Shown here: positions 1 to 64,000 of the stretch, in pieces
How positions within the stretch are numbered: position 1 is the first letter of the stretch
How the letters are laid out: every line of letters starts with the position of its first letter
Assembly: GCA_029762535.1 (NCBI GenBank)
Contig: JARVGK010000001.1
Span: 32,368-96,367 of the forward strand
DNA: 64,000 nucleotides
Direction of reading: 5' to 3'
Origin: Thermoplasmatota archaeon
GTDB lineage: Archaea > Thermoplasmatota > Penumbrarchaeia > Penumbrarchaeales > Penumbrarchaeaceae
Program-made: the position numbers and the translations under genes
The notes under the pieces: model-generated
The model's database searches: none
Seen by the model: the letters and a program-made list of their open reading frames with translations, nothing else
Told to the model about the DNA's origin: nothing

Positions 1-563
1 TAGGGGTCAACAGCACTCAGGTCTTCGATTTCAAGTGGACCCCCTCGGCAGGGTCCTATACCTTGAAGGTGGTAGCTAACGACGGGTTCGTGCTCGTCGA
101 GAGCGACCAGGACAACAACGAGGCCATGGTGACCAGGGAGCTGTCACAGTTCAGCCTGAACAACAGCCTGATCTTCTACATACTCCTGGCGGTCATCGGG
201 GTTCTGATCCTGATCCTCATCGTCTTCGCTTTCCTGTTCATGAACAAGAACAGGGAGGCCAAGGAGCTGGCGGACAGGATAAGGGCCGGGGACATCGGAG
301 TGGACAAGGGCGGACCGAGGAAGGTCGTCAAGGAGGGCGCCGGGACACCGGTGCCGCCGAAAGGACCCGCCGGACTCCCCCCCTCCGGACCCGCGGCTCT
401 GGGGCCGGCCAAAGAGGCCTCTGCTCCTCAAAAGAAGGAGCCTGTAAGGGTCAAGTGCCCCGAGTGCAATACCGAACAGGTCTTCTCGATAACACAGAGG
501 CCCTCAGAGGTCAAGTGCAAGACATGCGGCGTCCTCATGAGGATCCCCGAGAAGAAGCGGTGA
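1..563 (+). CDS. C-terminal fragment of a larger membrane/surface protein (5' end outside window): beta-sandwich-like segment, one TM helix, Pro-rich linker, C-terminal CxxC...CxxC zinc ribbon
   Basis: Frame 3 is open from position 3 (GVNSTQVFDFKWTPSAGSYTLKVVANDGFV...) with no start codon in the window. Hydrophobic stretch LIFYILLAVIGVLILILIVFAFLF. C-terminal motif CPECN...CKTCG. Confidence 0.45.
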   Translation, partial: GVNSTQVFDFKWTPSAGSYTLKVVANDGFVLVESDQDNNEAMVTRELSQFSLNNSLIFYILLAVIGVLILILIVFAFLFMNKNREAKELADRIRAGDIGVDKGGPRKVVKEGAGTPVPPKGPAGLPPSGPAALGPAKEASAPQKKEPVRVKCPECNTEQVFSITQRPSEVKCKTCGVLMRIPEKKR

Positions 564-582
564 ACCGCTATCGATGAGAGAT

Positions 583-610
583 GGGGGCCTCAATGCCCCC
601 CTCTTCTTTA
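583..610 (+). terminator. GC hairpin (GGGGGC-ctcaat-GCCCCC) followed by a T-rich tract, downstream of the first CDS
   Basis: Perfect 6-bp GC stem, 6-nt loop, then ctcttcttt; lies 20 bp after the stop at 563. Confidence 0.35.
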
Positions 611-701
611 ACGCACGTAGCGGAGCCTAATCGGATCGTGATAATGTATTAATAGGGGGAATCTCTCATCCAACGAATCCGAACTATCCGGGGGCCATAG
701 T

Positions 702-962
702 ATGACTGACGCTATACAGAAGAAAATGGAACAAGTTGCAACCATACTGGACATGCTCTCCGAAGATACGTCCGTCCCAAGGAACATCAGGAAGGGAGCG
801 AAGGACTCCAAGGAGAGGCTGTTCGATAACAGGGAAGCATTGGACCTCAGGTGCGCAAGCGTTGTATCGGTTCTCGAGGACCTCTCGAACGACCCGAACA
901 TACCGCTTCACGGCAGGACCCTCATATGGAACGCGACCTCGATCCTCGAGAGCATAAAATGA
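702..962 (+). CDS. UPF0147-family small archaeal protein
   Basis: 86-aa ORF, MTDAIQKKMEQVATILDMLSEDTSVPRNIRKGA...; size and SVPRN(I/V)R motif fit the conserved archaeal UPF0147 family, recognised from memory. Confidence 0.5.
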   Translation: MTDAIQKKMEQVATILDMLSEDTSVPRNIRKGAKDSKERLFDNREALDLRCASVVSVLEDLSNDPNIPLHGRTLIWNATSILESIK

Positions 963-965
963 TGT

Positions 966-1142
966 TCATCTCCTTCTTTCGGAACGGTCGAGAAGTATCC
1001 TCAAGTCCGTTCCAAGTGTAGCATCCTCGGTGACATCCAGCATATCCGAGGCACGGGCGATGAGGTCCTCGAGGGAATTGGATGACCCTATCAGCTGGAT
1101 GATCTGATCGGGGGATGCCAAATACGGCAATACATCGGCCAT
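966..1142 (-). CDS. small acidic hypothetical protein (start at internal Met MADVL...)
   Basis: Minus-strand ORF convergent with the UPF0147 gene; trimmed to avoid overlapping the downstream plus-strand gene; no recognisable domain. Confidence 0.2.
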   Translation of the reverse strand: MADVLPYLASPDQIIQLIGSSNSLEDLIARASDMLDVTEDATLGTDLRILLDRSERRR

Positions 1143-1252
1143 CAAGGATCCACGTTCCTCGGGCCAATCCTTTCGGTCTGAGGGGTTCATCGATGATGGT
1201 AATACGGAAAACATATTTTTATGTTGAGCCATTAGAGGCACAGGGTGTGGAG

Positions 1253-2314
1253 ATGGCTACACGGTGCCCCAAGTGTGGTAGGAACAATTACGGAGATACC
1301 GCAAAATGCTCGTTCTGCGGCAGCTCATTGAAGTTCACTCCCGGAGAGGATATCCCGGAGATCAAGGAAGAGGACGTTCAGCAGAAGATCAAGCAGGTGA
1401 AGGCGAAGAGGCTGAGGAACCCTGTCCATATCGCCACCGGTGGCATCTTGATGGTCATCGGGGCCATGCTGGCGGTCGCCGTTTTCCTGCTGTTCATGTT
1501 CCTCATCTTCTCCCCTGGGGATATCTCTCCCTCATACGAAAGGGGGGCCTGGCATTATGAGGTCCCCGGAGGCAAGGAGATGGTGTTCGGGAAGATCACC
1601 GCCAAGGTAACGGTGACGGAAACCAAATGGCCCGAGGGATCGAACCACGGATACATGAACCATACCGCGTACGAGATCGGGGGCAACCAACTCGACACGA
1701 GGGCCGATGCGCTTAAGGAAGGCATGGTATTGGTAGAGCCAGACGCGTGGGTGTATTCGGACATCGATCTCGGAGATAAGGGCGATTGGGTGCTGATCAC
1801 AGTGAGGACCGAGCAGAACAGCTTCGGAGAGTCAAGGGCGGTCGTGGAAAAGAAGCACGGGAACGGCCTTCTCTCCGGCTGGTGGCTATTGCTTCCGGGT
1901 ATTATCTTAATGATCATCGGATCCGTCATTCTCACGATAGCGCTCATAGGTAAACCCGATACCTCCCTGGAGAGGCTTATGGAGGAGGATCGTGAGTTCA
2001 GAAGACAGCAGCTTGCCATGATGCAGGCCGCCAGGAAGGCCGCCATGGAGAAGCAGAAGCAGTCCACATGGGACCAAAGTAGGTACGATCAGGCCCTTCA
2101 GGAATCGGGATCAACACAAGGGGACATTTCCCAGGAGCTGGCGGTTCTCGAGGGCGGCGAAGTCGGGTCCCGGGCCGTTCAGGCCAAGGAAGATGGAACG
2201 GAAGATACATCCAGCCCAGCCACCGAGGATCTATCCGGAACGGCAGAGGAGGCCGCCCCTGTCCCTGAAAATACCGTCGCGGAATCGGATGGATCCGGGT
2301 TCAACGCGCCTTGA
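1253..2314 (+). CDS. zinc-ribbon membrane protein (N-terminal CxxC-x13-CxxC, two TM helices, acidic/Gln-rich C-terminal tail)
   Basis: Start chosen at MATRCPKCGRNNYGDTAKCSFCGSS, preceded by GGTGTGGAG; TM segments VHIATGGILMVIGAMLAVAVFLLFMFLIF and GWWLLLPGIILMIIGSVILTIALIG. Confidence 0.45.
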   Translation: MATRCPKCGRNNYGDTAKCSFCGSSLKFTPGEDIPEIKEEDVQQKIKQVKAKRLRNPVHIATGGILMVIGAMLAVAVFLLFMFLIFSPGDISPSYERGAWHYEVPGGKEMVFGKITAKVTVTETKWPEGSNHGYMNHTAYEIGGNQLDTRADALKEGMVLVEPDAWVYSDIDLGDKGDWVLITVRTEQNSFGESRAVVEKKHGNGLLSGWWLLLPGIILMIIGSVILTIALIGKPDTSLERLMEEDREFRRQQLAMMQAARKAAMEKQKQSTWDQSRYDQALQESGSTQGDISQELAVLEGGEVGSRAVQAKEDGTEDTSSPATEDLSGTAEEAAPVPENTVAESDGSGFNAP

Positions 2315-2723
2315 ACGGGTCCATCCAAGGCCTCAACGCGCCCAAAGCACCGAAGATGATGTTAAGCGTCCACAGGATGACTATGAAGGATAGGCCGATC
2401 CGCTCCAATACGAAACCTCTAGGGGTCTCGATCGAGCTCATTATAGCGATCAACACCGCCGTTTCGAAGAGGGACCATATCGCCGAGGAGGACAATGATA
2501 ACGGGATCCTCATCCTCGGCTGCACCCTTCTGGTACCCAGGGATGATGCGAGATAGGGGACCAGGGTAAGGGCGAGTATCAAACCGACTATGGGGGCCAG
2601 CAACAAGGGGATCGACAGGGAATAGATACCCAATGTGACCAGCAAACCTCTAAGGAAGGAGTGGCCCGCATCCAGCGGCGAAATATCTTCATTTATTTCG
2701 TTCCCTGTCGTGTCTGGCCCCAT
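2301..2723 (-). CDS. small integral membrane protein (3-4 TM helices)
   Basis: Start set at the internal Met (MGPDTTG...) so the gene does not overlap the divergent DUF211 gene; hydrophobic segments LLVTLGIYSLSIPLLLAPIVGLILALTLVPYL and FIVILWTLNIIFGALGAL. Confidence 0.4.
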   Translation of the reverse strand: MGPDTTGNEINEDISPLDAGHSFLRGLLVTLGIYSLSIPLLLAPIVGLILALTLVPYLASSLGTRRVQPRMRIPLSLSSSAIWSLFETAVLIAIMSSIETPRGFVLERIGLSFIVILWTLNIIFGALGALRPWMDPFKAR

Positions 2724-2787
2724 TGAATTACCCAATCCTTTTATAGAACACACCTCATACCGACGATTGCCTTTAAAACTATCTCGT

Positions 2788-3093
2788 ATGGAGGCTGCGC
2801 AATTGGGAAATATCCGCAAGATCGTGCTCGATGTCCTCAAACCGCACAGACCCGACCTGATCCAGTATTCCGACAGGCTCTCGTCCATCAGGGACATCAA
2901 GGGTGTCTCGATATTCCTCAACGAGGTGGACCAGGAAACGGAGAGCGTCAAGATAATAATCGAAGGCCAGAGATTGAACTATCAGATGATTAAGAACGCG
3001 ATAGAGGAGATGACTGGGTCCGTTCACTCGGTCGATGCGGTATACGCGGGCGAGGAGATAGTGGACGAGGTTGACACACCTCAGGACCGATGA
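2788..3093 (+). CDS. DUF211-family archaeal protein
   Basis: MEAAQLGNIRKIVLDVLKPHRPDLIQYSDRLSSIRDIKGVSIFLNEVDQETESVKIIIEGQRLNYQMIKNAIEEMTGSVHSVD; the VLDVLKPH...IEG...I...IE..GG.IHSID pattern fits DUF211/COG1888 from memory; AT-rich upstream region with tttataga. Confidence 0.5.
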   Translation: MEAAQLGNIRKIVLDVLKPHRPDLIQYSDRLSSIRDIKGVSIFLNEVDQETESVKIIIEGQRLNYQMIKNAIEEMTGSVHSVDAVYAGEEIVDEVDTPQDR

Positions 3094-3102
3094 GGTATCG
3101 TC

Positions 3103-4530
3103 ATGTATCGCGAAAAAGGTCACGGCATCGCAAGGAAGGTCGGCTGCATATTGGCCGTATCCCTCTTCCTCATATGTGCCGACGGCCTCTCCAAGGACCT
3201 CATCTCGGAGGGGGCGGAGGCTTTGAGGCCCGTTCTGGTCATAATCGAATTGAACGCTACGAGCAAGTATCAGGAGGGCAACATGGCCTGGATACTATCA
3301 GGGCCCCCGAGGATGGATTCGCAGGGAAGGACCCAGGAATCCGGGTTAGCGATAGTGGAAGGCAGGATAACCGTATACAAGGTGGCACGCCTCCTGAGGC
3401 AAAAGATAATCGTGACCCTCAGCGCGAGGACGGACGACACTGACCTCTTGGTCTCCGTCAATCCTCCCATTATGGAGTTCGAGGCATATACGAAGATACA
3501 GACGAAGAGTTTCAAGGCAGCGATCAGGCTTTCGACGCCGATGATCCCATACTCCACGGCCCAGGAGTTCCCGAAGAAGGTGGAGGTGTTCGGTACATGG
3601 ATGACCCAGGTACAGACCGGAACCCCTAACGAGGGCGGCATCATAGACCCACATCCAATATACGCCAGGATCAAGCCTTTTTACTACATGCAGGTGATCA
3701 CCGATCCGCCATTCATCAAGATGCTTCCAGGTCAGACCCGTACGGTCGATGTCATCATTAAGAACCAGGGGAACGCCTTCGACCGATACGATGTGATGAT
3801 ACCGCAGGAAGGTATGCTGGCCAAACGTGGCTGGGTCTTCGAGATGAACAGGACCAGCGTATTGGTCGGGCCGATGTCGGATGGGTTGATCAGGCTCACC
3901 ATCACATCGCCCAGGAGGTTCCAGTCCCCCTATCACATGGGGGTGCAAAGCTTCCTGATCCATGCGGAATCATTCAACACCCAGGAACTCGTGGACCAGG
4001 GCGAACTGATGACCAAACAGCAATACGATACCGATGTCATGATATCTCTCATCGGACCGGATATCATCTATGTACCCATGGTATGGGCCGCCATCCTTTA
4101 TCTCGCTCTCGCGCTGGTATTGTTCAACATGGGGGTCAGCATATTCACCCTGAGGAGGAGGCGCTTTCTGATGCCGGAGGGCAAGCAGCCCGGCTTCAAA
4201 TGGGCGGCGTCGATGCTCTTTAAGCTCTCCAAGGGGGCTGGAGGACGAACTTTAGCGGGGCCGTCGAAAAGGGCAGATAAAAGGGAGAGGCGGGGATCAT
4301 TGTTCCCCAGAAAGCGCTCGTTGACCTCGACAGCGCCCTCTCCCGTTTCCGTACTGAGGCCAACCATGAGGGAAAGCCCTCCCAAGGAGCTGGATATTGA
4401 CGTCTCGAATATTGATGCCCAGGGTATCACCGGGAAGGGTCGCTCGGAGGAGGGGCCTCCCCTCTTCACAAAGCCCAAGGGGGAAAGCATACCCCCCAAA
4501 TCGCTCGATGAGATTCTTGATGACCTATGA
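3103..4530 (+). CDS. secreted/membrane-anchored hypothetical protein (signal peptide, large extracytoplasmic domain, C-terminal TM, basic cytoplasmic tail)
   Basis: N-terminal signal-like hydrophobic stretch VGCILAVSLFLICADG; TM IYVPMVWAAILYLALALVLFNMGVSIF followed by RRRR; no catalytic motifs recognised. Confidence 0.5.
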   Translation: MYREKGHGIARKVGCILAVSLFLICADGLSKDLISEGAEALRPVLVIIELNATSKYQEGNMAWILSGPPRMDSQGRTQESGLAIVEGRITVYKVARLLRQKIIVTLSARTDDTDLLVSVNPPIMEFEAYTKIQTKSFKAAIRLSTPMIPYSTAQEFPKKVEVFGTWMTQVQTGTPNEGGIIDPHPIYARIKPFYYMQVITDPPFIKMLPGQTRTVDVIIKNQGNAFDRYDVMIPQEGMLAKRGWVFEMNRTSVLVGPMSDGLIRLTITSPRRFQSPYHMGVQSFLIHAESFNTQELVDQGELMTKQQYDTDVMISLIGPDIIYVPMVWAAILYLALALVLFNMGVSIFTLRRRRFLMPEGKQPGFKWAASMLFKLSKGAGGRTLAGPSKRADKRERRGSLFPRKRSLTSTAPSPVSVLRPTMRESPPKELDIDVSNIDAQGITGKGRSEEGPPLFTKPKGESIPPKSLDEILDDL

Positions 4531-4554
4531 GGAGGAAAGGCATTAATTGGATAT

Positions 4555-5802
4555 ATGGGGGTCCGAAGGATGCATAGGCCTATCGAGATGATAATCGAGG
4601 ATGTTTTCACGCTCAAAGGCTACGGTATCATCCGATCCTCGCCGGAGAACAGGTTGATCGTGGCCATAAAGAAAGGCTCAAAGCTCGCGATCGGCTACTC
4701 GGACCTCGAGGTACCGACGACGCCAGGGGAGATCGAGATGTTCGAATCGATGGCCGAGTCAGAAGGGGCCAAGGAGCGGGTCTTCATCTCCCCCGCAAGG
4801 ATAGGCAAGGACACATTACTGATGCTGAAGGAAAAGGGCATCGAGGTCTGGGACAGGACCGCGTTCGTCCTTGCGATCGGCGAGGCCGCTCTTAGGAACG
4901 CCGCACAGGGGGAGTCCGTGGAGGAATGGGAGCCCCTGGATGAGGGGGCTGACCATCCGCAGACGTCGGACCAGCCTGAAGATATCGATCCCGTTGCCGA
5001 GCTGAGGAGGTATCAGAGGGAGATCGGACCCGCCGATACCGAGTTCAGGATCACCAGGGTGGACATATCCAAGAGGCCCTCCAGGAAAGAGGCAGCCCTC
5101 CCGAAGCCAAATGCTTCGGAGGTCAGGATAAGGCCCCCTCATCCGCATTGCGGAGGATCCCTTGAAACAGATATCCGTCCCCCCTCGGAGGACCTATCGC
5201 AGGATCCGCCGATAATTGAGGAGGCCATGGAGGGGGAAATGAAGATCAATGGGGGAGACCCTGCCCTTGAATGGAACGACGCGCCCTCCGCTCCCGTGAA
5301 AGTGTCCATGGAGGAGGCCATGGAGATGGCCCCTGGGAACATATCGGGACTGGAACTTGTATTCCGCCCCCTGATCCACCTCTCGTTGGAGTATGATCTG
5401 AAGGAGATAGGCGGACCTGCCGCGGACCGCAGGAGCGGATCGGTCATGATAGATCTCGTTGACGGGGCGGTAATGGACATGCCCCCATCGATCATGGATG
5501 CCCTCTCCCCTCGGTCCAAGAAGGATGATACGGTCATCGATCCGCCTCGGATCGACGAGGCCCTTGCCCTTGATAGGTGCATAGGGTGGATAAAGGAAAA
5601 CGACCGCAGCCTGGAGAGAAAGCTTCACGATGGAATGATGAGCACCGTGTTCGCCGAGGTTGAAGCGTCGATGGAAAATAGCTCGCTGAAGGTCATGATC
5701 GAAAAGAGGATGCTGATCCCGGTATGGAAGGGGGAGCTATCCATTGACGGGTCCCCGTGGATCATCGATGCGTATTCGGGGATGCAGAGGAGGGGGCGAT
5801 AA
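4555..5802 (+). CDS. hypothetical protein; N-terminal ~110 aa resemble an Mrr-type (PD-(D/E)xK) restriction-endonuclease fold, C-terminal 300 aa unknown
   Basis: IEMIIEDVFTLKGYGII...AIKKGSKLAIGYSDLEV...ARIGKDTLLMLKEKGIEVWDRTAF recalls the Mrr_cat core and the A..A...gI.liDg tail; weak, motif-level only. Confidence 0.4.
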   Translation: MGVRRMHRPIEMIIEDVFTLKGYGIIRSSPENRLIVAIKKGSKLAIGYSDLEVPTTPGEIEMFESMAESEGAKERVFISPARIGKDTLLMLKEKGIEVWDRTAFVLAIGEAALRNAAQGESVEEWEPLDEGADHPQTSDQPEDIDPVAELRRYQREIGPADTEFRITRVDISKRPSRKEAALPKPNASEVRIRPPHPHCGGSLETDIRPPSEDLSQDPPIIEEAMEGEMKINGGDPALEWNDAPSAPVKVSMEEAMEMAPGNISGLELVFRPLIHLSLEYDLKEIGGPAADRRSGSVMIDLVDGAVMDMPPSIMDALSPRSKKDDTVIDPPRIDEALALDRCIGWIKENDRSLERKLHDGMMSTVFAEVEASMENSSLKVMIEKRMLIPVWKGELSIDGSPWIIDAYSGMQRRGR

Positions 5803-5866
5803 TATGTTTATTTACGAAAAACCATTACCCTGAAGGGATGGTGGCAAAGGCATCGTTTCAGGTCAG

Positions 5867-7507
5867 GTGTTGTGTTTGAAGTACATATTCGTAACAGGGG
5901 GGGTCCTGTCCGGTCTGGGAAAAGGCATTGCCACCTCATCTATCGGCCTCCTGCTGAAAAGGTGCGGTTACAAGGTGACGGCCATAAAGATCGACCCTTA
6001 CCTGAACTGCGACGCCGGCACTATGAACCCTTACGAGCACGGAGAGGTCTTCGTCCTCCACGACGGGGGCGAGGTGGACCTGGACCTTGGGAATTACGAG
6101 CGCTTCCTGGACACGGAGCTTTCATCCGAGCATAATATAACGACCGGGAAGGTCTATCTCTCCGTCATAGATCGGGAGAGGAAGGGGGACTATCTCGGAA
6201 AGACCGTCCAGATAATACCCCACATAGTGAATGAGATCAAAACTTCGATAACACGGGTGGCAGTATCGGCAGGCGCCGATGTGTGCATGGTCGAGATGGG
6301 GGGCACGGTCGGCGACATAGAATCGATGCCCTTCCTGGAGGCCGCAAGGCAGATGCACATGGAGCATGGCCCCGAGAACGTCATCTTCGTGCACACGACC
6401 CTCATCCCCATAATGGGCGTCGTGGGAGAACAGAAGACCAAACCGACCCAGCATTCCGTTAAGGAGCTCAGGTCCATCGGGATACAGCCCAACATCATAG
6501 TAGGCAGGTGCTCGGAACCCCTCGACGCCTCCACGAAGGAGAAGATCTCGCTCTTCTGCAACGTGAGGCCAGAAGCGGTGATCTCCGCCCATGACCTGAA
6601 GAACACCTACAAGGTCCCGCTGCTCCTTCAGGAGCAGAACGTGGTTGGGATAATCCATGGTCTACTGCGCATGAAGGAGATGCCGTGTGACATGGAGCCA
6701 TGGTCCGATTTCGTCGACCGTTTCGAATCCTCCGAGGGCGTGGTTAGGATCGCCATAGTCGGGAAATATACGGGATTGAAGGACTCGTACATCTCCCATT
6801 ACAAGGCCTTCGAGCACGCCGGTGCCGAGTGCGGGGTCAACGTCGAGCTGGAATGGATAGATGCCCCCGAGGCCGAGCACGATTTCGAGAAGGAGAAACG
6901 AGTCATGTTATCACGTCTGGCAGAATGCCATGGCATACTCGTCCCCGGCGGTTTCGGTTCAAGGGGGACAAGGGGAAAATTGGAAGCTGTGAGGTTTGCC
7001 AGGGAGAACGATGTCCCCTTCCTTGGGATATGCCTAGGGCTGCAGATAGCGGTGACAGAGTTCGCAAGGAACGTCATGGGGCTGGAGAAAGCGAATTCCA
7101 CCGAGTTCGATCCCGATACGCCCCATCCCGTCGTGGACATTCTGCCCGAACAGCTGCGGGTGAAGAACAAGGGAGGGACCATGAGGCTCGGGGCCCAGAA
7201 GAGCATTATCAGGCCCGGCACCCTTGCCTACAGGCTTTACGGGAAGGAAGTCATATACGAGCGGCACAGGCACCGCTACGAGATCAACCCGGCAATGATC
7301 GAGAGCATAGAAAGGGCAGGATGGGTTTTCAGTGCTGTATCCGATGACGGGATAAAAATGGAGATAGGAGAGCTGCCCGGGAAACTGTTCCACATAGGCT
7401 CCCAGTTCCATCCCGAATTCCTCTCGCATCCCAACAGGCCCGCTCCGCTTTTCCTGGGTCTCGTGAGAGCGGCCGTTGAGTTCAAGGAGCGGGAGGCAGG
7501 GAGTTAG
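5867..7507 (+). CDS. pyrG: CTP synthase
   Basis: [27 protein letters not shown]..., glutamine amidotransferase C-terminal half (GICLGLQ); full length 546 aa; non-ATG (GTG/TTG) start region. Confidence 0.95.
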
Positions 7508-8632
7508 ATGGGTCTGTCCTCTGGCGATCGGATCATCCTTTATCTCGGCCGATCGGACAGGGGCAGGGACATCGACCATGGCTTCGATCAAAAGGAGATA
7601 TCCCAAGGCTGCTGCATAGGAAGGACCCATGTCCCAAGATCGATCAGACCCCTCATGGAGGCGGGCCTCGTTCGTGAAGAGAAGAAAAGGGTCCCTGGAA
7701 AGGGGAGATTGGTGAAGAGGTATCGCCTCACCGTCGAAGGGTCCGCCGCCATGGATGAGATAAGGGAGGGCCTTCGATCGATGAGGGTCTCCCTGATAGG
7801 TCCGGAAGGCCTCAAGAACACCATGGACCCTTTTTCCGCTCTCTCCCTGGCCAACACGTATCTGGAGAGGATGTCCATGGTGTCGATCATGCTTTCCCAG
7901 CTCATGTCCATTGACAGCGACCCTATACGTTGGGATGAGGTCATTGAGCTGTCGTTGTCCTCGCCGAACAGATCGTCCCCCATTCAAATTCCAGCAGGTT
8001 GGGGGTCCGTACCTACTCCCAAGGCCCCTAAGATGTACATCCCGGTCCCCGGCGATGAGGATCGATTGAGGAGAATGATATCTTCCGAGGGGATGGCGGT
8101 CGTTCAGGGTGTGTTCGGGTCAGGGAGGAGGACCGTTACGTCGAGGGTGTTCCAGGCTATGGGAAGAAAGCCGATCTGGATCGCCAGGTCCGATAACGGG
8201 GAGCCGGTCAAGCTCCATGAGAACTTCGATGCGATCGTGATCCTGGAAGGGGAGGGTACAGACCCATACTCCCTGATAACGTCCTCCTGTCCCGGGGCAA
8301 GATACGACCCCAGGGGGGAGGGCTGGAGCGATGACCTGTCATCGCTGCCATTGGTCGTGATCCATTCAGGTAGGGACCCGTTGAACGCACCGACGCTCGA
8401 GCTATCTCCACTTCCGTTCGAGGATTTCGAAAAGGCCCTGTCGCCTCTTGGCATGAAGGAAGGCACGGTCTTGGCGATATACGAGGCAACGGGAGGGATC
8501 CCTCTCGCGGTCCGTACCCTCCTGGATATGGACCCTGAGGACCTGTCGATAACGCTCAGAGGATCCCGGGACCAGGTGGTATTCCGCGTCCTGTTGATGC
8601 TAAAGAAAATAGAAAAGGAGACGAAACCTTAA
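7508..8632 (+). CDS. winged-helix regulator-like N-domain fused to a degenerate P-loop NTPase-like domain
   Basis: Start overlaps the pyrG stop (TAGATG). N-terminal ...ISQGCCIGRTHVPRSIRPLMEAGLVREEKKRVPGKGRLVKRYRLTVEG (wHTH-like). GVFGSGRRTV resembles a Walker A with Arg in place of Lys; AIVILEGEG is Walker-B-like. Confidence 0.45.
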   Translation: MGLSSGDRIILYLGRSDRGRDIDHGFDQKEISQGCCIGRTHVPRSIRPLMEAGLVREEKKRVPGKGRLVKRYRLTVEGSAAMDEIREGLRSMRVSLIGPEGLKNTMDPFSALSLANTYLERMSMVSIMLSQLMSIDSDPIRWDEVIELSLSSPNRSSPIQIPAGWGSVPTPKAPKMYIPVPGDEDRLRRMISSEGMAVVQGVFGSGRRTVTSRVFQAMGRKPIWIARSDNGEPVKLHENFDAIVILEGEGTDPYSLITSSCPGARYDPRGEGWSDDLSSLPLVVIHSGRDPLNAPTLELSPLPFEDFEKALSPLGMKEGTVLAIYEATGGIPLAVRTLLDMDPEDLSITLRGSRDQVVFRVLLMLKKIEKETKP

Positions 8633-8664
8633 AAATCCATGTATGGGAATGGAGTTCGATCGTA

Positions 8665-9645
8665 ATGCCAGAAATGTCCTCCAAAGTGGAATGCCCCGAT
8701 TGTGGGCAGCCCCTGCTAACTAAGAACCTATCCAAGCATTACAGGAGGTACCATCCAGGTGTGGATCCGAGGCTCAGATTAAGGGAGAGCCATCGGCGCA
8801 AGCCCAAGAGGATAAGGTTCGACACCAGCGTCAGCCCTATGATAGTGTCCATCATAGTGATCCTCGTCCTGGCTGTATTGATCATCGGGGGCCTGATCAC
8901 CTATCGCCTCCTGAACCCTGTAGAGACCATTCCGGAATCCAGAAGGTTCTTCTTCTCCTCCTCCGACGGAGCGATAATAAACGGTACCTTCTACGGCACC
9001 TACTTTTCCGGTGCCCCCACCGTTTATCTCTTCCATGATATTGGCCAGGACAGGAGCGTTTGGGATGATCACGCGAGATATCTCCAGGAAAAGGGGTTCA
9101 ACGCAGTGGCGGTCGATCTCAGGGGCCACGGAGAATCGGTCATGAGCATAAAGAGCGCGTCCAAGACCTACGATCACATGACGATGACCCATAGAGAGTT
9201 CCTCAACATGTCCTTCGACCTCTTCGGAGCTTACGAATGGGTCCAGGGCAGTAGGGATGGAAAGCGCAACACCGATGCGGGAAAAAACGGCATGGTCGTC
9301 GCCACGGGGGAACTTGGCGCGATAATATTCGATCAGGCGGCGAAGATGTCACGCCAGTGGATAGTTGCAGGAGCCGTTCTAACGCCGGTGCTCGAGGCCT
9401 ACGGCATCGACATGTATCAGGTATCCTGGGATTGGGGCGGAATAAGACCGTTAATGCTCGTCACGAGCCAGTACGACGGCACATCGAAGCTCTCCCTCGA
9501 GAAGATGGCGGACAACAGGCCCGAGAACTCGAGGACGATACTCATAGAGGACTTCAAGTCCGGCTACGAGCTGATGGAGTTCCCATTGGTACGGACCATG
9601 ATCACGGAGACCTTCAACGAAGGGATACGCGTCTCCCCCGGTTGA
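8665..9645 (+). CDS. C2H2-type zinc finger / TM helix / alpha-beta-hydrolase-fold protein (nucleophile Ser apparently absent)
   Basis: CPDCGQPLLTKNLSKHYRRYH (C2-H2 spacing); TM MIVSIIVILVLAVLIIGGLITY; VYLFHDIGQDRSVWDDHARYLQEKGFNAVAVDLRGHGES typical of the alpha/beta hydrolase N-terminus; expected GxSxG position reads ATGELGA. Confidence 0.5.
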   Translation: MPEMSSKVECPDCGQPLLTKNLSKHYRRYHPGVDPRLRLRESHRRKPKRIRFDTSVSPMIVSIIVILVLAVLIIGGLITYRLLNPVETIPESRRFFFSSSDGAIINGTFYGTYFSGAPTVYLFHDIGQDRSVWDDHARYLQEKGFNAVAVDLRGHGESVMSIKSASKTYDHMTMTHREFLNMSFDLFGAYEWVQGSRDGKRNTDAGKNGMVVATGELGAIIFDQAAKMSRQWIVAGAVLTPVLEAYGIDMYQVSWDWGGIRPLMLVTSQYDGTSKLSLEKMADNRPENSRTILIEDFKSGYELMEFPLVRTMITETFNEGIRVSPG

Positions 9646-10189
9646 TGATGACCAGCATTGCTGCGGCCAGGAGTGGCGCGGCGAGGACCTCCCATCCGAG
9701 GGGCGATCTCTTTGCCTCTCCGTTACCGTTGCCATCATCGTCCTTACGCTCGAAATATATCGTTATCGTCTCGGAATTCTCGGTCGGATCGGTATCTCCA
9801 TCGGTCGCAGAGCCCTCGGCGGTGACGAAGAACCTGACGTCTATGAATTGATCCCCAGAGGGGTCCGTCTTCTCGAAGGGGCCGATGCTCGCCGTCCAGA
9901 TATCGCTATCGGCTGCTCTCGTCATATCTACGGGGATGTCAAGGCCGCAGTAGGTTTCCGTGCATAACGAGTATTTCAGGGTCACCTTGACAGGTTCGCA
10001 GTCTATGAACATGGGCGTCGCGTTGACTCTTATGACGTCATCGTGGGTCGGCTTCGTCGGCGAATACGATATGGAGCCTTCTTCCATCAATATCGCCGCT
10101 CCCTCGGCGTCGCTGATCATGAGCGTTGACAGGGCCATGAGCGAAAGTAACGATATGACCGCCATCGCTGAATATCCAATGTCCTTCAT
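9614..10189 (-). CDS. secreted protein with signal peptide and C-terminal TM anchor
   Basis: Start at internal MKDIGYSAMAVISLLSLMALSTLMISDAEG (signal-peptide-like); Asp/Gly-rich region; C-terminal GWEVLAAPLLAAAMLVIINRGRR. Confidence 0.4.
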   Translation of the reverse strand: MKDIGYSAMAVISLLSLMALSTLMISDAEGAAILMEEGSISYSPTKPTHDDVIRVNATPMFIDCEPVKVTLKYSLCTETYCGLDIPVDMTRAADSDIWTASIGPFEKTDPSGDQFIDVRFFVTAEGSATDGDTDPTENSETITIYFERKDDDGNGNGEAKRSPLGWEVLAAPLLAAAMLVIINRGRRVSLR

Positions 10190-10325
10190 GACCTCAAAGA
10201 GATGTGGCGGCCCTTTATCTATCTTTTCCGAAACGGCCCTCCATCGTCCCGAACGAGCATCACTCCATGGAAAGGGTTTAAATCGGCCCAATAGATTGCC
10301 CCCTTCATCTCTATGGGGGATAAAG

Positions 10326-11093
10326 ATGGAGACCGCCCTAGGAATAAAGCAGAGGATCATAGAGAAGATGGCCGACATCGACGCGGCGAAGTCGAGGTGG
10401 GTGGCCATAATGGTGTTCTTCCTCATCATCTTCGGAATAGCCCTGGGGATATTCTTCTCCCCCGCATCGGAGCTCGGCACCCAGAAGATGATCTATCAGA
10501 ACCTCAAGGTCAACGCCAACACCATAGACCGCTACGAGGTCGTGGCCGTTCCCGGCATGTTCACCATGACCTTCGAGGTGGAGATGGACGCTTCCCCGGG
10601 ACTCGAGAACAACTGGGTCTTCGCCTATCTATACAGGGATCAGCCCCCTGACATGAGCAAGGCCGAGGTGGAGGAGGACATGAGGCCGTTCCTCCTGTCT
10701 AACGCCTACCTTGCCCAGAGGCTCACATACGAAAGCAACAGGGTGGAATGGGTCGTCCCCTGGGTTGATTCGGGTTCAACGGTCTATTACGTGGTGCTAT
10801 ACAATCCCAAGAACCAGGAGAACCTCTATCAGGGCGACATGACCCCTGTTAAGGTGACCTCGTATTACGAGCCCACCCTTCCGCTTATACCGATCACATT
10901 CCTTTTCCTTCTGATAATAATCCCCCTGGGCATAGTCAGGATATACGTTCTGAACCAGAAGAAGAAGGAGCTGAGGATACAGCTGTCCCTGGACCTGGAC
11001 AACCTTTCGAACGAGGACAGGATCAGGCTGGGCATTCCAATGGAGCCCATGCCTCCCCCGGGGGCGAGGCAGGGCATGCCCCCCCCCAGTTGA
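10326..11093 (+). CDS. bitopic membrane protein with Pro-rich C-terminus
   Basis: Start METALGIKQR preceded by GGGGGATAAAG; TM WVAIMVFFLIIFGIALGIFF and LPLIPITFLFLLIIIPLGIV; divergent from the previous gene. Confidence 0.45.
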   Translation: METALGIKQRIIEKMADIDAAKSRWVAIMVFFLIIFGIALGIFFSPASELGTQKMIYQNLKVNANTIDRYEVVAVPGMFTMTFEVEMDASPGLENNWVFAYLYRDQPPDMSKAEVEEDMRPFLLSNAYLAQRLTYESNRVEWVVPWVDSGSTVYYVVLYNPKNQENLYQGDMTPVKVTSYYEPTLPLIPITFLFLLIIIPLGIVRIYVLNQKKKELRIQLSLDLDNLSNEDRIRLGIPMEPMPPPGARQGMPPPS

Positions 11094-11165
11094 GACCGGA
11101 CCACGTGAGATGGGCAACCCTTTTATGCCTCGACCACCTACCCTCTTCTCCCTAAACGAACGGGG

Positions 11166-12473
11166 GTGAATCATTTGGACGAGGACAGTCTTGCGCCCGT
11201 CATCCAGGAGATAAAAGGGGCGCTTCAGGATATGGATGAGGAAAAGCTGAGAGAGGAATTGAACAAGTACTTGATGTACGGGATAAACCTAAGAGAGGCC
11301 AGGAACGCGATCATCAGGAAATACGGTGGAAGGCCCAATACCGCATCGATCGGAACATTGGACCTAAAGGACCTGACAGGGGCCGAGAACAATTTCGATG
11401 TGATAGTGAGATGCATGGGTTGCAGCGAGAGGATGCTCAAGACCCAGAACGGGGAGAAGCCCCTTGTCATCGGGCTCCTGGCGGACAGGACCATGATCAG
11501 GCGTTTCTCTTCCTGGGAAGGGCACATGCTCGAGAAGGGCCGGACCTATGTGATCCACGGAGCCTCTGCCAGACCCTTCAGAGGTGAGGTGGAGATCAGT
11601 CTCGGACCCTACGCCACTTTCGAGGAGCCGGAAGAGGACCCGCTGGCTGACCTCGATGTCGGGGGCCTACCCAGATATGGCCCGCTCGTTCAGGTCAAGC
11701 TGAAGGACATACATCACGGCATGGGCAACGTAGAGGTCGTCGGGAAGATAATCGGGATGGAGGAAAAGACGATAACGGCCAACGATTCTCCAAAGAGGAT
11801 AATCGACGGTATGATGGCCGATGAGACCAAAAGGCTAAGGTTCACATGCTGGTCGGAACTGCCTTACAATGTTGGTGACGTTATCAGGGTCAAGGGTGCC
11901 TACGTCAAGGACTGGAGGGGGATCCCACAGGTGAATTTCGATGAAAGGGCCGAGATAGACCTGTTGGAAGATGTGGAGATCGACATAGAGGGCTCGAGGC
12001 GTCTTAACGCCGAGGACCTTCAGTTCGCGGGCGCGACCGATGTCGAGGTCAGGGGCGTCCTGATAGAGATCAGGGAGGGCTCCGGGCTGATATTCAGATG
12101 TCCTGTCTGCAATAGGGCGCTGACCTCTGGTACCTGCGCGGTCCATTCGGAACAGGAGGGGGTGCCCGATCTCAGGGTCAAGGTGGTAATAGACGACGGG
12201 ACCGGGTCGCTCTTCGCGGTCCTCAACACCGAGATCACGGAGGAGCTGCTTTGCATGGACGTCCCGGAATGCGTCAGGAAATACGGGACCACGGACGGAA
12301 GGGAGCTGATCGAACAGCTCAACAAAAGGCTCCTGGGCAGGACCTTCGTACTGCGAGGGAACGTGATCAAGGACGATTTCGGGTCCACCATGTTGCCGGG
12401 GTCGATCTCCGAGGATGAATTCCCCTATATGGATGAGGTCAAGAGCATCCTTGAAACCATGGAGGGATACTGA
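11166..12473 (+). CDS. replication protein A-like ssDNA-binding protein (OB folds plus Cys4 zinc finger)
   Basis: 435 aa; CPVCNRALTSGTCAVH zinc finger between OB-fold-like segments, typical of euryarchaeal RPA. Confidence 0.6.
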   Translation: MNHLDEDSLAPVIQEIKGALQDMDEEKLREELNKYLMYGINLREARNAIIRKYGGRPNTASIGTLDLKDLTGAENNFDVIVRCMGCSERMLKTQNGEKPLVIGLLADRTMIRRFSSWEGHMLEKGRTYVIHGASARPFRGEVEISLGPYATFEEPEEDPLADLDVGGLPRYGPLVQVKLKDIHHGMGNVEVVGKIIGMEEKTITANDSPKRIIDGMMADETKRLRFTCWSELPYNVGDVIRVKGAYVKDWRGIPQVNFDERAEIDLLEDVEIDIEGSRRLNAEDLQFAGATDVEVRGVLIEIREGSGLIFRCPVCNRALTSGTCAVHSEQEGVPDLRVKVVIDDGTGSLFAVLNTEITEELLCMDVPECVRKYGTTDGRELIEQLNKRLLGRTFVLRGNVIKDDFGSTMLPGSISEDEFPYMDEVKSILETMEGY

Positions 12474-13340
12474 ATGGTCAGAGGAAGGGAGACGGCGCAG
12501 AGGTTATTCGCCGTGGAATACAACTCCTCCAGGTTCGAGGACAGGGCCATAGAGGAGAACGCCCCGAACTACGTGATCACACCTCTGGGCAGTCATGTCA
12601 ACCGGCTCTTCTTCATGGGGGTGCTCATGAACAAGACCAATACCGGGACAGGTGATCTGCCGAACTTCAAAGCCGAGGTGAGGGACCCAACCGGGACGTT
12701 CTATCTCTATGCGGGGCAGTACCAGCCGCAGCCTTTGGCCGTGCTCTCGCATCTGGAGCCTCCAGCCCTCGTGGGCGTGGTCGGAAAGGTCCGGACGTTC
12801 ACCAAGGAAGATGGAACGTTCTATTCCTCCGTCAAACCCGAATCCATTTTCAAAGTGGACGTCCCGCAAAGGGACAGATGGGTCCTTGAGACGTCACGCT
12901 TCACCCTTGAAAGGATAAAGGCCTACGAGGACGTCTTGGAGATGGAGGAACCGTCCCTGGAATTACTGGCAGAGAAAGGCCATCCCACAAGGGCCGGGGA
13001 ATGCGCCTTGGACGCCTTGAGGCATTACGGGAGGTCCGAGGTCAAGGCCTACGCCGATGCCGTGAAGATCGCCCTCATGGCGGTGGTGGAGGGGAATGGA
13101 AGGCCGGTGGAAATTGGGAACGCCGAGCCCGTGAAGGAGGATATTGGCGAGGACGTCAAGGCCACCGTTCTCTCCATAATAAAGGAGCTTTCAGGGGAGC
13201 GAGGCGCTCTCTACAGGGACATAATGAAGGAGTGTGAGGCCCGCTCGATAGACAAGATAACATTGGAAGAGATCATTCAAGCGCTTCTCGATGAGGGTCA
13301 GGTTTACGAGCCAACCATAGGGCTCATCAAATCCATTTGA
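12474..13340 (+). CDS. RPA-associated subunit (RPA32-like: OB fold plus C-terminal winged helix)
   Basis: Immediately follows RPA with stop/start abutting (TGAATGG); N-terminal OB-like region, C-terminal helical wH-like ...ITLEEIIQALLDEGQVYEP. Confidence 0.45.
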   Translation: MVRGRETAQRLFAVEYNSSRFEDRAIEENAPNYVITPLGSHVNRLFFMGVLMNKTNTGTGDLPNFKAEVRDPTGTFYLYAGQYQPQPLAVLSHLEPPALVGVVGKVRTFTKEDGTFYSSVKPESIFKVDVPQRDRWVLETSRFTLERIKAYEDVLEMEEPSLELLAEKGHPTRAGECALDALRHYGRSEVKAYADAVKIALMAVVEGNGRPVEIGNAEPVKEDIGEDVKATVLSIIKELSGERGALYRDIMKECEARSIDKITLEEIIQALLDEGQVYEPTIGLIKSI

Positions 13341-13359
13341 TCGGAATGGAGGCCAAGAC

Positions 13360-13977
13360 TTGTCCCGTGAATGGATCAGGAATAGGAAAGCGGACCATTA
13401 CCATCGGAGGGCGACCCATGAGGGATACAGGTCCAGGGCTGCCTACAAGCTCAAGGAGATCGACGACCGGATCGGCATGCTCAAGATCGGATCGAGGGTC
13501 CTCGACGTCGGAGCGTCCCCAGGGGGGTGGTCACAGGTGGCCAAAGAGCGAGTGGGGGACGGTATCGTCGTCGCAGTGGACCTCGGGGACATGCCACCCA
13601 TAGATGGTGTGTCCTTCATCAGGGGGGATATATCGGAGAGGGCCACCATCGATAGGATCAAGGACATATGCCAGGAGTTCGATGTCGTGCTGTCGGATGC
13701 CTCACCCAGGTTATCCGGTAACAAGGTCTATGACAGGGGGAGGGACCTCGCTCTTTGCTGGTCCGTTATGGAGCTGGCACAGGAGATGCTCAGGCCGGGG
13801 GGAACTACCGTCATAAAGATGTTCCAGGGCGACGAGCTCATCGAGCTGAGGGAACATTTTTCCATTATGTACCGGTCCGTTGACACCCTGAAGCCCAGGA
13901 GCTCCCTCAACAGGTCAAGTGAGGTCTATCTCGCCTTCAGAAGGCTGCTCCGAGATCATCCAGCACCCGGTGCATGA
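13360..13977 (+). CDS. rlmE: 23S rRNA (uridine-2'-O)-methyltransferase RlmE/FtsJ
   Basis: YRSRAAYKLKEIDDRIGMLKIGSRVLDVGASPGGWSQVA...VVLSDASP: canonical FtsJ SAM-binding motifs. Confidence 0.9.
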   Translation: MSREWIRNRKADHYHRRATHEGYRSRAAYKLKEIDDRIGMLKIGSRVLDVGASPGGWSQVAKERVGDGIVVAVDLGDMPPIDGVSFIRGDISERATIDRIKDICQEFDVVLSDASPRLSGNKVYDRGRDLALCWSVMELAQEMLRPGGTTVIKMFQGDELIELREHFSIMYRSVDTLKPRSSLNRSSEVYLAFRRLLRDHPAPGA

Positions 13978-14307
13978 GGAGGATCCCTCGGGGACCTCGG
14001 TGCCGCAGTAGGGACAGAGCCCGGGAGTGGAGGAAGCCGAGAGCGGCGGATTCGAATCCAGGAGGTCCCTGTACCTGGAGAGCATCTCCCCATCGCATAG
14101 ATGGGAACCGTTGTTCTCCTGCGATGGATCGGAATAATCTGCGAAGTCGGCGAACAGAGCTCGCCCCTCGTACATCGGCTCCTGGGCGTAACCCGAGAAC
14201 CTCGCTCTGCAGCTGCTGCAGTAATAGACAACCAACCCGTCCGGGCTGTAGAAAGGCAGCAGCACTCCGGAGCCGCAGGCCCTGCATTCGGCCAGTTCGA
14301 CCATCAT
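13915..14307 (-). CDS. double zinc-ribbon protein
   Basis: Start at ATGATG preceded by a strong SD (GAGGTGATT); CRACG...CSSC and CPYCG...CTGC pairs; 3' end overlaps the rlmE 3' end by 63 bp (convergent). Confidence 0.4.
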   Translation of the reverse strand: MMVELAECRACGSGVLLPFYSPDGLVVYYCSSCRARFSGYAQEPMYEGRALFADFADYSDPSQENNGSHLCDGEMLSRYRDLLDSNPPLSASSTPGLCPYCGTEVPEGSSSCTGCWMISEQPSEGEIDLT

Positions 14308-14338
14308 AATCACCTCTTGAGGTGTAACCGGCACCTGA

Positions 14339-15001
14339 TTATTTAAAACTAGGTCGCCCCTTTCCGATGTCGATCCCAACGATGCCGTCCAAGACCTTCT
14401 CGACATTCTCTCTGATCCCAGCCTTCAAAGCTTCCTGCTCCAGTCTGTCCGCCTCGACCCGTGTTATCGGATATCTTGGTGCGGCCATGCATGAAGGGGC
14501 GTCCTTTATTGATAGGTCGAAGGTGCCGATCCCTTTGGCTATGGACTCGATGTCCAGCTTGTCAAAGCCGATCAGAGGCCTCACCACAGGATGCATCAAA
14601 CCATGGCCCACCGCCGCAAGGTTGTGAAGGGTCTGCGAAGCGACCTGTCCGAGGGAATCGCCCATAACGATCAGGTCCGCGCCTACCCTTTCGCAGAACC
14701 CGTCCGCAACCATGAGCATCGCCCTTTTACAGAGAAGGCACGTGTACTTCGGGTTCGAGCTGTGCTCGAAGGAGGATAGGTTGATCTCATGCATGGCCCG
14801 ATAAAGGGCGACCCTTCCGGGATGGAGTTCCTCCAATCTGCTTGCGATGGAGAGTATCTTCTCAGAATCATCACCACCGGAGAACCTGCCCGAGTTCATA
14901 TTCAATATCGCGACATCATACCCCTTACGCAGTATCATATGGGTGGCGACCGGGGAATCGATACCGCCGGACATCAGCGAGACGGACCTCAGATCACGCA
15001 C
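14339..15001 (-). CDS. ThiI-like PP-loop ATP pyrophosphatase domain protein (tRNA 4-thiouridine synthase C-terminal-domain type, no THUMP domain)
   Basis: SGGIDSPVA PP-loop at residues 10-18, GDSLGQVASQTL, RPLIGFDK, CLLCK; only 220 aa versus ~390 aa for full ThiI; GTG start. Confidence 0.7.
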   Translation of the reverse strand: MRDLRSVSLMSGGIDSPVATHMILRKGYDVAILNMNSGRFSGGDDSEKILSIASRLEELHPGRVALYRAMHEINLSSFEHSSNPKYTCLLCKRAMLMVADGFCERVGADLIVMGDSLGQVASQTLHNLAAVGHGLMHPVVRPLIGFDKLDIESIAKGIGTFDLSIKDAPSCMAAPRYPITRVEADRLEQEALKAGIRENVEKVLDGIVGIDIGKGRPSFK

Positions 15002-15299
15002 CTCCGAGGCGTTCTATCAGCTTCGCGAGCCGCATCACGTCATCCGGATCTATCTTGAACTCCTCTATGAATGGGCATCCCTCGTCAAGGCACGGGACCA
15101 TCGATGCTACGTCCATCACCAGAGGGTACAATCCGCAGCCCTCCGGCCTGATCTCGTATATCCCGCATCTTCCAAGTGGATCGAGGAAGAAGCACCGGCC
15201 ATTGACGTTCCTCAGCGTCAGGGCATCGTCCATATGGATGTGGAAACCGGAGAACCCCGCCTCCGTGATCCTCTTAACGTCCTCCGGTGTCAGCTCCAT
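14994..15299 (-). CDS. YkgJ/UPF0153-type putative Fe-S/zinc-chelating domain protein (coding region probably extends upstream of the first ATG)
   Basis: C..YE.RP..C..YP segment (GRCGIYEIRPEGCGLYP). In-frame CRRHSCSHCC (Cx4Cx2CC) lies immediately 5' of the ATG at 15299, with no ATG/GTG/TTG before the next stop. Confidence 0.5.
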   Translation of the reverse strand: MELTPEDVKRITEAGFSGFHIHMDDALTLRNVNGRCFFLDPLGRCGIYEIRPEGCGLYPLVMDVASMVPCLDEGCPFIEEFKIDPDDVMRLAKLIERLGGA

Positions 15300-15355
15300 C
15301 TCGGTGCCGATGCAGCAGTGGCTGCAGCTGTGCCTTCGGCATACATCACCGCCCG

Positions 15356-15847
15356 TCAGACCCTCTTACCCCCCTCGATCGTGACCCCCGTCTGACCCTG
15401 ATAGTTGCCGGACCTCTCCTCGTAAAGCTTCCCCGGAGGCGAGGACAGCTTGAGGAACACGATCTGGAACAGCCTCTCCCCTATGGGGATCGCTATCCTC
15501 TCCGGGCCCGCGTTCGCCATCGAGACGGTGAGCGTGCCCTTGAAGCCCGCATCCACCATGCCGAAACCGCCCATGAGCCCCTTCCTCAAATAAGTGGTCC
15601 TCAGCCAGAGGTTGGCTCCGAGGTCCGGGGGCATCTCTATGCGCTCTTTCGTGGATACCAGGCACCACATGCCGGGATCCAGGTACGCCTGCCCGATGGT
15701 GACTTTGGATTCGGGGTCCCTGTAATAAACCTCGGACACGGTCAGGTCGTATCCGTTTGGGGTAAGGTTCTTCTCCCGAAAGGGATCGATCCTGAGCGTT
15801 CCTTTCTGCAGTAGATCGATGATGTTCTGGTCCGAAAGGATGGTCAT
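15356..15847 (-). CDS. dcd: dCTP deaminase / dUTPase-family protein
   Basis: MTILSDQNIIDLLQKGTLRIDPF...NGYDLTV...; size 163 aa. Confidence 0.8.
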   Translation of the reverse strand: MTILSDQNIIDLLQKGTLRIDPFREKNLTPNGYDLTVSEVYYRDPESKVTIGQAYLDPGMWCLVSTKERIEMPPDLGANLWLRTTYLRKGLMGGFGMVDAGFKGTLTVSMANAGPERIAIPIGERLFQIVFLKLSSPPGKLYEERSGNYQGQTGVTIEGGKRV

Positions 15848-15891
15848 ATGACCGTTAATGTACGAAGAGCTTAAAGCCTTTGTCCAAGACC

Positions 15892-17091
15892 CTATGTATG
15901 TTGAGGATCCTCAGCGACCCCGGGATGAGGGCCGTAAACAGGCTTTCCGTAGAAAACGGTCTCGGCCCCCATCCTTGCGGTGTGTAGGTCGCCAAGGGCC
16001 GTCATCCTTCCGGTCGGGAGGGGCCCTGGTCCGCCGAACGCCGGTATGACCACGCTGATGAGGACATCGACCGCCCCCTCCTCCATCGTCCGAACCGCGG
16101 CCTCGGACCTCCCGTCCATCAACACGGAACCCATGCCATGTTCCATGAGAAGGCTCGGGACCATCTTTCCCGATGTATCCCATTGCGGCCGGGTCAGGGA
16201 CCCGCCGCGATGGATGGTACCTTCCGGATCCACGTATCCCTCCATCTCGCTGCTTAGCCTGCGGCCCAGTATTTCAAAGGCCTCGCTACGAACATCGTAA
16301 GGCACCCTTCCGTCGAGGGACGACAGGCGCATCACAGCGATGAAAGGTCCGGCTCGCTTCTTTTCCCTGGCCCTGGATATGTACCTCAGAAGGTCCCCGG
16401 TCTCCAGCATGAAGGGATGGAGGTCCTCCTCCAATCTGTGCCCCATTCGCTCTATCTTGGTCCTTATATAGAAGAGGTTGTCCGGTCCGATATCCGGGTC
16501 CGTCCTGACCATGCCGGAGATGGCCATTCCCAGCCTCCTGAGCTTTTCGACCTTGTCGGGGTTGTTCGTGATCAATCTGATCGAGCGGGCGCCTAATGCG
16601 TCCAGGATGGACTTCGCCGCGGCGTAGTCCCTCTCCTCTGCGCGATGGCCCAGGGCGAGGTTCGCATCCACCGTATCGTAACCTCTGTCCTGCAGGTTGT
16701 AGGCCTTTAGCTTCTGGGCGAGCCCGATACCCCGCCCCTCCTGCCTCAGATACACGAGGACGCCTCGCTCCTCCTCGCTGAGCATCCTCATGGCCTGATG
16801 TAGCTGCGGACCGCAGTCGCATCGCAGGGATCCGAACAGATCACCAGTGAGGCATTCGGAATGCACCCGTGTCAAAACATGTTCAGCGCCATGCACATCT
16901 CCCTTGACGAGGGCGATATGCTCCTTGCCCGCCCCGTCCCTGAAGAGATGGATCCTGAACCCACCCTCCTTGGTGGGAAGCCTGGTGGCAACCTCATGGA
17001 GAAGACCCCCGTGAAGTGTTTTTTCGGAACTGATCAAAGATAAGGGGTACCCTTCCTGTCCTATACGGGTCAGAGTTTCTGTAGGTGGCAT
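15892..17091 (-). CDS. ribA: GTP cyclohydrolase II fused to a RibD-C-type (diaminohydroxyphosphoribosylaminopyrimidine) reductase-like domain
   Basis: RVHSECLTGDLFGSLRCDCGPQL (RibA zinc/active-site motif); C-terminal half begins AVMRLSSLDGRVP, like the RibD C-terminal reductase SLDGKIA start. Confidence 0.75.
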   Translation of the reverse strand: MPPTETLTRIGQEGYPLSLISSEKTLHGGLLHEVATRLPTKEGGFRIHLFRDGAGKEHIALVKGDVHGAEHVLTRVHSECLTGDLFGSLRCDCGPQLHQAMRMLSEEERGVLVYLRQEGRGIGLAQKLKAYNLQDRGYDTVDANLALGHRAEERDYAAAKSILDALGARSIRLITNNPDKVEKLRRLGMAISGMVRTDPDIGPDNLFYIRTKIERMGHRLEEDLHPFMLETGDLLRYISRAREKKRAGPFIAVMRLSSLDGRVPYDVRSEAFEILGRRLSSEMEGYVDPEGTIHRGGSLTRPQWDTSGKMVPSLLMEHGMGSVLMDGRSEAAVRTMEEGAVDVLISVVIPAFGGPGPLPTGRMTALGDLHTARMGAETVFYGKPVYGPHPGVAEDPQHT

Positions 17092-17238
17092 TTTTCACAC
17101 CCTCCATGTAACTTCGGGGCTTGCCCCATGGATACATACAGGGATGAAGAAGAAGTCGTTTTGCATATATCCGACCCCTTACATTTACGGAAGGAGGTCT
17201 AATAGGGCCGAATCTTCGAACGCAAGCGATGATGGCCC

Positions 17239-18459
17239 CTATCCGGTATGCCTTCTCATGAAGTTCCCCATCCTCTCGAATGCCTCCTGCAACATTTCCT
17301 CTGTCGGGAGGATGACGATGCGGAAATGCCCGGACCCGTGCTCCTCACCGAATCCCGATCCGAAAACCGTAAGGACCTTTTCCTCGTTGAGGAGGTCCAG
17401 GACGAACTCCTTATCGGTGTTCCAACCTTCTTGGGCCATACCGTCTATGCGGGGGAACATGTAGAAGGCACCTCCGGGGTTCTGGACCGAGATCCCCTCG
17501 ATCTCGTTCAGCATCCTGAAGGAGAGGTCCCTCCTCCTTCTGAGCCTGGACATCGTATCTGATATATGGTCCCTAGGGCCCGAGAGCGCGCGGGCGTAGG
17601 CGTGCTGGCAGATCGAGTTCACGCACAGCCTCGCCCTGGCCTGCCTCTCGATGCCGTCCCTTATCTCGGAGAGCCTCTCATCGACGTCCCTTATGGAGAG
17701 ATAGCCTATCCTCCATCCCGGGGCGAGGTATATCTTCGAGATCCCGTTCATGGTGATGGTGGGAACGTCCGGACAAACCCTTGCCGTCGATGGCGCGGGG
17801 TCGGAGAAGGACATGAGATCGTATATCTCGTCGGATATGAGGAAGCTCTTACCTTGTTCGGCGACCAGGTCCCCGATGCTCCTTATCACGCTTTCGGGGT
17901 AGAGTGCGCCGGTGGGATTGTTCGGGTTTATGATGCATACGGCCTTGGTCCTCGGGCCCATGCGTCTGCGTATGTCGTCTATGTCCGGGATCCAGCCCTC
18001 GTCCTCGATGCATCCGTAGGGGATCGGTCTTGCCCCCACCATCTTGCAGTAGGTGATGTAAGGAGGGTATGAGGGGCCCGGGATCAGGACCTCGTCACCG
18101 GGCGAGAGCGAGGCGTAGAATATGAGCTGGAGCGCCTCGGTGACTCCGTGGGTGACCGTTACATCCTCCTCTGCTATCGCGTTCCCCCTGGAGTTCTCGT
18201 CCCGGACGATCTCGGATAGGAGCCCGGGTAGTCCGGGCGAGGGAGCATAGCCGTTGAGATCCTCCTCAAGGCCCTCCTTGACGGCGTCCTTTATGAATCG
18301 GGGCGTATCGAAATCGTATTTGTTGGGATCCCCTATGTTGAGCTTTATGATCCTGTGGCCCTGCCTCTCGAGGCGGTTGGCTGGCAGGACGACGTCCCTG
18401 ATGGCGTACTCTATGTCGAGGGCATTCGGGTTTGCCGGGACCTTCATCGTATCACACAA
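17239..18459 (-). CDS. PLP-dependent aminotransferase, class I/II (Asp/Ala aminotransferase-like)
   Basis: 406 aa; NPNNPTG (SxxK-region context), typical fold-type I architecture; probable start at MKVPANPNA. Confidence 0.8.
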   Translation of the reverse strand: MCDTMKVPANPNALDIEYAIRDVVLPANRLERQGHRIIKLNIGDPNKYDFDTPRFIKDAVKEGLEEDLNGYAPSPGLPGLLSEIVRDENSRGNAIAEEDVTVTHGVTEALQLIFYASLSPGDEVLIPGPSYPPYITYCKMVGARPIPYGCIEDEGWIPDIDDIRRRMGPRTKAVCIINPNNPTGALYPESVIRSIGDLVAEQGKSFLISDEIYDLMSFSDPAPSTARVCPDVPTITMNGISKIYLAPGWRIGYLSIRDVDERLSEIRDGIERQARARLCVNSICQHAYARALSGPRDHISDTMSRLRRRRDLSFRMLNEIEGISVQNPGGAFYMFPRIDGMAQEGWNTDKEFVLDLLNEEKVLTVFGSGFGEEHGSGHFRIVILPTEEMLQEAFERMGNFMRRHTG

Positions 18460-18475
18460 CAGTGTATGCGGTGCA

Positions 18476-18515
18476 CTTATAAGAAAATACCAGATGTAAA
18501 AACAATTTTATAAGA
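18476..18515. promoter_or_regulatory. divergent promoter region with two TATA-like boxes (cttataag for the minus-strand aminotransferase, ttttataag for aIF-1A)
   Basis: AT-rich 115-bp spacer between divergent starts; box at 18476-18483 is ~20 bp from the minus-strand start (leaderless-like); box at 18507-18515 is ~60 bp from the 18575 ATG. Confidence 0.4.
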
Positions 18516-18574
18516 CCTCAAGCATAGCAAGCTGACCGAAACGGGGCCAGGATCCGCATCGGCAGGCAGGAATA

Positions 18575-18940
18575 TTGATGAGGGACAGGGACGAGCCCGA
18601 GGACGACATCGTGGAGACAGAGGTAGAAGGCCCCAGCCAGGGGGAGTACGTCAGGGTACGCCTGCCCAACCGCAGGAAGAACGAGCAGTTCGGGGTCATA
18701 GACCAGGCCCTTGGCGGAGGCCATCTAAGGGTGTTCTGTCAGGACGGGAAGATGCGGATGGGTCGCATCAAGGGCAAGCTCAAGAAGAGGATGTGGATGA
18801 GAGAGGGGGACATGGTGGTCCTGATCCCGTGGGAGTTCCAGGACGAGAAATGCGATGTCACCTACCGCTACACCAGGATCCAGGCCCAGAACCTCGCAAG
18901 AAGGGGCGTCGTCCCAAAGCACATGGAATCCCTGCTCTGA
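18575..18940 (+). CDS. eif1a: translation initiation factor 1A (aIF-1A)
   Basis: ...EGEYVRVRLPNRRKNEQFGVIDQALGGGHLRVFCQDGKMRMGRIKGKLKKRMWMREGDMVVLIPWEF: S1-like OB fold of eIF-1A. Confidence 0.9.
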   Translation: MMRDRDEPEDDIVETEVEGPSQGEYVRVRLPNRRKNEQFGVIDQALGGGHLRVFCQDGKMRMGRIKGKLKKRMWMREGDMVVLIPWEFQDEKCDVTYRYTRIQAQNLARRGVVPKHMESLL

Positions 18941-18970
18941 GGAAGCACAAGTATTATTCACCCCCGGCAC

Positions 18971-19792
18971 ATGCACCTGGCCGTGGAAAAGGAAGATATC
19001 TACTCGCTCATCGAGAGGAAGTTCGACAGAAGGAAGAAGACCGGAACCCGCCTCGTTGATGCGGACCGGTTCAAGACCTACGACGAGGTATTCGACCACC
19101 AGAACCTTCAGCACATATACCGTTTGATGACCAGGGGCGACATCGAAACCCTGGAGTGCCCAATCTCCACCGGAAAGGAGGCCAACGTTTACAAGGCAAA
19201 CACCGAAAGCGGCATGGCGGCGGTCAAGATATTCAGGACTGCGACCTCCACGTTCGGAGCGTTCATGGAGTACATCGACGGGGACCGCCGCTTCAAGAAC
19301 ATAGACCGGTCGCACAGGGGCATAATATACACATGGGCCAGGAAGGAGTTCCAGAACCTCTCGATCATGCAGAGGGAAAATATTCGGGTGCCCTCTCCCC
19401 GGGCGGTCTTCAAGAACGTCCTCGTCATGGACCTAGTCACCTACGATGGACAACCATCTCCCCAGATAAGGGTCATAGAAGCGGATCCGGGGCATTGGGA
19501 GGAACTCTGGAAGTGGGTGAAACGGACGGTCGGATCCCTCGTGAAGGACTGCGGGCTGGTCCACGCTGATCTGTCGGAATACAACATACTTTACGACGGA
19601 GGGCCCGTTCTCATAGATGTGGGCCAAGCTGTGGACGTAGGCCATCCATCCGCTTTTGAGTTCCTGAACAGGGATGTGAAAGTGATCTCCGCCTTCTTCG
19701 AGAGGAAGGGGATCGAAGGCGCGAGGGCGGAGGCGCTCAAGCTCGCAGGCAAGCTCATGCCCCCAAAGAACGATCCCCGCCAAGGTTTATAA
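18971..19792 (+). CDS. rio1: RIO-type serine protein kinase (Rio1)
   Basis: STGKEANVY (P-loop-like), LVHADLSEYNIL (catalytic loop), IDVGQAV (metal-binding); conserved aIF1A-RIO synteny. Confidence 0.9.
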   Translation: MHLAVEKEDIYSLIERKFDRRKKTGTRLVDADRFKTYDEVFDHQNLQHIYRLMTRGDIETLECPISTGKEANVYKANTESGMAAVKIFRTATSTFGAFMEYIDGDRRFKNIDRSHRGIIYTWARKEFQNLSIMQRENIRVPSPRAVFKNVLVMDLVTYDGQPSPQIRVIEADPGHWEELWKWVKRTVGSLVKDCGLVHADLSEYNILYDGGPVLIDVGQAVDVGHPSAFEFLNRDVKVISAFFERKGIEGARAEALKLAGKLMPPKNDPRQGL

Positions 19793-19821
19793 ACCGATCC
19801 AGGTTATGGGTCGTCGGGTAG

Positions 19822-21288
19822 GTGCGAACTATGCCGGAAGAAGAAAGCAGGAAGGTCGTCCTTGACAGGAGCGACTTCGGCACCTGGTACAACGATGTGA
19901 TAGAGCTCGCCAACCTCAGCGACAAGAGATACCCCATAAAGGGCATGAACGTCTGGACCCCTTACGGCTGGAAGATAATGCGTCTCATAGACTCTGCCAT
20001 AAGGAGGGAGTGCGATGCCACCGGACATGGCGAGGTCAACTTCCCCCTTCTCATCCCGAAGACTGAGTTCCAGAAGGAGGCCGACCATATAAAAGGCTTC
20101 GACTCCGAGGTCTACTGGGTCACGCACGGTGGCCTCGATGAGCTGGACGTGCCCCTGCTGCTCAGGCCAACATCCGAGACCGCGATGTACCCGATGTTCT
20201 CGCTATGGGTCCGGTCCCACAACGACCTCCCGCTCAAGACCTATCAGATAGTGAACACGTTCAGGTACGAGACCAAGATGACCAGGTCGTTCATAAGGGT
20301 CCGGGAGATACACTTCTTCGAGGCCCATACCTGCCATGCCGATGCCGAAGACGCCGAGCGGCAGATCAGGGAGGACTGCGCGATAATGGACAGGGTCGCC
20401 AGGGACCTCTGCCTTCCCTATCTCCTGGTCAAGCGCCCGGACTGGGACAAGTTCGCGGGCGCGGTTTACACCATCGGCGTGGACACGGTGATGCCCTCCA
20501 TGCGCACGCTGCAGCTGGGGTCTATCCACCAGTATCACGAGAACTTCTCCAGGCCCTACGATATCAAATACGAGGGGGCGGACGGGGAACATCACCACGT
20601 CCATCAGACCACGTATGGTATGAGCGAGAGGCTGGTAGGGGCAATAGTTGGCGTACACGGCGACGACAAGGGGATCATACTGCCTCCGAAGGTCGCCCCG
20701 ATACAGTTCGTGATCATCCCTATACTCGCAAAGGGCAAGACCGAGATGGTCCTCGAGGAGGCTCGACGGCTCAAAGAGGAGGTCTCAGCCATGGGGTACC
20801 GGGTCCATCTAGACGAAAGGGACCAGAGGCCCGGGTCCAAGCATTACGATTGGGAGATCAAGGGAGTTCCCATCCGGATAGAGCTGGGACCCCGCGATAT
20901 CGAGGCCGGCACTCTCGTATTCGCAAGAAGGGACCTGTCAACGAAGAGGACCGTGTCCCGATCCGATCTAAGGTCCGAGACAAGGCGCGCCATGGATGAT
21001 ATCGAGGTCGAGCTATCGGGCCGCGCCAGGTCCATTCTCGACAACGGCGTCAGGTTCGCTGGGTCCCCGGAGGAATACCGGAAGCTCTCCCATGAGGGAT
21101 GGGACGGCGTGGTCAAGGCCAACTGGTGCGGTGAAATGGGCTGCGCAGAGAGCATGGAGAGGGCCCTGGACCGGACGTTTTTGGGATACCCCCTGAGCGA
21201 CAGCGGCGAGGTTGAGACCTCTCCGGGTGGTTGTTACGAGTGCGGATCGCCGACGGACAAGATCGTCCTCCTCTCCAGGTCCTACTGA
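19822..21288 (+). CDS. proS: prolyl-tRNA synthetase, archaeal/eukaryotic type
   Basis: Class II motifs (FRYE...R, ...HQTTYGMSERLVGA...), C-terminal zinc-binding domain CGEMGC...CYECG; 488 aa. Confidence 0.95.
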   Translation: MRTMPEEESRKVVLDRSDFGTWYNDVIELANLSDKRYPIKGMNVWTPYGWKIMRLIDSAIRRECDATGHGEVNFPLLIPKTEFQKEADHIKGFDSEVYWVTHGGLDELDVPLLLRPTSETAMYPMFSLWVRSHNDLPLKTYQIVNTFRYETKMTRSFIRVREIHFFEAHTCHADAEDAERQIREDCAIMDRVARDLCLPYLLVKRPDWDKFAGAVYTIGVDTVMPSMRTLQLGSIHQYHENFSRPYDIKYEGADGEHHHVHQTTYGMSERLVGAIVGVHGDDKGIILPPKVAPIQFVIIPILAKGKTEMVLEEARRLKEEVSAMGYRVHLDERDQRPGSKHYDWEIKGVPIRIELGPRDIEAGTLVFARRDLSTKRTVSRSDLRSETRRAMDDIEVELSGRARSILDNGVRFAGSPEEYRKLSHEGWDGVVKANWCGEMGCAESMERALDRTFLGYPLSDSGEVETSPGGCYECGSPTDKIVLLSRSY

Positions 21289-21347
21289 GAATGTCGGTAA
21301 GGGCGAGGAACCAAAGTTTCAATAGGTCATAAGCCGATGGGAGAGCG

Positions 21348-21956
21348 GTGACGCCGATGTATTCCCTCGAGGAAGGCACAGCAGCGGTAAGGATCGCCAG
21401 AAGCGCCATCGAGAGGCAACTGGGGATCGAAGGGCCGGCCCCTCCCGTGGCCCCGGCCCCTTTCAAGGAGAAGAGCGGGGTCTTCGTGACATTGAACACG
21501 CATCCGGGAAGGGACCTTCGAGGATGTATAGGATATGCGGAACCGATAATTCCCCTCAGGGATGCCATAGTCGAGATGGCGAAGGCAGCGGCGACGAAGG
21601 ACCCTCGTTTCCCAAGGGTCAGGCCGGAGGAGATGGGGCGTATATGCGTCGACGTGACCATACTCACTCCTCCGGTCCAGATCAGTTACGGTGATGTGGA
21701 CGACCTGGTATCCCAGGTAAGGATAGGCAGGGACGGCCTCATCGCATCGAGGGGACCATACGGTGGCCTTCTGCTACCCCAGGTCCCAGTGGAATACGGA
21801 TGGGGGGTCGAAGAGTTCCTCTCCCACACCTGCATGAAAGGCGGCATGCATCCGGAGGAGTGGAGGCGCGGCACCGTGGATTTCAAGAGGTTCTCCGGAC
21901 AGGTGTTCGGCGAGCGATCACCCGGCGGCACTATCGAGGAGATGCCCCTGGCCTGA
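21348..21956 (+). CDS. AMMECR1-domain protein
   Basis: LRGCIGYAEP and GGLLLPQVPVEYGW: hallmark AMMECR1 motifs. Confidence 0.85.
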   Translation: MTPMYSLEEGTAAVRIARSAIERQLGIEGPAPPVAPAPFKEKSGVFVTLNTHPGRDLRGCIGYAEPIIPLRDAIVEMAKAAATKDPRFPRVRPEEMGRICVDVTILTPPVQISYGDVDDLVSQVRIGRDGLIASRGPYGGLLLPQVPVEYGWGVEEFLSHTCMKGGMHPEEWRRGTVDFKRFSGQVFGERSPGGTIEEMPLA

Positions 21957-21967
21957 GGTGGGTCCCG

Positions 21968-23296
21968 ATGTTCGATCTTGTGATAGAGGGCAGGGTCATT
22001 CGGGAAGGTTCTCTCCATGATGCCGCGATATGCATCGAGGAGGGGGTCATCAAGGAGATCAGGAACACCGCCACCTCCTCCTCGGGGGAGCGGGACGATC
22101 TCGGGCGCTTGCTCCTTCTTCCAGGTCTCATCGATACCCACGTCCATTTCCGTGACCCGGGACACACGGCGAAGGAGGATTTCTCCACCGGCACCGCATC
22201 CGCGGCCTTCGGTGGGGTGACCACGGTCCTTGACATGCCGAACAACTCCCCGCCGATAAGGGACATCAGGTCCTTCGCCGAGAAGTCCGTTGATGTGCGC
22301 AGTAAGGCCCATATCGATCACGGACTATACATGGGTCTGGACGAGGGGTCTTCCGCTGAGGAGCTTATCGCATGCCTTCTCGGGGGGGACCGGAGCGCTA
22401 GACCCTGCGCCTTCAAGGCATTCCTGGGCGAGAGCACCGGATCGTTGTCCTTCGGTCCGATCGGGGGCTTGAGCGCATGGACCTCCCTACTCTCCGGGAC
22501 CGGGAGCGTCCTCGCGATCCATGCCGAGGACGACTCCCTTTTCTCCAAGGCGGCAGCGGGCGAGGCGGACCCCGACATCCTGGACCGCCACGATCGCCGG
22601 AGGCCTCCCGCGGCCGAGGCCTCCGCCTTGCGCCAGGCCCTGAAGGCCGTGGGCCCGGCCTCCCAGAGCCTTCACGTCCTGCATGTGAGCAGCGAGGAGG
22701 GCCTGGGTGCCGTGAGAGGGTCGGGATGCACCCTGGAGGCCACGCCACATCATCTGCTCCTCGACATCAAATGGGGCGAGAGGAGCCTTGAGAACCAGGC
22801 GATGTGCAAGGTGAACCCACCTCTGAGAAGGACCTTGGACAGGGCGGCCCTCTGGAAAGCGCTGCTGGATGGCACGATCTCGACCCTGGGATCGGACCAC
22901 GCGCCACATCTGCCTTCCGAGAAGGAAAGGGGCATCCTCTCTCCATCAGGGATCCCCGGCGTGGAGACGATGGGGCCGCTTATGCTGCAGAAGGTCAAGG
23001 AGAGGAAGCTCCCACTGGAGAGGTTCATGGAACTTCTCAGCGAGGCCCCGGCCAAGCGTTTTTCAATGCCTGGAAAGGGGGCGTTGAAGCCTGGAATGGA
23101 TGCGGATATCGTCGTCATCGATCCGTCCTTTTCGAAGAGGATAAGGTCCGAGGACCTGCATTCCAGGTGCGGTTGGACACCGTATGAGGGTTTTGAGGGC
23201 GTATTCCCCATCAGGACGTATTCGAGGGGCGAGCTGATCGTGGAAAATGACGTGCTCTGCTCCAAGGGAGGGAGGGGCAGGAACCTCTTCATTTGA
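21968..23296 (+). CDS. pyrC: dihydroorotase (cyclic amidohydrolase family)
   Basis: Start MFDLVIEG preceded by GAGGTGGG; GLIDTHVHFRDPG metal-binding motif; ~442 aa; the longer upstream ORF is an Arg-rich frame artefact. Confidence 0.8.
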   Translation: MFDLVIEGRVIREGSLHDAAICIEEGVIKEIRNTATSSSGERDDLGRLLLLPGLIDTHVHFRDPGHTAKEDFSTGTASAAFGGVTTVLDMPNNSPPIRDIRSFAEKSVDVRSKAHIDHGLYMGLDEGSSAEELIACLLGGDRSARPCAFKAFLGESTGSLSFGPIGGLSAWTSLLSGTGSVLAIHAEDDSLFSKAAAGEADPDILDRHDRRRPPAAEASALRQALKAVGPASQSLHVLHVSSEEGLGAVRGSGCTLEATPHHLLLDIKWGERSLENQAMCKVNPPLRRTLDRAALWKALLDGTISTLGSDHAPHLPSEKERGILSPSGIPGVETMGPLMLQKVKERKLPLERFMELLSEAPAKRFSMPGKGALKPGMDADIVVIDPSFSKRIRSEDLHSRCGWTPYEGFEGVFPIRTYSRGELIVENDVLCSKGGRGRNLFI

Positions 23297-23396
23297 TGAA
23301 GCACGTCTTTTTTTACCAGTAATTTTCGGGTCTTTTCTATTGAAGTAGAGGAATTTTTTAAGGAAAATTCGAATTTGACCCCTTTTGGGGCGCAGG

Positions 23397-23406
23397 TATT
23401 ATATAC
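23397..23406 (+). promoter_or_regulatory. TATA box (tattatatac) ~35 bp upstream of the S3Ae start
   Basis: Only strongly AT-rich element in the 140-bp spacer; preceded by GC-rich BRE-like ggcgcagg. Confidence 0.45.
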
Positions 23407-23438
23407 GGGGTCTGTATCGAGTTGTCGGAGGCCTGCCA

Positions 23439-24164
23439 ATGGCTAAGAAGCAGATATCCAAGGAAGCTAAGAAACTCAAGGACAAGTGGAAGTCGAAGCA
23501 GTGGTATCCCATTGTGGCTCCCGTGATGTTCAACAGGGTGCAGATAGGGGAGACCCTCTCCGACGATCCCGCAAAGCTAAAGGGCAGGACGATAGAAGTG
23601 ACGCTCCAGGACCTGACCGGGGATTTCAAGCTGATGCACGTCAAACTGAAGTTCCAGGTATCCGACTTCTCCACATCCGAGGCCTTCACCAGATACATAG
23701 GCCACGATCTGACATCCGACTACATCAGGCGTCAGACGCGGAGGAAGCGCACAAAGATGGAGGGCGTCTTCGACGTGACCACCAAGGACGGCTACAGGGT
23801 GAGGCTCAAGCCCATGGCCATCTCCGACAAGCGCATACAGAGCTCCGTTCAATACCTGATCAGGAACAGGATGATGGATGTCGTTAACCAGATAGGGTCC
23901 ACATCCACGTTCCCGGAGCTCGTCAGCACGGTGCTGACCTCCGAGAGGGAGAAGTCACTCTCCTACAAATTCGTCGATGAATGCCGCAAGATATACCCGA
24001 TCAAGAGGGTCGATATCAGAAGGATGGACGTTCTGAGCTATCCGGAGGTCGAGGCCACCGATCTAATATCGTCCATCGCACCGGTCCCCCCTCCCGAGCC
24101 CGAGGCCCCCGTAGAGCCCGAGCCTCCCATAGAGGAGGGGGCCCCAGCAACAGAAACGGCCTGA
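23439..24164 (+). CDS. rps3ae: 30S ribosomal protein S3Ae (eS1)
   Basis: MAKKQISKEAKKLKDKWKSKQWYPIVAP...; Pro/Glu-rich C-terminal tail. Confidence 0.9.
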   Translation: MAKKQISKEAKKLKDKWKSKQWYPIVAPVMFNRVQIGETLSDDPAKLKGRTIEVTLQDLTGDFKLMHVKLKFQVSDFSTSEAFTRYIGHDLTSDYIRRQTRRKRTKMEGVFDVTTKDGYRVRLKPMAISDKRIQSSVQYLIRNRMMDVVNQIGSTSTFPELVSTVLTSEREKSLSYKFVDECRKIYPIKRVDIRRMDVLSYPEVEATDLISSIAPVPPPEPEAPVEPEPPIEEGAPATETA

Positions 24165-24225
24165 TCCGAACCCATAAGAACTGGGCCGCATCGACCGTTC
24201 GAGCAGGTCTGGACTTTGAAGAGAT

Positions 24226-24236
24226 TAGTTTTTTAT
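24226..24236 (+). terminator. oligo-T tract (agttttttat) downstream of rps3ae
   Basis: T6 run ~65 bp after the stop in otherwise GC-rich DNA; archaeal terminators are typically T-tracts. Confidence 0.3.
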
Positions 24237-24310
24237 CCGAATAGGGCTTTAGGTGATCGGAGCGTGACACGGGTGGGGGCCCGTTCTCCTCTTATAGTGG
24301 TGGAATAGCC

Positions 24311-25462
24311 ATGGCCAACGATGAGGGACCAGGGAAAGCGGCGTCGAACGGAAACGGGTTCGGCGGTGAGGCCGCCAGAGACCAGCATTCGGTGGCACGG
24401 GTGCACGTCGATTCCATTTTCGAGGTGGACCGTGATGGGAGCTTCAAGATCGTACCTGGGACCCTCGAGAGGATAACGGGTTTCTCAAGGGAGGAGCTTG
24501 AGCTTCTCACGCTCCCCAATGTTGTGATCCTTGAGGACCAGCCCCTGGCCATGAACGCCATAGAATCCGTTTTCGAGGGATCACCGCTCACCATCCAGGA
24601 GGTCTCGCTCATCTCGGAGGGAGGGGGATCGCGTCCCGTAGAACTGATAATGCTGCCAAAAAGACAGCAGGACAAGGTCTTCAGCGCCTGGGGGGCGGTC
24701 GTGGACACCGGGGACAGGATGGCACTGAAGGACCAGGTGGCGGCACTGAACGAAGGCCAGGAGCGCATGAAGGAGATGCTCAGGGATTTCGTCAATGTAT
24801 TGAGCAGGGACATAAGACAGCCATTGACCTCCATACTGCTCATACTGGAGATGATGGAATCGGGCCATTACGGGGAGATGGCCCAGACCTCCAAGGAGAA
24901 GACGAAGAAACTGATAGAAATGGTCGAGAGGATAAAGGATATACTTTCCGATGCCCTTGAGATGTCCAGGAGAATGGGCGGAGATTTCAGGTTCGAGCCC
25001 GGGGCCCTCTCATTGAAGGACACCTTGGAGGATGCCCTGAGGGCGAAGGACGATGTGATCCAGAAAAAGCGCATCAAACTCAAGAAGGCATACCGGGAGA
25101 AGGACACACTGGTGAACGCTGACAGGAAAGCAATATATCAGGTGGTCGAGACCCTCATCGGGAACGCTATCGCATCGACCCCTGAGGTCGGTGAGATCTC
25201 CATTGATATCGACTCGATCGACGGCTACCTGCAGGTCGCCATATCGGATTCGGGCGAGGGCATGGCCGACGATGTGATCGAGACGCTTTTCGACAGGTTC
25301 GACATCGACCCTGGAAGGGAAGGCGGGGTGATGTCCCTCGGCCTCGGTCTGTTCCTGTCAAAGAGGATAATAACCAAGCACGGCGGCAGGATATGGTGTG
25401 AGAGCTTCATAGGCCTCGGTTCCACATTCTTCTTCACCCTTCCCAGGGAAGGAGGTGGATGA
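24311..25462 (+). CDS. PAS-domain sensor histidine kinase-like protein (HisKA + HATPase_c); H-box residue is Arg
   Basis: HATPase_c N/G1/G2 boxes (IGNAI, ISDSGEGM, GLGLGLFLSKRI); H-box region reads FVNVLSRDIRQPLTSI where SHELRTPL is expected. Confidence 0.75.
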   Translation: MANDEGPGKAASNGNGFGGEAARDQHSVARVHVDSIFEVDRDGSFKIVPGTLERITGFSREELELLTLPNVVILEDQPLAMNAIESVFEGSPLTIQEVSLISEGGGSRPVELIMLPKRQQDKVFSAWGAVVDTGDRMALKDQVAALNEGQERMKEMLRDFVNVLSRDIRQPLTSILLILEMMESGHYGEMAQTSKEKTKKLIEMVERIKDILSDALEMSRRMGGDFRFEPGALSLKDTLEDALRAKDDVIQKKRIKLKKAYREKDTLVNADRKAIYQVVETLIGNAIASTPEVGEISIDIDSIDGYLQVAISDSGEGMADDVIETLFDRFDIDPGREGGVMSLGLGLFLSKRIITKHGGRIWCESFIGLGSTFFFTLPREGGG

Positions 25463-25829
25463 TATGGGTTCGAGCGTGATGATCGTCGAGGACAGGGAGG
25501 CGATCGCCTCGGTAATGATAGAGATGCTGGGGATCTCCGGATATAAGGTCGTCGCAACCGCAACGAACGGAATCGACGCGTTGGAGATGTATCGGACGCA
25601 CCATCCCGACATCGTTCTTCTCGACCTGGTCCTTCCGGACATCTCCGGCCTTGAGGTCGCAAAGGGCATATTGGATATGGACGGCTCAGCAAGGATAGTC
25701 GTTGTAACGGCACTTACAGGAGAGGGGATGTTGAAGGACTGCCTCGAGGCGGGATGTCGTGGTTTCCTCGTTAAACCCTACAGGATGGCGGAGCTTCTAA
25801 AGGCCATAGAGAAGGCCCTCACTGACTGA
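25455..25829 (+). CDS. single-domain response regulator (CheY-like receiver)
   Basis: MIVEDRE...VLLDLVLPDISG...VKPY; overlaps the kinase gene by 8 nt. Confidence 0.85.
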   Translation: MDDMGSSVMIVEDREAIASVMIEMLGISGYKVVATATNGIDALEMYRTHHPDIVLLDLVLPDISGLEVAKGILDMDGSARIVVVTALTGEGMLKDCLEAGCRGFLVKPYRMAELLKAIEKALTD

Positions 25830-25998
25830 ATCACCTCCCGTGGATCATGTGCGATCGCGGTCGGACAATCGCAAGACGGTTCACAATAATAATAAATATT
25901 ATACGTATGTTTATCGTCGGACCCCGGTCGCTTCGGCATCCTGGACGATGGGAGCGATGACCCTGCTATGGATATACGGGAGATGCTCCGTTCCGGGG

Positions 25999-26032
25999 AA
26001 AATATATAAGGCATCAAGTCCCATATATGCCA
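25999..26032 (+). promoter_or_regulatory. TATA-like elements (aaaatatataag / ccatatatgcc) upstream of the CARDB surface-protein gene
   Basis: Located 30-60 bp upstream of the 26061 start; AT-rich island 25884-25914 lies further upstream. Confidence 0.35.
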
Positions 26033-26060
26033 CATCGGAAGAAGAACAACGCCTCAAGGG

Positions 26061-29000
26061 GTGATAGATATCATGAAGGAAAAAATGCAAGGGAGCGCCA
26101 AGGCCATAGTATCTCTTTTCATGCTGGCTCTGCTGATCGTAATGCCATGGGGCATCACCGCGGATGCCAACGACCCTCAGCCGGCAGAGGTTCCGCCGAC
26201 AAGGGCCTGGCTCGACATCGCCATTGATGGGATCGAGAGGATCCAGAGCACTGTGTCGAACAATATCTATCCCGGTCAGAAGGTCGAATTGGCCGTACGC
26301 CTAGTCCATGATATCAGGCCGTATGTGAGCGATACCCCGATCACGAACTCCAATCCATTCACCGTGGTTATTGTCATCGACGATGACAAGGGGAACGTGT
26401 CGACAATGTACAAGCAGATCACCAGCATGCCTCTGACCTATACGGCAATGGATCCACAAACAGGCATGCCGAACCCTCTCTTCGTCTCATTCTTCTGGAC
26501 CGCTCCAGATAAGGCACCCCAGGGGTATTCATGGGCACAGATGAGCTATTCGGTCTATTCCACCATCACGGTCGATGACGACGACAAGTCCGACAATTTC
26601 AGGACGGGCTCGGCCATCAGGATCTCCGAACCCGACTTCCAGCCCCGGATCCATCAGGAGGACGAGACCAAACCTGGCGTCACCAGCAAGGTCCACGACG
26701 TCTCTCTCGGAGAGGCGGTGTTCCTTCCGTTCGACCTTTGGAACGAAGGTCCGGCAGTGGACATAATCGGCATAGAATACATGTCAATTCCCGAGGGTTG
26801 GGTTCCCTCGCCCTTCGAACCCATCGAGGTGTTCCCGAACAACTATCAGGAGATGAACCTCGCCCTTCTCGTTTCCCCCAACCCCGTTCTTGCCCAGCAC
26901 GACCTGACCTACGACCTTGTTGTCAGGCCTTATTCCACCTTCTTCAAGGAGGGCCCCTATAACATAGACCCGACCTACACGTTCAAGTTCAAGGTAAGTC
27001 TGGCGCCCGCATGCGTCATAGACCCTGCGACCCCCTCGATGATGCTGGTCCCAGGTATTAAGACCGACGTCCACTTCACTCTGAGGAACACCGGCAACGC
27101 CCGGGACACCTACACCCTTTCCTGGGCCCTGGACGAGAGGGCCAGCAAGGAATGGAGGGTCGATTTCAAATCAGGGATAGGCCAGCCTACCGTATCACCG
27201 GGCGAATCGACCCAGGTCACCGTTGGTGTCACGGTCCCCATAAACACGGCGAAGAACCAGAACGTTCAGCTTTTCATCAAGGCCGAATCGTCCAGAAGGC
27301 AGGGGATGATAACGACAAGTACACCCTGCGTGATATTCGCGGCCGAAAGATATGCCGCCGACATCGAACGTCAGACGGAGCCCCACCTGGTAGAGCCCGG
27401 AAGGGAGAACCGAATAACCTTCAACTTCACCAACATGGGCAACGACAAGGACCCCAACCAGGCCCTCAGGGTCCAGTCCGCTCCAAAGGGTTGGAAGGTG
27501 TTCATAGACCAGTCCCCCCTGAAAACGGGTAACGGGCTGGGCCCAAGGACCAGAACAAGGGTGACGATGACGATATTCGTGCCCGAGACCTCCACGACAT
27601 CATACAAATCATCCAGGCCTCCGTTCGTAATGGTACAGGCGGTGGGAGGGCCTTACCTGAACATACTCGATACCGAGCAGTTCTTCTTCGAGGTCCCTCT
27701 CAAGAACAGGGTCGGCCTCAGCTCGGACGATCCGATCAAGACGGGCTTCGTCGGTGGCCAGACCGAATTCATAGTTTATGTCCAGAACAAAGGCAACTGG
27801 GACGATACCTTCAACCTGACCACGGACTTCGAGTGGGCGGACCTTGAGATGGACCGAACGCCCCCCCTCTTCGCGAACGATTCCATCCCCGTCAGGATAG
27901 TCGTCAGGATCCCCTCTGACGCCGCAGCGGATACGAACCCGGACACGCCCAGGATCCTCGACGGATACAAGATACGCGTATTCGCCTACTCCCAGAACGA
28001 GACCCGAAAGGGAGCGACCCTGGTCAGCCTCGATCTGACCCTGAAGGTCGCCCCATTCTACAGCTTCGACATGGCGCTGGCACCCGGTGAGAGGCCACTC
28101 AGGTTCTCCACGGACCACGATCAGATCCGTGTCCTCAAGGTGAGGATTAGGAACACCGGGAACATAGCTGACCTGATACGCCTGGAATGGGAGGATAATC
28201 CCTTCTCATCCTGGATATTCCTGCAGAACGTTTACGTGGATGTGCCGTACAAGGACCATTTCGACGCATTGATCACAATAAGGCCCAAGGCCTTCACGGT
28301 CGCAGAGGCGCAGATCATCTCGATGAACCTGATCGGATACTCGCAGTACGATACCGAAAGGATACCGTTCAGATCGAACATATCTTTGGATCTCGAATTC
28401 TTCACGTTGATGTTCGAGATCAACCAACCCCGAATGAACAATCAGACCATTCAAGTGGCAGGTACCAGGGTCGAGCTCGATAAGAAGTACTCCTTCCAGG
28501 TGGAGATATCGAACATAGGCACGGAGGACCTCAACCCGATATACATGGACAGGCTGTTCATAGTGCTGTATGACGCAGGCTTCGAGGTTGACAGGTCGAA
28601 CATCACCTACCTCCTCAGGGGGGGCGAGAGGACGGCCTACTTCGTTTGGTATGCCTCCACACCGGGGCAGCACATACTCACCTTCGCCCTCGAGGGAGAG
28701 TTACCCATAAGCAACCGGGGAGTGAACGAGAAGCAGACGAGCCTCATCGTGAATTATACCGCGGGGCCCCCGGATCCTCCGCCCAACATTCCCGAACTCA
28801 TCGATTTCATGCCGCAGATTCTGCTGATGATCATATTCGGACTGGCCATATTCGTGTTCCTCTACATGTTCAACAAGATATTCATCTCGGCCATAGACAC
28901 GGGATACGACGAGGACGGGACGTACAGGCCTTGGGCGGTCAGGGAGAAGCTGAAAGAGGAGGACCAGCTGCAATCAGCGCCCGAGAGGCCCGCGCTGCCT

Positions 29001-38130: not shown

Positions 38131-40352
38131 CCGTAATATGTAAGGCCTTTATCTTCTTTCTCCTTCTTATTAATTCCGCCCTTCCAATCGTCCATCAATC
38201 GTTTGTAAGCATCGATGGTCGCCTGGTCGACGGAAGGTTTGATCTCGGATAGGGCCTGCTGGAAATCGACCAAACCCACGAAGGTCGAGCTCAGATCGTT
38301 CCTAAGAGCATGAAGGGCCGCTTCACGGCACACTCCCTCAAGGTCGGCCCCTGTATATCCCTCCGTCCGATCGGCGATGTCCTCCAACGAAACATCCCCG
38401 GCCAAGGGCATGTCCCTGGTGTGGATCCTCAATATCTCGAGCCTCTCGTCCTTCGAGGGGGGTCCTATGAAAAGCATCCTGTCGAACCTTCCGGTCCGCA
38501 GGAGGGCCGGGTCGAGCATATCTGGCCTGTTGGTAGCGGCCAGAACCATCACTCCCCGCATATCCTCGATCCCGTCCATAGATGTGAGTATCTGGTTCAC
38601 AAGCCGTTCCTGGACGCTGCTGCTCGAGGACATTGTCCTCTTGGGAGCGATCGAGTCTATCTCGTCGAGGAATACTATACAAGGTGATACCTGTCGGGCC
38701 TTCTTGAATATGTCTCTGACGGCCTTTTCGGAGTCGCCGACCCATTTCGAGAGAACCTCCGGACCTTTTATCGATATGAAATTGGCCCTGCTCTCCGTTG
38801 CCACCGCCCGCGCTAGCAGGGTCTTGCCCGTTCCCGGCGGTCCAAAGAGCAGTATCCCGCTCGGTGGTTTGATCCCCATCCTGCTGAAGACCTCCGGATG
38901 AGAGAGGGGCCATTCGACCGCCTCCTTCAGCATCTCCTTTACCGATGATAGGCCTCCGACGGAAGACCATGGGACCTTGGGGACCTCTATCATCACTTCT
39001 CTTATTGACGAGGGCTCGATCTCCTTCAGGGCCTCGTGGAAATCGTCCATGGAGACCACGAGCCTTTCGAGCAGGTCGGTGGAAACGGGCTTCTCCAGGT
39101 CTATGTCGGGCAGGTTCCTCCTTAGGCATTTCATGGCGGCCTCGCGGGTGAGGGCGGCCATGTCCGCGCCGACGAATCCGTGGGTCATGTCAGAGAGCTC
39201 CTCGAGGTCCACCTTCTCGTCCATGGGCATGTTCCTCGTGTGGACCTGAAGGACCTCTATCCGTGAGTTCCTATCCGGGACCCCGATCTCTATTTCCCTG
39301 TCGAACCTGCCCGGCCGCCTGAGGGCCGGATCCATGTCGTTGACCCTGTTCGTGGCGGCGATGACTATCAATCTTCCCCTCTCGTCAAGGCCGTCCATCA
39401 GCGTCAGGAGCTGGGCAACGACCCTCCTTTCCACCTCACCTTTCACATCGTCGCGCTTGGGAGCTATGGAATCGATCTCATCTATGAAGATCACGGCCGG
39501 AAGGTTCTCCTGAGCCTCCCTGAAGCGGTCCCGTAGGTTCTGCTCCGTCTGCCCGTAGTACTTGTTCATGATCTCAGGGCCCTGTATGGAGAAGAAGTTC
39601 GCACCGCTCTCGGATGCGACCGCTTTGGCTATGAGGGTCTTTCCCGTTCCCGGGGGGCCGTGGAGCAGCACTCCCTTGGGAGGGCTGATTCCAAGCCTGT
39701 CGAACAGCTCTGGGCTCTTCATCGGCAGCTCGATGATCTCTCTGACCCGTTTGAGCTCCTCTTTGAGCCCTCCGATGTCCTCGTATGCCACTGAGGGTAT
39801 GCTCTCCTCCTTATGCGTCTCCTTTGCGATCTTGATCTCGGTATCCGATCCGATCTGGACTATGCCCGAGGGTTTCGTCGTCTGGACGATGAACGGCAGC
39901 TGATTCCCCATCAATGCGATTCCCTGGATTATCAGCGTATCGTCCTTGTGAAGGGGTCTCTTCAGCAGCGCCTTCCTGACGAAATCCTCGATACCGTTCG
40001 CGAACCGAATATGGGACAGGTTTCCGATCGCCGGCGAGATCACCACCTTCTCAGCTGGTTTGGGATCGATCTTCTTGACCGTTACCCTGTCGCCGATGGA
40101 TACCTCGGCGTTCTTCCTGGTCAGACCGTCTATTCGGATTATGTCCCTGTTCTCGTCCTGCACTGGGGCCCGCCATACTACCGCCGCGGTCTCCCTCTTA
40201 CCATTGATACTGATTATGTCCCCTGGGGATATACCCAGCTCCTCCCGGGCCTGGGAAGTGAGCCGTGCACGGGAGTAGCCTACATCGTTCTTCAAGGTCG
40301 GTTCGACCTTGAGCGTCACCTTTTTCTCCAAGTTCACACCCCATTTGCACAA
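38127..40352 (-). CDS. cdc48: Cdc48/VCP-like AAA+ ATPase (N domain plus D1 and D2 AAA domains)
   Basis: Two Walker A (GPPGTGKTL twice), Walker B ([16 protein letters not shown]), second-region-of-homology arginines; 741 aa. Confidence 0.95.
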
Positions 40353-40389
40353 GGGTATTGTCCCTTGCTTGTTTATGATACTTTTTCTC

Positions 40390-41034
40390 CTATTGGTCGG
40401 ATGCGTTCTCCAGGTTCAGGCGTCTTCCCTTGATCCTGGCGATCCTCATGGCCGAGTCACGATGTGTGTCCACGGGCTTCACTGATGTGTCCCTCTCGTC
40501 GACCATCTCGATGATGTCCCTGAAGCGGTCCAGGGCCGAGATGATCCTATCTCTGTTCGACGGGTCCCCATCCCCGATGCGGATCACAGAGCTTCTGGGA
40601 AGCAGTGATCCGACCGATGCCTTGAACTTCACCGGTACATTTCCGGGTTCCGTGGTGGTGGAAGAGTTTATTAGGACCCCATCGGCCAGGACGGCAAGGC
40701 CTATCCTCAGTCCGGGATCTATGCCGAAGGCCATCCGGCGGGGTTTGAAAACCCCCTTTGCCTTGGCAACGGCCCTGCTCACCGTCATGTGAGGGTCCCT
40801 CATCGGACGAAGTATGGGCGGCCTTCCGGCAGCGAAAACGGGCCTGTCCCCCTCAACGATAGCGGCATCCACGCGCCTATCGACCCTCTCACCGGGTGCG
40901 AGGAGAATATAACCGATCCCCCTTTCTTTGAATGCTTTCACGAGATCGAAGACCTTGGAGAAATCACTCGTACACACGGCGAAGGTCAAACCATCACCCA
41001 TCGGTCGTCGGCCCCTACCGCTCTTTGCCATCAC
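40390..41034 (-). CDS. protein with C-terminal YqgF/RuvC-like (RNase H-fold) domain
   Basis: MAFGIDPGLRIGLAVLADGVLI ... IRIGDGDP ... VDERDTS parallels YqgF GlDlGtkriGvAv...GlP...DERlST; N-terminal ~90 aa unknown. Confidence 0.45.
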   Translation of the reverse strand: MMAKSGRGRRPMGDGLTFAVCTSDFSKVFDLVKAFKERGIGYILLAPGERVDRRVDAAIVEGDRPVFAAGRPPILRPMRDPHMTVSRAVAKAKGVFKPRRMAFGIDPGLRIGLAVLADGVLINSSTTTEPGNVPVKFKASVGSLLPRSSVIRIGDGDPSNRDRIISALDRFRDIIEMVDERDTSVKPVDTHRDSAMRIARIKGRRLNLENASDQ

Positions 41035-41605
41035 CGTTCCCCTTCGGTTCGTACTCGACTGCTATGATCCTGAATTTTCTGCCCTCGCCCTTCTTCTTTT
41101 TAGGCGCTTTTTTCTTTTTGGAGACGACCGCGAATTCCAGCGTCATCTCGGTAGGTTCGTCGCGCTCCTCAGAAGGATCCTCGATCACCTGCGCATCGAC
41201 GATCTCCTCGGCCATGGCGATCTTTCTCTGGAACTTCCTGTCCCTGATGAATACCTCCTTCATGCTGCGGAGCACCCTTTTCATCTTGCCATCCAGGTCC
41301 CTCTCCTCTTCCTCTATGATGAAATCGTCGAACCCCTCCTCATCGATGATGATAGCGTCGGCCGTTCTCCCATTATCGGATGAAAAACCATCATCGAACC
41401 GATCCTGCCTGGGATGGTCGAGCAGAGCTGATTTCGCCTCGTTTAGAAGCCTCATTATCTCCTCGCCCTCCTTTCTCACCGCAGGAGGCAGTTCGCTCAT
41501 CTTGTCCGGGTGATAGACCTCGGCCATCCGCCTGTATGCTATCTTGATCTCTTTGGGAGAGGCGTTTTGCGGTATCGAGAGCAATCTATAGTAATCAACG
41601 GTCAA
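41015..41605 (-). CDS. J-domain (DnaJ-like) protein with acidic middle and Lys-rich C-terminus
   Basis: DYYRLLSIPQNASPKEIKIAYRRMAEVYHPDK with the HPD tripeptide; no Gly/Phe or zinc-finger regions of full DnaJ. Confidence 0.8.
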   Translation of the reverse strand: MTVDYYRLLSIPQNASPKEIKIAYRRMAEVYHPDKMSELPPAVRKEGEEIMRLLNEAKSALLDHPRQDRFDDGFSSDNGRTADAIIIDEEGFDDFIIEEEERDLDGKMKRVLRSMKEVFIRDRKFQRKIAMAEEIVDAQVIEDPSEERDEPTEMTLEFAVVSKKKKAPKKKKGEGRKFRIIAVEYEPKGNGDGKER

Positions 41606-41758
41606 GTGTCATCCTCCGCGCGTGACAATACACGGACGTATCAGGGCCTGTATCTGTTGATTTGGTCTATAATATCTTCCATGCTGGCAGCTGATGGGCG
41701 CGGAACCCGCAAACATTGGGCCCCCCGGGCAATTTAATTAACTTGTAAGTGTATAGGT

Positions 41759-42163
41759 GTGGGGAAAGATATCATGAGATCGGTCGGAAAGGTAATGAGC
41801 TTCTCAGCGACGGGGGCCATAGTCATCAGGTCGGATTCGGCACCTCGAATAGGAGGCAAAGTATGTGATATGAGAGGAAGGGAGATCGGCAGGATAATCA
41901 GGGTAACGGGTCCTGTCGCAAGACCGTATACCATCGTCAAGCCTCTCAAGGACCTGCCCGATGGGATGAACCGCTTGATCGGAAGGGAGCTGTATCTCTC
42001 CGAGATGCCGGAGAAGCGAAGTACGGTAAGCCACGTACGCAGGGATGAGAGAAAACCCAGGGCCGGGAACGATCCGCCTCGTTCCAAGAGCTACGGAAAA
42101 AGGAGCGGGGCCGCCCCAAACAAGAGGCAGGACCGCAGGAGTAAATGGAACCCCCGAGGTTGA
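41759..42163 (+). CDS. gar1: H/ACA ribonucleoprotein complex subunit Gar1
   Basis: MRSVGKVMSFSATGAIVIRSD...IGGKVCDMRGREIGRIIRVTGPVARPYTIV; basic RG/K-rich tail; likely ATG start at 41774. Confidence 0.75.
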   Translation: MGKDIMRSVGKVMSFSATGAIVIRSDSAPRIGGKVCDMRGREIGRIIRVTGPVARPYTIVKPLKDLPDGMNRLIGRELYLSEMPEKRSTVSHVRRDERKPRAGNDPPRSKSYGKRSGAAPNKRQDRRSKWNPRG

Positions 42164-42203
42164 CTATTTATAGTGGAGCTTCAAATCACATGAGGGTGTT
42201 GAA

Positions 42204-42596
42204 ATGGTCGAGAACCACGAGCTATACTTCCACGGTAGGCCCGATCCCGCTTCAGGCCAGATATCGATCGGTCTTGTTCTTGTAAAACAGGGAAGGGTTT
42301 TGGACACGATGAACGGGAGCGTCTCATATTCAGGCAGCCGGGAGAAGGCGCAGTGGGAGGCACTCGTACAGGGCATGTTATTCGCCTCCTCCCATGATGT
42401 CAGAAGGCTGATCATGAAGGGCGATTCGAAATACGTCATCAACTATATGAACGGTGAAATGCCCAGAAGGGATTTCACAGAGATGGAGCATCTCCTTATA
42501 GCGAGGAAGAAGCAGCTCCTTTTCGATCAATGCTTCTTCCAATGGGTCCCCGAGAGCGCCAATTCCCAGGCGATACAACTTTCGAGGTCCGCTTGA
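42204..42596 (+). CDS. small RNase H-like-fold protein (possibly degenerate catalytic residues)
   Basis: LYFHGRPDPASGQISIGLVLV...SREKAQWEALVQGMLFA...KGDSKYVINYMNG resembles RNase HI layout but DGS reads HGR. Confidence 0.3.
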   Translation: MVENHELYFHGRPDPASGQISIGLVLVKQGRVLDTMNGSVSYSGSREKAQWEALVQGMLFASSHDVRRLIMKGDSKYVINYMNGEMPRRDFTEMEHLLIARKKQLLFDQCFFQWVPESANSQAIQLSRSA

Positions 42597-42677
42597 GAGG
42601 TCGGACATTCCAGTGTCGGGGTTAAGGTTTAATGCCTGAGGCCCATCTACCGTTCCACTTCCGGAGATGATAAGCAG

Positions 42678-44132
42678 ATGAGGCTAAGGTTGTTCAACAC
42701 CCGAAGCATGGAAAAGGAGGATTTCGTGCCACTCGAGGAGGGCTGCGTAAGGATGTACGTTTGCGGCCCTACCGTGTATGACAACTGTCACGTCGGACAT
42801 GCAAGGAGCTATGTGGCCTTCGATGTTCTGAGGAGTTATCTCTCGTACAACGGCCTGACCGTGACATACGTTCAGAACTTCACGGATGTGGACGACAAGA
42901 TCATCAACAGGGCGCGAGAGAGGGGCATCCCGCCTCTGGTATTGTCCGAGCAATACATCCAGGAATACTTCGAGGACATGGGCGCTCTGAACGTTCAGAG
43001 GGCGACCATACACCCGAAGGCCTCGGAAACGATCCCGGACATGATAAACATCATATCCTCTCTGATCGGGAAGGGTTACGCCTACGAGGTCAACGGCTCC
43101 GTGTATTTCGAGGTCGAGAAGGCCAAGGAGAGGTTCGGACAGCTCAGACATCAGTCCCTGGACGATATGAGGGACGGAGCAAGGATCGAGGTCGATGAGG
43201 AGAAGAGGAGCCCCAAGGACTTCGCACTTTGGAAAAGGGCGAAGGAAGGGGAGATCTCCTGGGATTCCCCCTGGGGCAGGGGCAGGCCAGGATGGCATAT
43301 CGAATGTTCGACGATGTCCACCAAATACCTGGGAGACACGATAGATATCCACGGCGGGGGGATGGACCTGGTGTTCCCGCATCACGAATCGGAGATCCTC
43401 CAGTCGGAATCTTACAGCGGACAACAGTTCGTCCGTTACTGGGTACACAACGGTTTCGTTCAGATAGACAGTGAGAAGATGTCCAAATCCCTGGGGAACT
43501 TCTTCACGATCAAGGACGTCCTGGAACGCTTCGAACCCATGGTGCTGAGGTTCTTCCTTCTCTATACTCATTACAGGTCTCCAATAGATTTCTCGGATCA
43601 GGCCTTAGAAGAGGCGGGAAGGGCTCTCGAAAGACTCAGGTCCATGTACGGTTATCTGAAGAAGGCCGTGGGATCGGTCGAGGAGGGCGTCACCCCCGAT
43701 CTGGGAGAACCGTCCGAAAAGGCCGTAAGGGCCGCGTTCGAAATAAAGAAAGCCTTCATGGAAGCTATGGACGACGATCTCAACACAAGGGTCGCCATTG
43801 TCCAGTTGTTCCGTCTCGATGACGAGGTGAAGGCGATGAGGTCGGAAGCCGATCTGGATAAGGCGAGCGCTCACATGCTCATGTCCCTGCTCGAGGAGCT
43901 CTCAGGCGTTCTGGGGCTTTCCTTCGATGTCAGGGAGGAGGCCAAGGAAGCGGATCCTGACATACTACGCTCGCTCATCGAACTTTTATTGGAGGTGAGG
44001 AACGATGCGAGGAAGAACAAGGACTGGAGAACAGCGGATCTGATCCGGGACAGGCTTGGTTCTTTGGGGGTAAGGATCGAGGACACTGGGGAGGGCACGT
44101 CCTTCACGATCTCGAAACGGGCCGCCAAATGA
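42678..44132 (+). CDS. cysS: cysteinyl-tRNA synthetase
   Basis: CGPTVYDNCHVGHARS (HIGH) and KMSKSLGN (KMSKS); 484 aa. Confidence 0.95.
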   Translation: MRLRLFNTRSMEKEDFVPLEEGCVRMYVCGPTVYDNCHVGHARSYVAFDVLRSYLSYNGLTVTYVQNFTDVDDKIINRARERGIPPLVLSEQYIQEYFEDMGALNVQRATIHPKASETIPDMINIISSLIGKGYAYEVNGSVYFEVEKAKERFGQLRHQSLDDMRDGARIEVDEEKRSPKDFALWKRAKEGEISWDSPWGRGRPGWHIECSTMSTKYLGDTIDIHGGGMDLVFPHHESEILQSESYSGQQFVRYWVHNGFVQIDSEKMSKSLGNFFTIKDVLERFEPMVLRFFLLYTHYRSPIDFSDQALEEAGRALERLRSMYGYLKKAVGSVEEGVTPDLGEPSEKAVRAAFEIKKAFMEAMDDDLNTRVAIVQLFRLDDEVKAMRSEADLDKASAHMLMSLLEELSGVLGLSFDVREEAKEADPDILRSLIELLLEVRNDARKNKDWRTADLIRDRLGSLGVRIEDTGEGTSFTISKRAAK

Positions 44133-44257
44133 TGACATTCCACACCTGTGGCGCGTTTCTCTTTGACATATATCATGACACATTTAGGGTAATCCTTTTT
44201 AATTCTCGGGGTCAAACCCTATGCAGCGATCGAAGGAAGGTCCACACAGGTGTTGAG

Positions 44258-47200
44258 ATGAAACTGGGAAACGCACGATCGGCAGCCGCCCTGGCCATTC
44301 TATTGCTAATGACCCTCCTGCCCGTTGGCCCCATGATATCGGGGGCGGGATCAGGGGTGTTTGAGGGGGATATCGAAGAGCAGGAGATCGCCGATCAGTT
44401 ATCCTCCAGGCTCGTTTCGATGGGTTTCAGACCGAGGCATCCATACCATGGTTCCAATTTCATACAGACCCCCTCTCCCGCGCCCGAAGGGGCCCGGATA
44501 CATCCTACCGGAACCGCATCTATCGAAATGCACTCCTCTTCAACAAGATACAGCTGGGAAAGTTACTATTCAGATGATATTCTGGACGTCTATGTGGATA
44601 CCAGCACATCCGGCGGAGGCTCCCTATCCTCTCAGGAGGAGACCTTGCTCGACGCGGTAATAACCGATTTCATAGATTACTCCTATCCCAGGGTCAAGGA
44701 CTGGTATGATCCGCTGAACAGGGTGTCCAGCGTGACCTTCTACATCCACCAGATCGACGGGAGGAGCGGCACGGGCGGTTATTATTCGCCGGGTACCGAC
44801 GAGTTCCACATCGACAGGGCCGACATGGACTGGGCAGGGGAGATCGCCGCCCACGAGTTCCAGCATTACATACACGACAAGTACGACCGCTACGAGAACC
44901 TGTGGATAAACGAGGGAATGTCCGATCATGCCGCCTTCCTCGTTTACGGATACGCCTCCGTCCTGTCGAGCCATCTCGCCGTATATTTCAACTACTATCC
45001 TTATACGACCCTGCCGATAGACGATTACAGTTTCTACAGGGATGGCACCACCAGATACTACGGCGTCGCCTTCGCCTATCAGCTATACATGACCCATCAT
45101 TACGGGGGCAAGAACTGGTCAAGGGCCCTTATCAGGTCCTCTCAGAGTGGCATCTCAGGCGTGAACTCGGCACTGTCAACTCTGGGGCACACGGACCGCT
45201 TCCAGGACACCTTCGAAAAATGGATGGTCGCCTCCAGGGTGAACGACAAGGACGCCGGCAACAACGGCGAATATTCCTATGCCACCAGAAACTATCCTTA
45301 CGGCACCCTCCAGACGAAACTTATGGGGTCCTACAGTGGGATCCCGGTCGAGTCGGACGGTCAGATAGGACCCTACGGGCCCCAGTCCTTCAGGTTCACC
45401 TCATCAGCTGGATCGGCCAACACCTACAGGCTGTCGGTGGAGGTATCCAAAGGGTCCCTGTCCTTCGCTGTATATCCTGAGGTCTCGACCTTACCGAGGC
45501 AGGTTACCCTCATAAACTCCGATAGTGGATCGGCCATCTTCGATCTCGATGGATGGGGGAAGGACTTTCAGGCGTTCCAGGTGATCGTCTCGACCACCTC
45601 TTTGGCCGACCTCTCCATCGAACTGGACATACTCGATCTCGAGCCGCCGGTCACGATGTTCGGGATCAATCCTCCCTTACCCGACGGGGATGACGGATGG
45701 TTTATCTCGAAACCGTTGATAACGATGGCGACCGAGTCCGGAGCCACTACCCACTACAGGATAGATCAAGGACCGGAGATGCTTTACAACCAGCCCGTTT
45801 ACCTCGATGACGGGGTTCACACGTTCTCATACTGGTCCATTGACAAGAAAGGCAACGTCGAGGAAGCCAGACATGTCGATCTGAAGATCGACACGGAGGT
45901 TCCGAAGACCTCCATAAGCATAGACCCTGCCGTGCCGGACGGATATTGGTATACGGCCACCCCAACAATAACCCTCGGGACCGATCATCCTGATTCTTCC
46001 ATACACTACAGATGGGACCAGGAGGATTTCGTTCTTTACAGTTCACCGATCAAGGCACCGGAGGGGGAACATCAGCTTTCATGGAGGGCTGTCGACCAGG
46101 CGGGCAACCAGGAAACTCCCGGGAACATGCTTTTCAAGGTCGATACTCTGAGACCGACCCTGTCCTATTCCATTTATCCCTCGGAACCCGACGGGATGAA
46201 CGGCTGGTACGCGTCGGCTCCAAGGATCACCCTCTCGGGCGATGCCCAGGATACGATATATTTCGCCATGGGAAGCAACGATTACTCCAGATACTCCTCG
46301 GGTATCGTGATGCCCGAAGGCATCACGAACTTCAGGGCCGTATCGATGGACCAGGCCGGCAACAGAGGTGAGGAGCTGTTGATGCAGTTCAAGGTGGACA
46401 CGATAAGGCCCAAGCTCACCTGGTCCATGGAGGGTTTCAACTACATGCTGGACAACGCGAGCCAATGGTTCAATGCCCGCCCCGTCATCGATATCCAGTC
46501 CTCCGAAGGCGGGACCAGCATCACTTATTTGCTCAACGATGAGGAAAGATCATATGATGGGCCGATCGTTATTGATGAAGGGCACAATGAGATATGGGTC
46601 CATGCACGGGACAAGGCCGGGAACGAGGCGGAACCGCTTTTCTTCATAATCAAGATCGATACTAAGGCCCCGGTGGTCCGAAGCGAACTGGGCCCACCCT
46701 CGGACAACGGTTGGTACAACGATATGAACATGAAGGTGGAGCTCGAACTGGTTGGAGAGGACGACAGGTCCTCGCCGGCGACCCTTCATTACGCCTGGGG
46801 CGATGCGGAATACAGGACCTACAGGGACGCGATCCCGGTACCCGAAGGCATCAACACGTTGAGATACTTCGCCAGGGACTCTGCAGGGAACGTCCTGAAG
46901 ATAGAGAGCATCGAGGTCAAGAAGGACACCATTCGCCCGGAAGCGGCCATGGAACTCGTCGATGTGACGAACCAGACGATACTGGTCGGCGGCGAGTTGA
47001 TAGTCGATATGAGCGGATCGAGGGACTCGACATCGAACCTCCAATTCCAGTTCGATCTCGGGGACGGGACCATCATCTCGTGGCGCAGCACGTCATCTGC
47101 CTCCCATAGTTATTCGGAAGCGGGGACATATACGATAAAGGGATGGGTCAAGGACAGCGCCGGGAACGTTGCCGAGATCGAGCGAACGATCAATGTGGTC

Positions 47201-47338
47201 GAAGAGGAGATCCCGGCCGTTGATCGGGAAACGGGAACCAACCCGTTACTCCTGGCAGGAGGGGCGGTCCTTCTGGTCCTGCTTCTGGTGATCATAGCCC
47301 TCCTGGCAGTCATCCTCGTGCGAAGGCGCAATGCCTGA
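44258..47338 (+). CDS. surface-anchored zinc metalloprotease (thermolysin-like HExxH + E) with tandem Ig-like repeats, a PKD domain and C-terminal TM
   Basis: Start MKLGNARSAAALAILLLMTLLPVGP (signal peptide) after AGGTGTTGAG; HEFQHYIHDKYDRYENLWINEGMSDHAAF parallels thermolysin HELTH...NEAISD; repeats YRIDQGPEMLYNQPVYLDDGVHTFSYWSIDKKGNVE / HYRWDQEDFVLYSSPIKAPEGEHQLSWRAVDQAGNQE / LHYAWGDAEYRTYRDAIPVPEGINTLRYFARDSAGNV; TM LLLAGGAVLLVLLLVIIALLAVILV. Confidence 0.7.
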   Translation: MKLGNARSAAALAILLLMTLLPVGPMISGAGSGVFEGDIEEQEIADQLSSRLVSMGFRPRHPYHGSNFIQTPSPAPEGARIHPTGTASIEMHSSSTRYSWESYYSDDILDVYVDTSTSGGGSLSSQEETLLDAVITDFIDYSYPRVKDWYDPLNRVSSVTFYIHQIDGRSGTGGYYSPGTDEFHIDRADMDWAGEIAAHEFQHYIHDKYDRYENLWINEGMSDHAAFLVYGYASVLSSHLAVYFNYYPYTTLPIDDYSFYRDGTTRYYGVAFAYQLYMTHHYGGKNWSRALIRSSQSGISGVNSALSTLGHTDRFQDTFEKWMVASRVNDKDAGNNGEYSYATRNYPYGTLQTKLMGSYSGIPVESDGQIGPYGPQSFRFTSSAGSANTYRLSVEVSKGSLSFAVYPEVSTLPRQVTLINSDSGSAIFDLDGWGKDFQAFQVIVSTTSLADLSIELDILDLEPPVTMFGINPPLPDGDDGWFISKPLITMATESGATTHYRIDQGPEMLYNQPVYLDDGVHTFSYWSIDKKGNVEEARHVDLKIDTEVPKTSISIDPAVPDGYWYTATPTITLGTDHPDSSIHYRWDQEDFVLYSSPIKAPEGEHQLSWRAVDQAGNQETPGNMLFKVDTLRPTLSYSIYPSEPDGMNGWYASAPRITLSGDAQDTIYFAMGSNDYSRYSSGIVMPEGITNFRAVSMDQAGNRGEELLMQFKVDTIRPKLTWSMEGFNYMLDNASQWFNARPVIDIQSSEGGTSITYLLNDEERSYDGPIVIDEGHNEIWVHARDKAGNEAEPLFFIIKIDTKAPVVRSELGPPSDNGWYNDMNMKVELELVGEDDRSSPATLHYAWGDAEYRTYRDAIPVPEGINTLRYFARDSAGNVLKIESIEVKKDTIRPEAAMELVDVTNQTILVGGELIVDMSGSRDSTSNLQFQFDLGDGTIISWRSTSSASHSYSEAGTYTIKGWVKDSAGNVAEIERTINVVEEEIPAVDRETGTNPLLLAGGAVLLVLLLVIIALLAVILVRRRNA
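45650..46960 (+). repeat. about five tandem ~85-aa Ig-like (chitobiase-C/Big-like) domain repeats inside the metalloprotease gene
   Basis: Recurring Y..W.....Y..P(I/V)...EG.H.(L/F).(W/Y)...D.AGN.E units; approximate boundaries. Confidence 0.45.
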
Positions 47339-47466
47339 TCGTGAATGGAAGCTGGGATGATGGTTCTATCCTATTATTCGTTGAGTTCATTCCCCGAACC
47401 AGCGGAAAGGGCGGGGTCATGGCTGAAAAAAATGAGATATCCACGCCCCTTTTGGAAGCGACAAAG

Positions 47467-47476
47467 TTTTATATAA
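47467..47476 (+). promoter_or_regulatory. TATA box (ttttatataa) ~65 bp upstream of the giant surface-protein gene
   Basis: Sole strong AT-rich octamer in the 200-bp spacer. Confidence 0.35.
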
Positions 47477-47538
47477 CACAAAGTGGATTCATCAGAGCCC
47501 AATCCTATAGAGGTTGCTTTGGCTTGCTTGGGTCATAG

Positions 47539-50500
47539 GTGATTAATATGATCAAGGGGAAAGTATCGATAGTTATGGCCACATTATTTTTGACAATGGC
47601 GTCCTTCGGCGTCTTGAGCTTCGCTCCGGCGGGGGGCGTTCACGAGAGCGTGAGCGAGGATCCGGTCGTTCAGGGCGAGGTGGACAAGGCTTATTTCATA
47701 AGGAACGACGGCCAGTGGGACAGCCCGATGGAATATGTCGGTCAGACCTCGCTCGGGGTCATGGGGTTCTCCCCGGACGGCGTGTTCATGAACATAGTGG
47801 AGGAGGTCCTCGAGAAGGACGAGGAGGTGCATAGGTCTGGGCATATTCTCCAGTTCACCTTCGACGGCGGCTATCAGGTGCTGCCGCAGGGGGGCGGCAT
47901 GCTCGAAGGCCACATGAACTGGCTTATCGGTCCGGAAGAGGAATGGGTCACCGAGGTGCCCCTTTTCGATAGCGTCATATACGAGAACGTGTGGGACGGG
48001 ATCGACGTCCGATACACCTATGGCGAAAAGGGGTTGAAGTACGAGTTCGTACTCGCCCCGTTCGCGGATCCCTCCGATATCGCCGTGAGAGTGGAGGGTC
48101 AGAGGTCGCTCAAGTTGATGGACGGGAACCTCGTCATAGACGTGAAGGAGGGCCTGACCGTCACAGATAAGGACCTCGACATATGGTATGACGACGGGTC
48201 CTTCGAGAAGGTCAACGGAAGGATCGTTATCCTTGATGGGAACACTTATACCTTCAGGATGGACGGCTACGATCCCTCACGGGGACTCGTGATCGATCCG
48301 CTGTATTACTCCACCTTCCTCGGAGGATACGGGACGGATTACGGCTACAGCGTTGATGTGGACTCCAAGGGATACGCATATGTAGCTGGTTATACCAGTT
48401 ATTCCTCATCCGGTGAGTTTCCCACGACCACCGGCGCTTATCAATCATCCAGGGCCTCGACCTCTTCCGATGCCTACGTCACGAAGTTCAACTACGCCGG
48501 ATCCGAGCTGATCTATTCGACGTTCATTGGAGGATATGGAACTGATTATGCCTACGGCATCGACGTGGATTCCTCCGGGAACGCATATATCACGGGCTAC
48601 ACATACTACTCATCTTCTGGTATCTATCCAACGACCAGCGGGGCCTACCAGACCTCATTTACATATACAAGCTATCCCGAGATATTCGTGACCAAGCTGA
48701 ATTCGGCAGGTTCCTCCCTATCCTATTCAACATTGATTGGAGGAGCTTACTACGATTACGCTTACGACATTGCGGTGGACTCCTCAGGAAATGCGATCAT
48801 AACTGGCCGAACAGGATATTCATCCACATACACTCCCAGTTACGGGGAATATCCGACCACTTCAGGAGCGTACCAGACAAGCAGAGCAGGGACGAACTAC
48901 GAAGCTTTCGTCACGAAGTTCAACTCGGGAGGAAGCTCACTTCTCTATTCCACCTTCCTGGGAGGATGGGGTTCAGATTATGGATATGGTGTGGCTGTGA
49001 ACTCTTCCGGCGAGTTCGCTGTGGCAGGATACACCTCTTATTCCTCGTCAGGCGAGTTCCCAACCACCTCGGGAGCCTATCAGGCGAGCAGGGCAGGCAC
49101 ATCTATGGATGCATTCGTCACGGCCTTCTCCTCGAGCGGAAGCGTCATCTATTCCACCTTTTTAGGCGGCTGGGGCAGCGATTACGGAAGGGCCATTGAT
49201 TTCGACGCCGACGGAAGGGTGGTGGTCGGAGGTTACTCCTCATACTCCTCCTCCGGTGAGTTCCCGACGACCTCCGGGGCATATCAGACCTCGAGGAGCG
49301 GGACTAGTATGGACGCGTTCGTCACGAAGTTCAGCTACCACGGATCGTATCTGGTCTTCTCCACTTTCCTTGGCGGGTCCGGATCTGAATACGTAGATCA
49401 AAATTCTCTGATGGTAGGTGATAACGACAACATTTATTTCGCGGGCCGCACAGTATCGAGCGATTTCCCGACGGTCAATGCCTATCAGGGATCCATCGCA
49501 TATTCATCATACTACGATTGCTTCCTTGTGAACTTAACGAGCGATGGCTCCACCCTATCCTATTCGACATACTTCGGAGGCGGTTACTACGATTACGCAT
49601 ACGGCCTGGCAGTCGATAAGTACAACAACGCCTATGTCACCGGATATACCCGGTATTCATCCACGTATTCCACGACATACGGCGAGTTCCCGACGACATC
49701 CGGAGCCTATCAGACCAGCAGGGCCGGGGACAGCTACGAAGCCTTCCTCTTTAAATACGGGGAGAATTTCACCGATGACACAGCACCGGTCCTCGGTACG
49801 GACAGCTCGGATTCATCCGCCTATACTGGCCAGGATTTCACCTTCCAGATCGCGGTCACGGACAACGTCGGTGTAACTAAATTGCATGTGGAGTACTGGT
49901 TCGGAACAGGATCCCACACGAACGATTCGATCCCTCTACTGGAGCCTTACACCCATACGATAACGGTCCCGAACTCTCTGGACACGATGTACTATTTCTT
50001 CTCCGCGGCGGATTATCACGGCAACTGGGTGAAGGGATCCACTCAGAGCAGGTCCCCCATTGACGGATCGGGCCCCGAGTTCGCGGATATGTCCATAACT
50101 CCTGACCCGCCCACGACCGGTGACAGCGCGACGGTGATGGTGAACGTCACGGACAACGTTGCAGTCGATAACACGACGGTGATGATCCATTTCAGGGACC
50201 AGACGGACGCTTCTTACACTTCCGCATACATGACCCATGTATCGGCGGACCTGTACAGCTATACCAATACGATCGGGACATACTGGACCCGTGTATACTT
50301 CTATATTACCGCCGATGACACCGCCGGTAACAGCGGCTCCACGGCCATAATGTATCTCGACGTCGATGATAACGATCCCCCGACCTTCGTCAGCGATGGT
50401 TCGGATCCAGTCGCTTATACTGGAGATCCCTTCACTTTCAACATAACGATGAACGACAACGTCGGGATCGATTACGCATATGTGGAGTACTGGTTCGGGA

Positions 50501-53475
50501 CCGGATCCCACAACGTGAGGTCGCTGACCATATACGGGTCCGGCCTTGGCGATGACCAGAACGGTATGGCCACGATAACGATACCCTACTATTCCACCGA
50601 CAGCTTGAATTATTTCTACAACTTCAGGGACGCGGATGGGAACTGGTGGGCCTCCGGTCCCAGCGCAAACGTAACGGTCTCCGTTCTTGACAACAAGGCC
50701 CCGGACATAATCGACGTCCAGTGGTGGGACGCCTATACAGGGGACGCTTTCTATTTCTCTATCGAGCTCTACGACAACATCGACGGTTACGCCCTGAAGG
50801 AAGCCTATGCCCTGTGGTCCTATGCCGGGGACTGGGACAATTCCACGAACTCCACGCTCAGCTACAACAACGTCAACGACATGTGGGAGAGCAGTTCCTT
50901 CAATGTGAACCTCAACAGCCTTGACCCGATAACCTACTACGTGATCGCCTCCGATCAGGGCGGGAACTGGGTCGTTGACGGTATATACTATACTTACGTC
51001 TATGACAACAAGGATCCCAAGATAGTATCCGATAATTCCCAGGCCGTGGCGACGACGGGGGACGAGTTCGAGTTCAACGTCACCGTGACCGATAATATCG
51101 AGATATCATACGTCGAGGCCTACTACTACTACACCGATATGAGCGACTCGGGTTTCGTATGGCTGATGGACGACGGCTCAGGGAATTTCGCTGGGACCTT
51201 CGAGGTCAAGCACACTTTGACCTCGTTCGAGTACGAGTTCTGGGCCTATGACACCTCATGGAACTGGGCATCCAGCCCGACTCCTGGATCGAGGACACCG
51301 GTGGACAACGATGTACCGGATATCTTCAACGACATGAGCCCGTTAAGCGGCGAGACCGGCAAGACTTACAAGTTCAGGGTGATGATCACCGACAACATCG
51401 CTCTGATGCCGGGTTCTATGGAGGTCAGCTACCGCATAGGTTCCGGAACCACGACCGATACCTCCCTTACGAGGATCGCAGGCAACATCTACGGGGCGGA
51501 AGTGACCCTTCCAGGCCAGGCGGGAATGCTGTATTACACATTCTCCGCGACCGATACCTCCGGCAACGTCCACACGACGGATGAGGTTCAGGTTCAGATC
51601 CTTGACATCACCCCTCCGGTACTGGGAACACCCGCGTTCTCGATGGATGCCTATACCGGAGATGACTACGTTGTTACGATAACGGCAACGGACGATGTAG
51701 GGGTCACTTACGTCAGGATGCGCTACTATTTCGGTGACGAGATGCCCTCCACGGTCCCTTATGTCGAGGGGGTCGCAAGCGGGAGCACTTACACACTGAC
51801 CGTCCCGGTGCCCCACATGCTGACTACCCTTCACTTCTCGATAGTGGCCTCCGATGCCCAGGGCAACCTTCAGACGCTTCCGTTCGTGACCGTCGAGGTC
51901 CACGACAACGACCTGCCCCAGCTGGATGAGGACCGCAGCTCCACCGAAGCGGTTACCGGCGGGGATCTCCTCTTCAACATCACCGTTAGCGACAATATCG
52001 GGGTTTCCCATGTCAACGTCCACTATACCCTTCCGGACGGTACGATACACATAGACGAGATGTACAGGGAAGGTGACATATTCACTCTGCATATACCTAT
52101 CTCGGACAATTACAGAGGCGATCTGACATACGCCTTCGAGATCGTCGATACCTCCATGAACGCGTTCATCACCGATGAGGTCACCGTTACCGTCATGGAT
52201 GACAAGCTACCCGTGGCGGACTTCAATACACCTGAGCGCGTCATCCAGGGGGTCGAAGTGATCTTCGACGGATCGATATCCACCGATAATGTAGGTATAA
52301 TCAACTGGACATGGACCATGGAGGATATGATGTACTACGGAGCAGAAATATCGCACGTGTTCGAGGAGGCGGGTACGTTCATGGTGACCCTGACCGTCTT
52401 GGACGATCCATCACATCCGGCCGTATCCGTCGAGAAGGAAATATTCGTAATAGACAGCGAGAACCCTGTACCCCTCGCAGAGGTCCCATCGGTCCTTGGC
52501 AACCATGAGATGCTCCAGATCGACGGCAGCGGGTCAACGGACAATGTGGGAATAGACCGCTACATGTGGCAGGTCCATCTCCCGGACGGTTCCAGGTACG
52601 ACAAGTCCGGTCCGACGATGAGCCATGACATGGCCGGTGTCCTGGGCGTTGTCAGGGTCATGCTAACGGTGTTCGATGTCGTTGGCAATTCTGGTTCAGA
52701 AATGTATGAGATCAATGTTATGGACATCTTGCCCCCGACCGTGATACCCCCGGCCGATGTGGAGGAATACGAGGGTTCCGCCTTGAGGTTCACGGACCGT
52801 GATTCATACGACAACGTTGGGATCGTCGAATGGCATTGGAACATAACGTGGGACATGGGATATACCGTCCTCAGCGGCAGGACCGTGACATATTACTTCG
52901 ATACCGCAGGGAAGTACAACGTCACTTTGACCCTTACGGATTCGGGGGGCAACGTGGCCTCCTCGTATTTCATAGTGACCATCAACGAGAAGGACGAGGA
53001 CTTCGACTCCGATGGCGATGGGATGCCCGACCAGTGGGAGGACATGTATGGTCTGAACAAGTTCCTTGACGACGCGGACCGCGACCCGGACATGGACGGA
53101 TTGACCAACCTCGAGGAATACAGGATAGGAACGGACCCGCTCGACCCCGATACGGACGGCGATGGGCTTCCTGACGGCTGGGAGGTGAAATATGGCCTCG
53201 ATCCTCTGGACCCCTCCGATGCAGATCAGGATATGGACGGCGATGGCGATACGAACCTGGAGGAGTACCTTGACGGATCCCACCGGGATCCGACCGTGAA
53301 GGATGCCGAGGTGAAGGAGGAGGACAATACCGTCCTCATCATTCTCCTGCTCGTCGTCTTCGCGATCCTTGCGATACTGATCCTCGTGGGGGTCGTGATG
53401 TTCATGACGAAGGTCCCGACCGTCGAGGAGAAGTTCCCCGAGAACGATTTCCCGCATCTATACAACAAGGAATGA
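47539..53475 (+). CDS. giant (1978 aa) cell-surface protein: signal peptide, SBBP-type beta-propeller repeats, ~9 tandem ~100-aa Ig-like domains, three PKD domains, TSP3-like Ca-binding repeats, C-terminal TM
   Basis: YSTFLGGYGTDYGYSVDVDSKGYAYVAGYTSYSSSGEFPTTTGAYQ repeated ~8 times (SBBP); recurring ...TDNVG(V/I)... domains; PKD (FDGSISTDNVGIINWTW, IDGSGSTDNVGI, FTDRDSYDNVGIVEWHW); DSDGDGMPDQWE / [14 protein letters not shown] / DQDMDGDGDTNLEEY; TM LIILLLVVFAILAILILVGVVMFM. Confidence 0.8.
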   Translation: MINMIKGKVSIVMATLFLTMASFGVLSFAPAGGVHESVSEDPVVQGEVDKAYFIRNDGQWDSPMEYVGQTSLGVMGFSPDGVFMNIVEEVLEKDEEVHRSGHILQFTFDGGYQVLPQGGGMLEGHMNWLIGPEEEWVTEVPLFDSVIYENVWDGIDVRYTYGEKGLKYEFVLAPFADPSDIAVRVEGQRSLKLMDGNLVIDVKEGLTVTDKDLDIWYDDGSFEKVNGRIVILDGNTYTFRMDGYDPSRGLVIDPLYYSTFLGGYGTDYGYSVDVDSKGYAYVAGYTSYSSSGEFPTTTGAYQSSRASTSSDAYVTKFNYAGSELIYSTFIGGYGTDYAYGIDVDSSGNAYITGYTYYSSSGIYPTTSGAYQTSFTYTSYPEIFVTKLNSAGSSLSYSTLIGGAYYDYAYDIAVDSSGNAIITGRTGYSSTYTPSYGEYPTTSGAYQTSRAGTNYEAFVTKFNSGGSSLLYSTFLGGWGSDYGYGVAVNSSGEFAVAGYTSYSSSGEFPTTSGAYQASRAGTSMDAFVTAFSSSGSVIYSTFLGGWGSDYGRAIDFDADGRVVVGGYSSYSSSGEFPTTSGAYQTSRSGTSMDAFVTKFSYHGSYLVFSTFLGGSGSEYVDQNSLMVGDNDNIYFAGRTVSSDFPTVNAYQGSIAYSSYYDCFLVNLTSDGSTLSYSTYFGGGYYDYAYGLAVDKYNNAYVTGYTRYSSTYSTTYGEFPTTSGAYQTSRAGDSYEAFLFKYGENFTDDTAPVLGTDSSDSSAYTGQDFTFQIAVTDNVGVTKLHVEYWFGTGSHTNDSIPLLEPYTHTITVPNSLDTMYYFFSAADYHGNWVKGSTQSRSPIDGSGPEFADMSITPDPPTTGDSATVMVNVTDNVAVDNTTVMIHFRDQTDASYTSAYMTHVSADLYSYTNTIGTYWTRVYFYITADDTAGNSGSTAIMYLDVDDNDPPTFVSDGSDPVAYTGDPFTFNITMNDNVGIDYAYVEYWFGTGSHNVRSLTIYGSGLGDDQNGMATITIPYYSTDSLNYFYNFRDADGNWWASGPSANVTVSVLDNKAPDIIDVQWWDAYTGDAFYFSIELYDNIDGYALKEAYALWSYAGDWDNSTNSTLSYNNVNDMWESSSFNVNLNSLDPITYYVIASDQGGNWVVDGIYYTYVYDNKDPKIVSDNSQAVATTGDEFEFNVTVTDNIEISYVEAYYYYTDMSDSGFVWLMDDGSGNFAGTFEVKHTLTSFEYEFWAYDTSWNWASSPTPGSRTPVDNDVPDIFNDMSPLSGETGKTYKFRVMITDNIALMPGSMEVSYRIGSGTTTDTSLTRIAGNIYGAEVTLPGQAGMLYYTFSATDTSGNVHTTDEVQVQILDITPPVLGTPAFSMDAYTGDDYVVTITATDDVGVTYVRMRYYFGDEMPSTVPYVEGVASGSTYTLTVPVPHMLTTLHFSIVASDAQGNLQTLPFVTVEVHDNDLPQLDEDRSSTEAVTGGDLLFNITVSDNIGVSHVNVHYTLPDGTIHIDEMYREGDIFTLHIPISDNYRGDLTYAFEIVDTSMNAFITDEVTVTVMDDKLPVADFNTPERVIQGVEVIFDGSISTDNVGIINWTWTMEDMMYYGAEISHVFEEAGTFMVTLTVLDDPSHPAVSVEKEIFVIDSENPVPLAEVPSVLGNHEMLQIDGSGSTDNVGIDRYMWQVHLPDGSRYDKSGPTMSHDMAGVLGVVRVMLTVFDVVGNSGSEMYEINVMDILPPTVIPPADVEEYEGSALRFTDRDSYDNVGIVEWHWNITWDMGYTVLSGRTVTYYFDTAGKYNVTLTLTDSGGNVASSYFIVTINEKDEDFDSDGDGMPDQWEDMYGLNKFLDDADRDPDMDGLTNLEEYRIGTDPLDPDTDGDGLPDGWEVKYGLDPLDPSDADQDMDGDGDTNLEEYLDGSHRDPTVKDAEVKEEDNTVLIILLLVVFAILAILILVGVVMFMTKVPTVEEKFPENDFPHLYNKE
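48300..49775 (+). repeat. about eight tandem SBBP (beta-propeller) repeats of ~60-65 aa
   Basis: Units beginning YSTF(L/I)GG(Y/W)G(T/S)DY(A/G)Y...D(S/A)SGN(A)Y(V/I)TGYT.YSSS.(E)FPTT(S)GAYQ(T)S; approximate boundaries from residue offsets. Confidence 0.6.
49790..52200 (+). repeat. about nine tandem ~95-105-aa extracellular domain repeats (Ig/cadherin-like) each carrying a (T/S)DN(V/I)(G/A) motif
   Basis: e.g. AYTGQDFTFQIAVTDNVGVTKLHVEYWFG, AYTGDPFTFNITMNDNVGIDYAYVEYWFG, ATTGDEFEFNVTVTDNIEISYVEAYYYY, GETGKTYKFRVMITDNIALMPGSMEVSY, AYTGDDYVVTITATDDVGVTYVRMRYYFG, AVTGGDLLFNITVSDNIGVSHVNVHY. Confidence 0.5.
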
Positions 53476-53491
53476 GATCGAAGCCATACTC

Positions 53492-53512
53492 GGCCTCCGT
53501 GATACGGAGGCC
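53492..53512. terminator. perfect 8-bp inverted repeat (GGCCTCCG-tgata-CGGAGGCC) 17 bp after the giant gene stop
   Basis: Seen directly; no T-tract follows, so function as terminator is uncertain. Confidence 0.3.
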
Positions 53513-53545
53513 GTTCACTTCCATTGGCGCGGTTGAAGGTTAAAT

Positions 53546-54193
53546 ATGGGAAGGATCTATAACACCATGGTCCGCGCATGCGTCGTCCTTGGCGGGAGCA
53601 TAGAGCCGGTGGACACTGCAGGATATGATATCGTCATCTGCGCGGATTCCGGATATTCCCGGGTTTTGGGTACCGGGCGAAGACCCGACCATCTTGTAGG
53701 AGATATGGATTCCTTGGACCCGGGCCTTCTGGAGAGGGCAGTGACCGAAGGCATCGATATCGTGAGGTATCCGATAGACAAGGATATCTCCGACGGGGAG
53801 GCCTCCCTCAAGCTGGCCATCGATTCAGGAGCGGACCTTATAATTATAGAAGGGGCGACCGGATCAAGGTCCGATCATATGATCTCCATGTTCCAAATGC
53901 TCGAATCCGTACCTCAAGACATAGAGGCATGGCTCCACATAGGAGGGGATCGCATTCGCCTCATGCGGGAAGGACAGTGGATGGAACTTACCGATCCTCC
54001 TCCGGTCATTTCCCTTCTCCCGGTCGCCGAGGATGTTCGGATCAAGACCGACGGATTGAGATACGATCTCGACGGCGAGAAGCTACTTAGAGGGTCCACG
54101 AGGGGGATACACAACGAGGCATCGTCTCCGAAGCCTCGTATCGAGGTCATTCAGGGATCGCTGCTTTTGGTCCTATCGAGATCGATCCATTGA
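53546..54193 (+). CDS. thiamine pyrophosphokinase
   Basis: CADSGYS...LVGDMDSL...DKD(I)SD...ADLIIIEGATGSRSDH: TPK catalytic-domain motifs, C-terminal thiamine-binding beta domain. Confidence 0.7.
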   Translation: MGRIYNTMVRACVVLGGSIEPVDTAGYDIVICADSGYSRVLGTGRRPDHLVGDMDSLDPGLLERAVTEGIDIVRYPIDKDISDGEASLKLAIDSGADLIIIEGATGSRSDHMISMFQMLESVPQDIEAWLHIGGDRIRLMREGQWMELTDPPPVISLLPVAEDVRIKTDGLRYDLDGEKLLRGSTRGIHNEASSPKPRIEVIQGSLLLVLSRSIH

Positions 54194-54208
54194 GGAACAA
54201 GGCCCTCT

Positions 54209-57200
54209 TCACTGCTCTTCCACCAGGAACTCCGCACCACATCCAGGGCACGTCCTGCTTCCGACCGGAACCTCGATGGAGCATTTGGGGCATTGATATA
54301 TCTCGGATTCGAAGGATGCTCCGCATCCAGGACAGGTCGCCGCGTTCATCTCCACGGCATTACCGCACGCCTCGCAGAGGAATGTCCTCCCATCGGTGCT
54401 ACCTTCGCCTTCCACCTTCTTTACCGAGCCCATCGCCCTCTCTAGAGCTCCTTTCAGGTCCTCATCCTCCTCTGGGTTCAGGTTCGACAGCTGTTTTATG
54501 GCCGAGTTGACCGCGTCGAGGTTCATACCTCCGTTCTCGGTAGAGGCCTTGATCAGTGTCTCGACGATCTCCCGCATCGGTACGATATCGGTATTCACCG
54601 ATGTGAGAAGCCGGTCCCTCAACGATACCTCCAGCTCCAGGCCCCTTCTTTTCAGCAGCTCTGCGAGCAAAGGTCCTTTGATATCTTCAGATAATGGCCT
54701 GATGTCCACGACCAGGCCGCTTTCCAGCCGGGATCGCAACTTTTCGGAGATGACGGTTATCTCGCCGGGCGGTCTCGATGATGTCATAACTATCTGCTTG
54801 TTGGAGTTCAGCATTAATCCGAACATATTCTCGAGGATATCTTCATCGGTCGAGCTCATGATGTCATGGACGTCATCGAGGAGGATAACATCGTATCCGT
54901 TAAGTTCATTCTTTTCAATATCATCGCCCCCCAGGACCGAATTCAGCTCTTCGATGGAAAGCAGTCCGATGCTGATGCCAGAGTCCTTGGCCAGTATGCC
55001 GGTCCGGATCGAGCTCAAGAGGTGGGTCTTGCCGGAACCGGTGTTCCCGTAGATGAAGAGAGGGTTGTATGCCTTCGACGGGTTATCGGCCACGCCTTGA
55101 GCGGCTTTCACCGCGAATCTGTTCGAGTTACCCACGATCAGATTATCGAAGGTCATCGAACCTGTCGCTTCCCATCCTTCATCGGCCCCGGATGGTTCTT
55201 CAGATGGCCCATCCTCGCTCTTGGCCTCGATCTCGGCTTTTGGCGTCTCCTGCGGCATCCGGAATCCGGTAGAGCCCATGAACTTCTTGAACATCTGTAT
55301 CTCTTTTTCGAAGTTGTTCATCTCCAGCTCGAGTATGGACATGTCCTGGTCCAGGTATTGCTTGATCTTTTCTGCTGCCTGGAATCCCGAGGATATATGA
55401 TCATCGATCCTCTTGATGATCTCGCTCCTCTTCCTCCTGTCCTCCTCTATCATCGCCTCCAGTCCTTCGAGTGCGAGGCTTATCTCATCGACGAGGCCAG
55501 GATCGTTCAGTTTGAACTCGATGTCCTCGGCCTCCTTCTTGAAATGTTTCAGATCGAGGGAATCGAACCTCTCCTGGAAGCCCTCGAGTTTGATTATCTG
55601 CTTTAGCGTCTCCTCGAATTCGGCATCAAGGTCCTCGATGGATGCATCCAATTTCTTCTCCAGGGATCTGACGTTGTAGCCCGCATCCTTCCATATCTTG
55701 ACCCTGTCCCGTATCTTTTCCCGCTTGGTGTGATTGCTCTCAATGAGGTTCTTCAGGTCCTCGAAATGCTCCAGCGCTCCCTGATGGTCCCCGATGTCCT
55801 TGAGATGCTTCTTAAGCTCCTCGATGCCCGGATGAAGCCAGCTGCTTTCGACCCTGTCCCATTTCTCGATGAGCGAGGAGGCCTCCTTCAATCGCGAGAT
55901 CCTTGTCTCCATGTCCTCTATGGCATCCTCGATGTGTGGCGCGGGTGTCTCTATGAGGTCCTTGAGGCTATCTATACGATATCCTTCCTTTTTCAGTTCC
56001 TCCAGCCTTTTCTTCAGGTCGATCCTTATAGCCGTATCCGAGCGAACCCTTTCAACGAGGTCCGCGAGGTTCTTCCTCGCCCTATCGATCTCGAAGGGGT
56101 CCTGTAATAGTGACCGAAGCTCATCCGCATCTCCCTGGAAGAATCTGGTATTGATCGATGAGAGCTCCTTGAGCATCTCCCGGCAGACGGTGATGTTCTT
56201 CTGCATCTCATCGTGAACTATGCTGAAGGCGGGGAGATCGTCATCAATGACCTCCTCCACCCTCTTCACGATGAAACCGTCGGACCTCCATCTCTCGAGA
56301 TCGTTCTTGACCTTCTCTCGGGTCTCCTCCCTCCTGCCGATGTCATCTTTCAAGCGATCCATCGAATCCTGGGCCTTATCCAACTGTGTCGGGTCTATCA
56401 GTATGGCTCTCAGCTCCTCGAATCTGCCATCCAGCCATCTGCTGTCCATACCGGATAGTTCATCGGACAGTTCAGAGAGCCTCTGCACCCTCTTTTCCAG
56501 GTCCTCCAGGGCGCCTCTCAGCTCGGATATGGGTCGCTCGAACATGGGCTCGATCGATACCACTTCATACCCTCTTCCGGCGATATCATCCACTTTCTTC
56601 CTTAACTCGTCCCTTTCCTGATCGATCCGGAGTATCCTCTCCTGTATGTCGTTCAGGCGGGATTCGTATCGATCGAGATCGAATGGATCTTTCATCGAGG
56701 CTTTCAGCTCGTCGATATCCTTGGTAAGATCGCGACGATCGGTATTATCGAGCGTTGCCCCGATCTCTTTGATCCTTGCGACATTGTTCTTCAGCAACTC
56801 CATCATTTCGCGGAGGTCCTTGGCCCTCTGGTCTATGGAATCCTCGATCCTCTTGATGCTGAAGCCGCCCTTCTCGAACGTTTTCGCTTCCTCGAGGATC
56901 TTTCGTTTCTCCGCCCTCTCCGCCTCCATCGTCTCTTTCAAGGACGCGAGGGAAGATCCCGCGGCAGGGATCTCGTTGGGATCGTTCAAAAGGAACTCTA
57001 TCTGAGCGATATTCTTGGAGAAACCCTTTGCGTCCTTTTCCTTGGAAATTGCGTCCAGCTCCTCCCTGTAATCCTTCAGCTGCTGAATGGAGTCCATGAA
57101 GTTCGCCATAGAATTCCAGGCCGAATCCAGATCATCATCGAGTTTCTGCTCCACACTCTCAGTGTTGAAGCCCTCCTCCTTCCAGAGTTTCACCCACTTG

Positions 57201-64000: not shown

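Follow-up and report, generated by a model that had tools for sequence, protein, structure and literature searches.

The window, the whole 64,000-nucleotide stretch of Thermoplasmatota DNA analysed here, encodes a 383-aa protein with the domains of a sensor histidine kinase, in which the H-box reads SRDIRQPL and arginine (R166) occupies the position of the phospho-accepting histidine. The locus therefore raises the question of what such a protein does: whether the arginine is real, whether phosphate could be carried by some unconventional residue, or whether the protein has ceased to be a kinase and acts on its partners in another way.

Domain architecture and register of the H-box

The open reading frame (Table 1), whose translation includes RDFVNVLSRDIRQPLTSILLILEMMESGHYGEM, encodes a protein identical to NCBI MDG6223931.1. 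Pfam returned matches to HisKA (PF00512) at residues 157–221 (E 1.6e-10; 41.3 bits, cut-off 26.9) and to the GHKL domain HATPase_c (PF02518) at residues 271–380 (E 2.9e-21; 76.4 bits, cut-off 26.4), together with a weak PAS_3/PAS match at residues 34–123. The AF2 model shows a PAS-like pattern of helices and strands across residues 31–130 (mean pLDDT of 78–89 in 10-residue blocks) and forms the DHp hairpin from helices at 134–184 and 192–223, and Foldseek produced full-length matches to the PAS-kinases YF1 and VicK, with NifL and phytochrome A/B also among the fold matches. This model is a monomer of moderate quality (pLDDT 76, pTM 0.45), and together with the fold search it confirms the predicted generic PAS-DHp-CA fold only. 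No named kinase family in NCBIfam was reached by the window protein (best score 123 bits against cut-offs of 342–725), and named regulator families were likewise not reached. The GenBank label, "HAMP domain-containing sensor histidine kinase", is wrong twice over, since no HAMP domain was found by Pfam and the acceptor histidine is missing.

Table 1. Features of the pseudokinase locus, in window coordinates.
Feature	Coordinates	Strand	Description and basis
Ribosomal protein S3Ae gene	23385..24164	+	Conserved upstream neighbour; Pfam E 2.1e-62
Pseudo-histidine-kinase gene	24311..25462	+	383 aa, PAS-DHp-CA; ORF list, Pfam; stop TGA at 25460-25462
PAS-like sensor domain	24410..24709	+	Residues 34-133; weak Pfam PAS_3/PAS, AF2, Foldseek
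DHp (HisKA) two-helix hairpin	24779..24979	+	Residues 157-223; Pfam HisKA, AF2 helices
R166 codon AGG	24806..24808	+	Site of the phospho-accepting His; alignments with solved kinases and family
Q170 codon CAG	24818..24820	+	H+4, Thr/Asn site of the HisKA phosphatase motif E/DxxT/N
CA (HATPase_c) domain	25001..25450	+	Residues 231-380; Pfam
N-box region QVVETLIGNAIASTP	25139..25183	+	N285 kept; N281 = Thr, K288 = Ala
GGAGGTG Shine-Dalgarno-like motif	25451..25457	+	Within 3' end of kinase gene, 6 nt before regulator ATG; read from sequence
Stand-alone receiver (CheY-like) response regulator	25464..25829	+	121 aa from ATG 25464, or 124 aa from GTG 25455
CARDB/NPCBM_assoc Ig-like surface-type protein	26061..29201	+	1046 aa; conserved downstream neighbour; Pfam

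The alignment register was confirmed by two independent comparisons. In phmmer alignments with solved kinases R166 lies opposite the phospho-histidine (query vnvlsRdirqplt against vavvsHdlrnpmt of 8u4x), and the segment of VicK/WalK aligned to the same region reads sHelrtplts. A MAFFT alignment with the 100 nearest non-family kinases placed histidine in this column in all 100 of them and arginine in all 20 family members. We also considered His186, in the downstream SGHYGEM segment, as a substitute acceptor; it was ruled out, as the position varies within the family (F10/Q4/H3 of 20), and no other conserved histidine was found in the DHp domain across the family alignment. Pfam, phmmer and MAFFT thus confirm the original prediction that the H-box histidine is replaced by arginine, with no shift of register to another residue.

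A second substitution accompanies the first. At H+4, which is Thr, Ser or Asn in nearly all of the 100 canonical kinases (T77/S11/N9), all 20 family members have glutamine (Q170 in the window protein), and the same glutamine is present in 18 of 18 related loci. The H+1 position has remained acidic in 19 of the 20 (E17/D2/Q1; D167 in the window protein). Relative to the phosphatase motif of HisKA proteins, H-E/D-x-x-T/N, in which E/D-x-x-T/N follows the histidine (PMC12963549; bioRxiv HisKA-profile paper), the acidic residue is therefore present and the Thr/Asn is not.

Family conservation and drift of the ATP site

As the source is metagenome-assembled and the databases hold a single copy of the exact MDG6223931.1 sequence, a sequencing or assembly error, or a recently decaying pseudogene of a normal kinase, had to be considered. 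The probability of such an artefact is now negligible. Independent assemblies supplied 32 distinct orthologues, and at the acceptor position every one of them has arginine and none histidine. This arginine is encoded by four different codons (AGG, CGG, AGA and CGC), of which CGC is a single step from CAC, yet histidine was never found, indicating that arginine has been selected and is not an error. The AGG codon of the window was predicted to lie at least two substitutions from CAY, and it in fact differs from CAY at all three positions. All reading frames are intact and full length, with dN/dS of 0.09–0.18 between orthologue pairs. An error or a pseudogene is thus refuted by the orthologues, their codons and the dN/dS values, in agreement with the earlier judgement that sequencing error was unlikely.

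The orthologues extend down to 34% identity and all come from Thermoplasmatota MAGs, some labelled EX4484-6. When a profile was searched against 1.8 billion representative proteins, multi-domain kinases with summed PAS/kinase matches dominated the list, which added three family clusters (P0122, P0123 and P0128) and also contained the closest canonical relative (P0256) and two unrelated, sporadic His-to-Arg kinases; a scan of metagenome contigs added at least four family loci. These sequences describe a small, vertically inherited family confined to Thermoplasmatota MAGs. Literature searches found nothing specific on kinases with arginine at the histidine position or on the two-component genes of EX4484-6 genomes.

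Conservation is unevenly distributed along the protein. DHp helix 1 (residues 157–184), which bears the H-box, is the most conserved segment (mean pairwise identity 72–77%), compared with 52% for PAS and 46% for CA. Five further residues, L176, L177, E180, K209 and A215, are fixed in the family though variable among canonical kinases.

The picture differs for the CA domain. The ATP-binding boxes had been described as intact, which holds in the window protein for N285, the G1 box (D313/G315/G317), G344 and G346 but not for N281, K288 and G342, replaced by Thr, Ala and Ser, respectively. In canonical kinases the N-box asparagines are present in 99–100%, lysine at the K288 position in 88% and the G2 glycines in 90–100% (90% at the G342 position). 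Across the family the asparagine at 281 is lost in 20/20 (T/S/D instead), as is K288, while N285 is kept in 8 of 20; position 342 is serine in 13 of 20, and position 346 is asparagine in 16 and still glycine in 3. D313, G315, G317, F327 and G344 are invariant. The G1 and F boxes are therefore kept and the N and G2 boxes degenerate, so that the intact N box (N...N..K) and G2 glycines of HisKA-type kinases are not found. With N285, G344, G346 and the adenine-binding D313 in place, the window protein and its closest relatives may still bind nucleotide. The family thus combines an H-box helix that is its most conserved part with an ATP site in decay.

These patterns bear directly on whether the protein could still be active as a kinase by way of an unconventional acceptor, passing phosphate through phospho-Arg166, or through another residue or protein, to Asp57 of the neighbouring regulator. 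Such a kinase could draw on N285, D313, the G1 box, G344 and G346 of the window protein and would account for an arginine that is invariant rather than variable; phospho-arginine is, like phospho-histidine, a phosphoramidate with a high-energy P–N bond. The ATP ligands argue against it, however. The Mg-binding N285 is found in a minority of the family, K288 and N281 are lost throughout and G346 is mostly asparagine; the ligands have drifted while R166 has not, so ATP catalysis is not under selection whereas the arginine is. We know of no GHKL/DHp kinase that phosphorylates arginine, and our literature search for Arg-substituted kinases gave no precedent. In addition, the archaeal protein RdmS, which has no H-box, showed no specific autophosphorylation (PMC11784639). 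We regard an active kinase of this kind as very improbable.

Judging from the alignments, then, the PAS-DHp-CA architecture has been retained while the acceptor histidine became an invariant arginine, the H+4 Thr/Asn became an invariant glutamine, and the Mg/phosphate ligands drifted. The invariance of the arginine (32 of 32), the lack of any other conserved DHp histidine and the ligand drift together argue against ATP-dependent autophosphorylation, on an unconventional residue included. We infer that the gene product is a lineage-specific histidine pseudokinase that would not autophosphorylate on histidine and probably has no ATP turnover; of the two options originally offered, the non-phosphorylatable pseudo-kinase is thus the one supported.

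The adjacent regulator and candidate functions

The gene immediately downstream encodes a stand-alone receiver (Response_reg, E 1.8e-26 by Pfam). E12, D13, D57, T85 and K107 are invariant in four aligned orthologues of the regulator, and 11 orthologues show these motifs, so by sequence its Asp/Thr/Lys phosphorylation site is intact. The original prediction of a receiver-only regulator overlapping the kinase gene by 8 nt holds for the tight coupling; the overlap itself assumes the GTG start at 25455, whereas orthologue alignment and the GGAGGTG motif favour the ATG, 1 nt past the kinase stop. In addition to the window, 15 of 17 distinct related loci have a regulator gene immediately after that of the pseudokinase, separated from it by 1–4 nt or overlapping it.

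The remaining two lineages, L004 and L010, have an intact pseudokinase with its REIRQ motif and no adjacent regulator gene. A tblastn search for a decayed regulator in the corresponding gaps of about 300 bp gave only weak, collinear, non-significant fragments in L010 (lowest E 0.014, from a very small database); the adjacent regulator is absent from these loci, and decay of the gene is unproven. Either the regulator is encoded elsewhere in these lineages or the function of the pseudokinase is independent of it. The wider neighbourhood is conserved, with the S3Ae gene upstream and a CARDB protein of about 1050 aa downstream in every locus reaching that far, the latter in L004 and L010 as well. 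No other kinases or regulators were found within the 64-kb window using HMMs built for the purpose.

The co-variation of an invariant arginine with an invariant glutamine at the phosphatase position suggests that the docking or catalytic face has been re-designed. No part of the protein is more constrained than the docking face of DHp helix 1, and the gene is tightly coupled to that of an intact, phosphorylatable regulator; we therefore tentatively favour reverse signalling of the kind known from DivL, in which the pseudokinase would dock the co-encoded regulator and prefer its phosphorylated form by means of R166 and Q170. On the docking face a single helical turn separates these residues, which would contact the phospho-aspartate of the regulator, giving preferential binding of the phosphorylated form. 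Arginine is a common phosphate ligand, and its invariance here, where the corresponding residue of PsmA is variable, suggests a role for the side chain. Docking and the PAS domain would be linked, either with PAS input gating docking or with output passing to another partner, and the phosphate on the regulator would be supplied by another kinase or by a small-molecule donor. The source of this phosphate counts against the proposal, given a window that holds no other kinase or regulator and the very few two-component genes of Thermoplasmata genomes (PMC5847659). So do L004 and L010, with an intact pseudokinase and no regulator gene beside it. With the intact partner encoded next door, the pair is open to direct in vitro testing.

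Closely related to this docking proposal, and unlikely while still meriting serious weight, is a kinase-dead, PAS-regulated partner that acts only as a phosphatase of the CheY-like regulator, through the H+1 acid (D167; mostly Glu in the family) and the amide of Q170 in an E/D-x-x-Q motif. An unregulated donor, whether a kinase or a small-molecule phosphodonor, and a regulated phosphatase would then together set the amount of phosphorylated regulator. The near-invariant acid at H+1 and the invariant amide at H+4 resemble the HisKA motif, and they go with an intact, stoichiometrically coupled regulator. Other regulator phosphatases use a catalytic Gln or Asn amide (Q147 of CheZ, DxxxQ of NarX-type proteins, ExxN of CheX), which offers a precedent. 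The strict motif is nevertheless broken, as H+4 is neither Thr nor Asn, and glutamine is one methylene longer than asparagine. Moreover, in HK853 and EnvZ the unprotonated histidine is reportedly responsible for part of the phosphatase chemistry, and a permanently charged arginine would resemble the protonated state, which is less active. A phosphatase role has been suggested by Galperin et al. for archaeal HisKA proteins without kinase activity (PMC5847659), but DivL has no phosphatase activity (PMC4211667), and an intact pseudokinase in two lineages without an adjacent regulator would be odd for a dedicated phosphatase.

The same two lineages, with REIRQ intact, speak for a pseudoenzyme independent of the regulator: a dimeric PAS-sensor scaffold acting on another partner, as NifL does on NifA or PsmA on DivIVA, to which the regulator would be an accessory. 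Its partner might be linked to the always-adjacent surface-protein genes, consistent with the synteny of the CARDB protein, and signalling by protein–protein contact is known for kinase-like proteins such as NifL, itself a fold match, and PsmA (PMC12963549). Against this, the strongest constraint falls exactly on the regulator-docking helix and the H-box, 15 of the 17 distinct loci have a tightly coupled regulator, and synteny with housekeeping neighbours (S3Ae and an amidohydrolase) suggests frozen gene order, which need not mean functional linkage. A scaffold of this type seems to us rather improbable.

A bolder proposal, and a long shot, is that more than a loss of function has taken place, Arg166 and Gln170 having evolved into a new functional dyad of the DHp helix. 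In one version the arginine would serve as an "arginine finger" and the glutamine as a water-positioning amide in a GAP-like phosphatase of the phosphorylated regulator, placing control of signalling wholly at the dephosphorylation step; the regulator would then be charged by a small-molecule donor, as a true histidine kinase may be lacking from these genomes altogether. In a more radical version, phospho-arginine would itself be a relay intermediate. Were either version true, this would be a two-component system running without histidine.

Comparison with known systems

Pseudo-histidine kinases, among them DivL and PsmA, are already known, and the arginine family is a further variant of them. 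The class is small and poorly charted, with DivL the sole well-understood case and PsmA described in 2026, and the present family adds an archaeal member of independent origin that could reveal how the two-component core has been repurposed in archaea, where two-component genes are rare.

The pseudokinase shares Pfam domains, fold and the x-E/D-[IL]-R-x-P-L-T motif with canonical PAS-HisKA kinases such as WalK/VicK (4I5S/5C93), HK853 (3DGE) and YF1 (4GCZ), which differ in having the acceptor histidine, Thr/Ser/Asn at H+4, and an intact N/N/K N box and G2 glycines. P0256, encoded in a Methanofastidiosia MAG, is its closest canonical relative; at 29% identity it matches the pseudokinase in length and architecture and carries motifs with the flavour of the family (EMMES, GLGLYI and HGGKIWCES), but it differs in the same respects as the other canonical kinases, the acceptor histidine included.

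NifL, plant phytochromes and subfamily-2 ethylene receptors likewise signal from a histidine-kinase-like fold without a His-Asp relay. Subfamily-2 ethylene receptors, for example, are related to histidine kinases, are not known to use histidine phosphotransfer and act through CTR1. All of these belong to other lineages and have other partners (NifA, PIFs and CTR1, respectively), and none has a co-encoded stand-alone receiver.

Among archaeal proteins, MsmS and RdmS (MA_type 2) of Methanosarcina acetivorans are also kinase-like sensors without a phosphorylatable H-box histidine, and RdmS has no specific autokinase activity (PMC11784639). In these orphan proteins, however, the H-box region is wholly missing and ATP is bound and hydrolysed (PMC11784639), whereas the pseudokinase has kept an intact, highly conserved H-box helix, shows degenerate ATP ligands and is encoded beside a regulator. 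PsmA of Streptomyces is similarly a lineage-conserved, kinase-like protein without the H-box histidine and without autokinase activity (PMC12963549). It differs in having E/D/Q/V/Y at the histidine position, in the disappearance of E/DxxT/N (XSLRGP), in its hybrid architecture and in acting through DivIVA (PMC12963549); the pseudokinase, by contrast, has an invariant arginine, keeps the acidic H+1, contains no REC domain and is co-encoded with a separate, intact regulator.

The best functional analogy appears to be DivL of Caulobacter crescentus (PDB 4Q20), which has a PAS-DHp-CA architecture, a conserved non-histidine residue at the acceptor position, a single-domain regulator as partner and a weakened ATP site. 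In DivL the histidine is replaced by tyrosine (Tyr550); kinase and phosphatase activities are both lacking, TNP-ATP binding is weak, and the phosphorylated single-domain regulator, DivK~P, is bound at the usual docking face (PMC4211667). The differences are also clear, as DivL has Tyr and not Arg, is alphaproteobacterial and membrane-anchored, contains several PAS domains and is encoded apart from divK. By phmmer, 4Q20 matched the pseudokinase at E 2.1e-20, more weakly than many canonical kinases (3.8e-28 for 8u4x). This weaker score, the restriction of the family to Thermoplasmatota and the archaeal origin of its closest canonical relative indicate that DivL is not an orthologue: the arginine family arose independently of DivL, in archaea, with H+4 also changed to glutamine.

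Arginine at the acceptor position

Two independent alignments settle the register of the H-box in the window pseudokinase, a protein of PAS-DHp-CA domain order (HisKA dimerisation domain followed by HATPase_c). By phmmer, R166 lay opposite the phosphorylated His of solved kinases, with the window stretch 'vnvlsRdirqpltsi' aligned to 'vavvsHdlrnpmtvi' of 8u4x and the corresponding stretch of VicK and WalK reading 'vsHelrtpltsl'. When the best 120 database matches were aligned over their DHp-CA cores with MAFFT, the acceptor column was His in 100/100 non-family kinases and Arg in 20/20 family members (orthologues from Thermoplasmatota MAGs). The original prediction that Arg occupies the conserved His position is thus borne out, neither alignment shifting R166 from the acceptor column, and its codon, predicted to be at least two substitutions from CAY, is in fact three away. 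The GenBank name of MDG6223931.1 ('HAMP domain-containing sensor histidine kinase') is misleading, since a Pfam scan found no HAMP domain in the window protein and the acceptor His is absent.

Features of the window, with mean pairwise identity across the family
Feature	Location	Strand	Description	Identity
Pseudokinase gene	24311..25462	+	ORF, 383 aa, contains RDFVNVLSRDIRQPLTSILLILEMMESGHYGEM	
First 33 residues	residues 1-33			12%
PAS match	residues 34-123		Pfam, weak match	
PAS domain	residues 34-133			52%
HisKA	residues 157-221		Pfam, E 1.6e-10, above gathering score	
H-box	residues 162-174			77%
DHp helix 1				72%
DHp helix 2				48%
R166 codon	24806-24808	+	AGG, acceptor-His position	
HATPase_c	residues 271-380		Pfam, E 2.9e-21	
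CA domain	residues 231-380			46%
Regulator	25464..25829	+	Stand-alone receiver	
Very large ORF	26061-29201		Pfam CARDB, NPCBM_assoc and VWA7 Ig-like domains; proline-rich C-terminal tail	
UPF0020 methyltransferase	29205-30215	opposite		
Very large ORF	30323-33496		Pfam PKD and CARDB domains	
RVT_3 ORF	42204-42596		130 aa, RNase H-like ('reverse transcriptase-like'); adjoins cysteinyl-tRNA synthetase	
Very large ORF	44129-47338		Pfam Big_13/PKD-type Ig-like domains	
Very large ORF	47539-53475			
Very large ORF	54209-57949			

The family boundary in the database search is sharp: 20 proteins of 377-408 aa scored 265-831 bits, with BLASTP identities of 36-100% to the query, and the next match fell to 128 bits. 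All members come from Thermoplasmatota or 'Thermoplasmatales' MAGs, including assembly ex4484_6 and one labelled EX4484-6. Among the matches listed, 32 distinct sequences were drawn from 20 database proteins, three cluster representatives, ten species-representative genomes and four metagenome contigs; all 32 carry Arg at the acceptor position and none His. Four codons encode it across 15 DNA loci (AGG 8, CGG 3, AGA 3, CGC 1), which implies that selection works on the amino acid, and dN/dS was 0.09-0.18 for the unsaturated orthologue pairs. These results exclude the sequencing error that had already been thought unlikely. One metagenomic member (L089:809-2017) has the H-box variant REMKQTLT, in which Pro171 is Thr and Arg169 is Lys while Arg166 and Gln170 are kept; these two residues are therefore under tighter constraint than the H-box Pro, which is universal otherwise.

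Catalytic and docking positions

A column-by-column comparison of the 20 family members with the 100 canonical kinases (the nearest non-family kinases with His) showed H+1 to be acidic in the family (E17/D2/Q1) and H+3 Arg and H+5 Pro to be retained. At H+4, the Thr/Asn position of the HisKA phosphatase motif, canonical kinases have T77/S11/N9 versus Gln in 20/20 family members. Within the ATP site, N281 (N in 99/100 canonical kinases) is T/S/D in the family; N285, presumably the Mg-binding Asn, is present in 100/100 canonical kinases and in 8/20 members scattered through the family; all 20 members have lost K288 (canonical K88/R7); and in the G2 box, Ser replaces G342 (G in 90/100) in 13 of 20 and Asn replaces G346 (100/100) in 16 of 20. 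The G1-box residues D313, G315 and G317, the F-box residue F327, G344 and the segment HGGRIWCES...GLGS are invariant in the family. The description of the N, G1 and G2 boxes as intact is half right for the window protein, where N285 and G346 persist as a minority state, and wrong for the family, where N281, N285, K288, G342 and G346 are degenerate. The catalytic ATP ligands are not maintained by selection, a pattern with which the per-domain conservation (see table) agrees.

The absent acceptor His and the lack of selection on the ATP-site ligands support the proposal of a non-phosphorylatable pseudokinase. Its companion proposal, an active kinase using Arg or another unconventional acceptor, is highly improbable because ATP catalysis is not conserved whereas Arg is. 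No conserved alternative His occurs in the DHp domain of the 20-member alignment; His186, considered as a candidate acceptor, was rejected as it is F/Q/H in the family. A His in the PAS domain is nearly invariant (GSHPVEL, 18/20); at this position (residue 108, window 24632-24634) the window protein and P0002, the relative closest to it, have Arg (GGGSRPVEL), a second change of His to Arg.

Five positions in helix 1 and helix 2 (L176, L177, E180, K209 and A215), which we take from HK853-RR468 to be docking and specificity positions, are variable in canonical kinases and fixed in the family. The AF2 model, for which the alignment of 20 sequences served as input (pLDDT 76, pTM 0.45), comprises a PAS-like domain (25-132), a long helix (134-184) bearing R166 and Q170 and, past a short loop, a second helix (192-223) followed by the alpha/beta CA domain; its ATP-lid region 331-339 is disordered. 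Foldseek hits included YF1, VicK and WalK as full-length PAS-kinases and the DHp-CA cores of HK853, ZraS and DivL, with further matches to HK-related modules of phytochromes and NifL.

The co-encoded regulator and its neighbourhood

The downstream ORF encodes a stand-alone receiver (Pfam Response_reg, E 1.8e-26), whose top NCBIfam match, a haloarchaeal CheY model, scores 84 bits, far under the cut-off of 200. It appears phosphorylatable, since E12, D13, D57, T85 and K107 are invariant among aligned orthologues, with the motifs readable in 11/11 translated orthologues. GGAGGTG at 25451-25457 precedes ATG 25464, the likely start, which agrees with the N-termini of the orthologues and falls 1 nt past the pseudokinase stop codon; the 8-nt overlap originally predicted relied on GTG 25455 and is probably wrong. 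Orthologous pairs are spaced by a 3-nt gap, a 4-nt overlap or a 1-nt gap. No further kinase or receiver genes were found within the 64-kb window, and very few are on record for Thermoplasmata, where 11 genomes together have 3 kinases and 4 regulators (PMC5847659).

The gene order amidohydrolase, S3Ae, pseudokinase, regulator, 1050-aa CARDB protein and UPF0020 methyltransferase (opposite strand) is identical in every related locus of sufficient length, and ProRS, RIO1 kinase and eIF-1A lie farther upstream in the window. This shared order implies that the family is an old, vertically inherited part of a core-genome block. The window also holds five very large ORFs (1046-1978 aa); the product of 26061-29201 looks like a cell-surface protein, and this ORF and 30323-33496 flank the methyltransferase gene in an order conserved across the lineage. 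In a GTDB representative MAG (L009:5558-6860 and 9516-12880) the amidohydrolase and surface-protein genes are broken into overlapping ORF fragments, probably an assembly frameshift error, not biology.

The regulator adjoins the pseudokinase in 15/17 distinct related loci, plus the window. In L004 (1272-1563) and L010 (4952-5275) about 300 bp separate the pseudokinase from the surface-protein gene, which is kept downstream; no receiver ORF was found in these gaps, where the regulator is expected. The pseudokinases of both loci are intact and read REIRQP[LM]T. Weak, collinear and non-significant tblastn fragments of the receiver gene in the L010 gap hint at its decay. A close rival of the docking explanation favoured below, a kinase-dead phosphatase acting through E/D-x-x-Q, is less probable than it; against the rival, two lineages retain the pseudokinase without an adjoining regulator, and Gln stands at H+4 where the strict motif has T/N. 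A scaffold role independent of the regulator is less probable still.

Judged from sequence, the acceptor His is gone, the ATP-site ligands lie outside selection, selection is strongest on the docking helix, and the gene is tightly coupled to that of an intact single-domain regulator. We infer that the protein is a histidine pseudokinase working by docking this regulator. As a reader of the phosphorylated regulator, it would touch the phospho-Asp with Arg166 and Gln170, an explanation that, general docking included, we favour only tentatively. This mechanism is inferential, and the two-protein pair makes direct testing possible.

Comparison with known systems

The pseudokinase clearly derives from the histidine-kinase class; it does not belong to the functional class because the defining acceptor His is absent. 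Its nearest canonical relative among the matches listed is P0256 (372 aa, 29% identity), encoded in a Methanofastidiosia MAG and built as PAS-HisKA-HATPase. P0256 has the canonical His (SHELRTPL) and several family-flavoured motifs. Residues other than His are no great rarity at the acceptor position: the ~265 DHp domains of the best 150 representative proteins include about seven credible cases outside the family, and some 2-3% of the DHp domains inspected have a sporadic Q, S, K or D. Two of the seven or so, the unrelated HisKA kinases P0168 (739 aa, a GAF-kinase of a Methanofastidiosia MAG) and P0171 (829 aa), have Arg there (VVSRELRNPL and VMSREVRTPL) and retain N or T at H+4. Pseudo-histidine kinases as a kind are therefore already known, while our literature searches found no description of an Arg/Gln pseudokinase family.

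The closest mechanistic precedent is DivL, of which the window protein is not an orthologue. DivL has Tyr in place of His, lacks kinase and phosphatase activity, binds TNP-ATP weakly, and binds the single-domain regulator DivK~P by the canonical face, its PAS domains serving as output (PMC4211667). The Streptomyces pseudokinase PsmA may have E, D, Q, V or Y where the His should be (PMC12963549), the drift to be expected of simple loss; PsmA differs from the window protein in this variability and in its hybrid architecture. The invariance of Arg, paired with that of a Gln one turn along the helix, argues instead for a positive role. Also different are the MA_type 2 proteins of Methanosarcina, which have no H-box at all yet hydrolyse ATP. 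The novelty is a deep archaeal family, present across its lineage, in which Arg and Gln are invariant as a pair, the ATP site is decaying and an intact regulator is encoded alongside.

Follow-up and report, generated by a model that had tools for sequence, protein, structure and literature searches.

Four large genes encode putative type I membrane proteins

The window that we have analysed is a 64,000-nucleotide stretch of DNA from a Thermoplasmatota archaeon. It holds archaeal markers (S3Ae, CDC48, DUF2240 and a wyosine enzyme), and the nearest relatives of its CysRS are found in Thermoplasmatota MAGs at 65-68% identity. Four large ORFs, shown by translation to be real and all on the + strand, as are all features described below, are labelled here P1 (26061..29201), P2 (30323..33496), P3 (44258..47338) and P4 (47539..53475). 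Together they add up to 15,333 of the 64,000 nt, or 24%, in line with the ~24% given in an earlier sequence-only reading of this DNA. That reading also held that each of the four proteins starts with a signal peptide and ends with one hydrophobic helix, and both points are borne out by our analysis.

Signal peptides and helices were called from hydropathy and the -3/-1 rule only. The N-terminal hydropathy peaks fall within residues 3-33 of each protein, and each hydrophobic segment is accompanied by a small-x-small site; the candidate cleavage sites read from the translations lie between ADA and N (P1), VSA and W (P2), SGA and G (P3) and APA and G (P4). The N-termini of the orthologs resemble those of P1-P4. 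A Kyte-Doolittle (KD) scan shows exactly one C-terminal helix in each protein, with 19-residue maxima of 2.58, 3.30, 3.70 and 3.81 at residues 919-937, 955-973, 1003-1021 and 1932-1950 of P1 to P4, respectively, and no further strong hydrophobic segment besides the N-terminal and C-terminal ones. This pairing of hydrophobic ends was absent from the other 41 ORFs covered by the same scan. Compared with the other proteins, P1-P4 are poor in Cys (0.1% vs 1.1%), rich in Thr, Tyr and Asn, and poor in Lys, Arg and Glu; such a composition is typical of extracellular proteins. Each protein has a signal peptide at one end, a single helix near the other and, between them, an ectodomain that is poor in Cys and rich in Thr, Tyr and Asn, and on this evidence P1-P4 are predicted to be type I proteins of the cell surface.

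Some details of the earlier description need to be revised. The tails had been called short, and basic or Pro-rich, in all four proteins, but only two of them are short: the sequence after the helix measures ~107-109 residues in P1 (Pro/Gln/Ala-rich), ~81-84 in P2 (with conserved motifs), 5 in P3 (RRRNA) and ~26-28 in P4, the last of which is not basic. CARDB, PKD or Ig-like modules are indeed found in all four proteins, but a description of the proteins as built from these modules omits the large non-Ig heads of P2 (~300 residues), P3 (~410) and P4 (~670). When the full-length proteins were searched against PDB sequences with phmmer, PKD or CARDB domains only, or no match, were returned.

Domain organization of P1 and P2

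P1 has 1046 residues in the ORF, although translation probably begins at the ATG at 26073. The signal peptide covers residues 1-36, with cleavage predicted after ADA. The ectodomain is all-beta, with ~8 CARDB/NEW3-type beta-sandwiches (residues ~50-900). P1 matches the NCBIfam family NF041740, choice-of-anchor T, with 82.1 bits (E 3.4e-23, three stretches) and passes the cut-off of 70. In the AF2 model, a helix at residues 913-939 (28797..28877; KD peak 2.58) comes after the all-beta ectodomain and is taken as the transmembrane helix. Directly after it, the ortholog alignment reveals a conserved, putatively cytoplasmic motif, ISAIDTGYDEDGTYRPWAVREKL (28878..28952), which is followed in the translation by a low-complexity, Pro/Gln/Ala-rich tail of 82 aa (28953..29198). 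In an alignment of 32 sequences with a mean column identity of 47%, G948 and D950 are invariant and the stretch I940-E962 is nearly so; the pattern [IV][DE]TGYDE.G.Y[RK]PWA matches 28 of 31 P1 orthologs. In a degenerate-DNA scan of metagenome contigs, the motif was seen in P1 orthologs only; their tails range from 26 to 213 aa and contain 31% Pro on average.

Archaeal S-layer glycoproteins of Haloferax and Nitrosopumilus are built from Ig-like domains. P1 is conserved, has ~1000 residues, and is acidic and all-beta, with ~8 Ig-like domains and a C-terminal membrane anchor, and its layout broadly resembles that of Ig-domain archaeal S-layer glycoproteins and membrane-anchored S-layer stalks. 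Such anchored stalks have been described in archaea (PMC3387779). One of the four proteins, most plausibly P1, could then be the S-layer lattice protein of the lineage, and the others S-layer-associated. Fold searches gave generic Ig/CARDB domain matches only, with no S-layer-specific support. We consider this assignment improbable.

P2 (1057 aa) has a signal peptide at residues 1-34, with cleavage predicted between VSA and W35. A helical head is followed by a CARDB domain, two PKD domains plus unassigned beta regions (Pfam matches PKD_4, CARDB and PKD), a transmembrane helix (residues ~951-976; 33173..33250; KD peak 3.30 at 955-973) and a conserved tail of ~81-84 aa. Four aligned orthologs show 43% overall identity, and N-glycosylation sequons number 24 where 8.5 +/- 2.7 are expected.

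The P2 head (residues 35-335; 30425..31327) is a candidate zinc-dependent phospholipase C / nuclease P1-like helical domain. It matches Pfam Zn_dep_PLPC (PF00882) with E 0.0054 and 17.1 bits, under the gathering threshold of 26.8, and its homolog P0032 reaches 14.3 bits against the same threshold. Trp35 is invariant and stands directly after the predicted signal-peptidase site, and the window copy, L084 and P0032 all have H172-x3-D176-x5-H182. The P2 head thus resembles the PF00882 enzymes in having Trp as its predicted first mature residue, in the H-x3-D-x5-H arrangement and in its all-helical prediction; in Bacillus cereus PLC, Trp1 and His/Asp residues at this spacing are zinc ligands. Unlike these enzymes, it scores below threshold, and ligand positions are replaced in two of the four orthologs (His172 in L082; His172, Asp176 and His182 in L083), so catalysis by the head appears doubtful in part of the family. 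A profile of five P2 heads found no PLC and no significant match among PDB sequences. The AF2 model of the head, made from a two-sequence alignment, is all-helical with a pLDDT of 46, which is too poor for a fold test, and Foldseek with this low-confidence model gave no match at E <= 0.001.

In the P2 tail (33251..33493), predicted to be cytoplasmic, two motifs are invariant in the ortholog alignment, K.GTGTDFD.RR..QIPKESI and, at the C-terminal end, I.G.I.FD-acidic. A phmmer search of the tail against 1.84 billion representatives returned nine matches: five P2-like proteins of 1049-1056 aa, matched at their C-termini, and four sequences of 61-173 aa, which are read here as gene fragments.

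Domain organization of P3, P4 and a fifth, smaller protein

A start at 44129 would give the longest ORF for P3, but the N-termini of its orthologs and the place of the hydrophobic segment speak for 44258, which gives a protein of 1026 aa with a signal peptide at residues ~1-30. The layout of P3 is backed by a six-ortholog alignment. Its head (residues ~60-470; 44435..45667) is a gluzincin-type HExxH metallopeptidase-like domain with HEFQH-x15-E in ...NLWINEG. H199, E200, H203 and E219 are invariant in seven sequences, in the form HEF[QE]H-x15-E within NLW[IV][DN]EG. Carrying HExxH and a downstream Glu that are both kept in orthologs, the features by which gluzincins (clan MA(E)) are recognised, the P3 head would qualify as one of them. 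It is 32% identical to P0034, a protein with an InhA-like MAM domain, over 152 aa spanning the HExxH motif, with the motifs aligned. The HExxH...NEG motif is shared with MXAN_6640-type, flagellinolysin and InhA-like (M6-related) proteins, and ~150 residues can be aligned with proteins that carry InhA-like MAM domains. Unlike these proteins, the P3 head is joined to a stalk of OmpL47-type and PKD modules with a membrane helix, and it scores far under the family cut-offs, with 22-24 bits against a cut-off of 140 for MXAN_6640_HExxH (NF045524). The head matched no curated family above its cut-off, and a profile of it had no significant match among PDB sequences, i.e. no relative of solved structure by sequence. 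Word-indexed homolog searches with the P2 and P3 heads alone gave one and eight proteins, respectively, too few to align well.

The P3 stalk has five OmpL47-type/Big_13 modules and a PKD domain (Pfam Big_13 and PKD_4; NCBIfam barrel_OmpL47 at 152 bits over five stretches), and the protein ends with a transmembrane helix and RRRNA (47255..47335; KD peak 3.70). Unlike the window copy, all five P3 orthologs continue after the helix with Pro/His-rich tails of ~35-70 aa; downstream of the P3 stop codon, no frameshifted Pro-rich continuation was found in any frame.

P4, with 1978 aa, is the largest of the four; its start is called at the ATG at 47548 in the source assembly. The N-terminal part, after the signal peptide, holds DUF7948 (residues 53-255) and seven SBBP propeller blades (residues ~256-725), each with the motif [FY]PTT.GAYQ. 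These are followed by eight Ig-like repeats of ~100 aa (residues ~730-1545, read from the translation), three PKD-like modules (residues ~1550-1830), TSP3 calcium-binding repeats (residues ~1835-1925), the transmembrane helix (residues ~1930-1952; 53326..53394; KD peak 3.81) and a tail of ~26 aa. Pfam matches are DUF7948 (E 6e-39), PKD_4, SBBP and TSP3_bac, and the ortholog in L004 has the same architecture at 44% identity. The stalk and propeller domain families of P3 and P4 are those of Leptospira OmpL47, LipL53-type SBBP lipoproteins and bacterial PKD/TSP3 adhesins. Scores against the full-length Leptospira equivalog models stay well below their cut-offs, at 122 bits vs 250 for Lepto_OmpL47 and 34 vs 400 for Lepto_SBBP_lipo, and, unlike the Leptospira lipoproteins, P3 and P4 belong to an archaeal host and have a helix as anchor, not a lipid.

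A looser hydropathy census found a fifth protein of the same design, with 475 aa (3103..4530), outside the span of the earlier reading. It has an N-terminal hydrophobic segment, one NEW3/CARDB-like domain and a transmembrane helix at residues 321-350, after which the translation continues with RRRR and a basic, Pro/Ser-rich tail of ~125 aa. It is weakly similar to the repeated domain of P1 and has no Pfam match. No 8-mer is common to at least three of five upstream regions compared for a P1-P4 motif; these hold only separate TATA-like boxes.

Probable membrane anchoring of P1-P4

The sequences of P1-P4 suggest that each would be exported by the Sec pathway via its cleavable N-terminal signal peptide and be kept in the cytoplasmic membrane by its single C-terminal stop-transfer helix, leaving an ectodomain of 900-1900 residues outside and the tail inside. 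Domain matches and the structure model indicate that the stalks would consist of beta-sandwich modules (CARDB/NEW3, OmpL47/Big_13, PKD and DUF4625-like). Distal heads would be carried by P2 (diverged zinc-phospholipase-C-like), P3 (HExxH gluzincin-type peptidase-like) and P4 (DUF7948 and the seven-blade SBBP propeller), where they would serve substrate processing or binding, while P1 would be an all-beta stack.

Among archaeal Sec substrates, the combination of a signal peptide with a transmembrane segment at the C-terminus is an established way of anchoring, known for the Sulfolobales S-layer anchor, the alpha-amylase of S. solfataricus and oligopeptide-binding proteins (PMC3387779). P1-P4 resemble these substrates in having a signal peptidase (SPase) I-type signal peptide, one C-terminal helix and an extracellular enzyme or binding domain that stays tethered to the membrane. 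They differ from them in being much larger and multi-modular and in coming from an uncultured Thermoplasmatota lineage, and P1 and P2 differ further by their long tails with conserved motifs.

The type I topology is common to all four proteins, and to this extent the single anchoring design proposed before is upheld, but the anchors have no common sequence. All-against-all BLASTP of P1-P4 found one 104-residue Ig/PKD-like stretch only, between P3 and P4; judged by their sequences, the four are not paralogues. A modular anchor shared among them is rejected, each tail being specific to its own family by BLASTP, the NCBIfam scan, the phmmer search of the P2 tail and the DNA scan for the P1 motif.

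It could be argued that the C-terminal helices are archaeosortase/exosortase-like sorting signals that are cleaved, the proteins then being attached to lipid or a wall polymer. The window copy of P3 ends in the helix plus RRRNA and so has the tripartite shape of such a signal, much as PGF-CTERM substrates of archaeosortase A, such as the S-layer glycoprotein of Haloferax volcanii, have a hydrophobic stretch followed by basic residues. When the C-termini were scanned with NCBIfam models at E <= 10, sub-threshold generic matches were obtained for P3 only (LPXTG, 11.3 with a cut-off of 15.9; Loki-CTERM, 9.2 with 19.9; Heimdall-CTERM, 9.1 with 24). P1, P2 and P4 had none, no model reached its cut-off, and the PGF-CTERM model gave no match on any of the four. 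P1, moreover, belongs to a 'choice-of-anchor' family, and relatives within such families use various sorting signals. In P1-P4, however, no signature motif (PGF, PEF, VPXXXP or LPXTG) precedes any of the helices. A helix at the extreme C-terminus is seen only in the window copy of P3; P1, P2, P4 and all P3 orthologs run 6-213 residues further, and in P1, P2 and all P3 orthologs 35-213 residues with conserved motifs follow the helix. Since this sequence after the helix is long and conserved, it is incompatible with a signal whose C-terminus is discarded, and removal of the C-terminus is unlikely for these proteins, in contrast to PGF-CTERM substrates. P1 also departs from choice-of-anchor T (NF041740) in being archaeal, in its ~1000 residues and in its several copies or fragments of the domain; its anchor is a plain helix with a conserved cytoplasmic motif and no dedicated sorting signal. 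Cleaved sorting signals are therefore, in our judgement, a very unlikely account of the helices, although the window copy of P3, given the shape of its C-terminus, may be processed.

P1-P4 are conserved in position among related genomes

The sequence-only reading took the four proteins as a surface-decoration repertoire, possibly forming a genomic island. The former part agrees with our view of P1-P4 as cell-surface type I proteins with domains typical of adhesins and surface enzymes; the latter does not hold. The two border genes that it named are present, with a thiamine pyrophosphokinase gene (TPK) and a DnaA-like gene found flanking by Pfam. Two adjacent pairs of giant surface genes within 27 kb may look like an accessory island, a variable repertoire acquired horizontally or exchanged between strains. 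Yet P1-P4 lie at three separate places between housekeeping genes, which include those for ribosomal protein S3Ae, an RNA methyltransferase, polyprenyl synthase, CDC48, DnaJ, RNase H and CysRS. No tRNA gene is present in the 64-kb window, and no gene between 21.8 and 63.5 kb has a Pfam match that points to an integrase, a transposase or another mobility gene; an RVT_3 match was rejected as a mobility gene, as it represents an RNase H-like gene that is kept in relatives.

By composition, P1-P4 cannot be distinguished from their neighbours. Their GC content is 0.545-0.566 (0.567 +/- 0.022 in other window genes) and their GC3 0.709-0.750 (0.717 +/- 0.049), and their amino-acid-normalised codon usage lies at a distance of 0.36-0.54 from the pooled neighbours, no higher than for housekeeping genes of similar length. 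The tetranucleotide distance is raised over P4, which could be counted in favour of an island, but elsewhere only over the equally composition-biased DnaA-like gene.

Gene order was compared with L002, L004-L007 and L082-L087, wherever the contig reaches. The order S3Ae–kinase–receiver–P1–methyltransferase–P2…CysRS–P3–P4–TPK recurs in ~10 related Thermoplasmatota contigs, down to ~40-45% protein identity. P1 and P2 occupy the same place in L082-L087, and P2, P3 and P4 in L002 and L004-L007, so that all four positions are kept in relatives at 40-88% identity. The closest relative has P1 at 88% and P2 at 86% identity, values that fall within the span of 64-97% seen for the genes around them. The sole variation seen is an additional gene, for a surface protein of this design, between CysRS and P3, present in L002, L005 and L006 (the last also with a regulator) and absent from the window, L004 and L007. 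The neighbourhood of P3 in relatives is thus not completely rigid, a point in favour of an island. Nevertheless, matching composition, interleaved housekeeping genes, the lack of tRNA and mobility genes in the ranges given above and conserved gene order together argue so strongly against an island that we regard it as extremely unlikely; the earlier reading had itself named like composition and conserved synteny as the outcome that would speak against it.

Considering topology, sequence and gene order together, we argue that P1-P4 are likely to be type I membrane proteins that are unrelated to one another, inherited vertically and conserved in the lineage, and whose common design reflects convergence on the default archaeal anchoring route.

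Possible roles of the cytoplasmic tails of P1 and P2

The P1 motif and both P2 tail motifs rank with the best-conserved segments of their proteins, in which identity is otherwise 40-47%. Judged from the alignments, both tails appear to be under purifying selection, and for this reason they probably contact intracellular partners. To our knowledge, no counterpart to these long, motif-bearing tails has been described among C-terminally anchored archaeal Sec substrates.

It is conceivable, though we hold it as a tentative idea, that P1 and P2, rather than forming a passive coat, act as transmembrane couplers or receptors and use their conserved cytoplasmic motifs to bind partners of the cytoskeleton, of sorting or of signalling. 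Pro-rich tails recur in P1, P3 orthologs and the 475-aa protein, and in each of the relatives examined the genes immediately upstream of P1 encode a soluble PAS histidine kinase and a stand-alone receiver. The adjacency of the kinase, however, carries no specific signal because everything in the block is syntenic, and P1 has a TATA-like element of its own, 232 nt downstream of the receiver gene. Moreover, the P1 and P2 motifs match no known family in the NCBIfam scan of the C-termini, and residues beside the membrane could be conserved for other reasons, such as insertion, topology or contacts with lipids. Such a role is compatible with the inheritance of P1-P4 as conserved type I proteins and extends that explanation. 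The broader proposal, that the giant surface proteins of this lineage act as transmembrane couplers, with the P1 motif, the Pro-rich tail and the P2 tail motifs docking cytoplasmic partners, seems to us rather unlikely as it stands.

Implications for the cell surface of the lineage

The common design of P1-P4 is the ordinary route of archaeal Sec substrates and is largely an ordinary finding; a literature search for directly comparable Thermoplasmatota surface proteins found nothing specific. It does show that large and repetitive genes for surface proteins, when met in a MAG, are not necessarily the sign of a mobile island; here they are core genes that keep their positions. It also gives a picture of the cell surface in an uncultured group of sediment- and spring-dwelling Thermoplasmatota, with four or five conserved type I proteins that would display a candidate protease, a phospholipase-C-like head, a propeller and Ig stalks, which bears on the attachment to polymers and their degradation. 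The one unexpected point, and the only element that could lead somewhere new, is the conserved cytoplasmic motifs of P1 and P2, which suggest intracellular partners. If the two proteins do act as couplers, they would connect the cell surface with structure or signalling inside the cell, and eukaryotic adhesion receptors or Mycoplasma cytadhesins would have an analogue in archaea.

Gene calls and membrane topology

The four large genes for which the sequence-only reading had proposed one anchoring design, P1–P4, are long open reading frames (ORFs) on the forward strand at 26061-29201 (P1, 1046 residues), 30323-33496 (P2, 1057 residues), 44258-47338 (P3, 1026 residues) and 47539-53475 (P4, 1978 residues), as that reading had placed them. 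Together they span 15,333 nt, which agrees with its estimate of ~24% of the window. The longest ORF of P3 starts at 44129 and overlaps the stop codon of the cysteinyl-tRNA synthetase (CysRS) gene. We prefer the start at 44258, because P3 orthologs align from residues 1-8 of this start and because only with it is the hydrophobic segment N-terminal. Translation of P1 and P4 likely begins at the ATG codons at 26073 and 47548, respectively.

Membrane segments in 45 ORFs of the window were scored by a Kyte-Doolittle scan of 19-residue means. Each of P1–P4 has one hydrophobic segment within its first ~35 residues, as expected of a signal peptide, and plausible signal-peptidase sites can be read from the translations (ADA|N in P1, VSA|W in P2, SGA|G in P3 and APA|G in P4). 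Near the C-terminus the scan finds one strong helix in each protein, with means of 2.58 (P1), 3.30 (P2), 3.70 (P3) and 3.81 (P4), and no further convincing membrane segment in any of the four. It detects no hydrophobic segment in the window's remaining two giant ORFs, a 902-residue RNB-domain protein and a 1246-residue DnaA-like protein. In the latter (54209-57949, reverse strand), ~900 extremely charged residues precede a bacterial-type DnaA ATPase domain (residues 932-1082, E 2e-34), and a double zinc ribbon lies at the C-terminus, an architecture unusual for an archaeon. Overall it contains 265 Asp+Glu and 187 Lys+Arg.

The pooled composition of P1–P4 is extracellular-like: Cys falls to 0.1% versus 1.1%, Thr, Tyr, Asn and Trp are raised, and Lys, Arg, Glu and Leu are lowered. 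N-x-S/T sequons are enriched in P2 (24 versus 8.5 ± 2.7 expected) and show no enrichment in P1, P3 or P4.

The design is not restricted to the span first described, since a fifth protein built in this way was found at 3103-4530 (forward strand) by a looser census and translation. Its 475 residues comprise a hydrophobic segment at the N-terminus, a single NEW3/CARDB-like domain with weak similarity to the P1 repeat, a helix at 321-350 followed by RRRR, and then a basic, Pro/Ser-rich tail of ~125 residues. At 1115-13340, eight of ten consecutive ORFs (216-475 residues) have no Pfam match at E < 1e-4; several carry one or two membrane segments, and only a CTP synthase and a weak hydrolase match are recognisable.

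A shared topology with family-specific tails

P1–P4 are not paralogues: in an all-against-all BLASTP comparison the only match is an Ig/PKD-like stretch of 104 residues that P3 shares with P4. The tails differ as well. Beyond the helix lie ~107-109 residues in P1, 81-84 in P2, 5 in P3 and 26-28 in P4, so the short tail ascribed to all four is true of only two, P3 and P4.

In P1, the helix is directly followed by the motif I-S-x-I-D-T-G-Y-D-E-x-G-x-Y-R-P-W-A-V-K-E-K-L, in which G948 and D950 are invariant and about a dozen adjoining positions nearly so, in an alignment with a mean column identity of 47%. A strict regular expression for this motif matches 28 of 31 orthologs, and 26-213 residues with a mean of 31% Pro follow it. 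The P2 tail contains K-x-G-T-G-T-D-F-D-x-R-R-x-x-Q-I-P-K-E-S-I and ends in I-x-G-x-I-x-F-D-acidic; both motifs are invariant in orthologs that are 43% identical overall. The tail of P4 is short and not conserved. In P3, the window protein stops five residues past the helix (RRRNA; 47321-47338), and Pro/His-rich tails of ~35-70 residues are present in all five orthologs (L002, L004, L005, L006 and L007, related Thermoplasmatota contigs). As no frameshifted remnant was found downstream of the window P3, its tail is truly absent from the window.

Could the C-termini belong to a known sorting class? An NCBIfam scan of the four (E ≤ 10) returned no sorting-signal model above its cut-off. PGF-CTERM is absent from the matches, and P3 alone receives generic sub-threshold ones to LPXTG (11.3, cut-off 15.9), Loki-CTERM (9.2, cut-off 19.9) and Heimdall-CTERM (9.1, cut-off 24). 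We therefore reject membership of the PGF-CTERM/archaeosortase, LPXTG, Loki-CTERM and Heimdall-CTERM classes, as no model reaches its cut-off. The conserved sequence on the predicted cytoplasmic side also argues against C-terminal removal by a sortase-like enzyme.

In database searches, each tail is confined to the family of its own protein. Among 1.84 billion representatives, the P2 tail matches nine proteins, five of 1049-1056 residues aligned at their C-termini and four shorter ones that we read as fragments. When the P1 motif was sought in a degenerate-DNA scan, three metagenome contigs matched, and each carries a P1 ortholog in the same gene order. Since the tails are family-specific and the proteins unrelated, the shared design is one of topology. 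A signal peptide combined with a C-terminal transmembrane segment is one standard fate of archaeal Sec substrates (PMC3387779), and P1–P4 would use this route.

Stalks and heads

The proposal that CARDB, PKD or Ig-like modules make up all four proteins is correct for the stalks and leaves out large heads. P1 matches NPCBM_assoc/NEW3, CARDB and Ig_VWA7, and belongs to the NCBIfam choice-of-anchor T family (82.1 bits, cut-off 70). Its AlphaFold2 model (32 sequences, mean pLDDT 82) shows an all-beta ectodomain of ~8 sandwiches (residues ~50-900) and, after it, a helix at 913-939. In P4, seven SBBP propeller blades follow an N-terminal DUF7948 (E 6e-39), continued by eight ~100-residue Ig-like repeats, three PKD-like modules and TSP3 calcium-binding repeats adjoining the membrane.

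The ~410-residue head of P3 precedes a stalk of five OmpL47-type/Big_13 modules (152 bits) and a PKD domain. It carries HEFQH-x15-E (...NLWINEG), invariant in seven sequences, and can be aligned over 152 residues (32% identity) with proteins bearing InhA-like MAM domains, which also have sub-threshold MXAN_6640 and flagellinolysin HExxH matches. The head carries the gluzincin motif and matches no curated family above its cut-off.

P2 has a ~300-residue head, then a CARDB and two PKD domains. The head scores 17.1 bits against zinc-dependent phospholipase C, short of the Pfam threshold of 26.8, and its predicted structure from a two-sequence alignment has a pLDDT of 46. It contains H172-x3-D176-x5-H182 (window 30836-30868), and an invariant Trp immediately follows the predicted cleavage site. 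Such a His/Asp cluster and a Trp at this position are known from the zinc sites of phospholipase C and nuclease P1. The putative ligands are intact in the window P2, in L084 and in the database homologue P0032. Two of the four orthologs have substitutions at the His and Asp positions, His172 in L082 and all three residues in L083, suggesting that part of the family has lost catalysis. P0032 (ENA, 369 residues) is a short homologue limited to the P2 head, which keeps the H-x3-D-x5-H cluster and runs straight into a helix and a poly-Arg tail. The head can therefore stand as a module of its own, anchored with no Ig stalk.

Core genes or a genomic island

The suggestion that these genes form an accessory island for cell-envelope functions is rejected. 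P1–P4 match the other 41 genes in GC (0.545-0.566 versus 0.567 ± 0.022), GC3 (0.709-0.750 versus 0.717 ± 0.049) and codon usage. Tetranucleotide distance is raised only over P4 and the neighbouring DnaA-like gene, both extreme in amino-acid composition.

The genes among and around P1–P4 are housekeeping genes. Ribosomal protein S3Ae, a soluble histidine kinase and a receiver lie upstream of P1, and a UPF0020-type RNA methyltransferase between P1 and P2. The P2–P3 interval holds polyprenyl synthase, a JAB protein, DUF2240, a HisA/F-like protein, CDC48, DnaJ, an RNase H-like protein and CysRS. The thiamine-kinase gene said to border the span is indeed there, as thiamine pyrophosphokinase (TPK) downstream of P4. 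No tRNA gene was found in the window, and the Pfam matches of the genes between 21.8 and 63.5 kb include no mobility gene. All relatives share a conserved, zinc-ribbon-like ORF of 84-92 residues (33510-33788, reverse strand) that separates P2 from polyprenyl synthase; its DUF6487 match of 23.7 bits falls slightly below the cut-off.

Gene order is conserved in the related contigs. The window itself matches an 89-kb Logan contig. The nearest CysRS relatives (65-68% identity) are Thermoplasmatota MAGs, and in L002 and L004-L007 the order P2 … CysRS – P3 – P4 – TPK is retained wherever the contig reaches, with orthologs 40-44% (P3) and 38-44% (P4) identical. L082-L087 likewise repeat the order of the window, S3Ae – kinase – receiver – P1 – methyltransferase – P2 – small zinc-ribbon ORF – polyprenyl synthase. 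All 31 full-length P1 orthologs are in this lineage. P1 and P2 are not hypervariable, because their identities to the closest relative, L084 (88% and 86%), fall within the 64%-97% of their neighbours. The only presence/absence difference in the block is an extra gene between CysRS and P3 (L002 11481-13070, L005 8303-9865, L006 11499-13214). Its product, 520-571 residues long, follows the design of P1–P4: a thioredoxin-like CxxC head and a Big_7 Ig domain lie between a signal peptide and a C-terminal helix. L006 additionally has a B-box/HTH (HVO_0163-like) regulator there (13275-14507). Neither gene occurs in the window, in L004 or in L007. Matching composition and conserved synteny, which the sequence-only reading had itself named as arguing against an island, were both found.

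Upstream of each of P1–P4 lies a separate AT-rich, TATA-like element, and comparison of the upstream regions found no common motif, so there is no evidence of a common regulon. The kinase and receiver directly upstream of P1 (24311-25829, forward strand) are a soluble PAS-HisKA-HATPase protein lacking a membrane segment and a stand-alone receiver, an arrangement repeated in L082, L083, L084 and L086. As P1 has its own TATA-like element, a functional link is no more than a candidate.

A proposed model for the surface proteins

We propose that the Sec system would export each of P1–P4, that signal peptidase I would cleave it, and that the stop-transfer helix would retain it as a type I membrane protein. 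The beta-sandwich stalks could then hold distal heads away from the membrane: a candidate peptidase in P3, a phospholipase-C-like domain, maybe partly degenerate, in P2, and a propeller with DUF7948 in P4. P1 is a pure beta-stack. The topology signals, domain families, conservation and synteny are direct results of the analysis, and from them the route of export, exposure at the surface, enzymatic roles and tail function are inferred.

In this uncultured Thermoplasmatota group P1–P4 belong to the core gene set, not to an accessory island, and encode lineage-specific surface proteins with a standard anchor. What remains of interest is the conserved cytoplasmic motifs, as the conservation of the tails suggests that they may have intracellular partners.

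Follow-up and report, generated by a model that had tools for sequence, protein, structure and literature searches.

The open reading frame (ORF) studied here lies on the minus strand of the window, that is, the whole 64,000-nucleotide stretch of DNA that was analysed. According to the predicted structure, its product very probably has a YqgF/RuvC-like fold and belongs to an unnamed archaeal family. The homology claim is based on this predicted structure and on weak, concordant sequence matches; no profile match was obtained at a curated threshold. The explanation that best accounts for the observations as a whole, and which we consider reasonably probable, is a two-domain nuclease of this family with the YqgF active-site layout. 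The features are listed in Table 1.

Table 1. Features of the window ORF, its product and the two adjacent genes
Feature	Position	Strand	Remarks
Window ORF, longest form	40390..41034	-	214 aa, GTG start
Window ORF, most likely coding sequence	40390..41001	-	203 aa from ATG (Met12)
N-terminal small alpha/beta domain	40759..40986	-	residues 17-92; conserved motif T22-x-D24-F25
RNase-H-like nuclease domain, YqgF/RuvX type (predicted)	40420..40743	-	residues 98-205
Asp106 codon (GIDPG, end of beta1)	40717..40719	-	predicted catalytic carboxylate; D in 259/259
Asp155 codon (RIGDG, just after beta4)	40570..40572	-	possible extra metal ligand
Glu180 codon (VDERDTS, C-terminal end of beta5)	40495..40497	-	YqgF-type relocated catalytic Glu (predicted); E in 259/259
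His191 codon (start of alpha3)	40462..40464	-	third catalytic position, predicted
J-domain-only protein, 196 aa	41015..41605	-	upstream of window ORF; PF00226, E 3.4e-13
cdc48 (AAA+ ATPase)	38127..40352	-	downstream neighbour; CDC48_N, CDC48_2, 2x AAA

Coding status and start site

The window ORF is a real gene under purifying selection. The comparison with the 70%-identical orthologue of locus L005 gave a dN/dS of 0.16 (pS 0.62, pN 0.19). Public metagenomes contain the identical protein as well as homologues of 73%, 54%, 53% and 50% identity, with E values down to 1e-125. A six-frame search of the window with the family HMM gave no copy besides the ORF itself. Two opposite-strand ORFs (40430..40792 and 40789..41067) were considered as genes and rejected as shadows of the conserved, constrained coding sequence.

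The true start is likely Met12 and not the GTG of the longest ORF, because the identical 203-aa protein (P0001) is called from Met12 on a public 89-kb contig, homologue alignments to the window protein begin only at about residues 12-17, and residues 1-13 are disordered in the AlphaFold2 model (pLDDT <50). On the minus strand the gene order is the J-domain gene (41605..41015), the window ORF and cdc48 (40352..38127). The ATG of Met12 (41001..40999) is located 13 nt past the stop codon TAG (41017..41015) of the J-domain gene. The 20-nt overlap, which joins the 3' end of the J-domain gene to the 5' end of the longest window ORF, is probably an artefact of the longest-ORF choice and is gone with the Met12 start. 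The earlier note had described an overlap with the 5' end of a downstream J-domain gene. Its length of 20 nt is correct between the longest ORFs, but the J-domain gene is located upstream and its 3' end is involved. The ORF was correctly placed directly upstream of cdc48, but the spacer is 37 nt between the longest ORFs, or 58 nt with the 734-aa gene call of cdc48, and not 38 bp.

Domain architecture and predicted fold

The AlphaFold2 model of the window protein (pLDDT 86.8, pTM 0.82) consists of two domains. In the modelled nuclease domain the elements are arranged in the order beta1 (100-106), beta2 (111-117), beta3 (120-127), alpha1 (132-144), beta4 (148-154), alpha2 (158-174), beta5 (175-178) and alpha3 (191-200). 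The characters of the RuvC/YqgF/Tex clade of the RNase-H-like superfamily were found: a five-stranded mixed sheet, the canonical element order, structural similarity to solved members, an acid at the end of beta1 (Asp106) and a residue at the catalytic position of the C-terminal helix (191). The top Foldseek match of the window model is RuvX 7ess, and the IS110-family recombinases ISCro4 (9t56) and IS621 (8wt6) are also among the top structural matches. A separate model of P0006, a long-form relative of 35% identity (pLDDT 87.4), gave the same list of structural matches.

The N-terminal domain is an integral and constant part of the family, and there is no odd fusion in one genome. In the window clade, the consensus residues Pro52 and Glu64 of this domain are substituted. 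About 83% of the sampled members are approximately 250 aa long and carry a C-terminal extension of about 55 residues, for which three helices are predicted. The members of the window clade and of Bathyarchaeota are short forms lacking this extension. In P0006 (locus L001, 6001..6762), residues 204-251 show the extension motif G-E-I-x-E-I-Q-R-x-S-R...T-I-S...A..V..G and are predicted to form a three-helix bundle. The long-form extension did not match the Tex HhH domain, and the aligned length to Tex was not increased.

Active site

Residue conservation was counted over 261 aligned family sequences. The three YqgF motifs quoted in the earlier note for the C-terminal part are all present as written: FGIDPGLRIGLAVLADG at residues 103-119, IRIGDGDP at 151-158 and VDERDTS at 178-184. 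Conservation of the catalytic Asp and Glu, proposed there as a check, is borne out, with Asp106 and Glu180 invariant in 259 of 259 sequences. Across the family the Glu180 motif reads V-[DN]-E-x-x-T-[ST]. Position 191 is occupied in 255 of the 261 sequences: 130 have His and 116 have Asp (246 with either of the two), and eight have Asn. Position 155 (Asp in 91, Asn in 72 and His in 68 of the 261 sequences) is polar and not a conserved acid. Gly154 is invariant, and the basic residues Arg152, Arg161 and Arg163 and the pair Thr183-Ser184 are conserved.

Sun et al. (PMC9601230) separate the two bacterial families by three characters. In RuvC, beta4 ends with the Glu, alpha3 contributes two catalytic residues, and a pair of additional helices is inserted between beta5 and alpha3; in YqgF, beta5 ends with the Glu, alpha3 contributes one residue, and the additional helices are lacking. 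In the window model, only 12 residues connect beta5 and alpha3, and neither model shows the additional helices. Because Glu180 follows beta5, one alpha3 residue (His191) is present and helices alpha3a and alpha3b are absent, the modelled active-site layout is of the YqgF type and not of the RuvC type by all three criteria of that paper. By this layout, the YqgF assignment of the motifs in the earlier note was right in substance.

Sequence-profile searches

For the window protein, the best Pfam match is DUF460 (PF04312), whose score of 13.3 bits (E 0.069) is below the cut-off of 28. The RuvX model PF03652, recommended as a check in the earlier note, gave no match at E<=1, and only one of 12 relatives matched it (E 0.098). 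The window protein matched neither the RuvC model of Pfam nor any entry of NCBIfam, PADLOC or PHROG, and a search of PDB sequences with this single protein gave no match. NCBIfam also matched none of 51 family members. A defence-system component was rejected on the lack of a PADLOC match.

The relatives showed further weak matches. DUF460 was matched by seven of 12 and by 14 of 51 relatives (best E 1.1e-4), all below the 28-bit cut-off, with 20.4 bits the highest score among the 10 relatives shown individually. These matches cover only positions ~18-73 of the 135 profile positions, which are the first two or three strands. Tex_YqgF was matched by three of 12 relatives, and phrog_1770 ('Holliday junction resolvase') weakly by two, one of them at 5.8e-5. 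A 12-sequence profile matched the Tex YqgF-like domain (2oce/3bzc) with an E value of 0.03; GIDPGlrpG is paired with GLDPGLRTG, and viRiGdG with IAIGNG. With a 51-sequence profile, VdErsTs...deaaAirI was aligned to DERFTT...DEAAAVQI of D. radiodurans YqgF 7w89 (E 0.29). The hhalign comparison of the family with one E. coli YqgF sequence gave no match, which is uninformative because the template was a single sequence without a profile. The sub-threshold matches are weak but concordant, and at the sequence level they all point to the RuvC/YqgF/Tex clade. In the earlier note, the assignment depended on a significant YqgF/RuvC profile match and on the acidic catalytic residues; such a match is lacking, whereas the residues are present and invariant.

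Comparison with known families

Bacterial YqgF/RuvX (PF03652; 1nmn, 1vhx, 7ess, 7w89) shares the RNase-H-like core and the order of strands and helices with the window protein. It likewise has an Asp on beta1 in a G-x-D-x-G strand, a Glu in D-E-R-x-[ST]-[ST] at the end of beta5 and a single D/H-x-x-[SA]-A residue on alpha3, without the extra helices of the RuvC type. However, the sequence identity to the window protein is 14-20%, and PF03652 is unmatched. Bacterial YqgF/RuvX is a single domain of ~120-150 aa, whereas the window protein, with 203-214 aa, has an additional N-terminal domain of about 80 residues, and most relatives also differ by the C-terminal three-helix extension. The present family is archaeal only, and half of it has His in place of Asp on alpha3.

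RuvC (4ld0, 6lw3) and its relatives MOC1, poxvirus A22 and the RuvC domain of Cas9 have a Glu at the end of beta4, where the family has Asp, Asn or His. The two junction-binding helices of RuvC between beta5 and alpha3 are absent from the family, which carries the predicted catalytic Glu on beta5 instead. The fold is shared by the YqgF domains of Tex and Spt6, for which cleavage is not demonstrated (PMC3985635). Tex (PF16921; 3bzc, 2oce) is a multidomain bacterial protein of ~780 aa, and its YqgF domain lacks the alpha3 carboxylate, whereas nearly all members of the family have His or Asp at position 191.

The nearest Pfam family by sequence is DUF460/COG2433 (PF04312), which is also archaeal and belongs to the same RuvC/YqgF/Tex clade. 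It has been described as an archaea-only, predicted RNase-H-like family near RuvX and Tex, whose average protein length suggests further domains (Majorek et al., PMC3985635). By Pfam's own threshold the present family is distinct from DUF460, in a comparison made by hmmscan only, and the distributions of the two families look complementary. Because the archaeal DUF460/COG2433 has already been assigned to the RNase-H-like superfamily beside RuvX and Tex (PMC3985635), a YqgF-like nuclease in archaea is not unprecedented. The view of a bacterial-type YqgF oddly fused to another domain in an archaeon, taken in the earlier note, is given up on these grounds and on the constancy of the N-terminal domain in the archaea-wide family.

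Family size and distribution

A word-indexed search detected 11 relatives. In the exhaustive profile search, at least 874 clusters (50% identity) were represented at E<=1e-3, 573 of them at <=1e-10. All family members are named 'hypothetical protein' in their sources, and a precomputed Pfam domain is present in only one (P0246, PF03740). The labelled genomes belong to Poseidoniales (marine Group II, the majority), Thermoplasmata, Methanomassiliicoccales, Thermogymnomonas acidicola, DHVE2, Hydrothermarchaeota and Bathyarchaeota. The archaeal distribution, which was also to be checked, thus extends over Thermoplasmatota, Hydrothermarchaeota and Bathyarchaeota. Essentially all marine Group II archaea sampled have the family. 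The taxon-labelled relatives are all archaeal except for one [Eubacterium] cellulosolvens record on a 13-kb contig. A search from the Thermogymnomonas copy gave no Thermoplasma, Picrophilus or Ferroplasma label among the matches listed.

Among 185,579 species genomes, 287 loci were confirmed. The closest match shares no more than 36% identity, which means that the lineage of the window is absent from those representatives. The family is widespread, archaea-restricted and undescribed in the libraries and literature searched, although an arCOG or InterPro entry may already group it. It is a new architectural variant inside the known RuvC/YqgF clade.

Genomic context across the family

The gene context was compared in 95 places (94 loci and the window), and then in four further loci. 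The family gene is located head-to-head (divergently) with hjc in 65 of the 94 loci, in Poseidoniales and related groups. This pair persists through rearrangement of the flanking genes and was found again in the later-added L099 (a 3-Mb contig). The 65 loci come mostly from one order and are not independent observations. In two Bathyarchaeota (L091 and L096), a RadB-like RecA-family ATPase gene is head-to-head with the family gene, and XPD, endonuclease III and topoisomerase genes lie alongside. In L077, endonuclease III is located 35 nt upstream of the family gene. In the Thermoplasmatales-like locus L098, the order is rpS15, a DHH/DHHA1 RecJ-like gene and the family gene, and in Thermogymnomonas (L073) the upstream gene has only a sub-threshold DHH_CID match (23.5 bits against a cut-off of 27).

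Genes of RNA maturation are also found. In six loci, the gene for Rpp21, a subunit of RNase P, is head-to-head with the family gene, and the GluRS gene follows about 25 nt downstream. In five or six loci, including L010, L013, L015, L047 and L061, the family gene is directly preceded by cca in the same orientation, which abuts or overlaps it (0-49 nt), and is followed by purH. In the two Bathyarchaeota (L091, 5001..6714, and L096, 4001..5351), the family gene shares about 26 nt at its 3' end with a gene for a Clp1-type polynucleotide kinase. The family neighbours are nucleic-acid enzymes, some of DNA repair or recombination and others of RNA maturation, and this neighbourhood does not decide between a DNA and an RNA substrate.

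The same-strand order of a DnaJ-type gene, the family gene and cdc48 is found in the window and in L005, L034, L074 and L088, and cdc48 alone is adjacent in L011. The cdc48 adjacency thus occurs in six of the 95 places, in one Methanomassiliicoccales-like lineage. Most likely, the placement with cdc48 and the J-domain gene is the inherited gene order of this lineage and not functional coupling. For the window gene it is taken as context only; a functional link with either neighbour is not demonstrated.

Other genes of the window

The J-domain-only protein (41015..41605, minus strand) has an acidic middle and a lysine-rich tail. At its position L034, L074 and L088 carry a full dnaK-dnaJ pair; a DnaK homologue was not found within the 64-kb window. 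A same-strand run at 34972..40352 (minus strand) comprises cdc48 and the genes of a PRC-barrel protein, a His_biosynth-family protein, a DUF2240 protein and a 561-aa protein with C-terminal Prok-JAB. This run, which is also kept in L005, may be a protein-unfolding and de-conjugation cluster.

A second RNase-H-fold gene is located 1.2 kb away (42204..42596, plus strand) and encodes a 130-aa RVT_3 (RNase HI-like) protein (E 1.5e-14). The 134-aa ORF at 41759..42163 (plus strand) matches Gar1/Naf1 only below the threshold (18.7 bits; cut-off 29.3) and may encode a divergent Gar1 of the H/ACA RNP. A CysRS gene is also near the window ORF, and a 902-aa RNB-domain (RNase II/R-type) exoribonuclease is encoded at 58082..60790 (minus strand; E 3e-90). 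The 1246-aa ORF at 54209..57949 (minus strand) contains a bacterial-type DnaA ATPase domain (PF00308, E 2.2e-34, residues 932-1082), which is unusual for an archaeon, with zinc ribbons C-terminal to it; the other genes of the contig look archaeal (Thermoplasmatota-like). Predicted surface proteins of 1069 and 1978 aa, with PKD, Big_13, SBBP beta-propeller and DUF7948 domains, are encoded at 44129..47338 and 47539..53475 (plus strand).

Predicted function

As judged from the model, the window protein is most likely a metal-dependent, structure-specific nuclease, and it is probably active. In the proposed mechanism, Asp106, Glu180, His191 and possibly Asp155 would bind Mg2+ or Mn2+, and a phosphodiester bond in structured nucleic acid would be hydrolysed. 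Arg152, Arg161 and Arg163 and the pair Thr183-Ser184 would hold the nucleic-acid backbone.

The fold alone cannot name the substrate, because the bacterial family is divided between RNA and junction substrates. The YqgF proteins of E. coli and D. radiodurans act on RNA (PMC9601230), whereas RuvX of M. tuberculosis and H. pylori resolves junctions, according to work cited in that paper. E. coli YqgF has been linked to pre-16S rRNA. Tentatively, and with a slight preference over RNA, we take the substrate to be DNA, branched or damaged, and the role to lie in recombination and repair. This slight lean is due to the neighbours Hjc, RadB/XPD/endonuclease III, endonuclease III alone and the RecJ-like protein, which recur in separate lineages.

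It is nearly as likely, by analogy with bacterial YqgF, that the protein processes precursor RNAs (pre-rRNA or tRNA 5' regions). The YqgF-type rather than RuvC-type layout would agree with this role, as would the upstream cca of the five loci named above, GluRS and the divergent Rpp21 in the six loci, and the overlapping Clp1-type kinase gene of Bathyarchaeota. Several of these RNA-gene arrangements are tighter and operon-like, and the window itself has the sub-threshold Gar1-like, CysRS and RNB exoribonuclease genes nearby. However, the aminoacyl-tRNA synthetase and cca neighbours may reflect mere housekeeping gene order, the repair neighbours (Hjc, RadB, XPD, endonuclease III, RecJ-like) are found in at least four lineages, and the junction-resolving RuvX proteins of M. 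tuberculosis and H. pylori also speak against an RNA substrate.

A more specific proposal, which we regard as rather doubtful, is that the family is the Thermoplasmatota counterpart of COG2433/DUF460, a nuclease near-universal in archaea, and would act as a second, RuvX-like resolvase or branch-processing nuclease beside Hjc. It was motivated by the head-to-head hjc throughout Poseidoniales and by the RecJ-like gene upstream in Thermoplasmatales. According to a 2024 review (PMC10956419), Hjc is present in all sequenced archaea except Thermoplasma acidophilum, and in an older survey COG2433 is also missing from Thermoplasma. The family could be the missing junction-resolving enzyme of Thermoplasmatales, whose classic members reportedly lack both Hjc and COG2433.

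A non-catalytic nucleic-acid binder using the YqgF-like fold as a scaffold, as proposed for Tex and Spt6, is unlikely. Tex has lost the alpha3 carboxylate, whereas the family has invariant Asp106 and Glu180 and His or Asp at 246 of the 255 residues at position 191. The non-catalytic reading is the less likely because the complete YqgF triad is kept as strictly as catalysis would require.

A role as partner or adaptor of the J-domain protein and Cdc48, such as the delivery of nucleoprotein substrates to Cdc48, is quite improbable. The DnaJ-type/family gene/cdc48 order does recur, and the family protein is only 29-36% identical across those loci. However, it is limited to one lineage and six of 95 places, with quite different neighbourhoods elsewhere in the family, and no known Cdc48- or Hsp70-binding domain was found in Pfam or NCBIfam.

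Derivation from a mobile element, as a remnant or domesticate of an IS110-type transposase RuvC-like (DEDD) domain or as a viral resolvase, is suggested by the structural matches to ISCro4 and IS621 and by the weak matches of relatives to the phage resolvase family PHROG 1770, but can practically be dismissed in view of the single copy in the window, the housekeeping synteny stable within each lineage, the lack of PHROG and PADLOC matches and of a transposase C-terminal domain in the window protein, and the broad, mostly vertically consistent distribution of the family.

Biological implications

At the level of the fold the result is unsurprising, and for the window alone it is modest: one uncharacterized housekeeping nuclease gene. 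If the predicted activity is true, an unnamed and widespread family would be added to the few archaeal nucleases of the RuvC/YqgF type. The pairing of the predicted nuclease with a Clp1-type kinase in Bathyarchaeota may merit its own study. If the protein is an RNase, it would be a candidate archaeal counterpart of YqgF, the pre-rRNA nuclease of bacteria. Recombination in archaea is believed to depend on Hjc, and a conserved YqgF-like gene beside hjc, radB, xpd, nth and a recJ-like gene is a concrete and testable candidate for an unassigned nuclease role in Thermoplasmatota.

Follow-up and report, generated by a model that had tools for sequence, protein, structure and literature searches.

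The largest open reading frame in the window, the whole stretch of 64,000 nucleotides that was analysed, is a real gene and encodes a membrane-anchored surface protein of 1,975 residues from an uncultured Thermoplasmatota archaeon (Table 1). We consider it probable that this protein is a Ca2+-stabilised, stalked, ligand-binding type-I surface protein, i.e., a receptor or an adhesin, with a promoter of its own. Following export by an N-terminal signal peptide, it would be retained in the membrane by one C-terminal helix. It comprises a head, which would be distal, built from DUF7948 and the seven-bladed SBBP propeller of CylK type; a stalk in which eight Ig-like TDNVG modules are followed by three PKD domains, making eleven beta-sandwich domains; four TSP3 loops of the Ca2+ type close to the membrane; and a short conserved tail that would be cytoplasmic. 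In this orientation the stalk would hold the head some tens of nanometres off the cell, where it could bind particles, polymers or other cells, while the Asp/Asn clusters of all stalk modules and of the TSP3 loops would probably bind Ca2+ and stiffen the stalk. Transcription would start from the BRE/TATA promoter of the gene itself, and the neighbouring membrane-anchored HExxH protease may cooperate with the protein.

Table 1. Positions of the gene, its control elements, the domains of its product and the upstream neighbour (numbering of the window).
Feature	Position	Strand	Details
Putative gluzincin metalloprotease gene (upstream), membrane-anchored product	44258..47338	+	Big_13-like repeats, one PKD domain, C-terminal TM helix
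HEFQH motif of upstream protein	44852-44866	+	
NEGMSD motif of upstream protein	44909-44926	+	
Archaeal-type promoter (predicted)	47461..47476	+	BRE-like ACAAAG, then TATA box TTTTATATAA (47467-47476); ~72 nt 5' of ATG
Leader element TAGAGGT (TAG[AG]GGT)	47508..47514	+	~30 nt 3' of TATA box; conserved
Shine-Dalgarno-like AGGTGA	47537..47542	+	5 nt before ATG 47548; contains GTG 47539
Coding sequence	47548..53475	+	1,975 aa plus stop; 217 kDa, pI 4.05, one Cys; exact product on record in NCBI/Logan
Signal-peptide-like N-terminus	47548..47637	+	MIKGK, hydrophobic core aa 5-27, then APAGG; from hydropathy
DUF7948, all-beta	47695..48303	+	aa 50-252; Pfam PF25778
Seven SBBP blades, CylK-type seven-bladed beta-propeller	48310..49773	+	aa 255-742, ~70 aa each
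Eight Ig-like beta-sandwich modules ("TDNVG")	49780..52206	+	aa 745-1553, ~100 aa each
Three PKD domains	52204..53007	+	aa 1553-1820
Four Asp-rich TSP3-type loops	53005..53283	+	D-x-D-x-D-G-x-x-D/N at aa 1820, 1846, 1868, 1893 (motif scan); membrane-proximal
Single transmembrane helix	53332..53406	+	aa 1929-1953; hydropathy peak 3.8
Predicted cytoplasmic tail	53407..53472	+	22 aa; motif FPENDFPHLYNKE

Counted from a GTG, the open reading frame (47539..53475, + strand) has 1,978 codons, compared to 1,246 aa for the next largest, so that the sequence-only reading was right in naming it the largest gene of the window. The 1,978 residues given there have to be shortened, however, since the start is most likely the ATG at 47548 rather than the GTG at 47539: the GTG falls within the Shine-Dalgarno-like element, the GGTG[AG] core of this element keeps its distance from the aligned ATG across six orthologous loci, and an exact-sequence match is on record for the ATG version, whereas none was found for the GTG version. 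NCBI already lists the identical protein under the name "PKD domain-containing protein". Judged by its nearness to the consensus and by its conservation, the BRE/TATA element would be the gene's own promoter, as ACAAA and the T/A-rich TATA element align in the six orthologous loci. The leader element is conserved across the same number of loci at six of its seven positions, position four being G in locus L004.

The N-terminus is signal-like and, from its hydropathy, is predicted to be a signal peptide; the AF2 model places a low-confidence helix (aa 5-19) in this segment. The domain that follows is a member of Pfam DUF7948, matched over its full length (134.8 bits compared to a cut-off of 27, E 5.7e-39, profile positions 1-214 of 214) and modelled mostly at a pLDDT of 80-90, with an N-x-G-Q motif near its start that is invariant across phyla. 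As it is present in a single copy, the protein holds four repeat classes and one N-domain instead of five repeat classes. The SBBP beta-propeller repeat (PF06739, 64.7 bits compared to a cut-off of 20.5) was divided by our own HMM into seven units, and the AF2 model shows seven four-stranded blades with pLDDT above 90, correcting a previous count of about eight.

The iterated HMM for the Ig-like modules yielded eight units (E 1e-23 to 1e-36) and not about nine; of the nine strict TDN[VI] copies, three belong to PKD domains. Every module carries T-G, [TN]D[ND][VI], D..GN and a D/N-rich linker with a terminal P, with P3, T16, G17, D28, D78, N82 and D95 invariant, and modules 7 and 8 were modelled as beta-sandwiches with pLDDT above 90. 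In Pfam, DUF4625 (PF15418) gave a weak match to these modules, in which 33.1 bits were summed against a cut-off of 27 with no single stretch passing, and which spans only profile positions 9-56 of 131. The three PKD domains proposed from the sequence were found again by our own HMM and by Pfam (PF18911, PKD_4: 70.9 bits compared to 27, E 9.7e-20; PF00801, PKD: 36.2 compared to 23.5, E 6.2e-9), and the AF2 model shows them as beta-sandwiches with pLDDT above 90. One motif is common to the Ig-like modules and the PKD domains, which are probably related: the Ig-like profile matched PKD1 at 1e-8, PKD2 at 1e-10 and PKD3 only marginally (3e-3). Since the profile-profile likeness in hhalign was only suggestive (E 2.6e-4, probability 42%), we do not call the modules PKD domains.

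Close to the membrane, TSP3_bac (PF18884) matched two stretches (36.1 bits compared to 25), placing this region among the bacterial TSP3 repeats, and the motif scan located four loops (aa 1820-1905) where three to four had been proposed; their Asp positions are invariant across 15 relatives. In the AF2 fragment model, residues 574-599 of the fragment (aa 1928-1953) form a helix, in agreement with the hydropathy. We rejected a PGF-CTERM anchor, as the C-terminus (...EEDNTVLIILLL...MTKVPTVEEKFPENDFPHLYNKE) lacks the PGF tripeptide before the C-terminal helix and the search for an archaeosortase sorting signal gave no NCBIfam sorting-signal match at E<=0.1. The tail motif FPExx[FY]PHLYxK occurs once in the window; it is present in the relatives P0002, P0003 and P0005-P0009 and absent from P0010 and P0012. 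The two AF2 models of the protein had pLDDT values of 84.9 and 87.3. In summary, Pfam, our own HMMs and hydropathy confirmed the domain order of the sequence-only reading, from signal peptide, N-domain, SBBP, TDNVG modules and PKD domains to TSP3 loops, TM and tail, and its description as a surface protein is supported by the signal-like N-terminus, the single C-terminal TM, the low pI, the one Cys and the all-beta domains of extracellular type.

Repeat arrays may collapse in assembly, and it had been cautioned that the true length of this gene may differ. Although the contig derives from metagenome assemblies and one positional orthologue is far longer (P0003, 3,454 aa), it is very unlikely that the arrays were collapsed or mis-joined and that the true gene has another length. 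TRF (period limit 500) found no tandem array in the gene, the DNA identity from unit to unit is at most 0.66, the longest exact repeat is 19 nt and the longest near-identical stretch is 33 nt. Moreover, an independent assembly yielded the same units for the 84%-identical orthologue, and with seven further orthologues from other samples that orthologue makes up a set of eight (41-84% identity) that each hold exactly 7+8+3 units (SBBP, Ig-like and PKD). Orthology of the modules follows their position (44-49% identity on the diagonal compared to 30-33% off it), and together the identical unit counts and the module-by-module orthology indicate that the architecture is functionally constrained. The suggestion that the copy number varies, while at odds with these eight orthologues, does apply to P0003, which has about 23 Ig-like modules at the same locus, in an array whose 870-bp repeat unit was found by a repeat search and exceeds the TRF period limit; the array can thus expand over evolutionary time. 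The same genomes also hold several paralogues with differing stalk lengths. A contig search by the TSP3 motif gave only one full-length relative, L009, most of its other matches being TSP3 proteins of diverse phyla that are unrelated. Adhesins usually vary in stalk module number; a number fixed across deep orthologues is unusual for an adhesin, and a structural spacer would fit it equally well.

Over the 15 relatives, D and N make up most of the invariant positions, both in the TSP3 loops and in each module, where they fall at three sites. In the PDB, the three PKD domains were best matched in sequence by the PKD-like domains of the clostridial collagenases ColG and ColH (PDB 4AQO, 4JRW/4TN9, 2Y72), which are linkers in a secreted enzyme, whereas here the PKD domains are part of the stalk of an archaeal membrane protein. 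The Ca2+ site of the collagenase domains combines the D-x-D of their DxDG loop with an Asn from the N-terminal linker and one further Asp, and our [ST]D[ND]VGI..W.W sits where they have the chelating DxDGxIxxYxW (PMC4356367). In our modules D and N of the loop are invariant, as is an Asp in the F-G loop and in the linker, but the register is D-N-V-G and not D-x-D-G; the second of the chelating Asp residues is not conserved in register, so that binding of Ca2+ is not certain. Binding of Ca2+ by stalk and loops is nevertheless plausible, given the invariant D/N, the position of the collagenase loop and the Ca2+ of the CylK propeller described below. The TSP3 loops themselves, with the common pair D-x-D-x-D-G-x-P-D-x-W-E and D-x-D-x-D-G-L-T-N-x-E-E-Y, are shared with bacterial TSP3 surface proteins (Myxococcus CglD and MtsD, the Amuc_1099 family) and are widespread in Verrucomicrobiota, Lentisphaerota, Asgard archaea and Thermoplasmata. 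Only these short Asp-rich repeats are shared, and membership in the MtsD or CglD equivalogs of NCBIfam was rejected (41.5 compared to 800 and 26.3 compared to 400), as the TSP3 region alone matches.

Foldseek matched the stalk fragment to multi-Ig chains, the best being GhpA of Aureispira (PDB 9FLW, 9FLY; E 2.1e-17), a series of beta-sandwich domains by which a functional part at the distal end is projected. GhpA, the grappling-hook protein, has a role in catching prey. With 14% identity the likeness is one of fold only, and GhpA is secreted and bacterial, whereas the present protein is TM-anchored and archaeal. By analogy with other distal propellers, the head would be ligand-binding. It speaks against a binding role that CylK, the sole solved relative of the propeller, is an enzyme.

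Profile evidence identifies the propeller as a homolog of that of CylK, with fold and profile similarity clearly above those of generic propellers; as a single sequence the head matched nothing in the PDB, and a profile was needed to reach CylK. For DUF7948 there was no sequence relative in the PDB, and a profile of this domain alone found nothing even at E<=5. CylK (PDB 7RON, 7FH6-8) is a soluble, two-domain cyanobacterial enzyme that performs the Friedel-Crafts alkylation of cylindrocyclophane biosynthesis; its N-terminal Ca2+ beta-roll supplies the catalytic Arg105, which pairs with Tyr473 where the two domains meet, and its propeller holds a Ca2+ at each blade junction (PMC8916777). If the N-domain of our protein capped the propeller's top face, an active site could likewise form at the interface and act on an extracellular substrate, and the invariance of N-x-G-Q in DUF7948 would suit such a surface-displayed enzyme. 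However, the N-domain is the unrelated all-beta DUF7948 in place of the beta-roll that contributes Arg105. In our reading of the alignment, Tyr473 falls on a column that is occupied by Y/M/S in each of the blades, and is hence uninformative on catalysis. Unlike the soluble CylK, the present protein carries its propeller on a membrane-anchored stalk. We therefore find a surface enzyme quite improbable, and we rejected both CylK-type catalysis and membership among the CylK/BrtB alkyl-halide-utilising enzymes because of the N-domain and the missing beta-roll. A structural role in the cell envelope is also unlikely, though less so. Here a wall-less cell would be covered by a canopy or spacer resembling an S-layer, of which the protein would be a major part of fixed length, with propeller heads that touch laterally and the eleven-domain stalk setting the width of a pseudo-periplasm. 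The strict module number and positional orthology, the occurrence as one positional orthologue within conserved core-genome surroundings, and the conserved, near-consensus promoter would all agree with this, as would the TM anchor and the acidic, Cys-poor composition seen in many archaeal envelope proteins; in addition, the Haloferax S-layer protein (7ptp) was among the fold matches of the stalk, at rank 36. On the other hand, N-glycosylation sequons are not enriched (15 observed compared to 16 +/- 3.6 expected), no S-layer family model in Pfam or NCBIfam matched the protein, the expanded array of P0003 is contrary to a strict ruler, and paralogues with other stalk lengths occur in the same genomes. 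S-layer proteins are diverse.

The remaining alternatives concern the gene upstream, which likely starts at 44258 and not at 44129, its orthologue having been called at 1,026 aa in locus L002. The claim that the large gene follows a metalloprotease gene largely holds for this putative gluzincin: HEFQH-(14 residues)-NEG is kept in every orthologue covering that site, and the protein is 27% identical to proteins bearing HELQH...WINEGLSE and an InhA-like MAM domain. In contrast, the match to NCBIfam MXAN_6640_HExxH was weak (23.7 bits compared to a cut-off of 140), and Pfam returned Ig-type domains only, with no peptidase model even at E<=1. The two genes are adjacent in all seven orthologous loci examined, even where genes are inserted between CysRS and the protease gene, and both proteins have a C-terminal TM anchor and an Ig-like stalk; moreover, one DUF7948-SBBP paralogue lies 126 bp downstream of a gene for Peptidase_C25, an unrelated surface protease. 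A dedicated protein-harvesting pair, in which detrital protein or particles caught by the head would be passed to the HExxH protease, may account for this, but we regard it as an outside chance comparable to that of the envelope role. Because the entire CysRS...TPK...RNB neighbourhood is syntenic, adjacency alone carries little weight and may be inherited rather than selected; the spacer of 209-291 bp contains the conserved BRE/TATA element, so co-transcription is not required; and the three other paralogues examined lack a protease neighbour and lie beside FG-GAP/ASPIC or MacB/FtsX genes. For these reasons, and as only one of four paralogues lies beside a protease gene, we treat the proposal that the pair is co-expressed as a surface complex as no more than possible. 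It also counts against the pair that the neighbour is taken for a protease from its motif and a weak similarity. Together, the HExxH neighbour in all seven loci and the Peptidase_C25-linked paralogue point weakly to proteolysis. Substrate capture would refine the stalked receptor or adhesin that we favour and would not replace it. A bolder form, which we hold to be rather improbable, is that in wall-less sediment Thermoplasmatota the HExxH protease and the stalked propeller make up a conserved unit of two genes for extracellular harvesting. Its principle would have arisen on two occasions, with the HExxH protease in one case and the gingipain-like Peptidase_C25 in the other. In such a unit the DUF7948-SBBP head would catch detrital protein or particles while keeping a set distance to the membrane, and digestion would fall to the anchored protease; if true, this would give a first function to the head module of more than 41,000 protein clusters.

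Proteins with DUF7948 and SBBP from Thermoplasmatota, Acidobacteriota, Anaerolineae and Asgard MAGs have the same head, a full-length DUF7948 followed by seven SBBP blades, with 79% identity to the closest orthologue (P0002) and 31-57% to more distant relatives. In contrast, the part after the head varies (Ig, fn3, cohesin/dockerin, LRR, a TIGR03437 tail and others), and the combination of eight Ig-like modules, three PKD domains, four TSP3 loops and a TM is limited to one Thermoplasmatota orthologue group. In the literature on SBBP, DUF7948 and Thermoplasmatota surface proteins we found no functional study.

The protein is an ordinary, automatically annotated member of a very large family, and as a single gene it has little weight, mosaic SBBP/PKD/TSP3 surface proteins being common in uncultured archaea and bacteria. 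The DUF7948-SBBP head, however, is among the larger uncharacterised extracellular modules of environmental prokaryotes, with 41,382 DUF7948 cluster representatives at E<=1e-10 (50% clustering), and for a first study of binding or structure the orthologue group is a clean example, being single-copy and well modelled. The 7+8+3 architecture and the orthology of its modules, strictly kept over 41-84% identity, show that a surface gene rich in repeats need be neither unstable nor wrongly assembled.

The open reading frame at 47539..53475 (+) runs uninterrupted for 1,978 codons from a GTG and is the biggest in the 64-kb window, the runner-up encoding 1,246 aa. This agrees with the sequence-only reading, except for the length of 1978 aa given there. 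The GTG at 47539 is situated within AGGTGA (47537-47542), and no exact record of a GTG-started product was found. In contrast, the ATG downstream at 47548 and its GGTG[AG] core could be aligned across six orthologous loci, and the exact ATG-initiated product of 1,975 aa was found both on a Logan contig from SRR24067139 and in NCBI; 47548 is thus taken as the likely start and the GTG was set aside. For one orthologue, P0009 (locus L008 ~7905, GCA_016928095.1), the deposited start seems too far downstream; farther upstream, a conserved GGTGA-N5-ATG precedes a signal-like segment and aligns with the positions where the other orthologues begin.

The encoded protein (217 kDa, pI 4.05, single Cys) was annotated with Pfam, and its arrays were delimited by HMMs seeded from single units and iterated against the protein itself. 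The domain order anticipated from sequence inspection was confirmed by this HMM annotation, which had been proposed there as a check and in which SBBP, PKD_4/PKD and TSP3_bac all exceeded the gathering scores. Three PKD domains were delineated as expected, and the 3-4 Asp-rich loops proved to be four. On the other hand, the ~8 blades and ~9 TDNVG modules were revised to seven and eight, three of the nine strict TDN[VI] motifs falling within PKD domains, and the five repeat classes to four plus one single-copy domain. A weak DUF4625 signal was also obtained with Pfam, and the 15 N-x-S/T sequons are not above chance expectation.

Features of the upstream gene (window positions) and of the large protein (residues)
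Feature	Position	Strand	Evidence
~1,030-aa upstream protein	44129-47338 by ORF list, likely start 44258	+	
DUF7948	aa 50-252		Pfam E 5.7e-39, over gathering score
SBBP blades, seven, ~70 aa each	aa 255-742		Pfam SBBP over gathering score; self-iterated HMM
"TDNVG" modules, eight, ~100 aa each	aa 745-1553		self-iterated HMM
PKD domains, three	aa 1553-1820		Pfam PKD_4/PKD over gathering scores; self-iterated HMM
D-x-D-x-D-G loops (TSP3), four	aa 1820-1905		Pfam TSP3_bac over gathering score
TM helix, one, strongly hydrophobic	aa 1929-1953		
Cytoplasmic tail, 22 aa	aa 1954-1975 (window 53407-53472)		

With MIKGK ahead of a hydrophobic core, the N-terminus resembles a signal peptide. Together with the acidic all-beta ectodomain, the single C-terminal TM helix and the short tail, it implies a type-I topology, in which the head (DUF7948 and propeller) would be distal and the TSP3 loops nearest the membrane. 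The tail carries the motif FPExx[FY]PHLYxK(E), occurring once in the window and kept in most orthologues down to ~40% identity (absent from P0010 and P0012), and this motif may serve as a signal for docking or sorting.

In a predicted model of aa 1355-1975 (pLDDT 87.3), modules 7 and 8 and the three PKD domains are beta-sandwiches with pLDDT >90, while the TSP3 region consists of loops and short helices and the TM helix is present. In Foldseek the modelled stalk matched strings of Ig-like domains, a fragment of the GhpA grappling-hook fibre ranking first, and the TDNVG modules are hence predicted to be Ig-like sandwiches. They are probably related to the PKD domains, as the module profile also detects PKD1 and PKD2 (E 1e-8 and 1e-10) and marginally PKD3 (E 3e-3), and hhalign of the modules against the PKD motif regions gave E 2.6e-4 at 42% probability.

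All eight modules share P3, T16, G17, D28, D78, N82 and D95. Among 15 relatives, Asp or Asn fills most of the invariant stalk columns, which lie at three sites in each module, and the TSP3 loops likewise retain their Asp residues. In the PDB, the PKD domains are matched best in sequence by the PKD-like domains of clostridial collagenase. There, one Ca2+ is chelated by the equivalent DxDG loop together with an Asn of the linker and another Asp, and it aligns the inter-domain linker (PMC4356367). Given the conserved Asp/Asn residues and these matches, it is a reasonable inference by analogy that Ca2+ stiffens the stalk, although the register is D-N-V-G in our protein and D-x-D-G in collagenase.

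The suspicion that the repeats had collapsed during assembly was not supported. TRF detected no array within the coding sequence, where exact direct repeats reach at most 19 nt and near-identical stretches at most 33 nt. Codon-threaded DNA identity between units does not exceed 0.66 for blades (mean 0.57), 0.53 for Ig-like modules (mean 0.43) and 0.45 for PKD domains (mean 0.42). Moreover, exactly seven blades, eight modules and three PKD domains occur in all eight full-length orthologues (P0002, P0005-P0010 and P0012; other samples, 41-84% identity, 1,936-2,020 aa). In most cases module i best resembles module i of the orthologue (44-49% identity on the diagonal versus 30-33% off it), thus the array is older than these lineages, its members conserved one by one. 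The predicted copy-number variation, absent among these eight, is nevertheless seen in the 3,454-aa positional orthologue P0003 (locus L089, GCA_964445525.1), which has ~23 modules. Its extra modules (L089 10152-13300) form an ~870-bp three-module unit in four to five copies with 64-80% DNA identity, an old tandem expansion of the stalk in one lineage; copy number can change over evolutionary time.

The window order is CDC48 (-), a 214-aa ORF without Pfam match (-), a DnaJ-domain protein (-), CysRS (+), the ~1,030-aa protein (+), the large gene (+), thiamin pyrophosphokinase (+), a 1,246-aa protein (-), an RNB-domain nuclease (-) and FTHFS (+), and the same order was found in seven orthologous loci. 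Two of these carry one or two additional genes between CysRS and the ~1,030-aa gene, which itself directly adjoins the large gene in all seven. Unusually for an archaeon, the 1,246-aa protein (54209-57949) joins a long N-terminal coiled coil of SMC/Rad50-like type to an AAA+ domain of the bacterial DnaA/Hda type (TIGR00362 E 3.4e-44, PF00308 E 2.2e-34) and to double zinc ribbons at the C-terminus; at its position Bac_DnaA is retained in loci L002, L003 and L089, and L004, L006 and L008 have a protein of 908-933 aa without Pfam match. The region is rich in surface proteins, with two further ~1,050-aa proteins, both rich in Ig-type domains, at 26061-29201 (+; NPCBM_assoc/CARDB/Ig_VWA7 and a long Pro/Gln/Ala-rich C-terminal tail) and at 30323-33496 (+; CARDB/PKD and a faint Zn-dependent phospholipase C signal).

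The probable start of the ~1,030-aa protein is 44258, at the beginning of the signal-like MKLGNARSAAALAILLL; the ORF-list start overlaps the CysRS end and precedes this segment, and the L002 orthologue is called at 1,026 aa. Its ~470-aa N-domain has no Pfam match even at E<=1, and is followed by Big_13/CHB_HEX_C-like repeats, a single PKD domain and, at the C-terminus, a TM helix. The earlier designation as metalloprotease largely stands: HEFQH-(14 residues)-NEG is kept by all orthologues covering the site, but no Pfam peptidase was matched and the match to NCBIfam MXAN_6640_HExxH is weak. The protein is 27% identical to proteins with HELQH...WINEGLSE and an InhA-like MAM domain, and three of the only five relatives in a word-indexed search were InhA-like-MAM proteins. 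Putative gluzincin metalloprotease is a fair assignment.

The spacer between the two genes is 209 bp (209-291 bp in orthologues) and contains a BRE-plus-TATA-like element, ACAAAGTTTTATATAA, at 47461-47476, whose ACAAA and TATA portions are shared across six loci. TAGAGGT (47508-47514; TAG[AG]GGT), ~30 nt downstream of the TATA and followed by the SD-like core GGTG[AG], is conserved at 6/7 positions in these loci while the surrounding spacer has diverged, and could be a leader element or indicate where the transcript starts. Hence, a promoter of its own is very likely for the large gene, which would not need to be co-transcribed with the putative protease gene. Among four paralogues inspected, only P0035 (1,594 aa, DUF7948-SBBP-Ig; in the P0003 genome) has a protease neighbour, lying 126 bp downstream of a gene for a 1,340-aa Peptidase_C25 (gingipain-type) surface protein. 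This pair, at L091 2852-11785, is a second, non-homologous protease/propeller pairing, and FG-GAP/ASPIC and MacB/FtsX permease neighbours each occur in two of the four, so the case for a protease neighbour as a family trait is suggestive at best.

We consider that the protein is probably a stalked receptor or adhesin, whose eleven sandwiches of roughly 4-4.5 nm would give a stalk of ~45-50 nm, stiffened by Ca2+ bound to the Asp/Asn clusters and TSP3 loops and presenting a ligand-binding head. That this receptor or adhesin acts in partnership with the putative upstream protease is a possible though rather unlikely refinement. A structural role in the envelope, in keeping with the constant number of modules and with a promoter that is conserved and looks strong, seems unlikely. 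A surface enzyme is improbable: the propeller is related to that of CylK, in which the loops within blades are unusually long and every blade junction has a Ca2+ site, but the active site of CylK lies where the top of the propeller meets an N-domain of Ca2+ beta-roll type (PMC8916777), a domain that our protein does not have.

DUF7948 itself had no PDB relative in sequence or profile searches, and no work on the function of SBBP or DUF7948 proteins was found in the literature. Among 1.84 billion proteins, a DUF7948-only profile detected 48,844 cluster representatives at E<=0.001 (41,382 at E<=1e-10). Whole-protein matches come from Thermoplasmatota, Asgard archaea, Acidobacteriota, Chloroflexota, Actinomycetota and others, many with differing C-terminal extensions, and the TSP3 tail module is likewise widespread. 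The large gene is, in conclusion, a well-behaved addition to a known, very large and functionally blank family.
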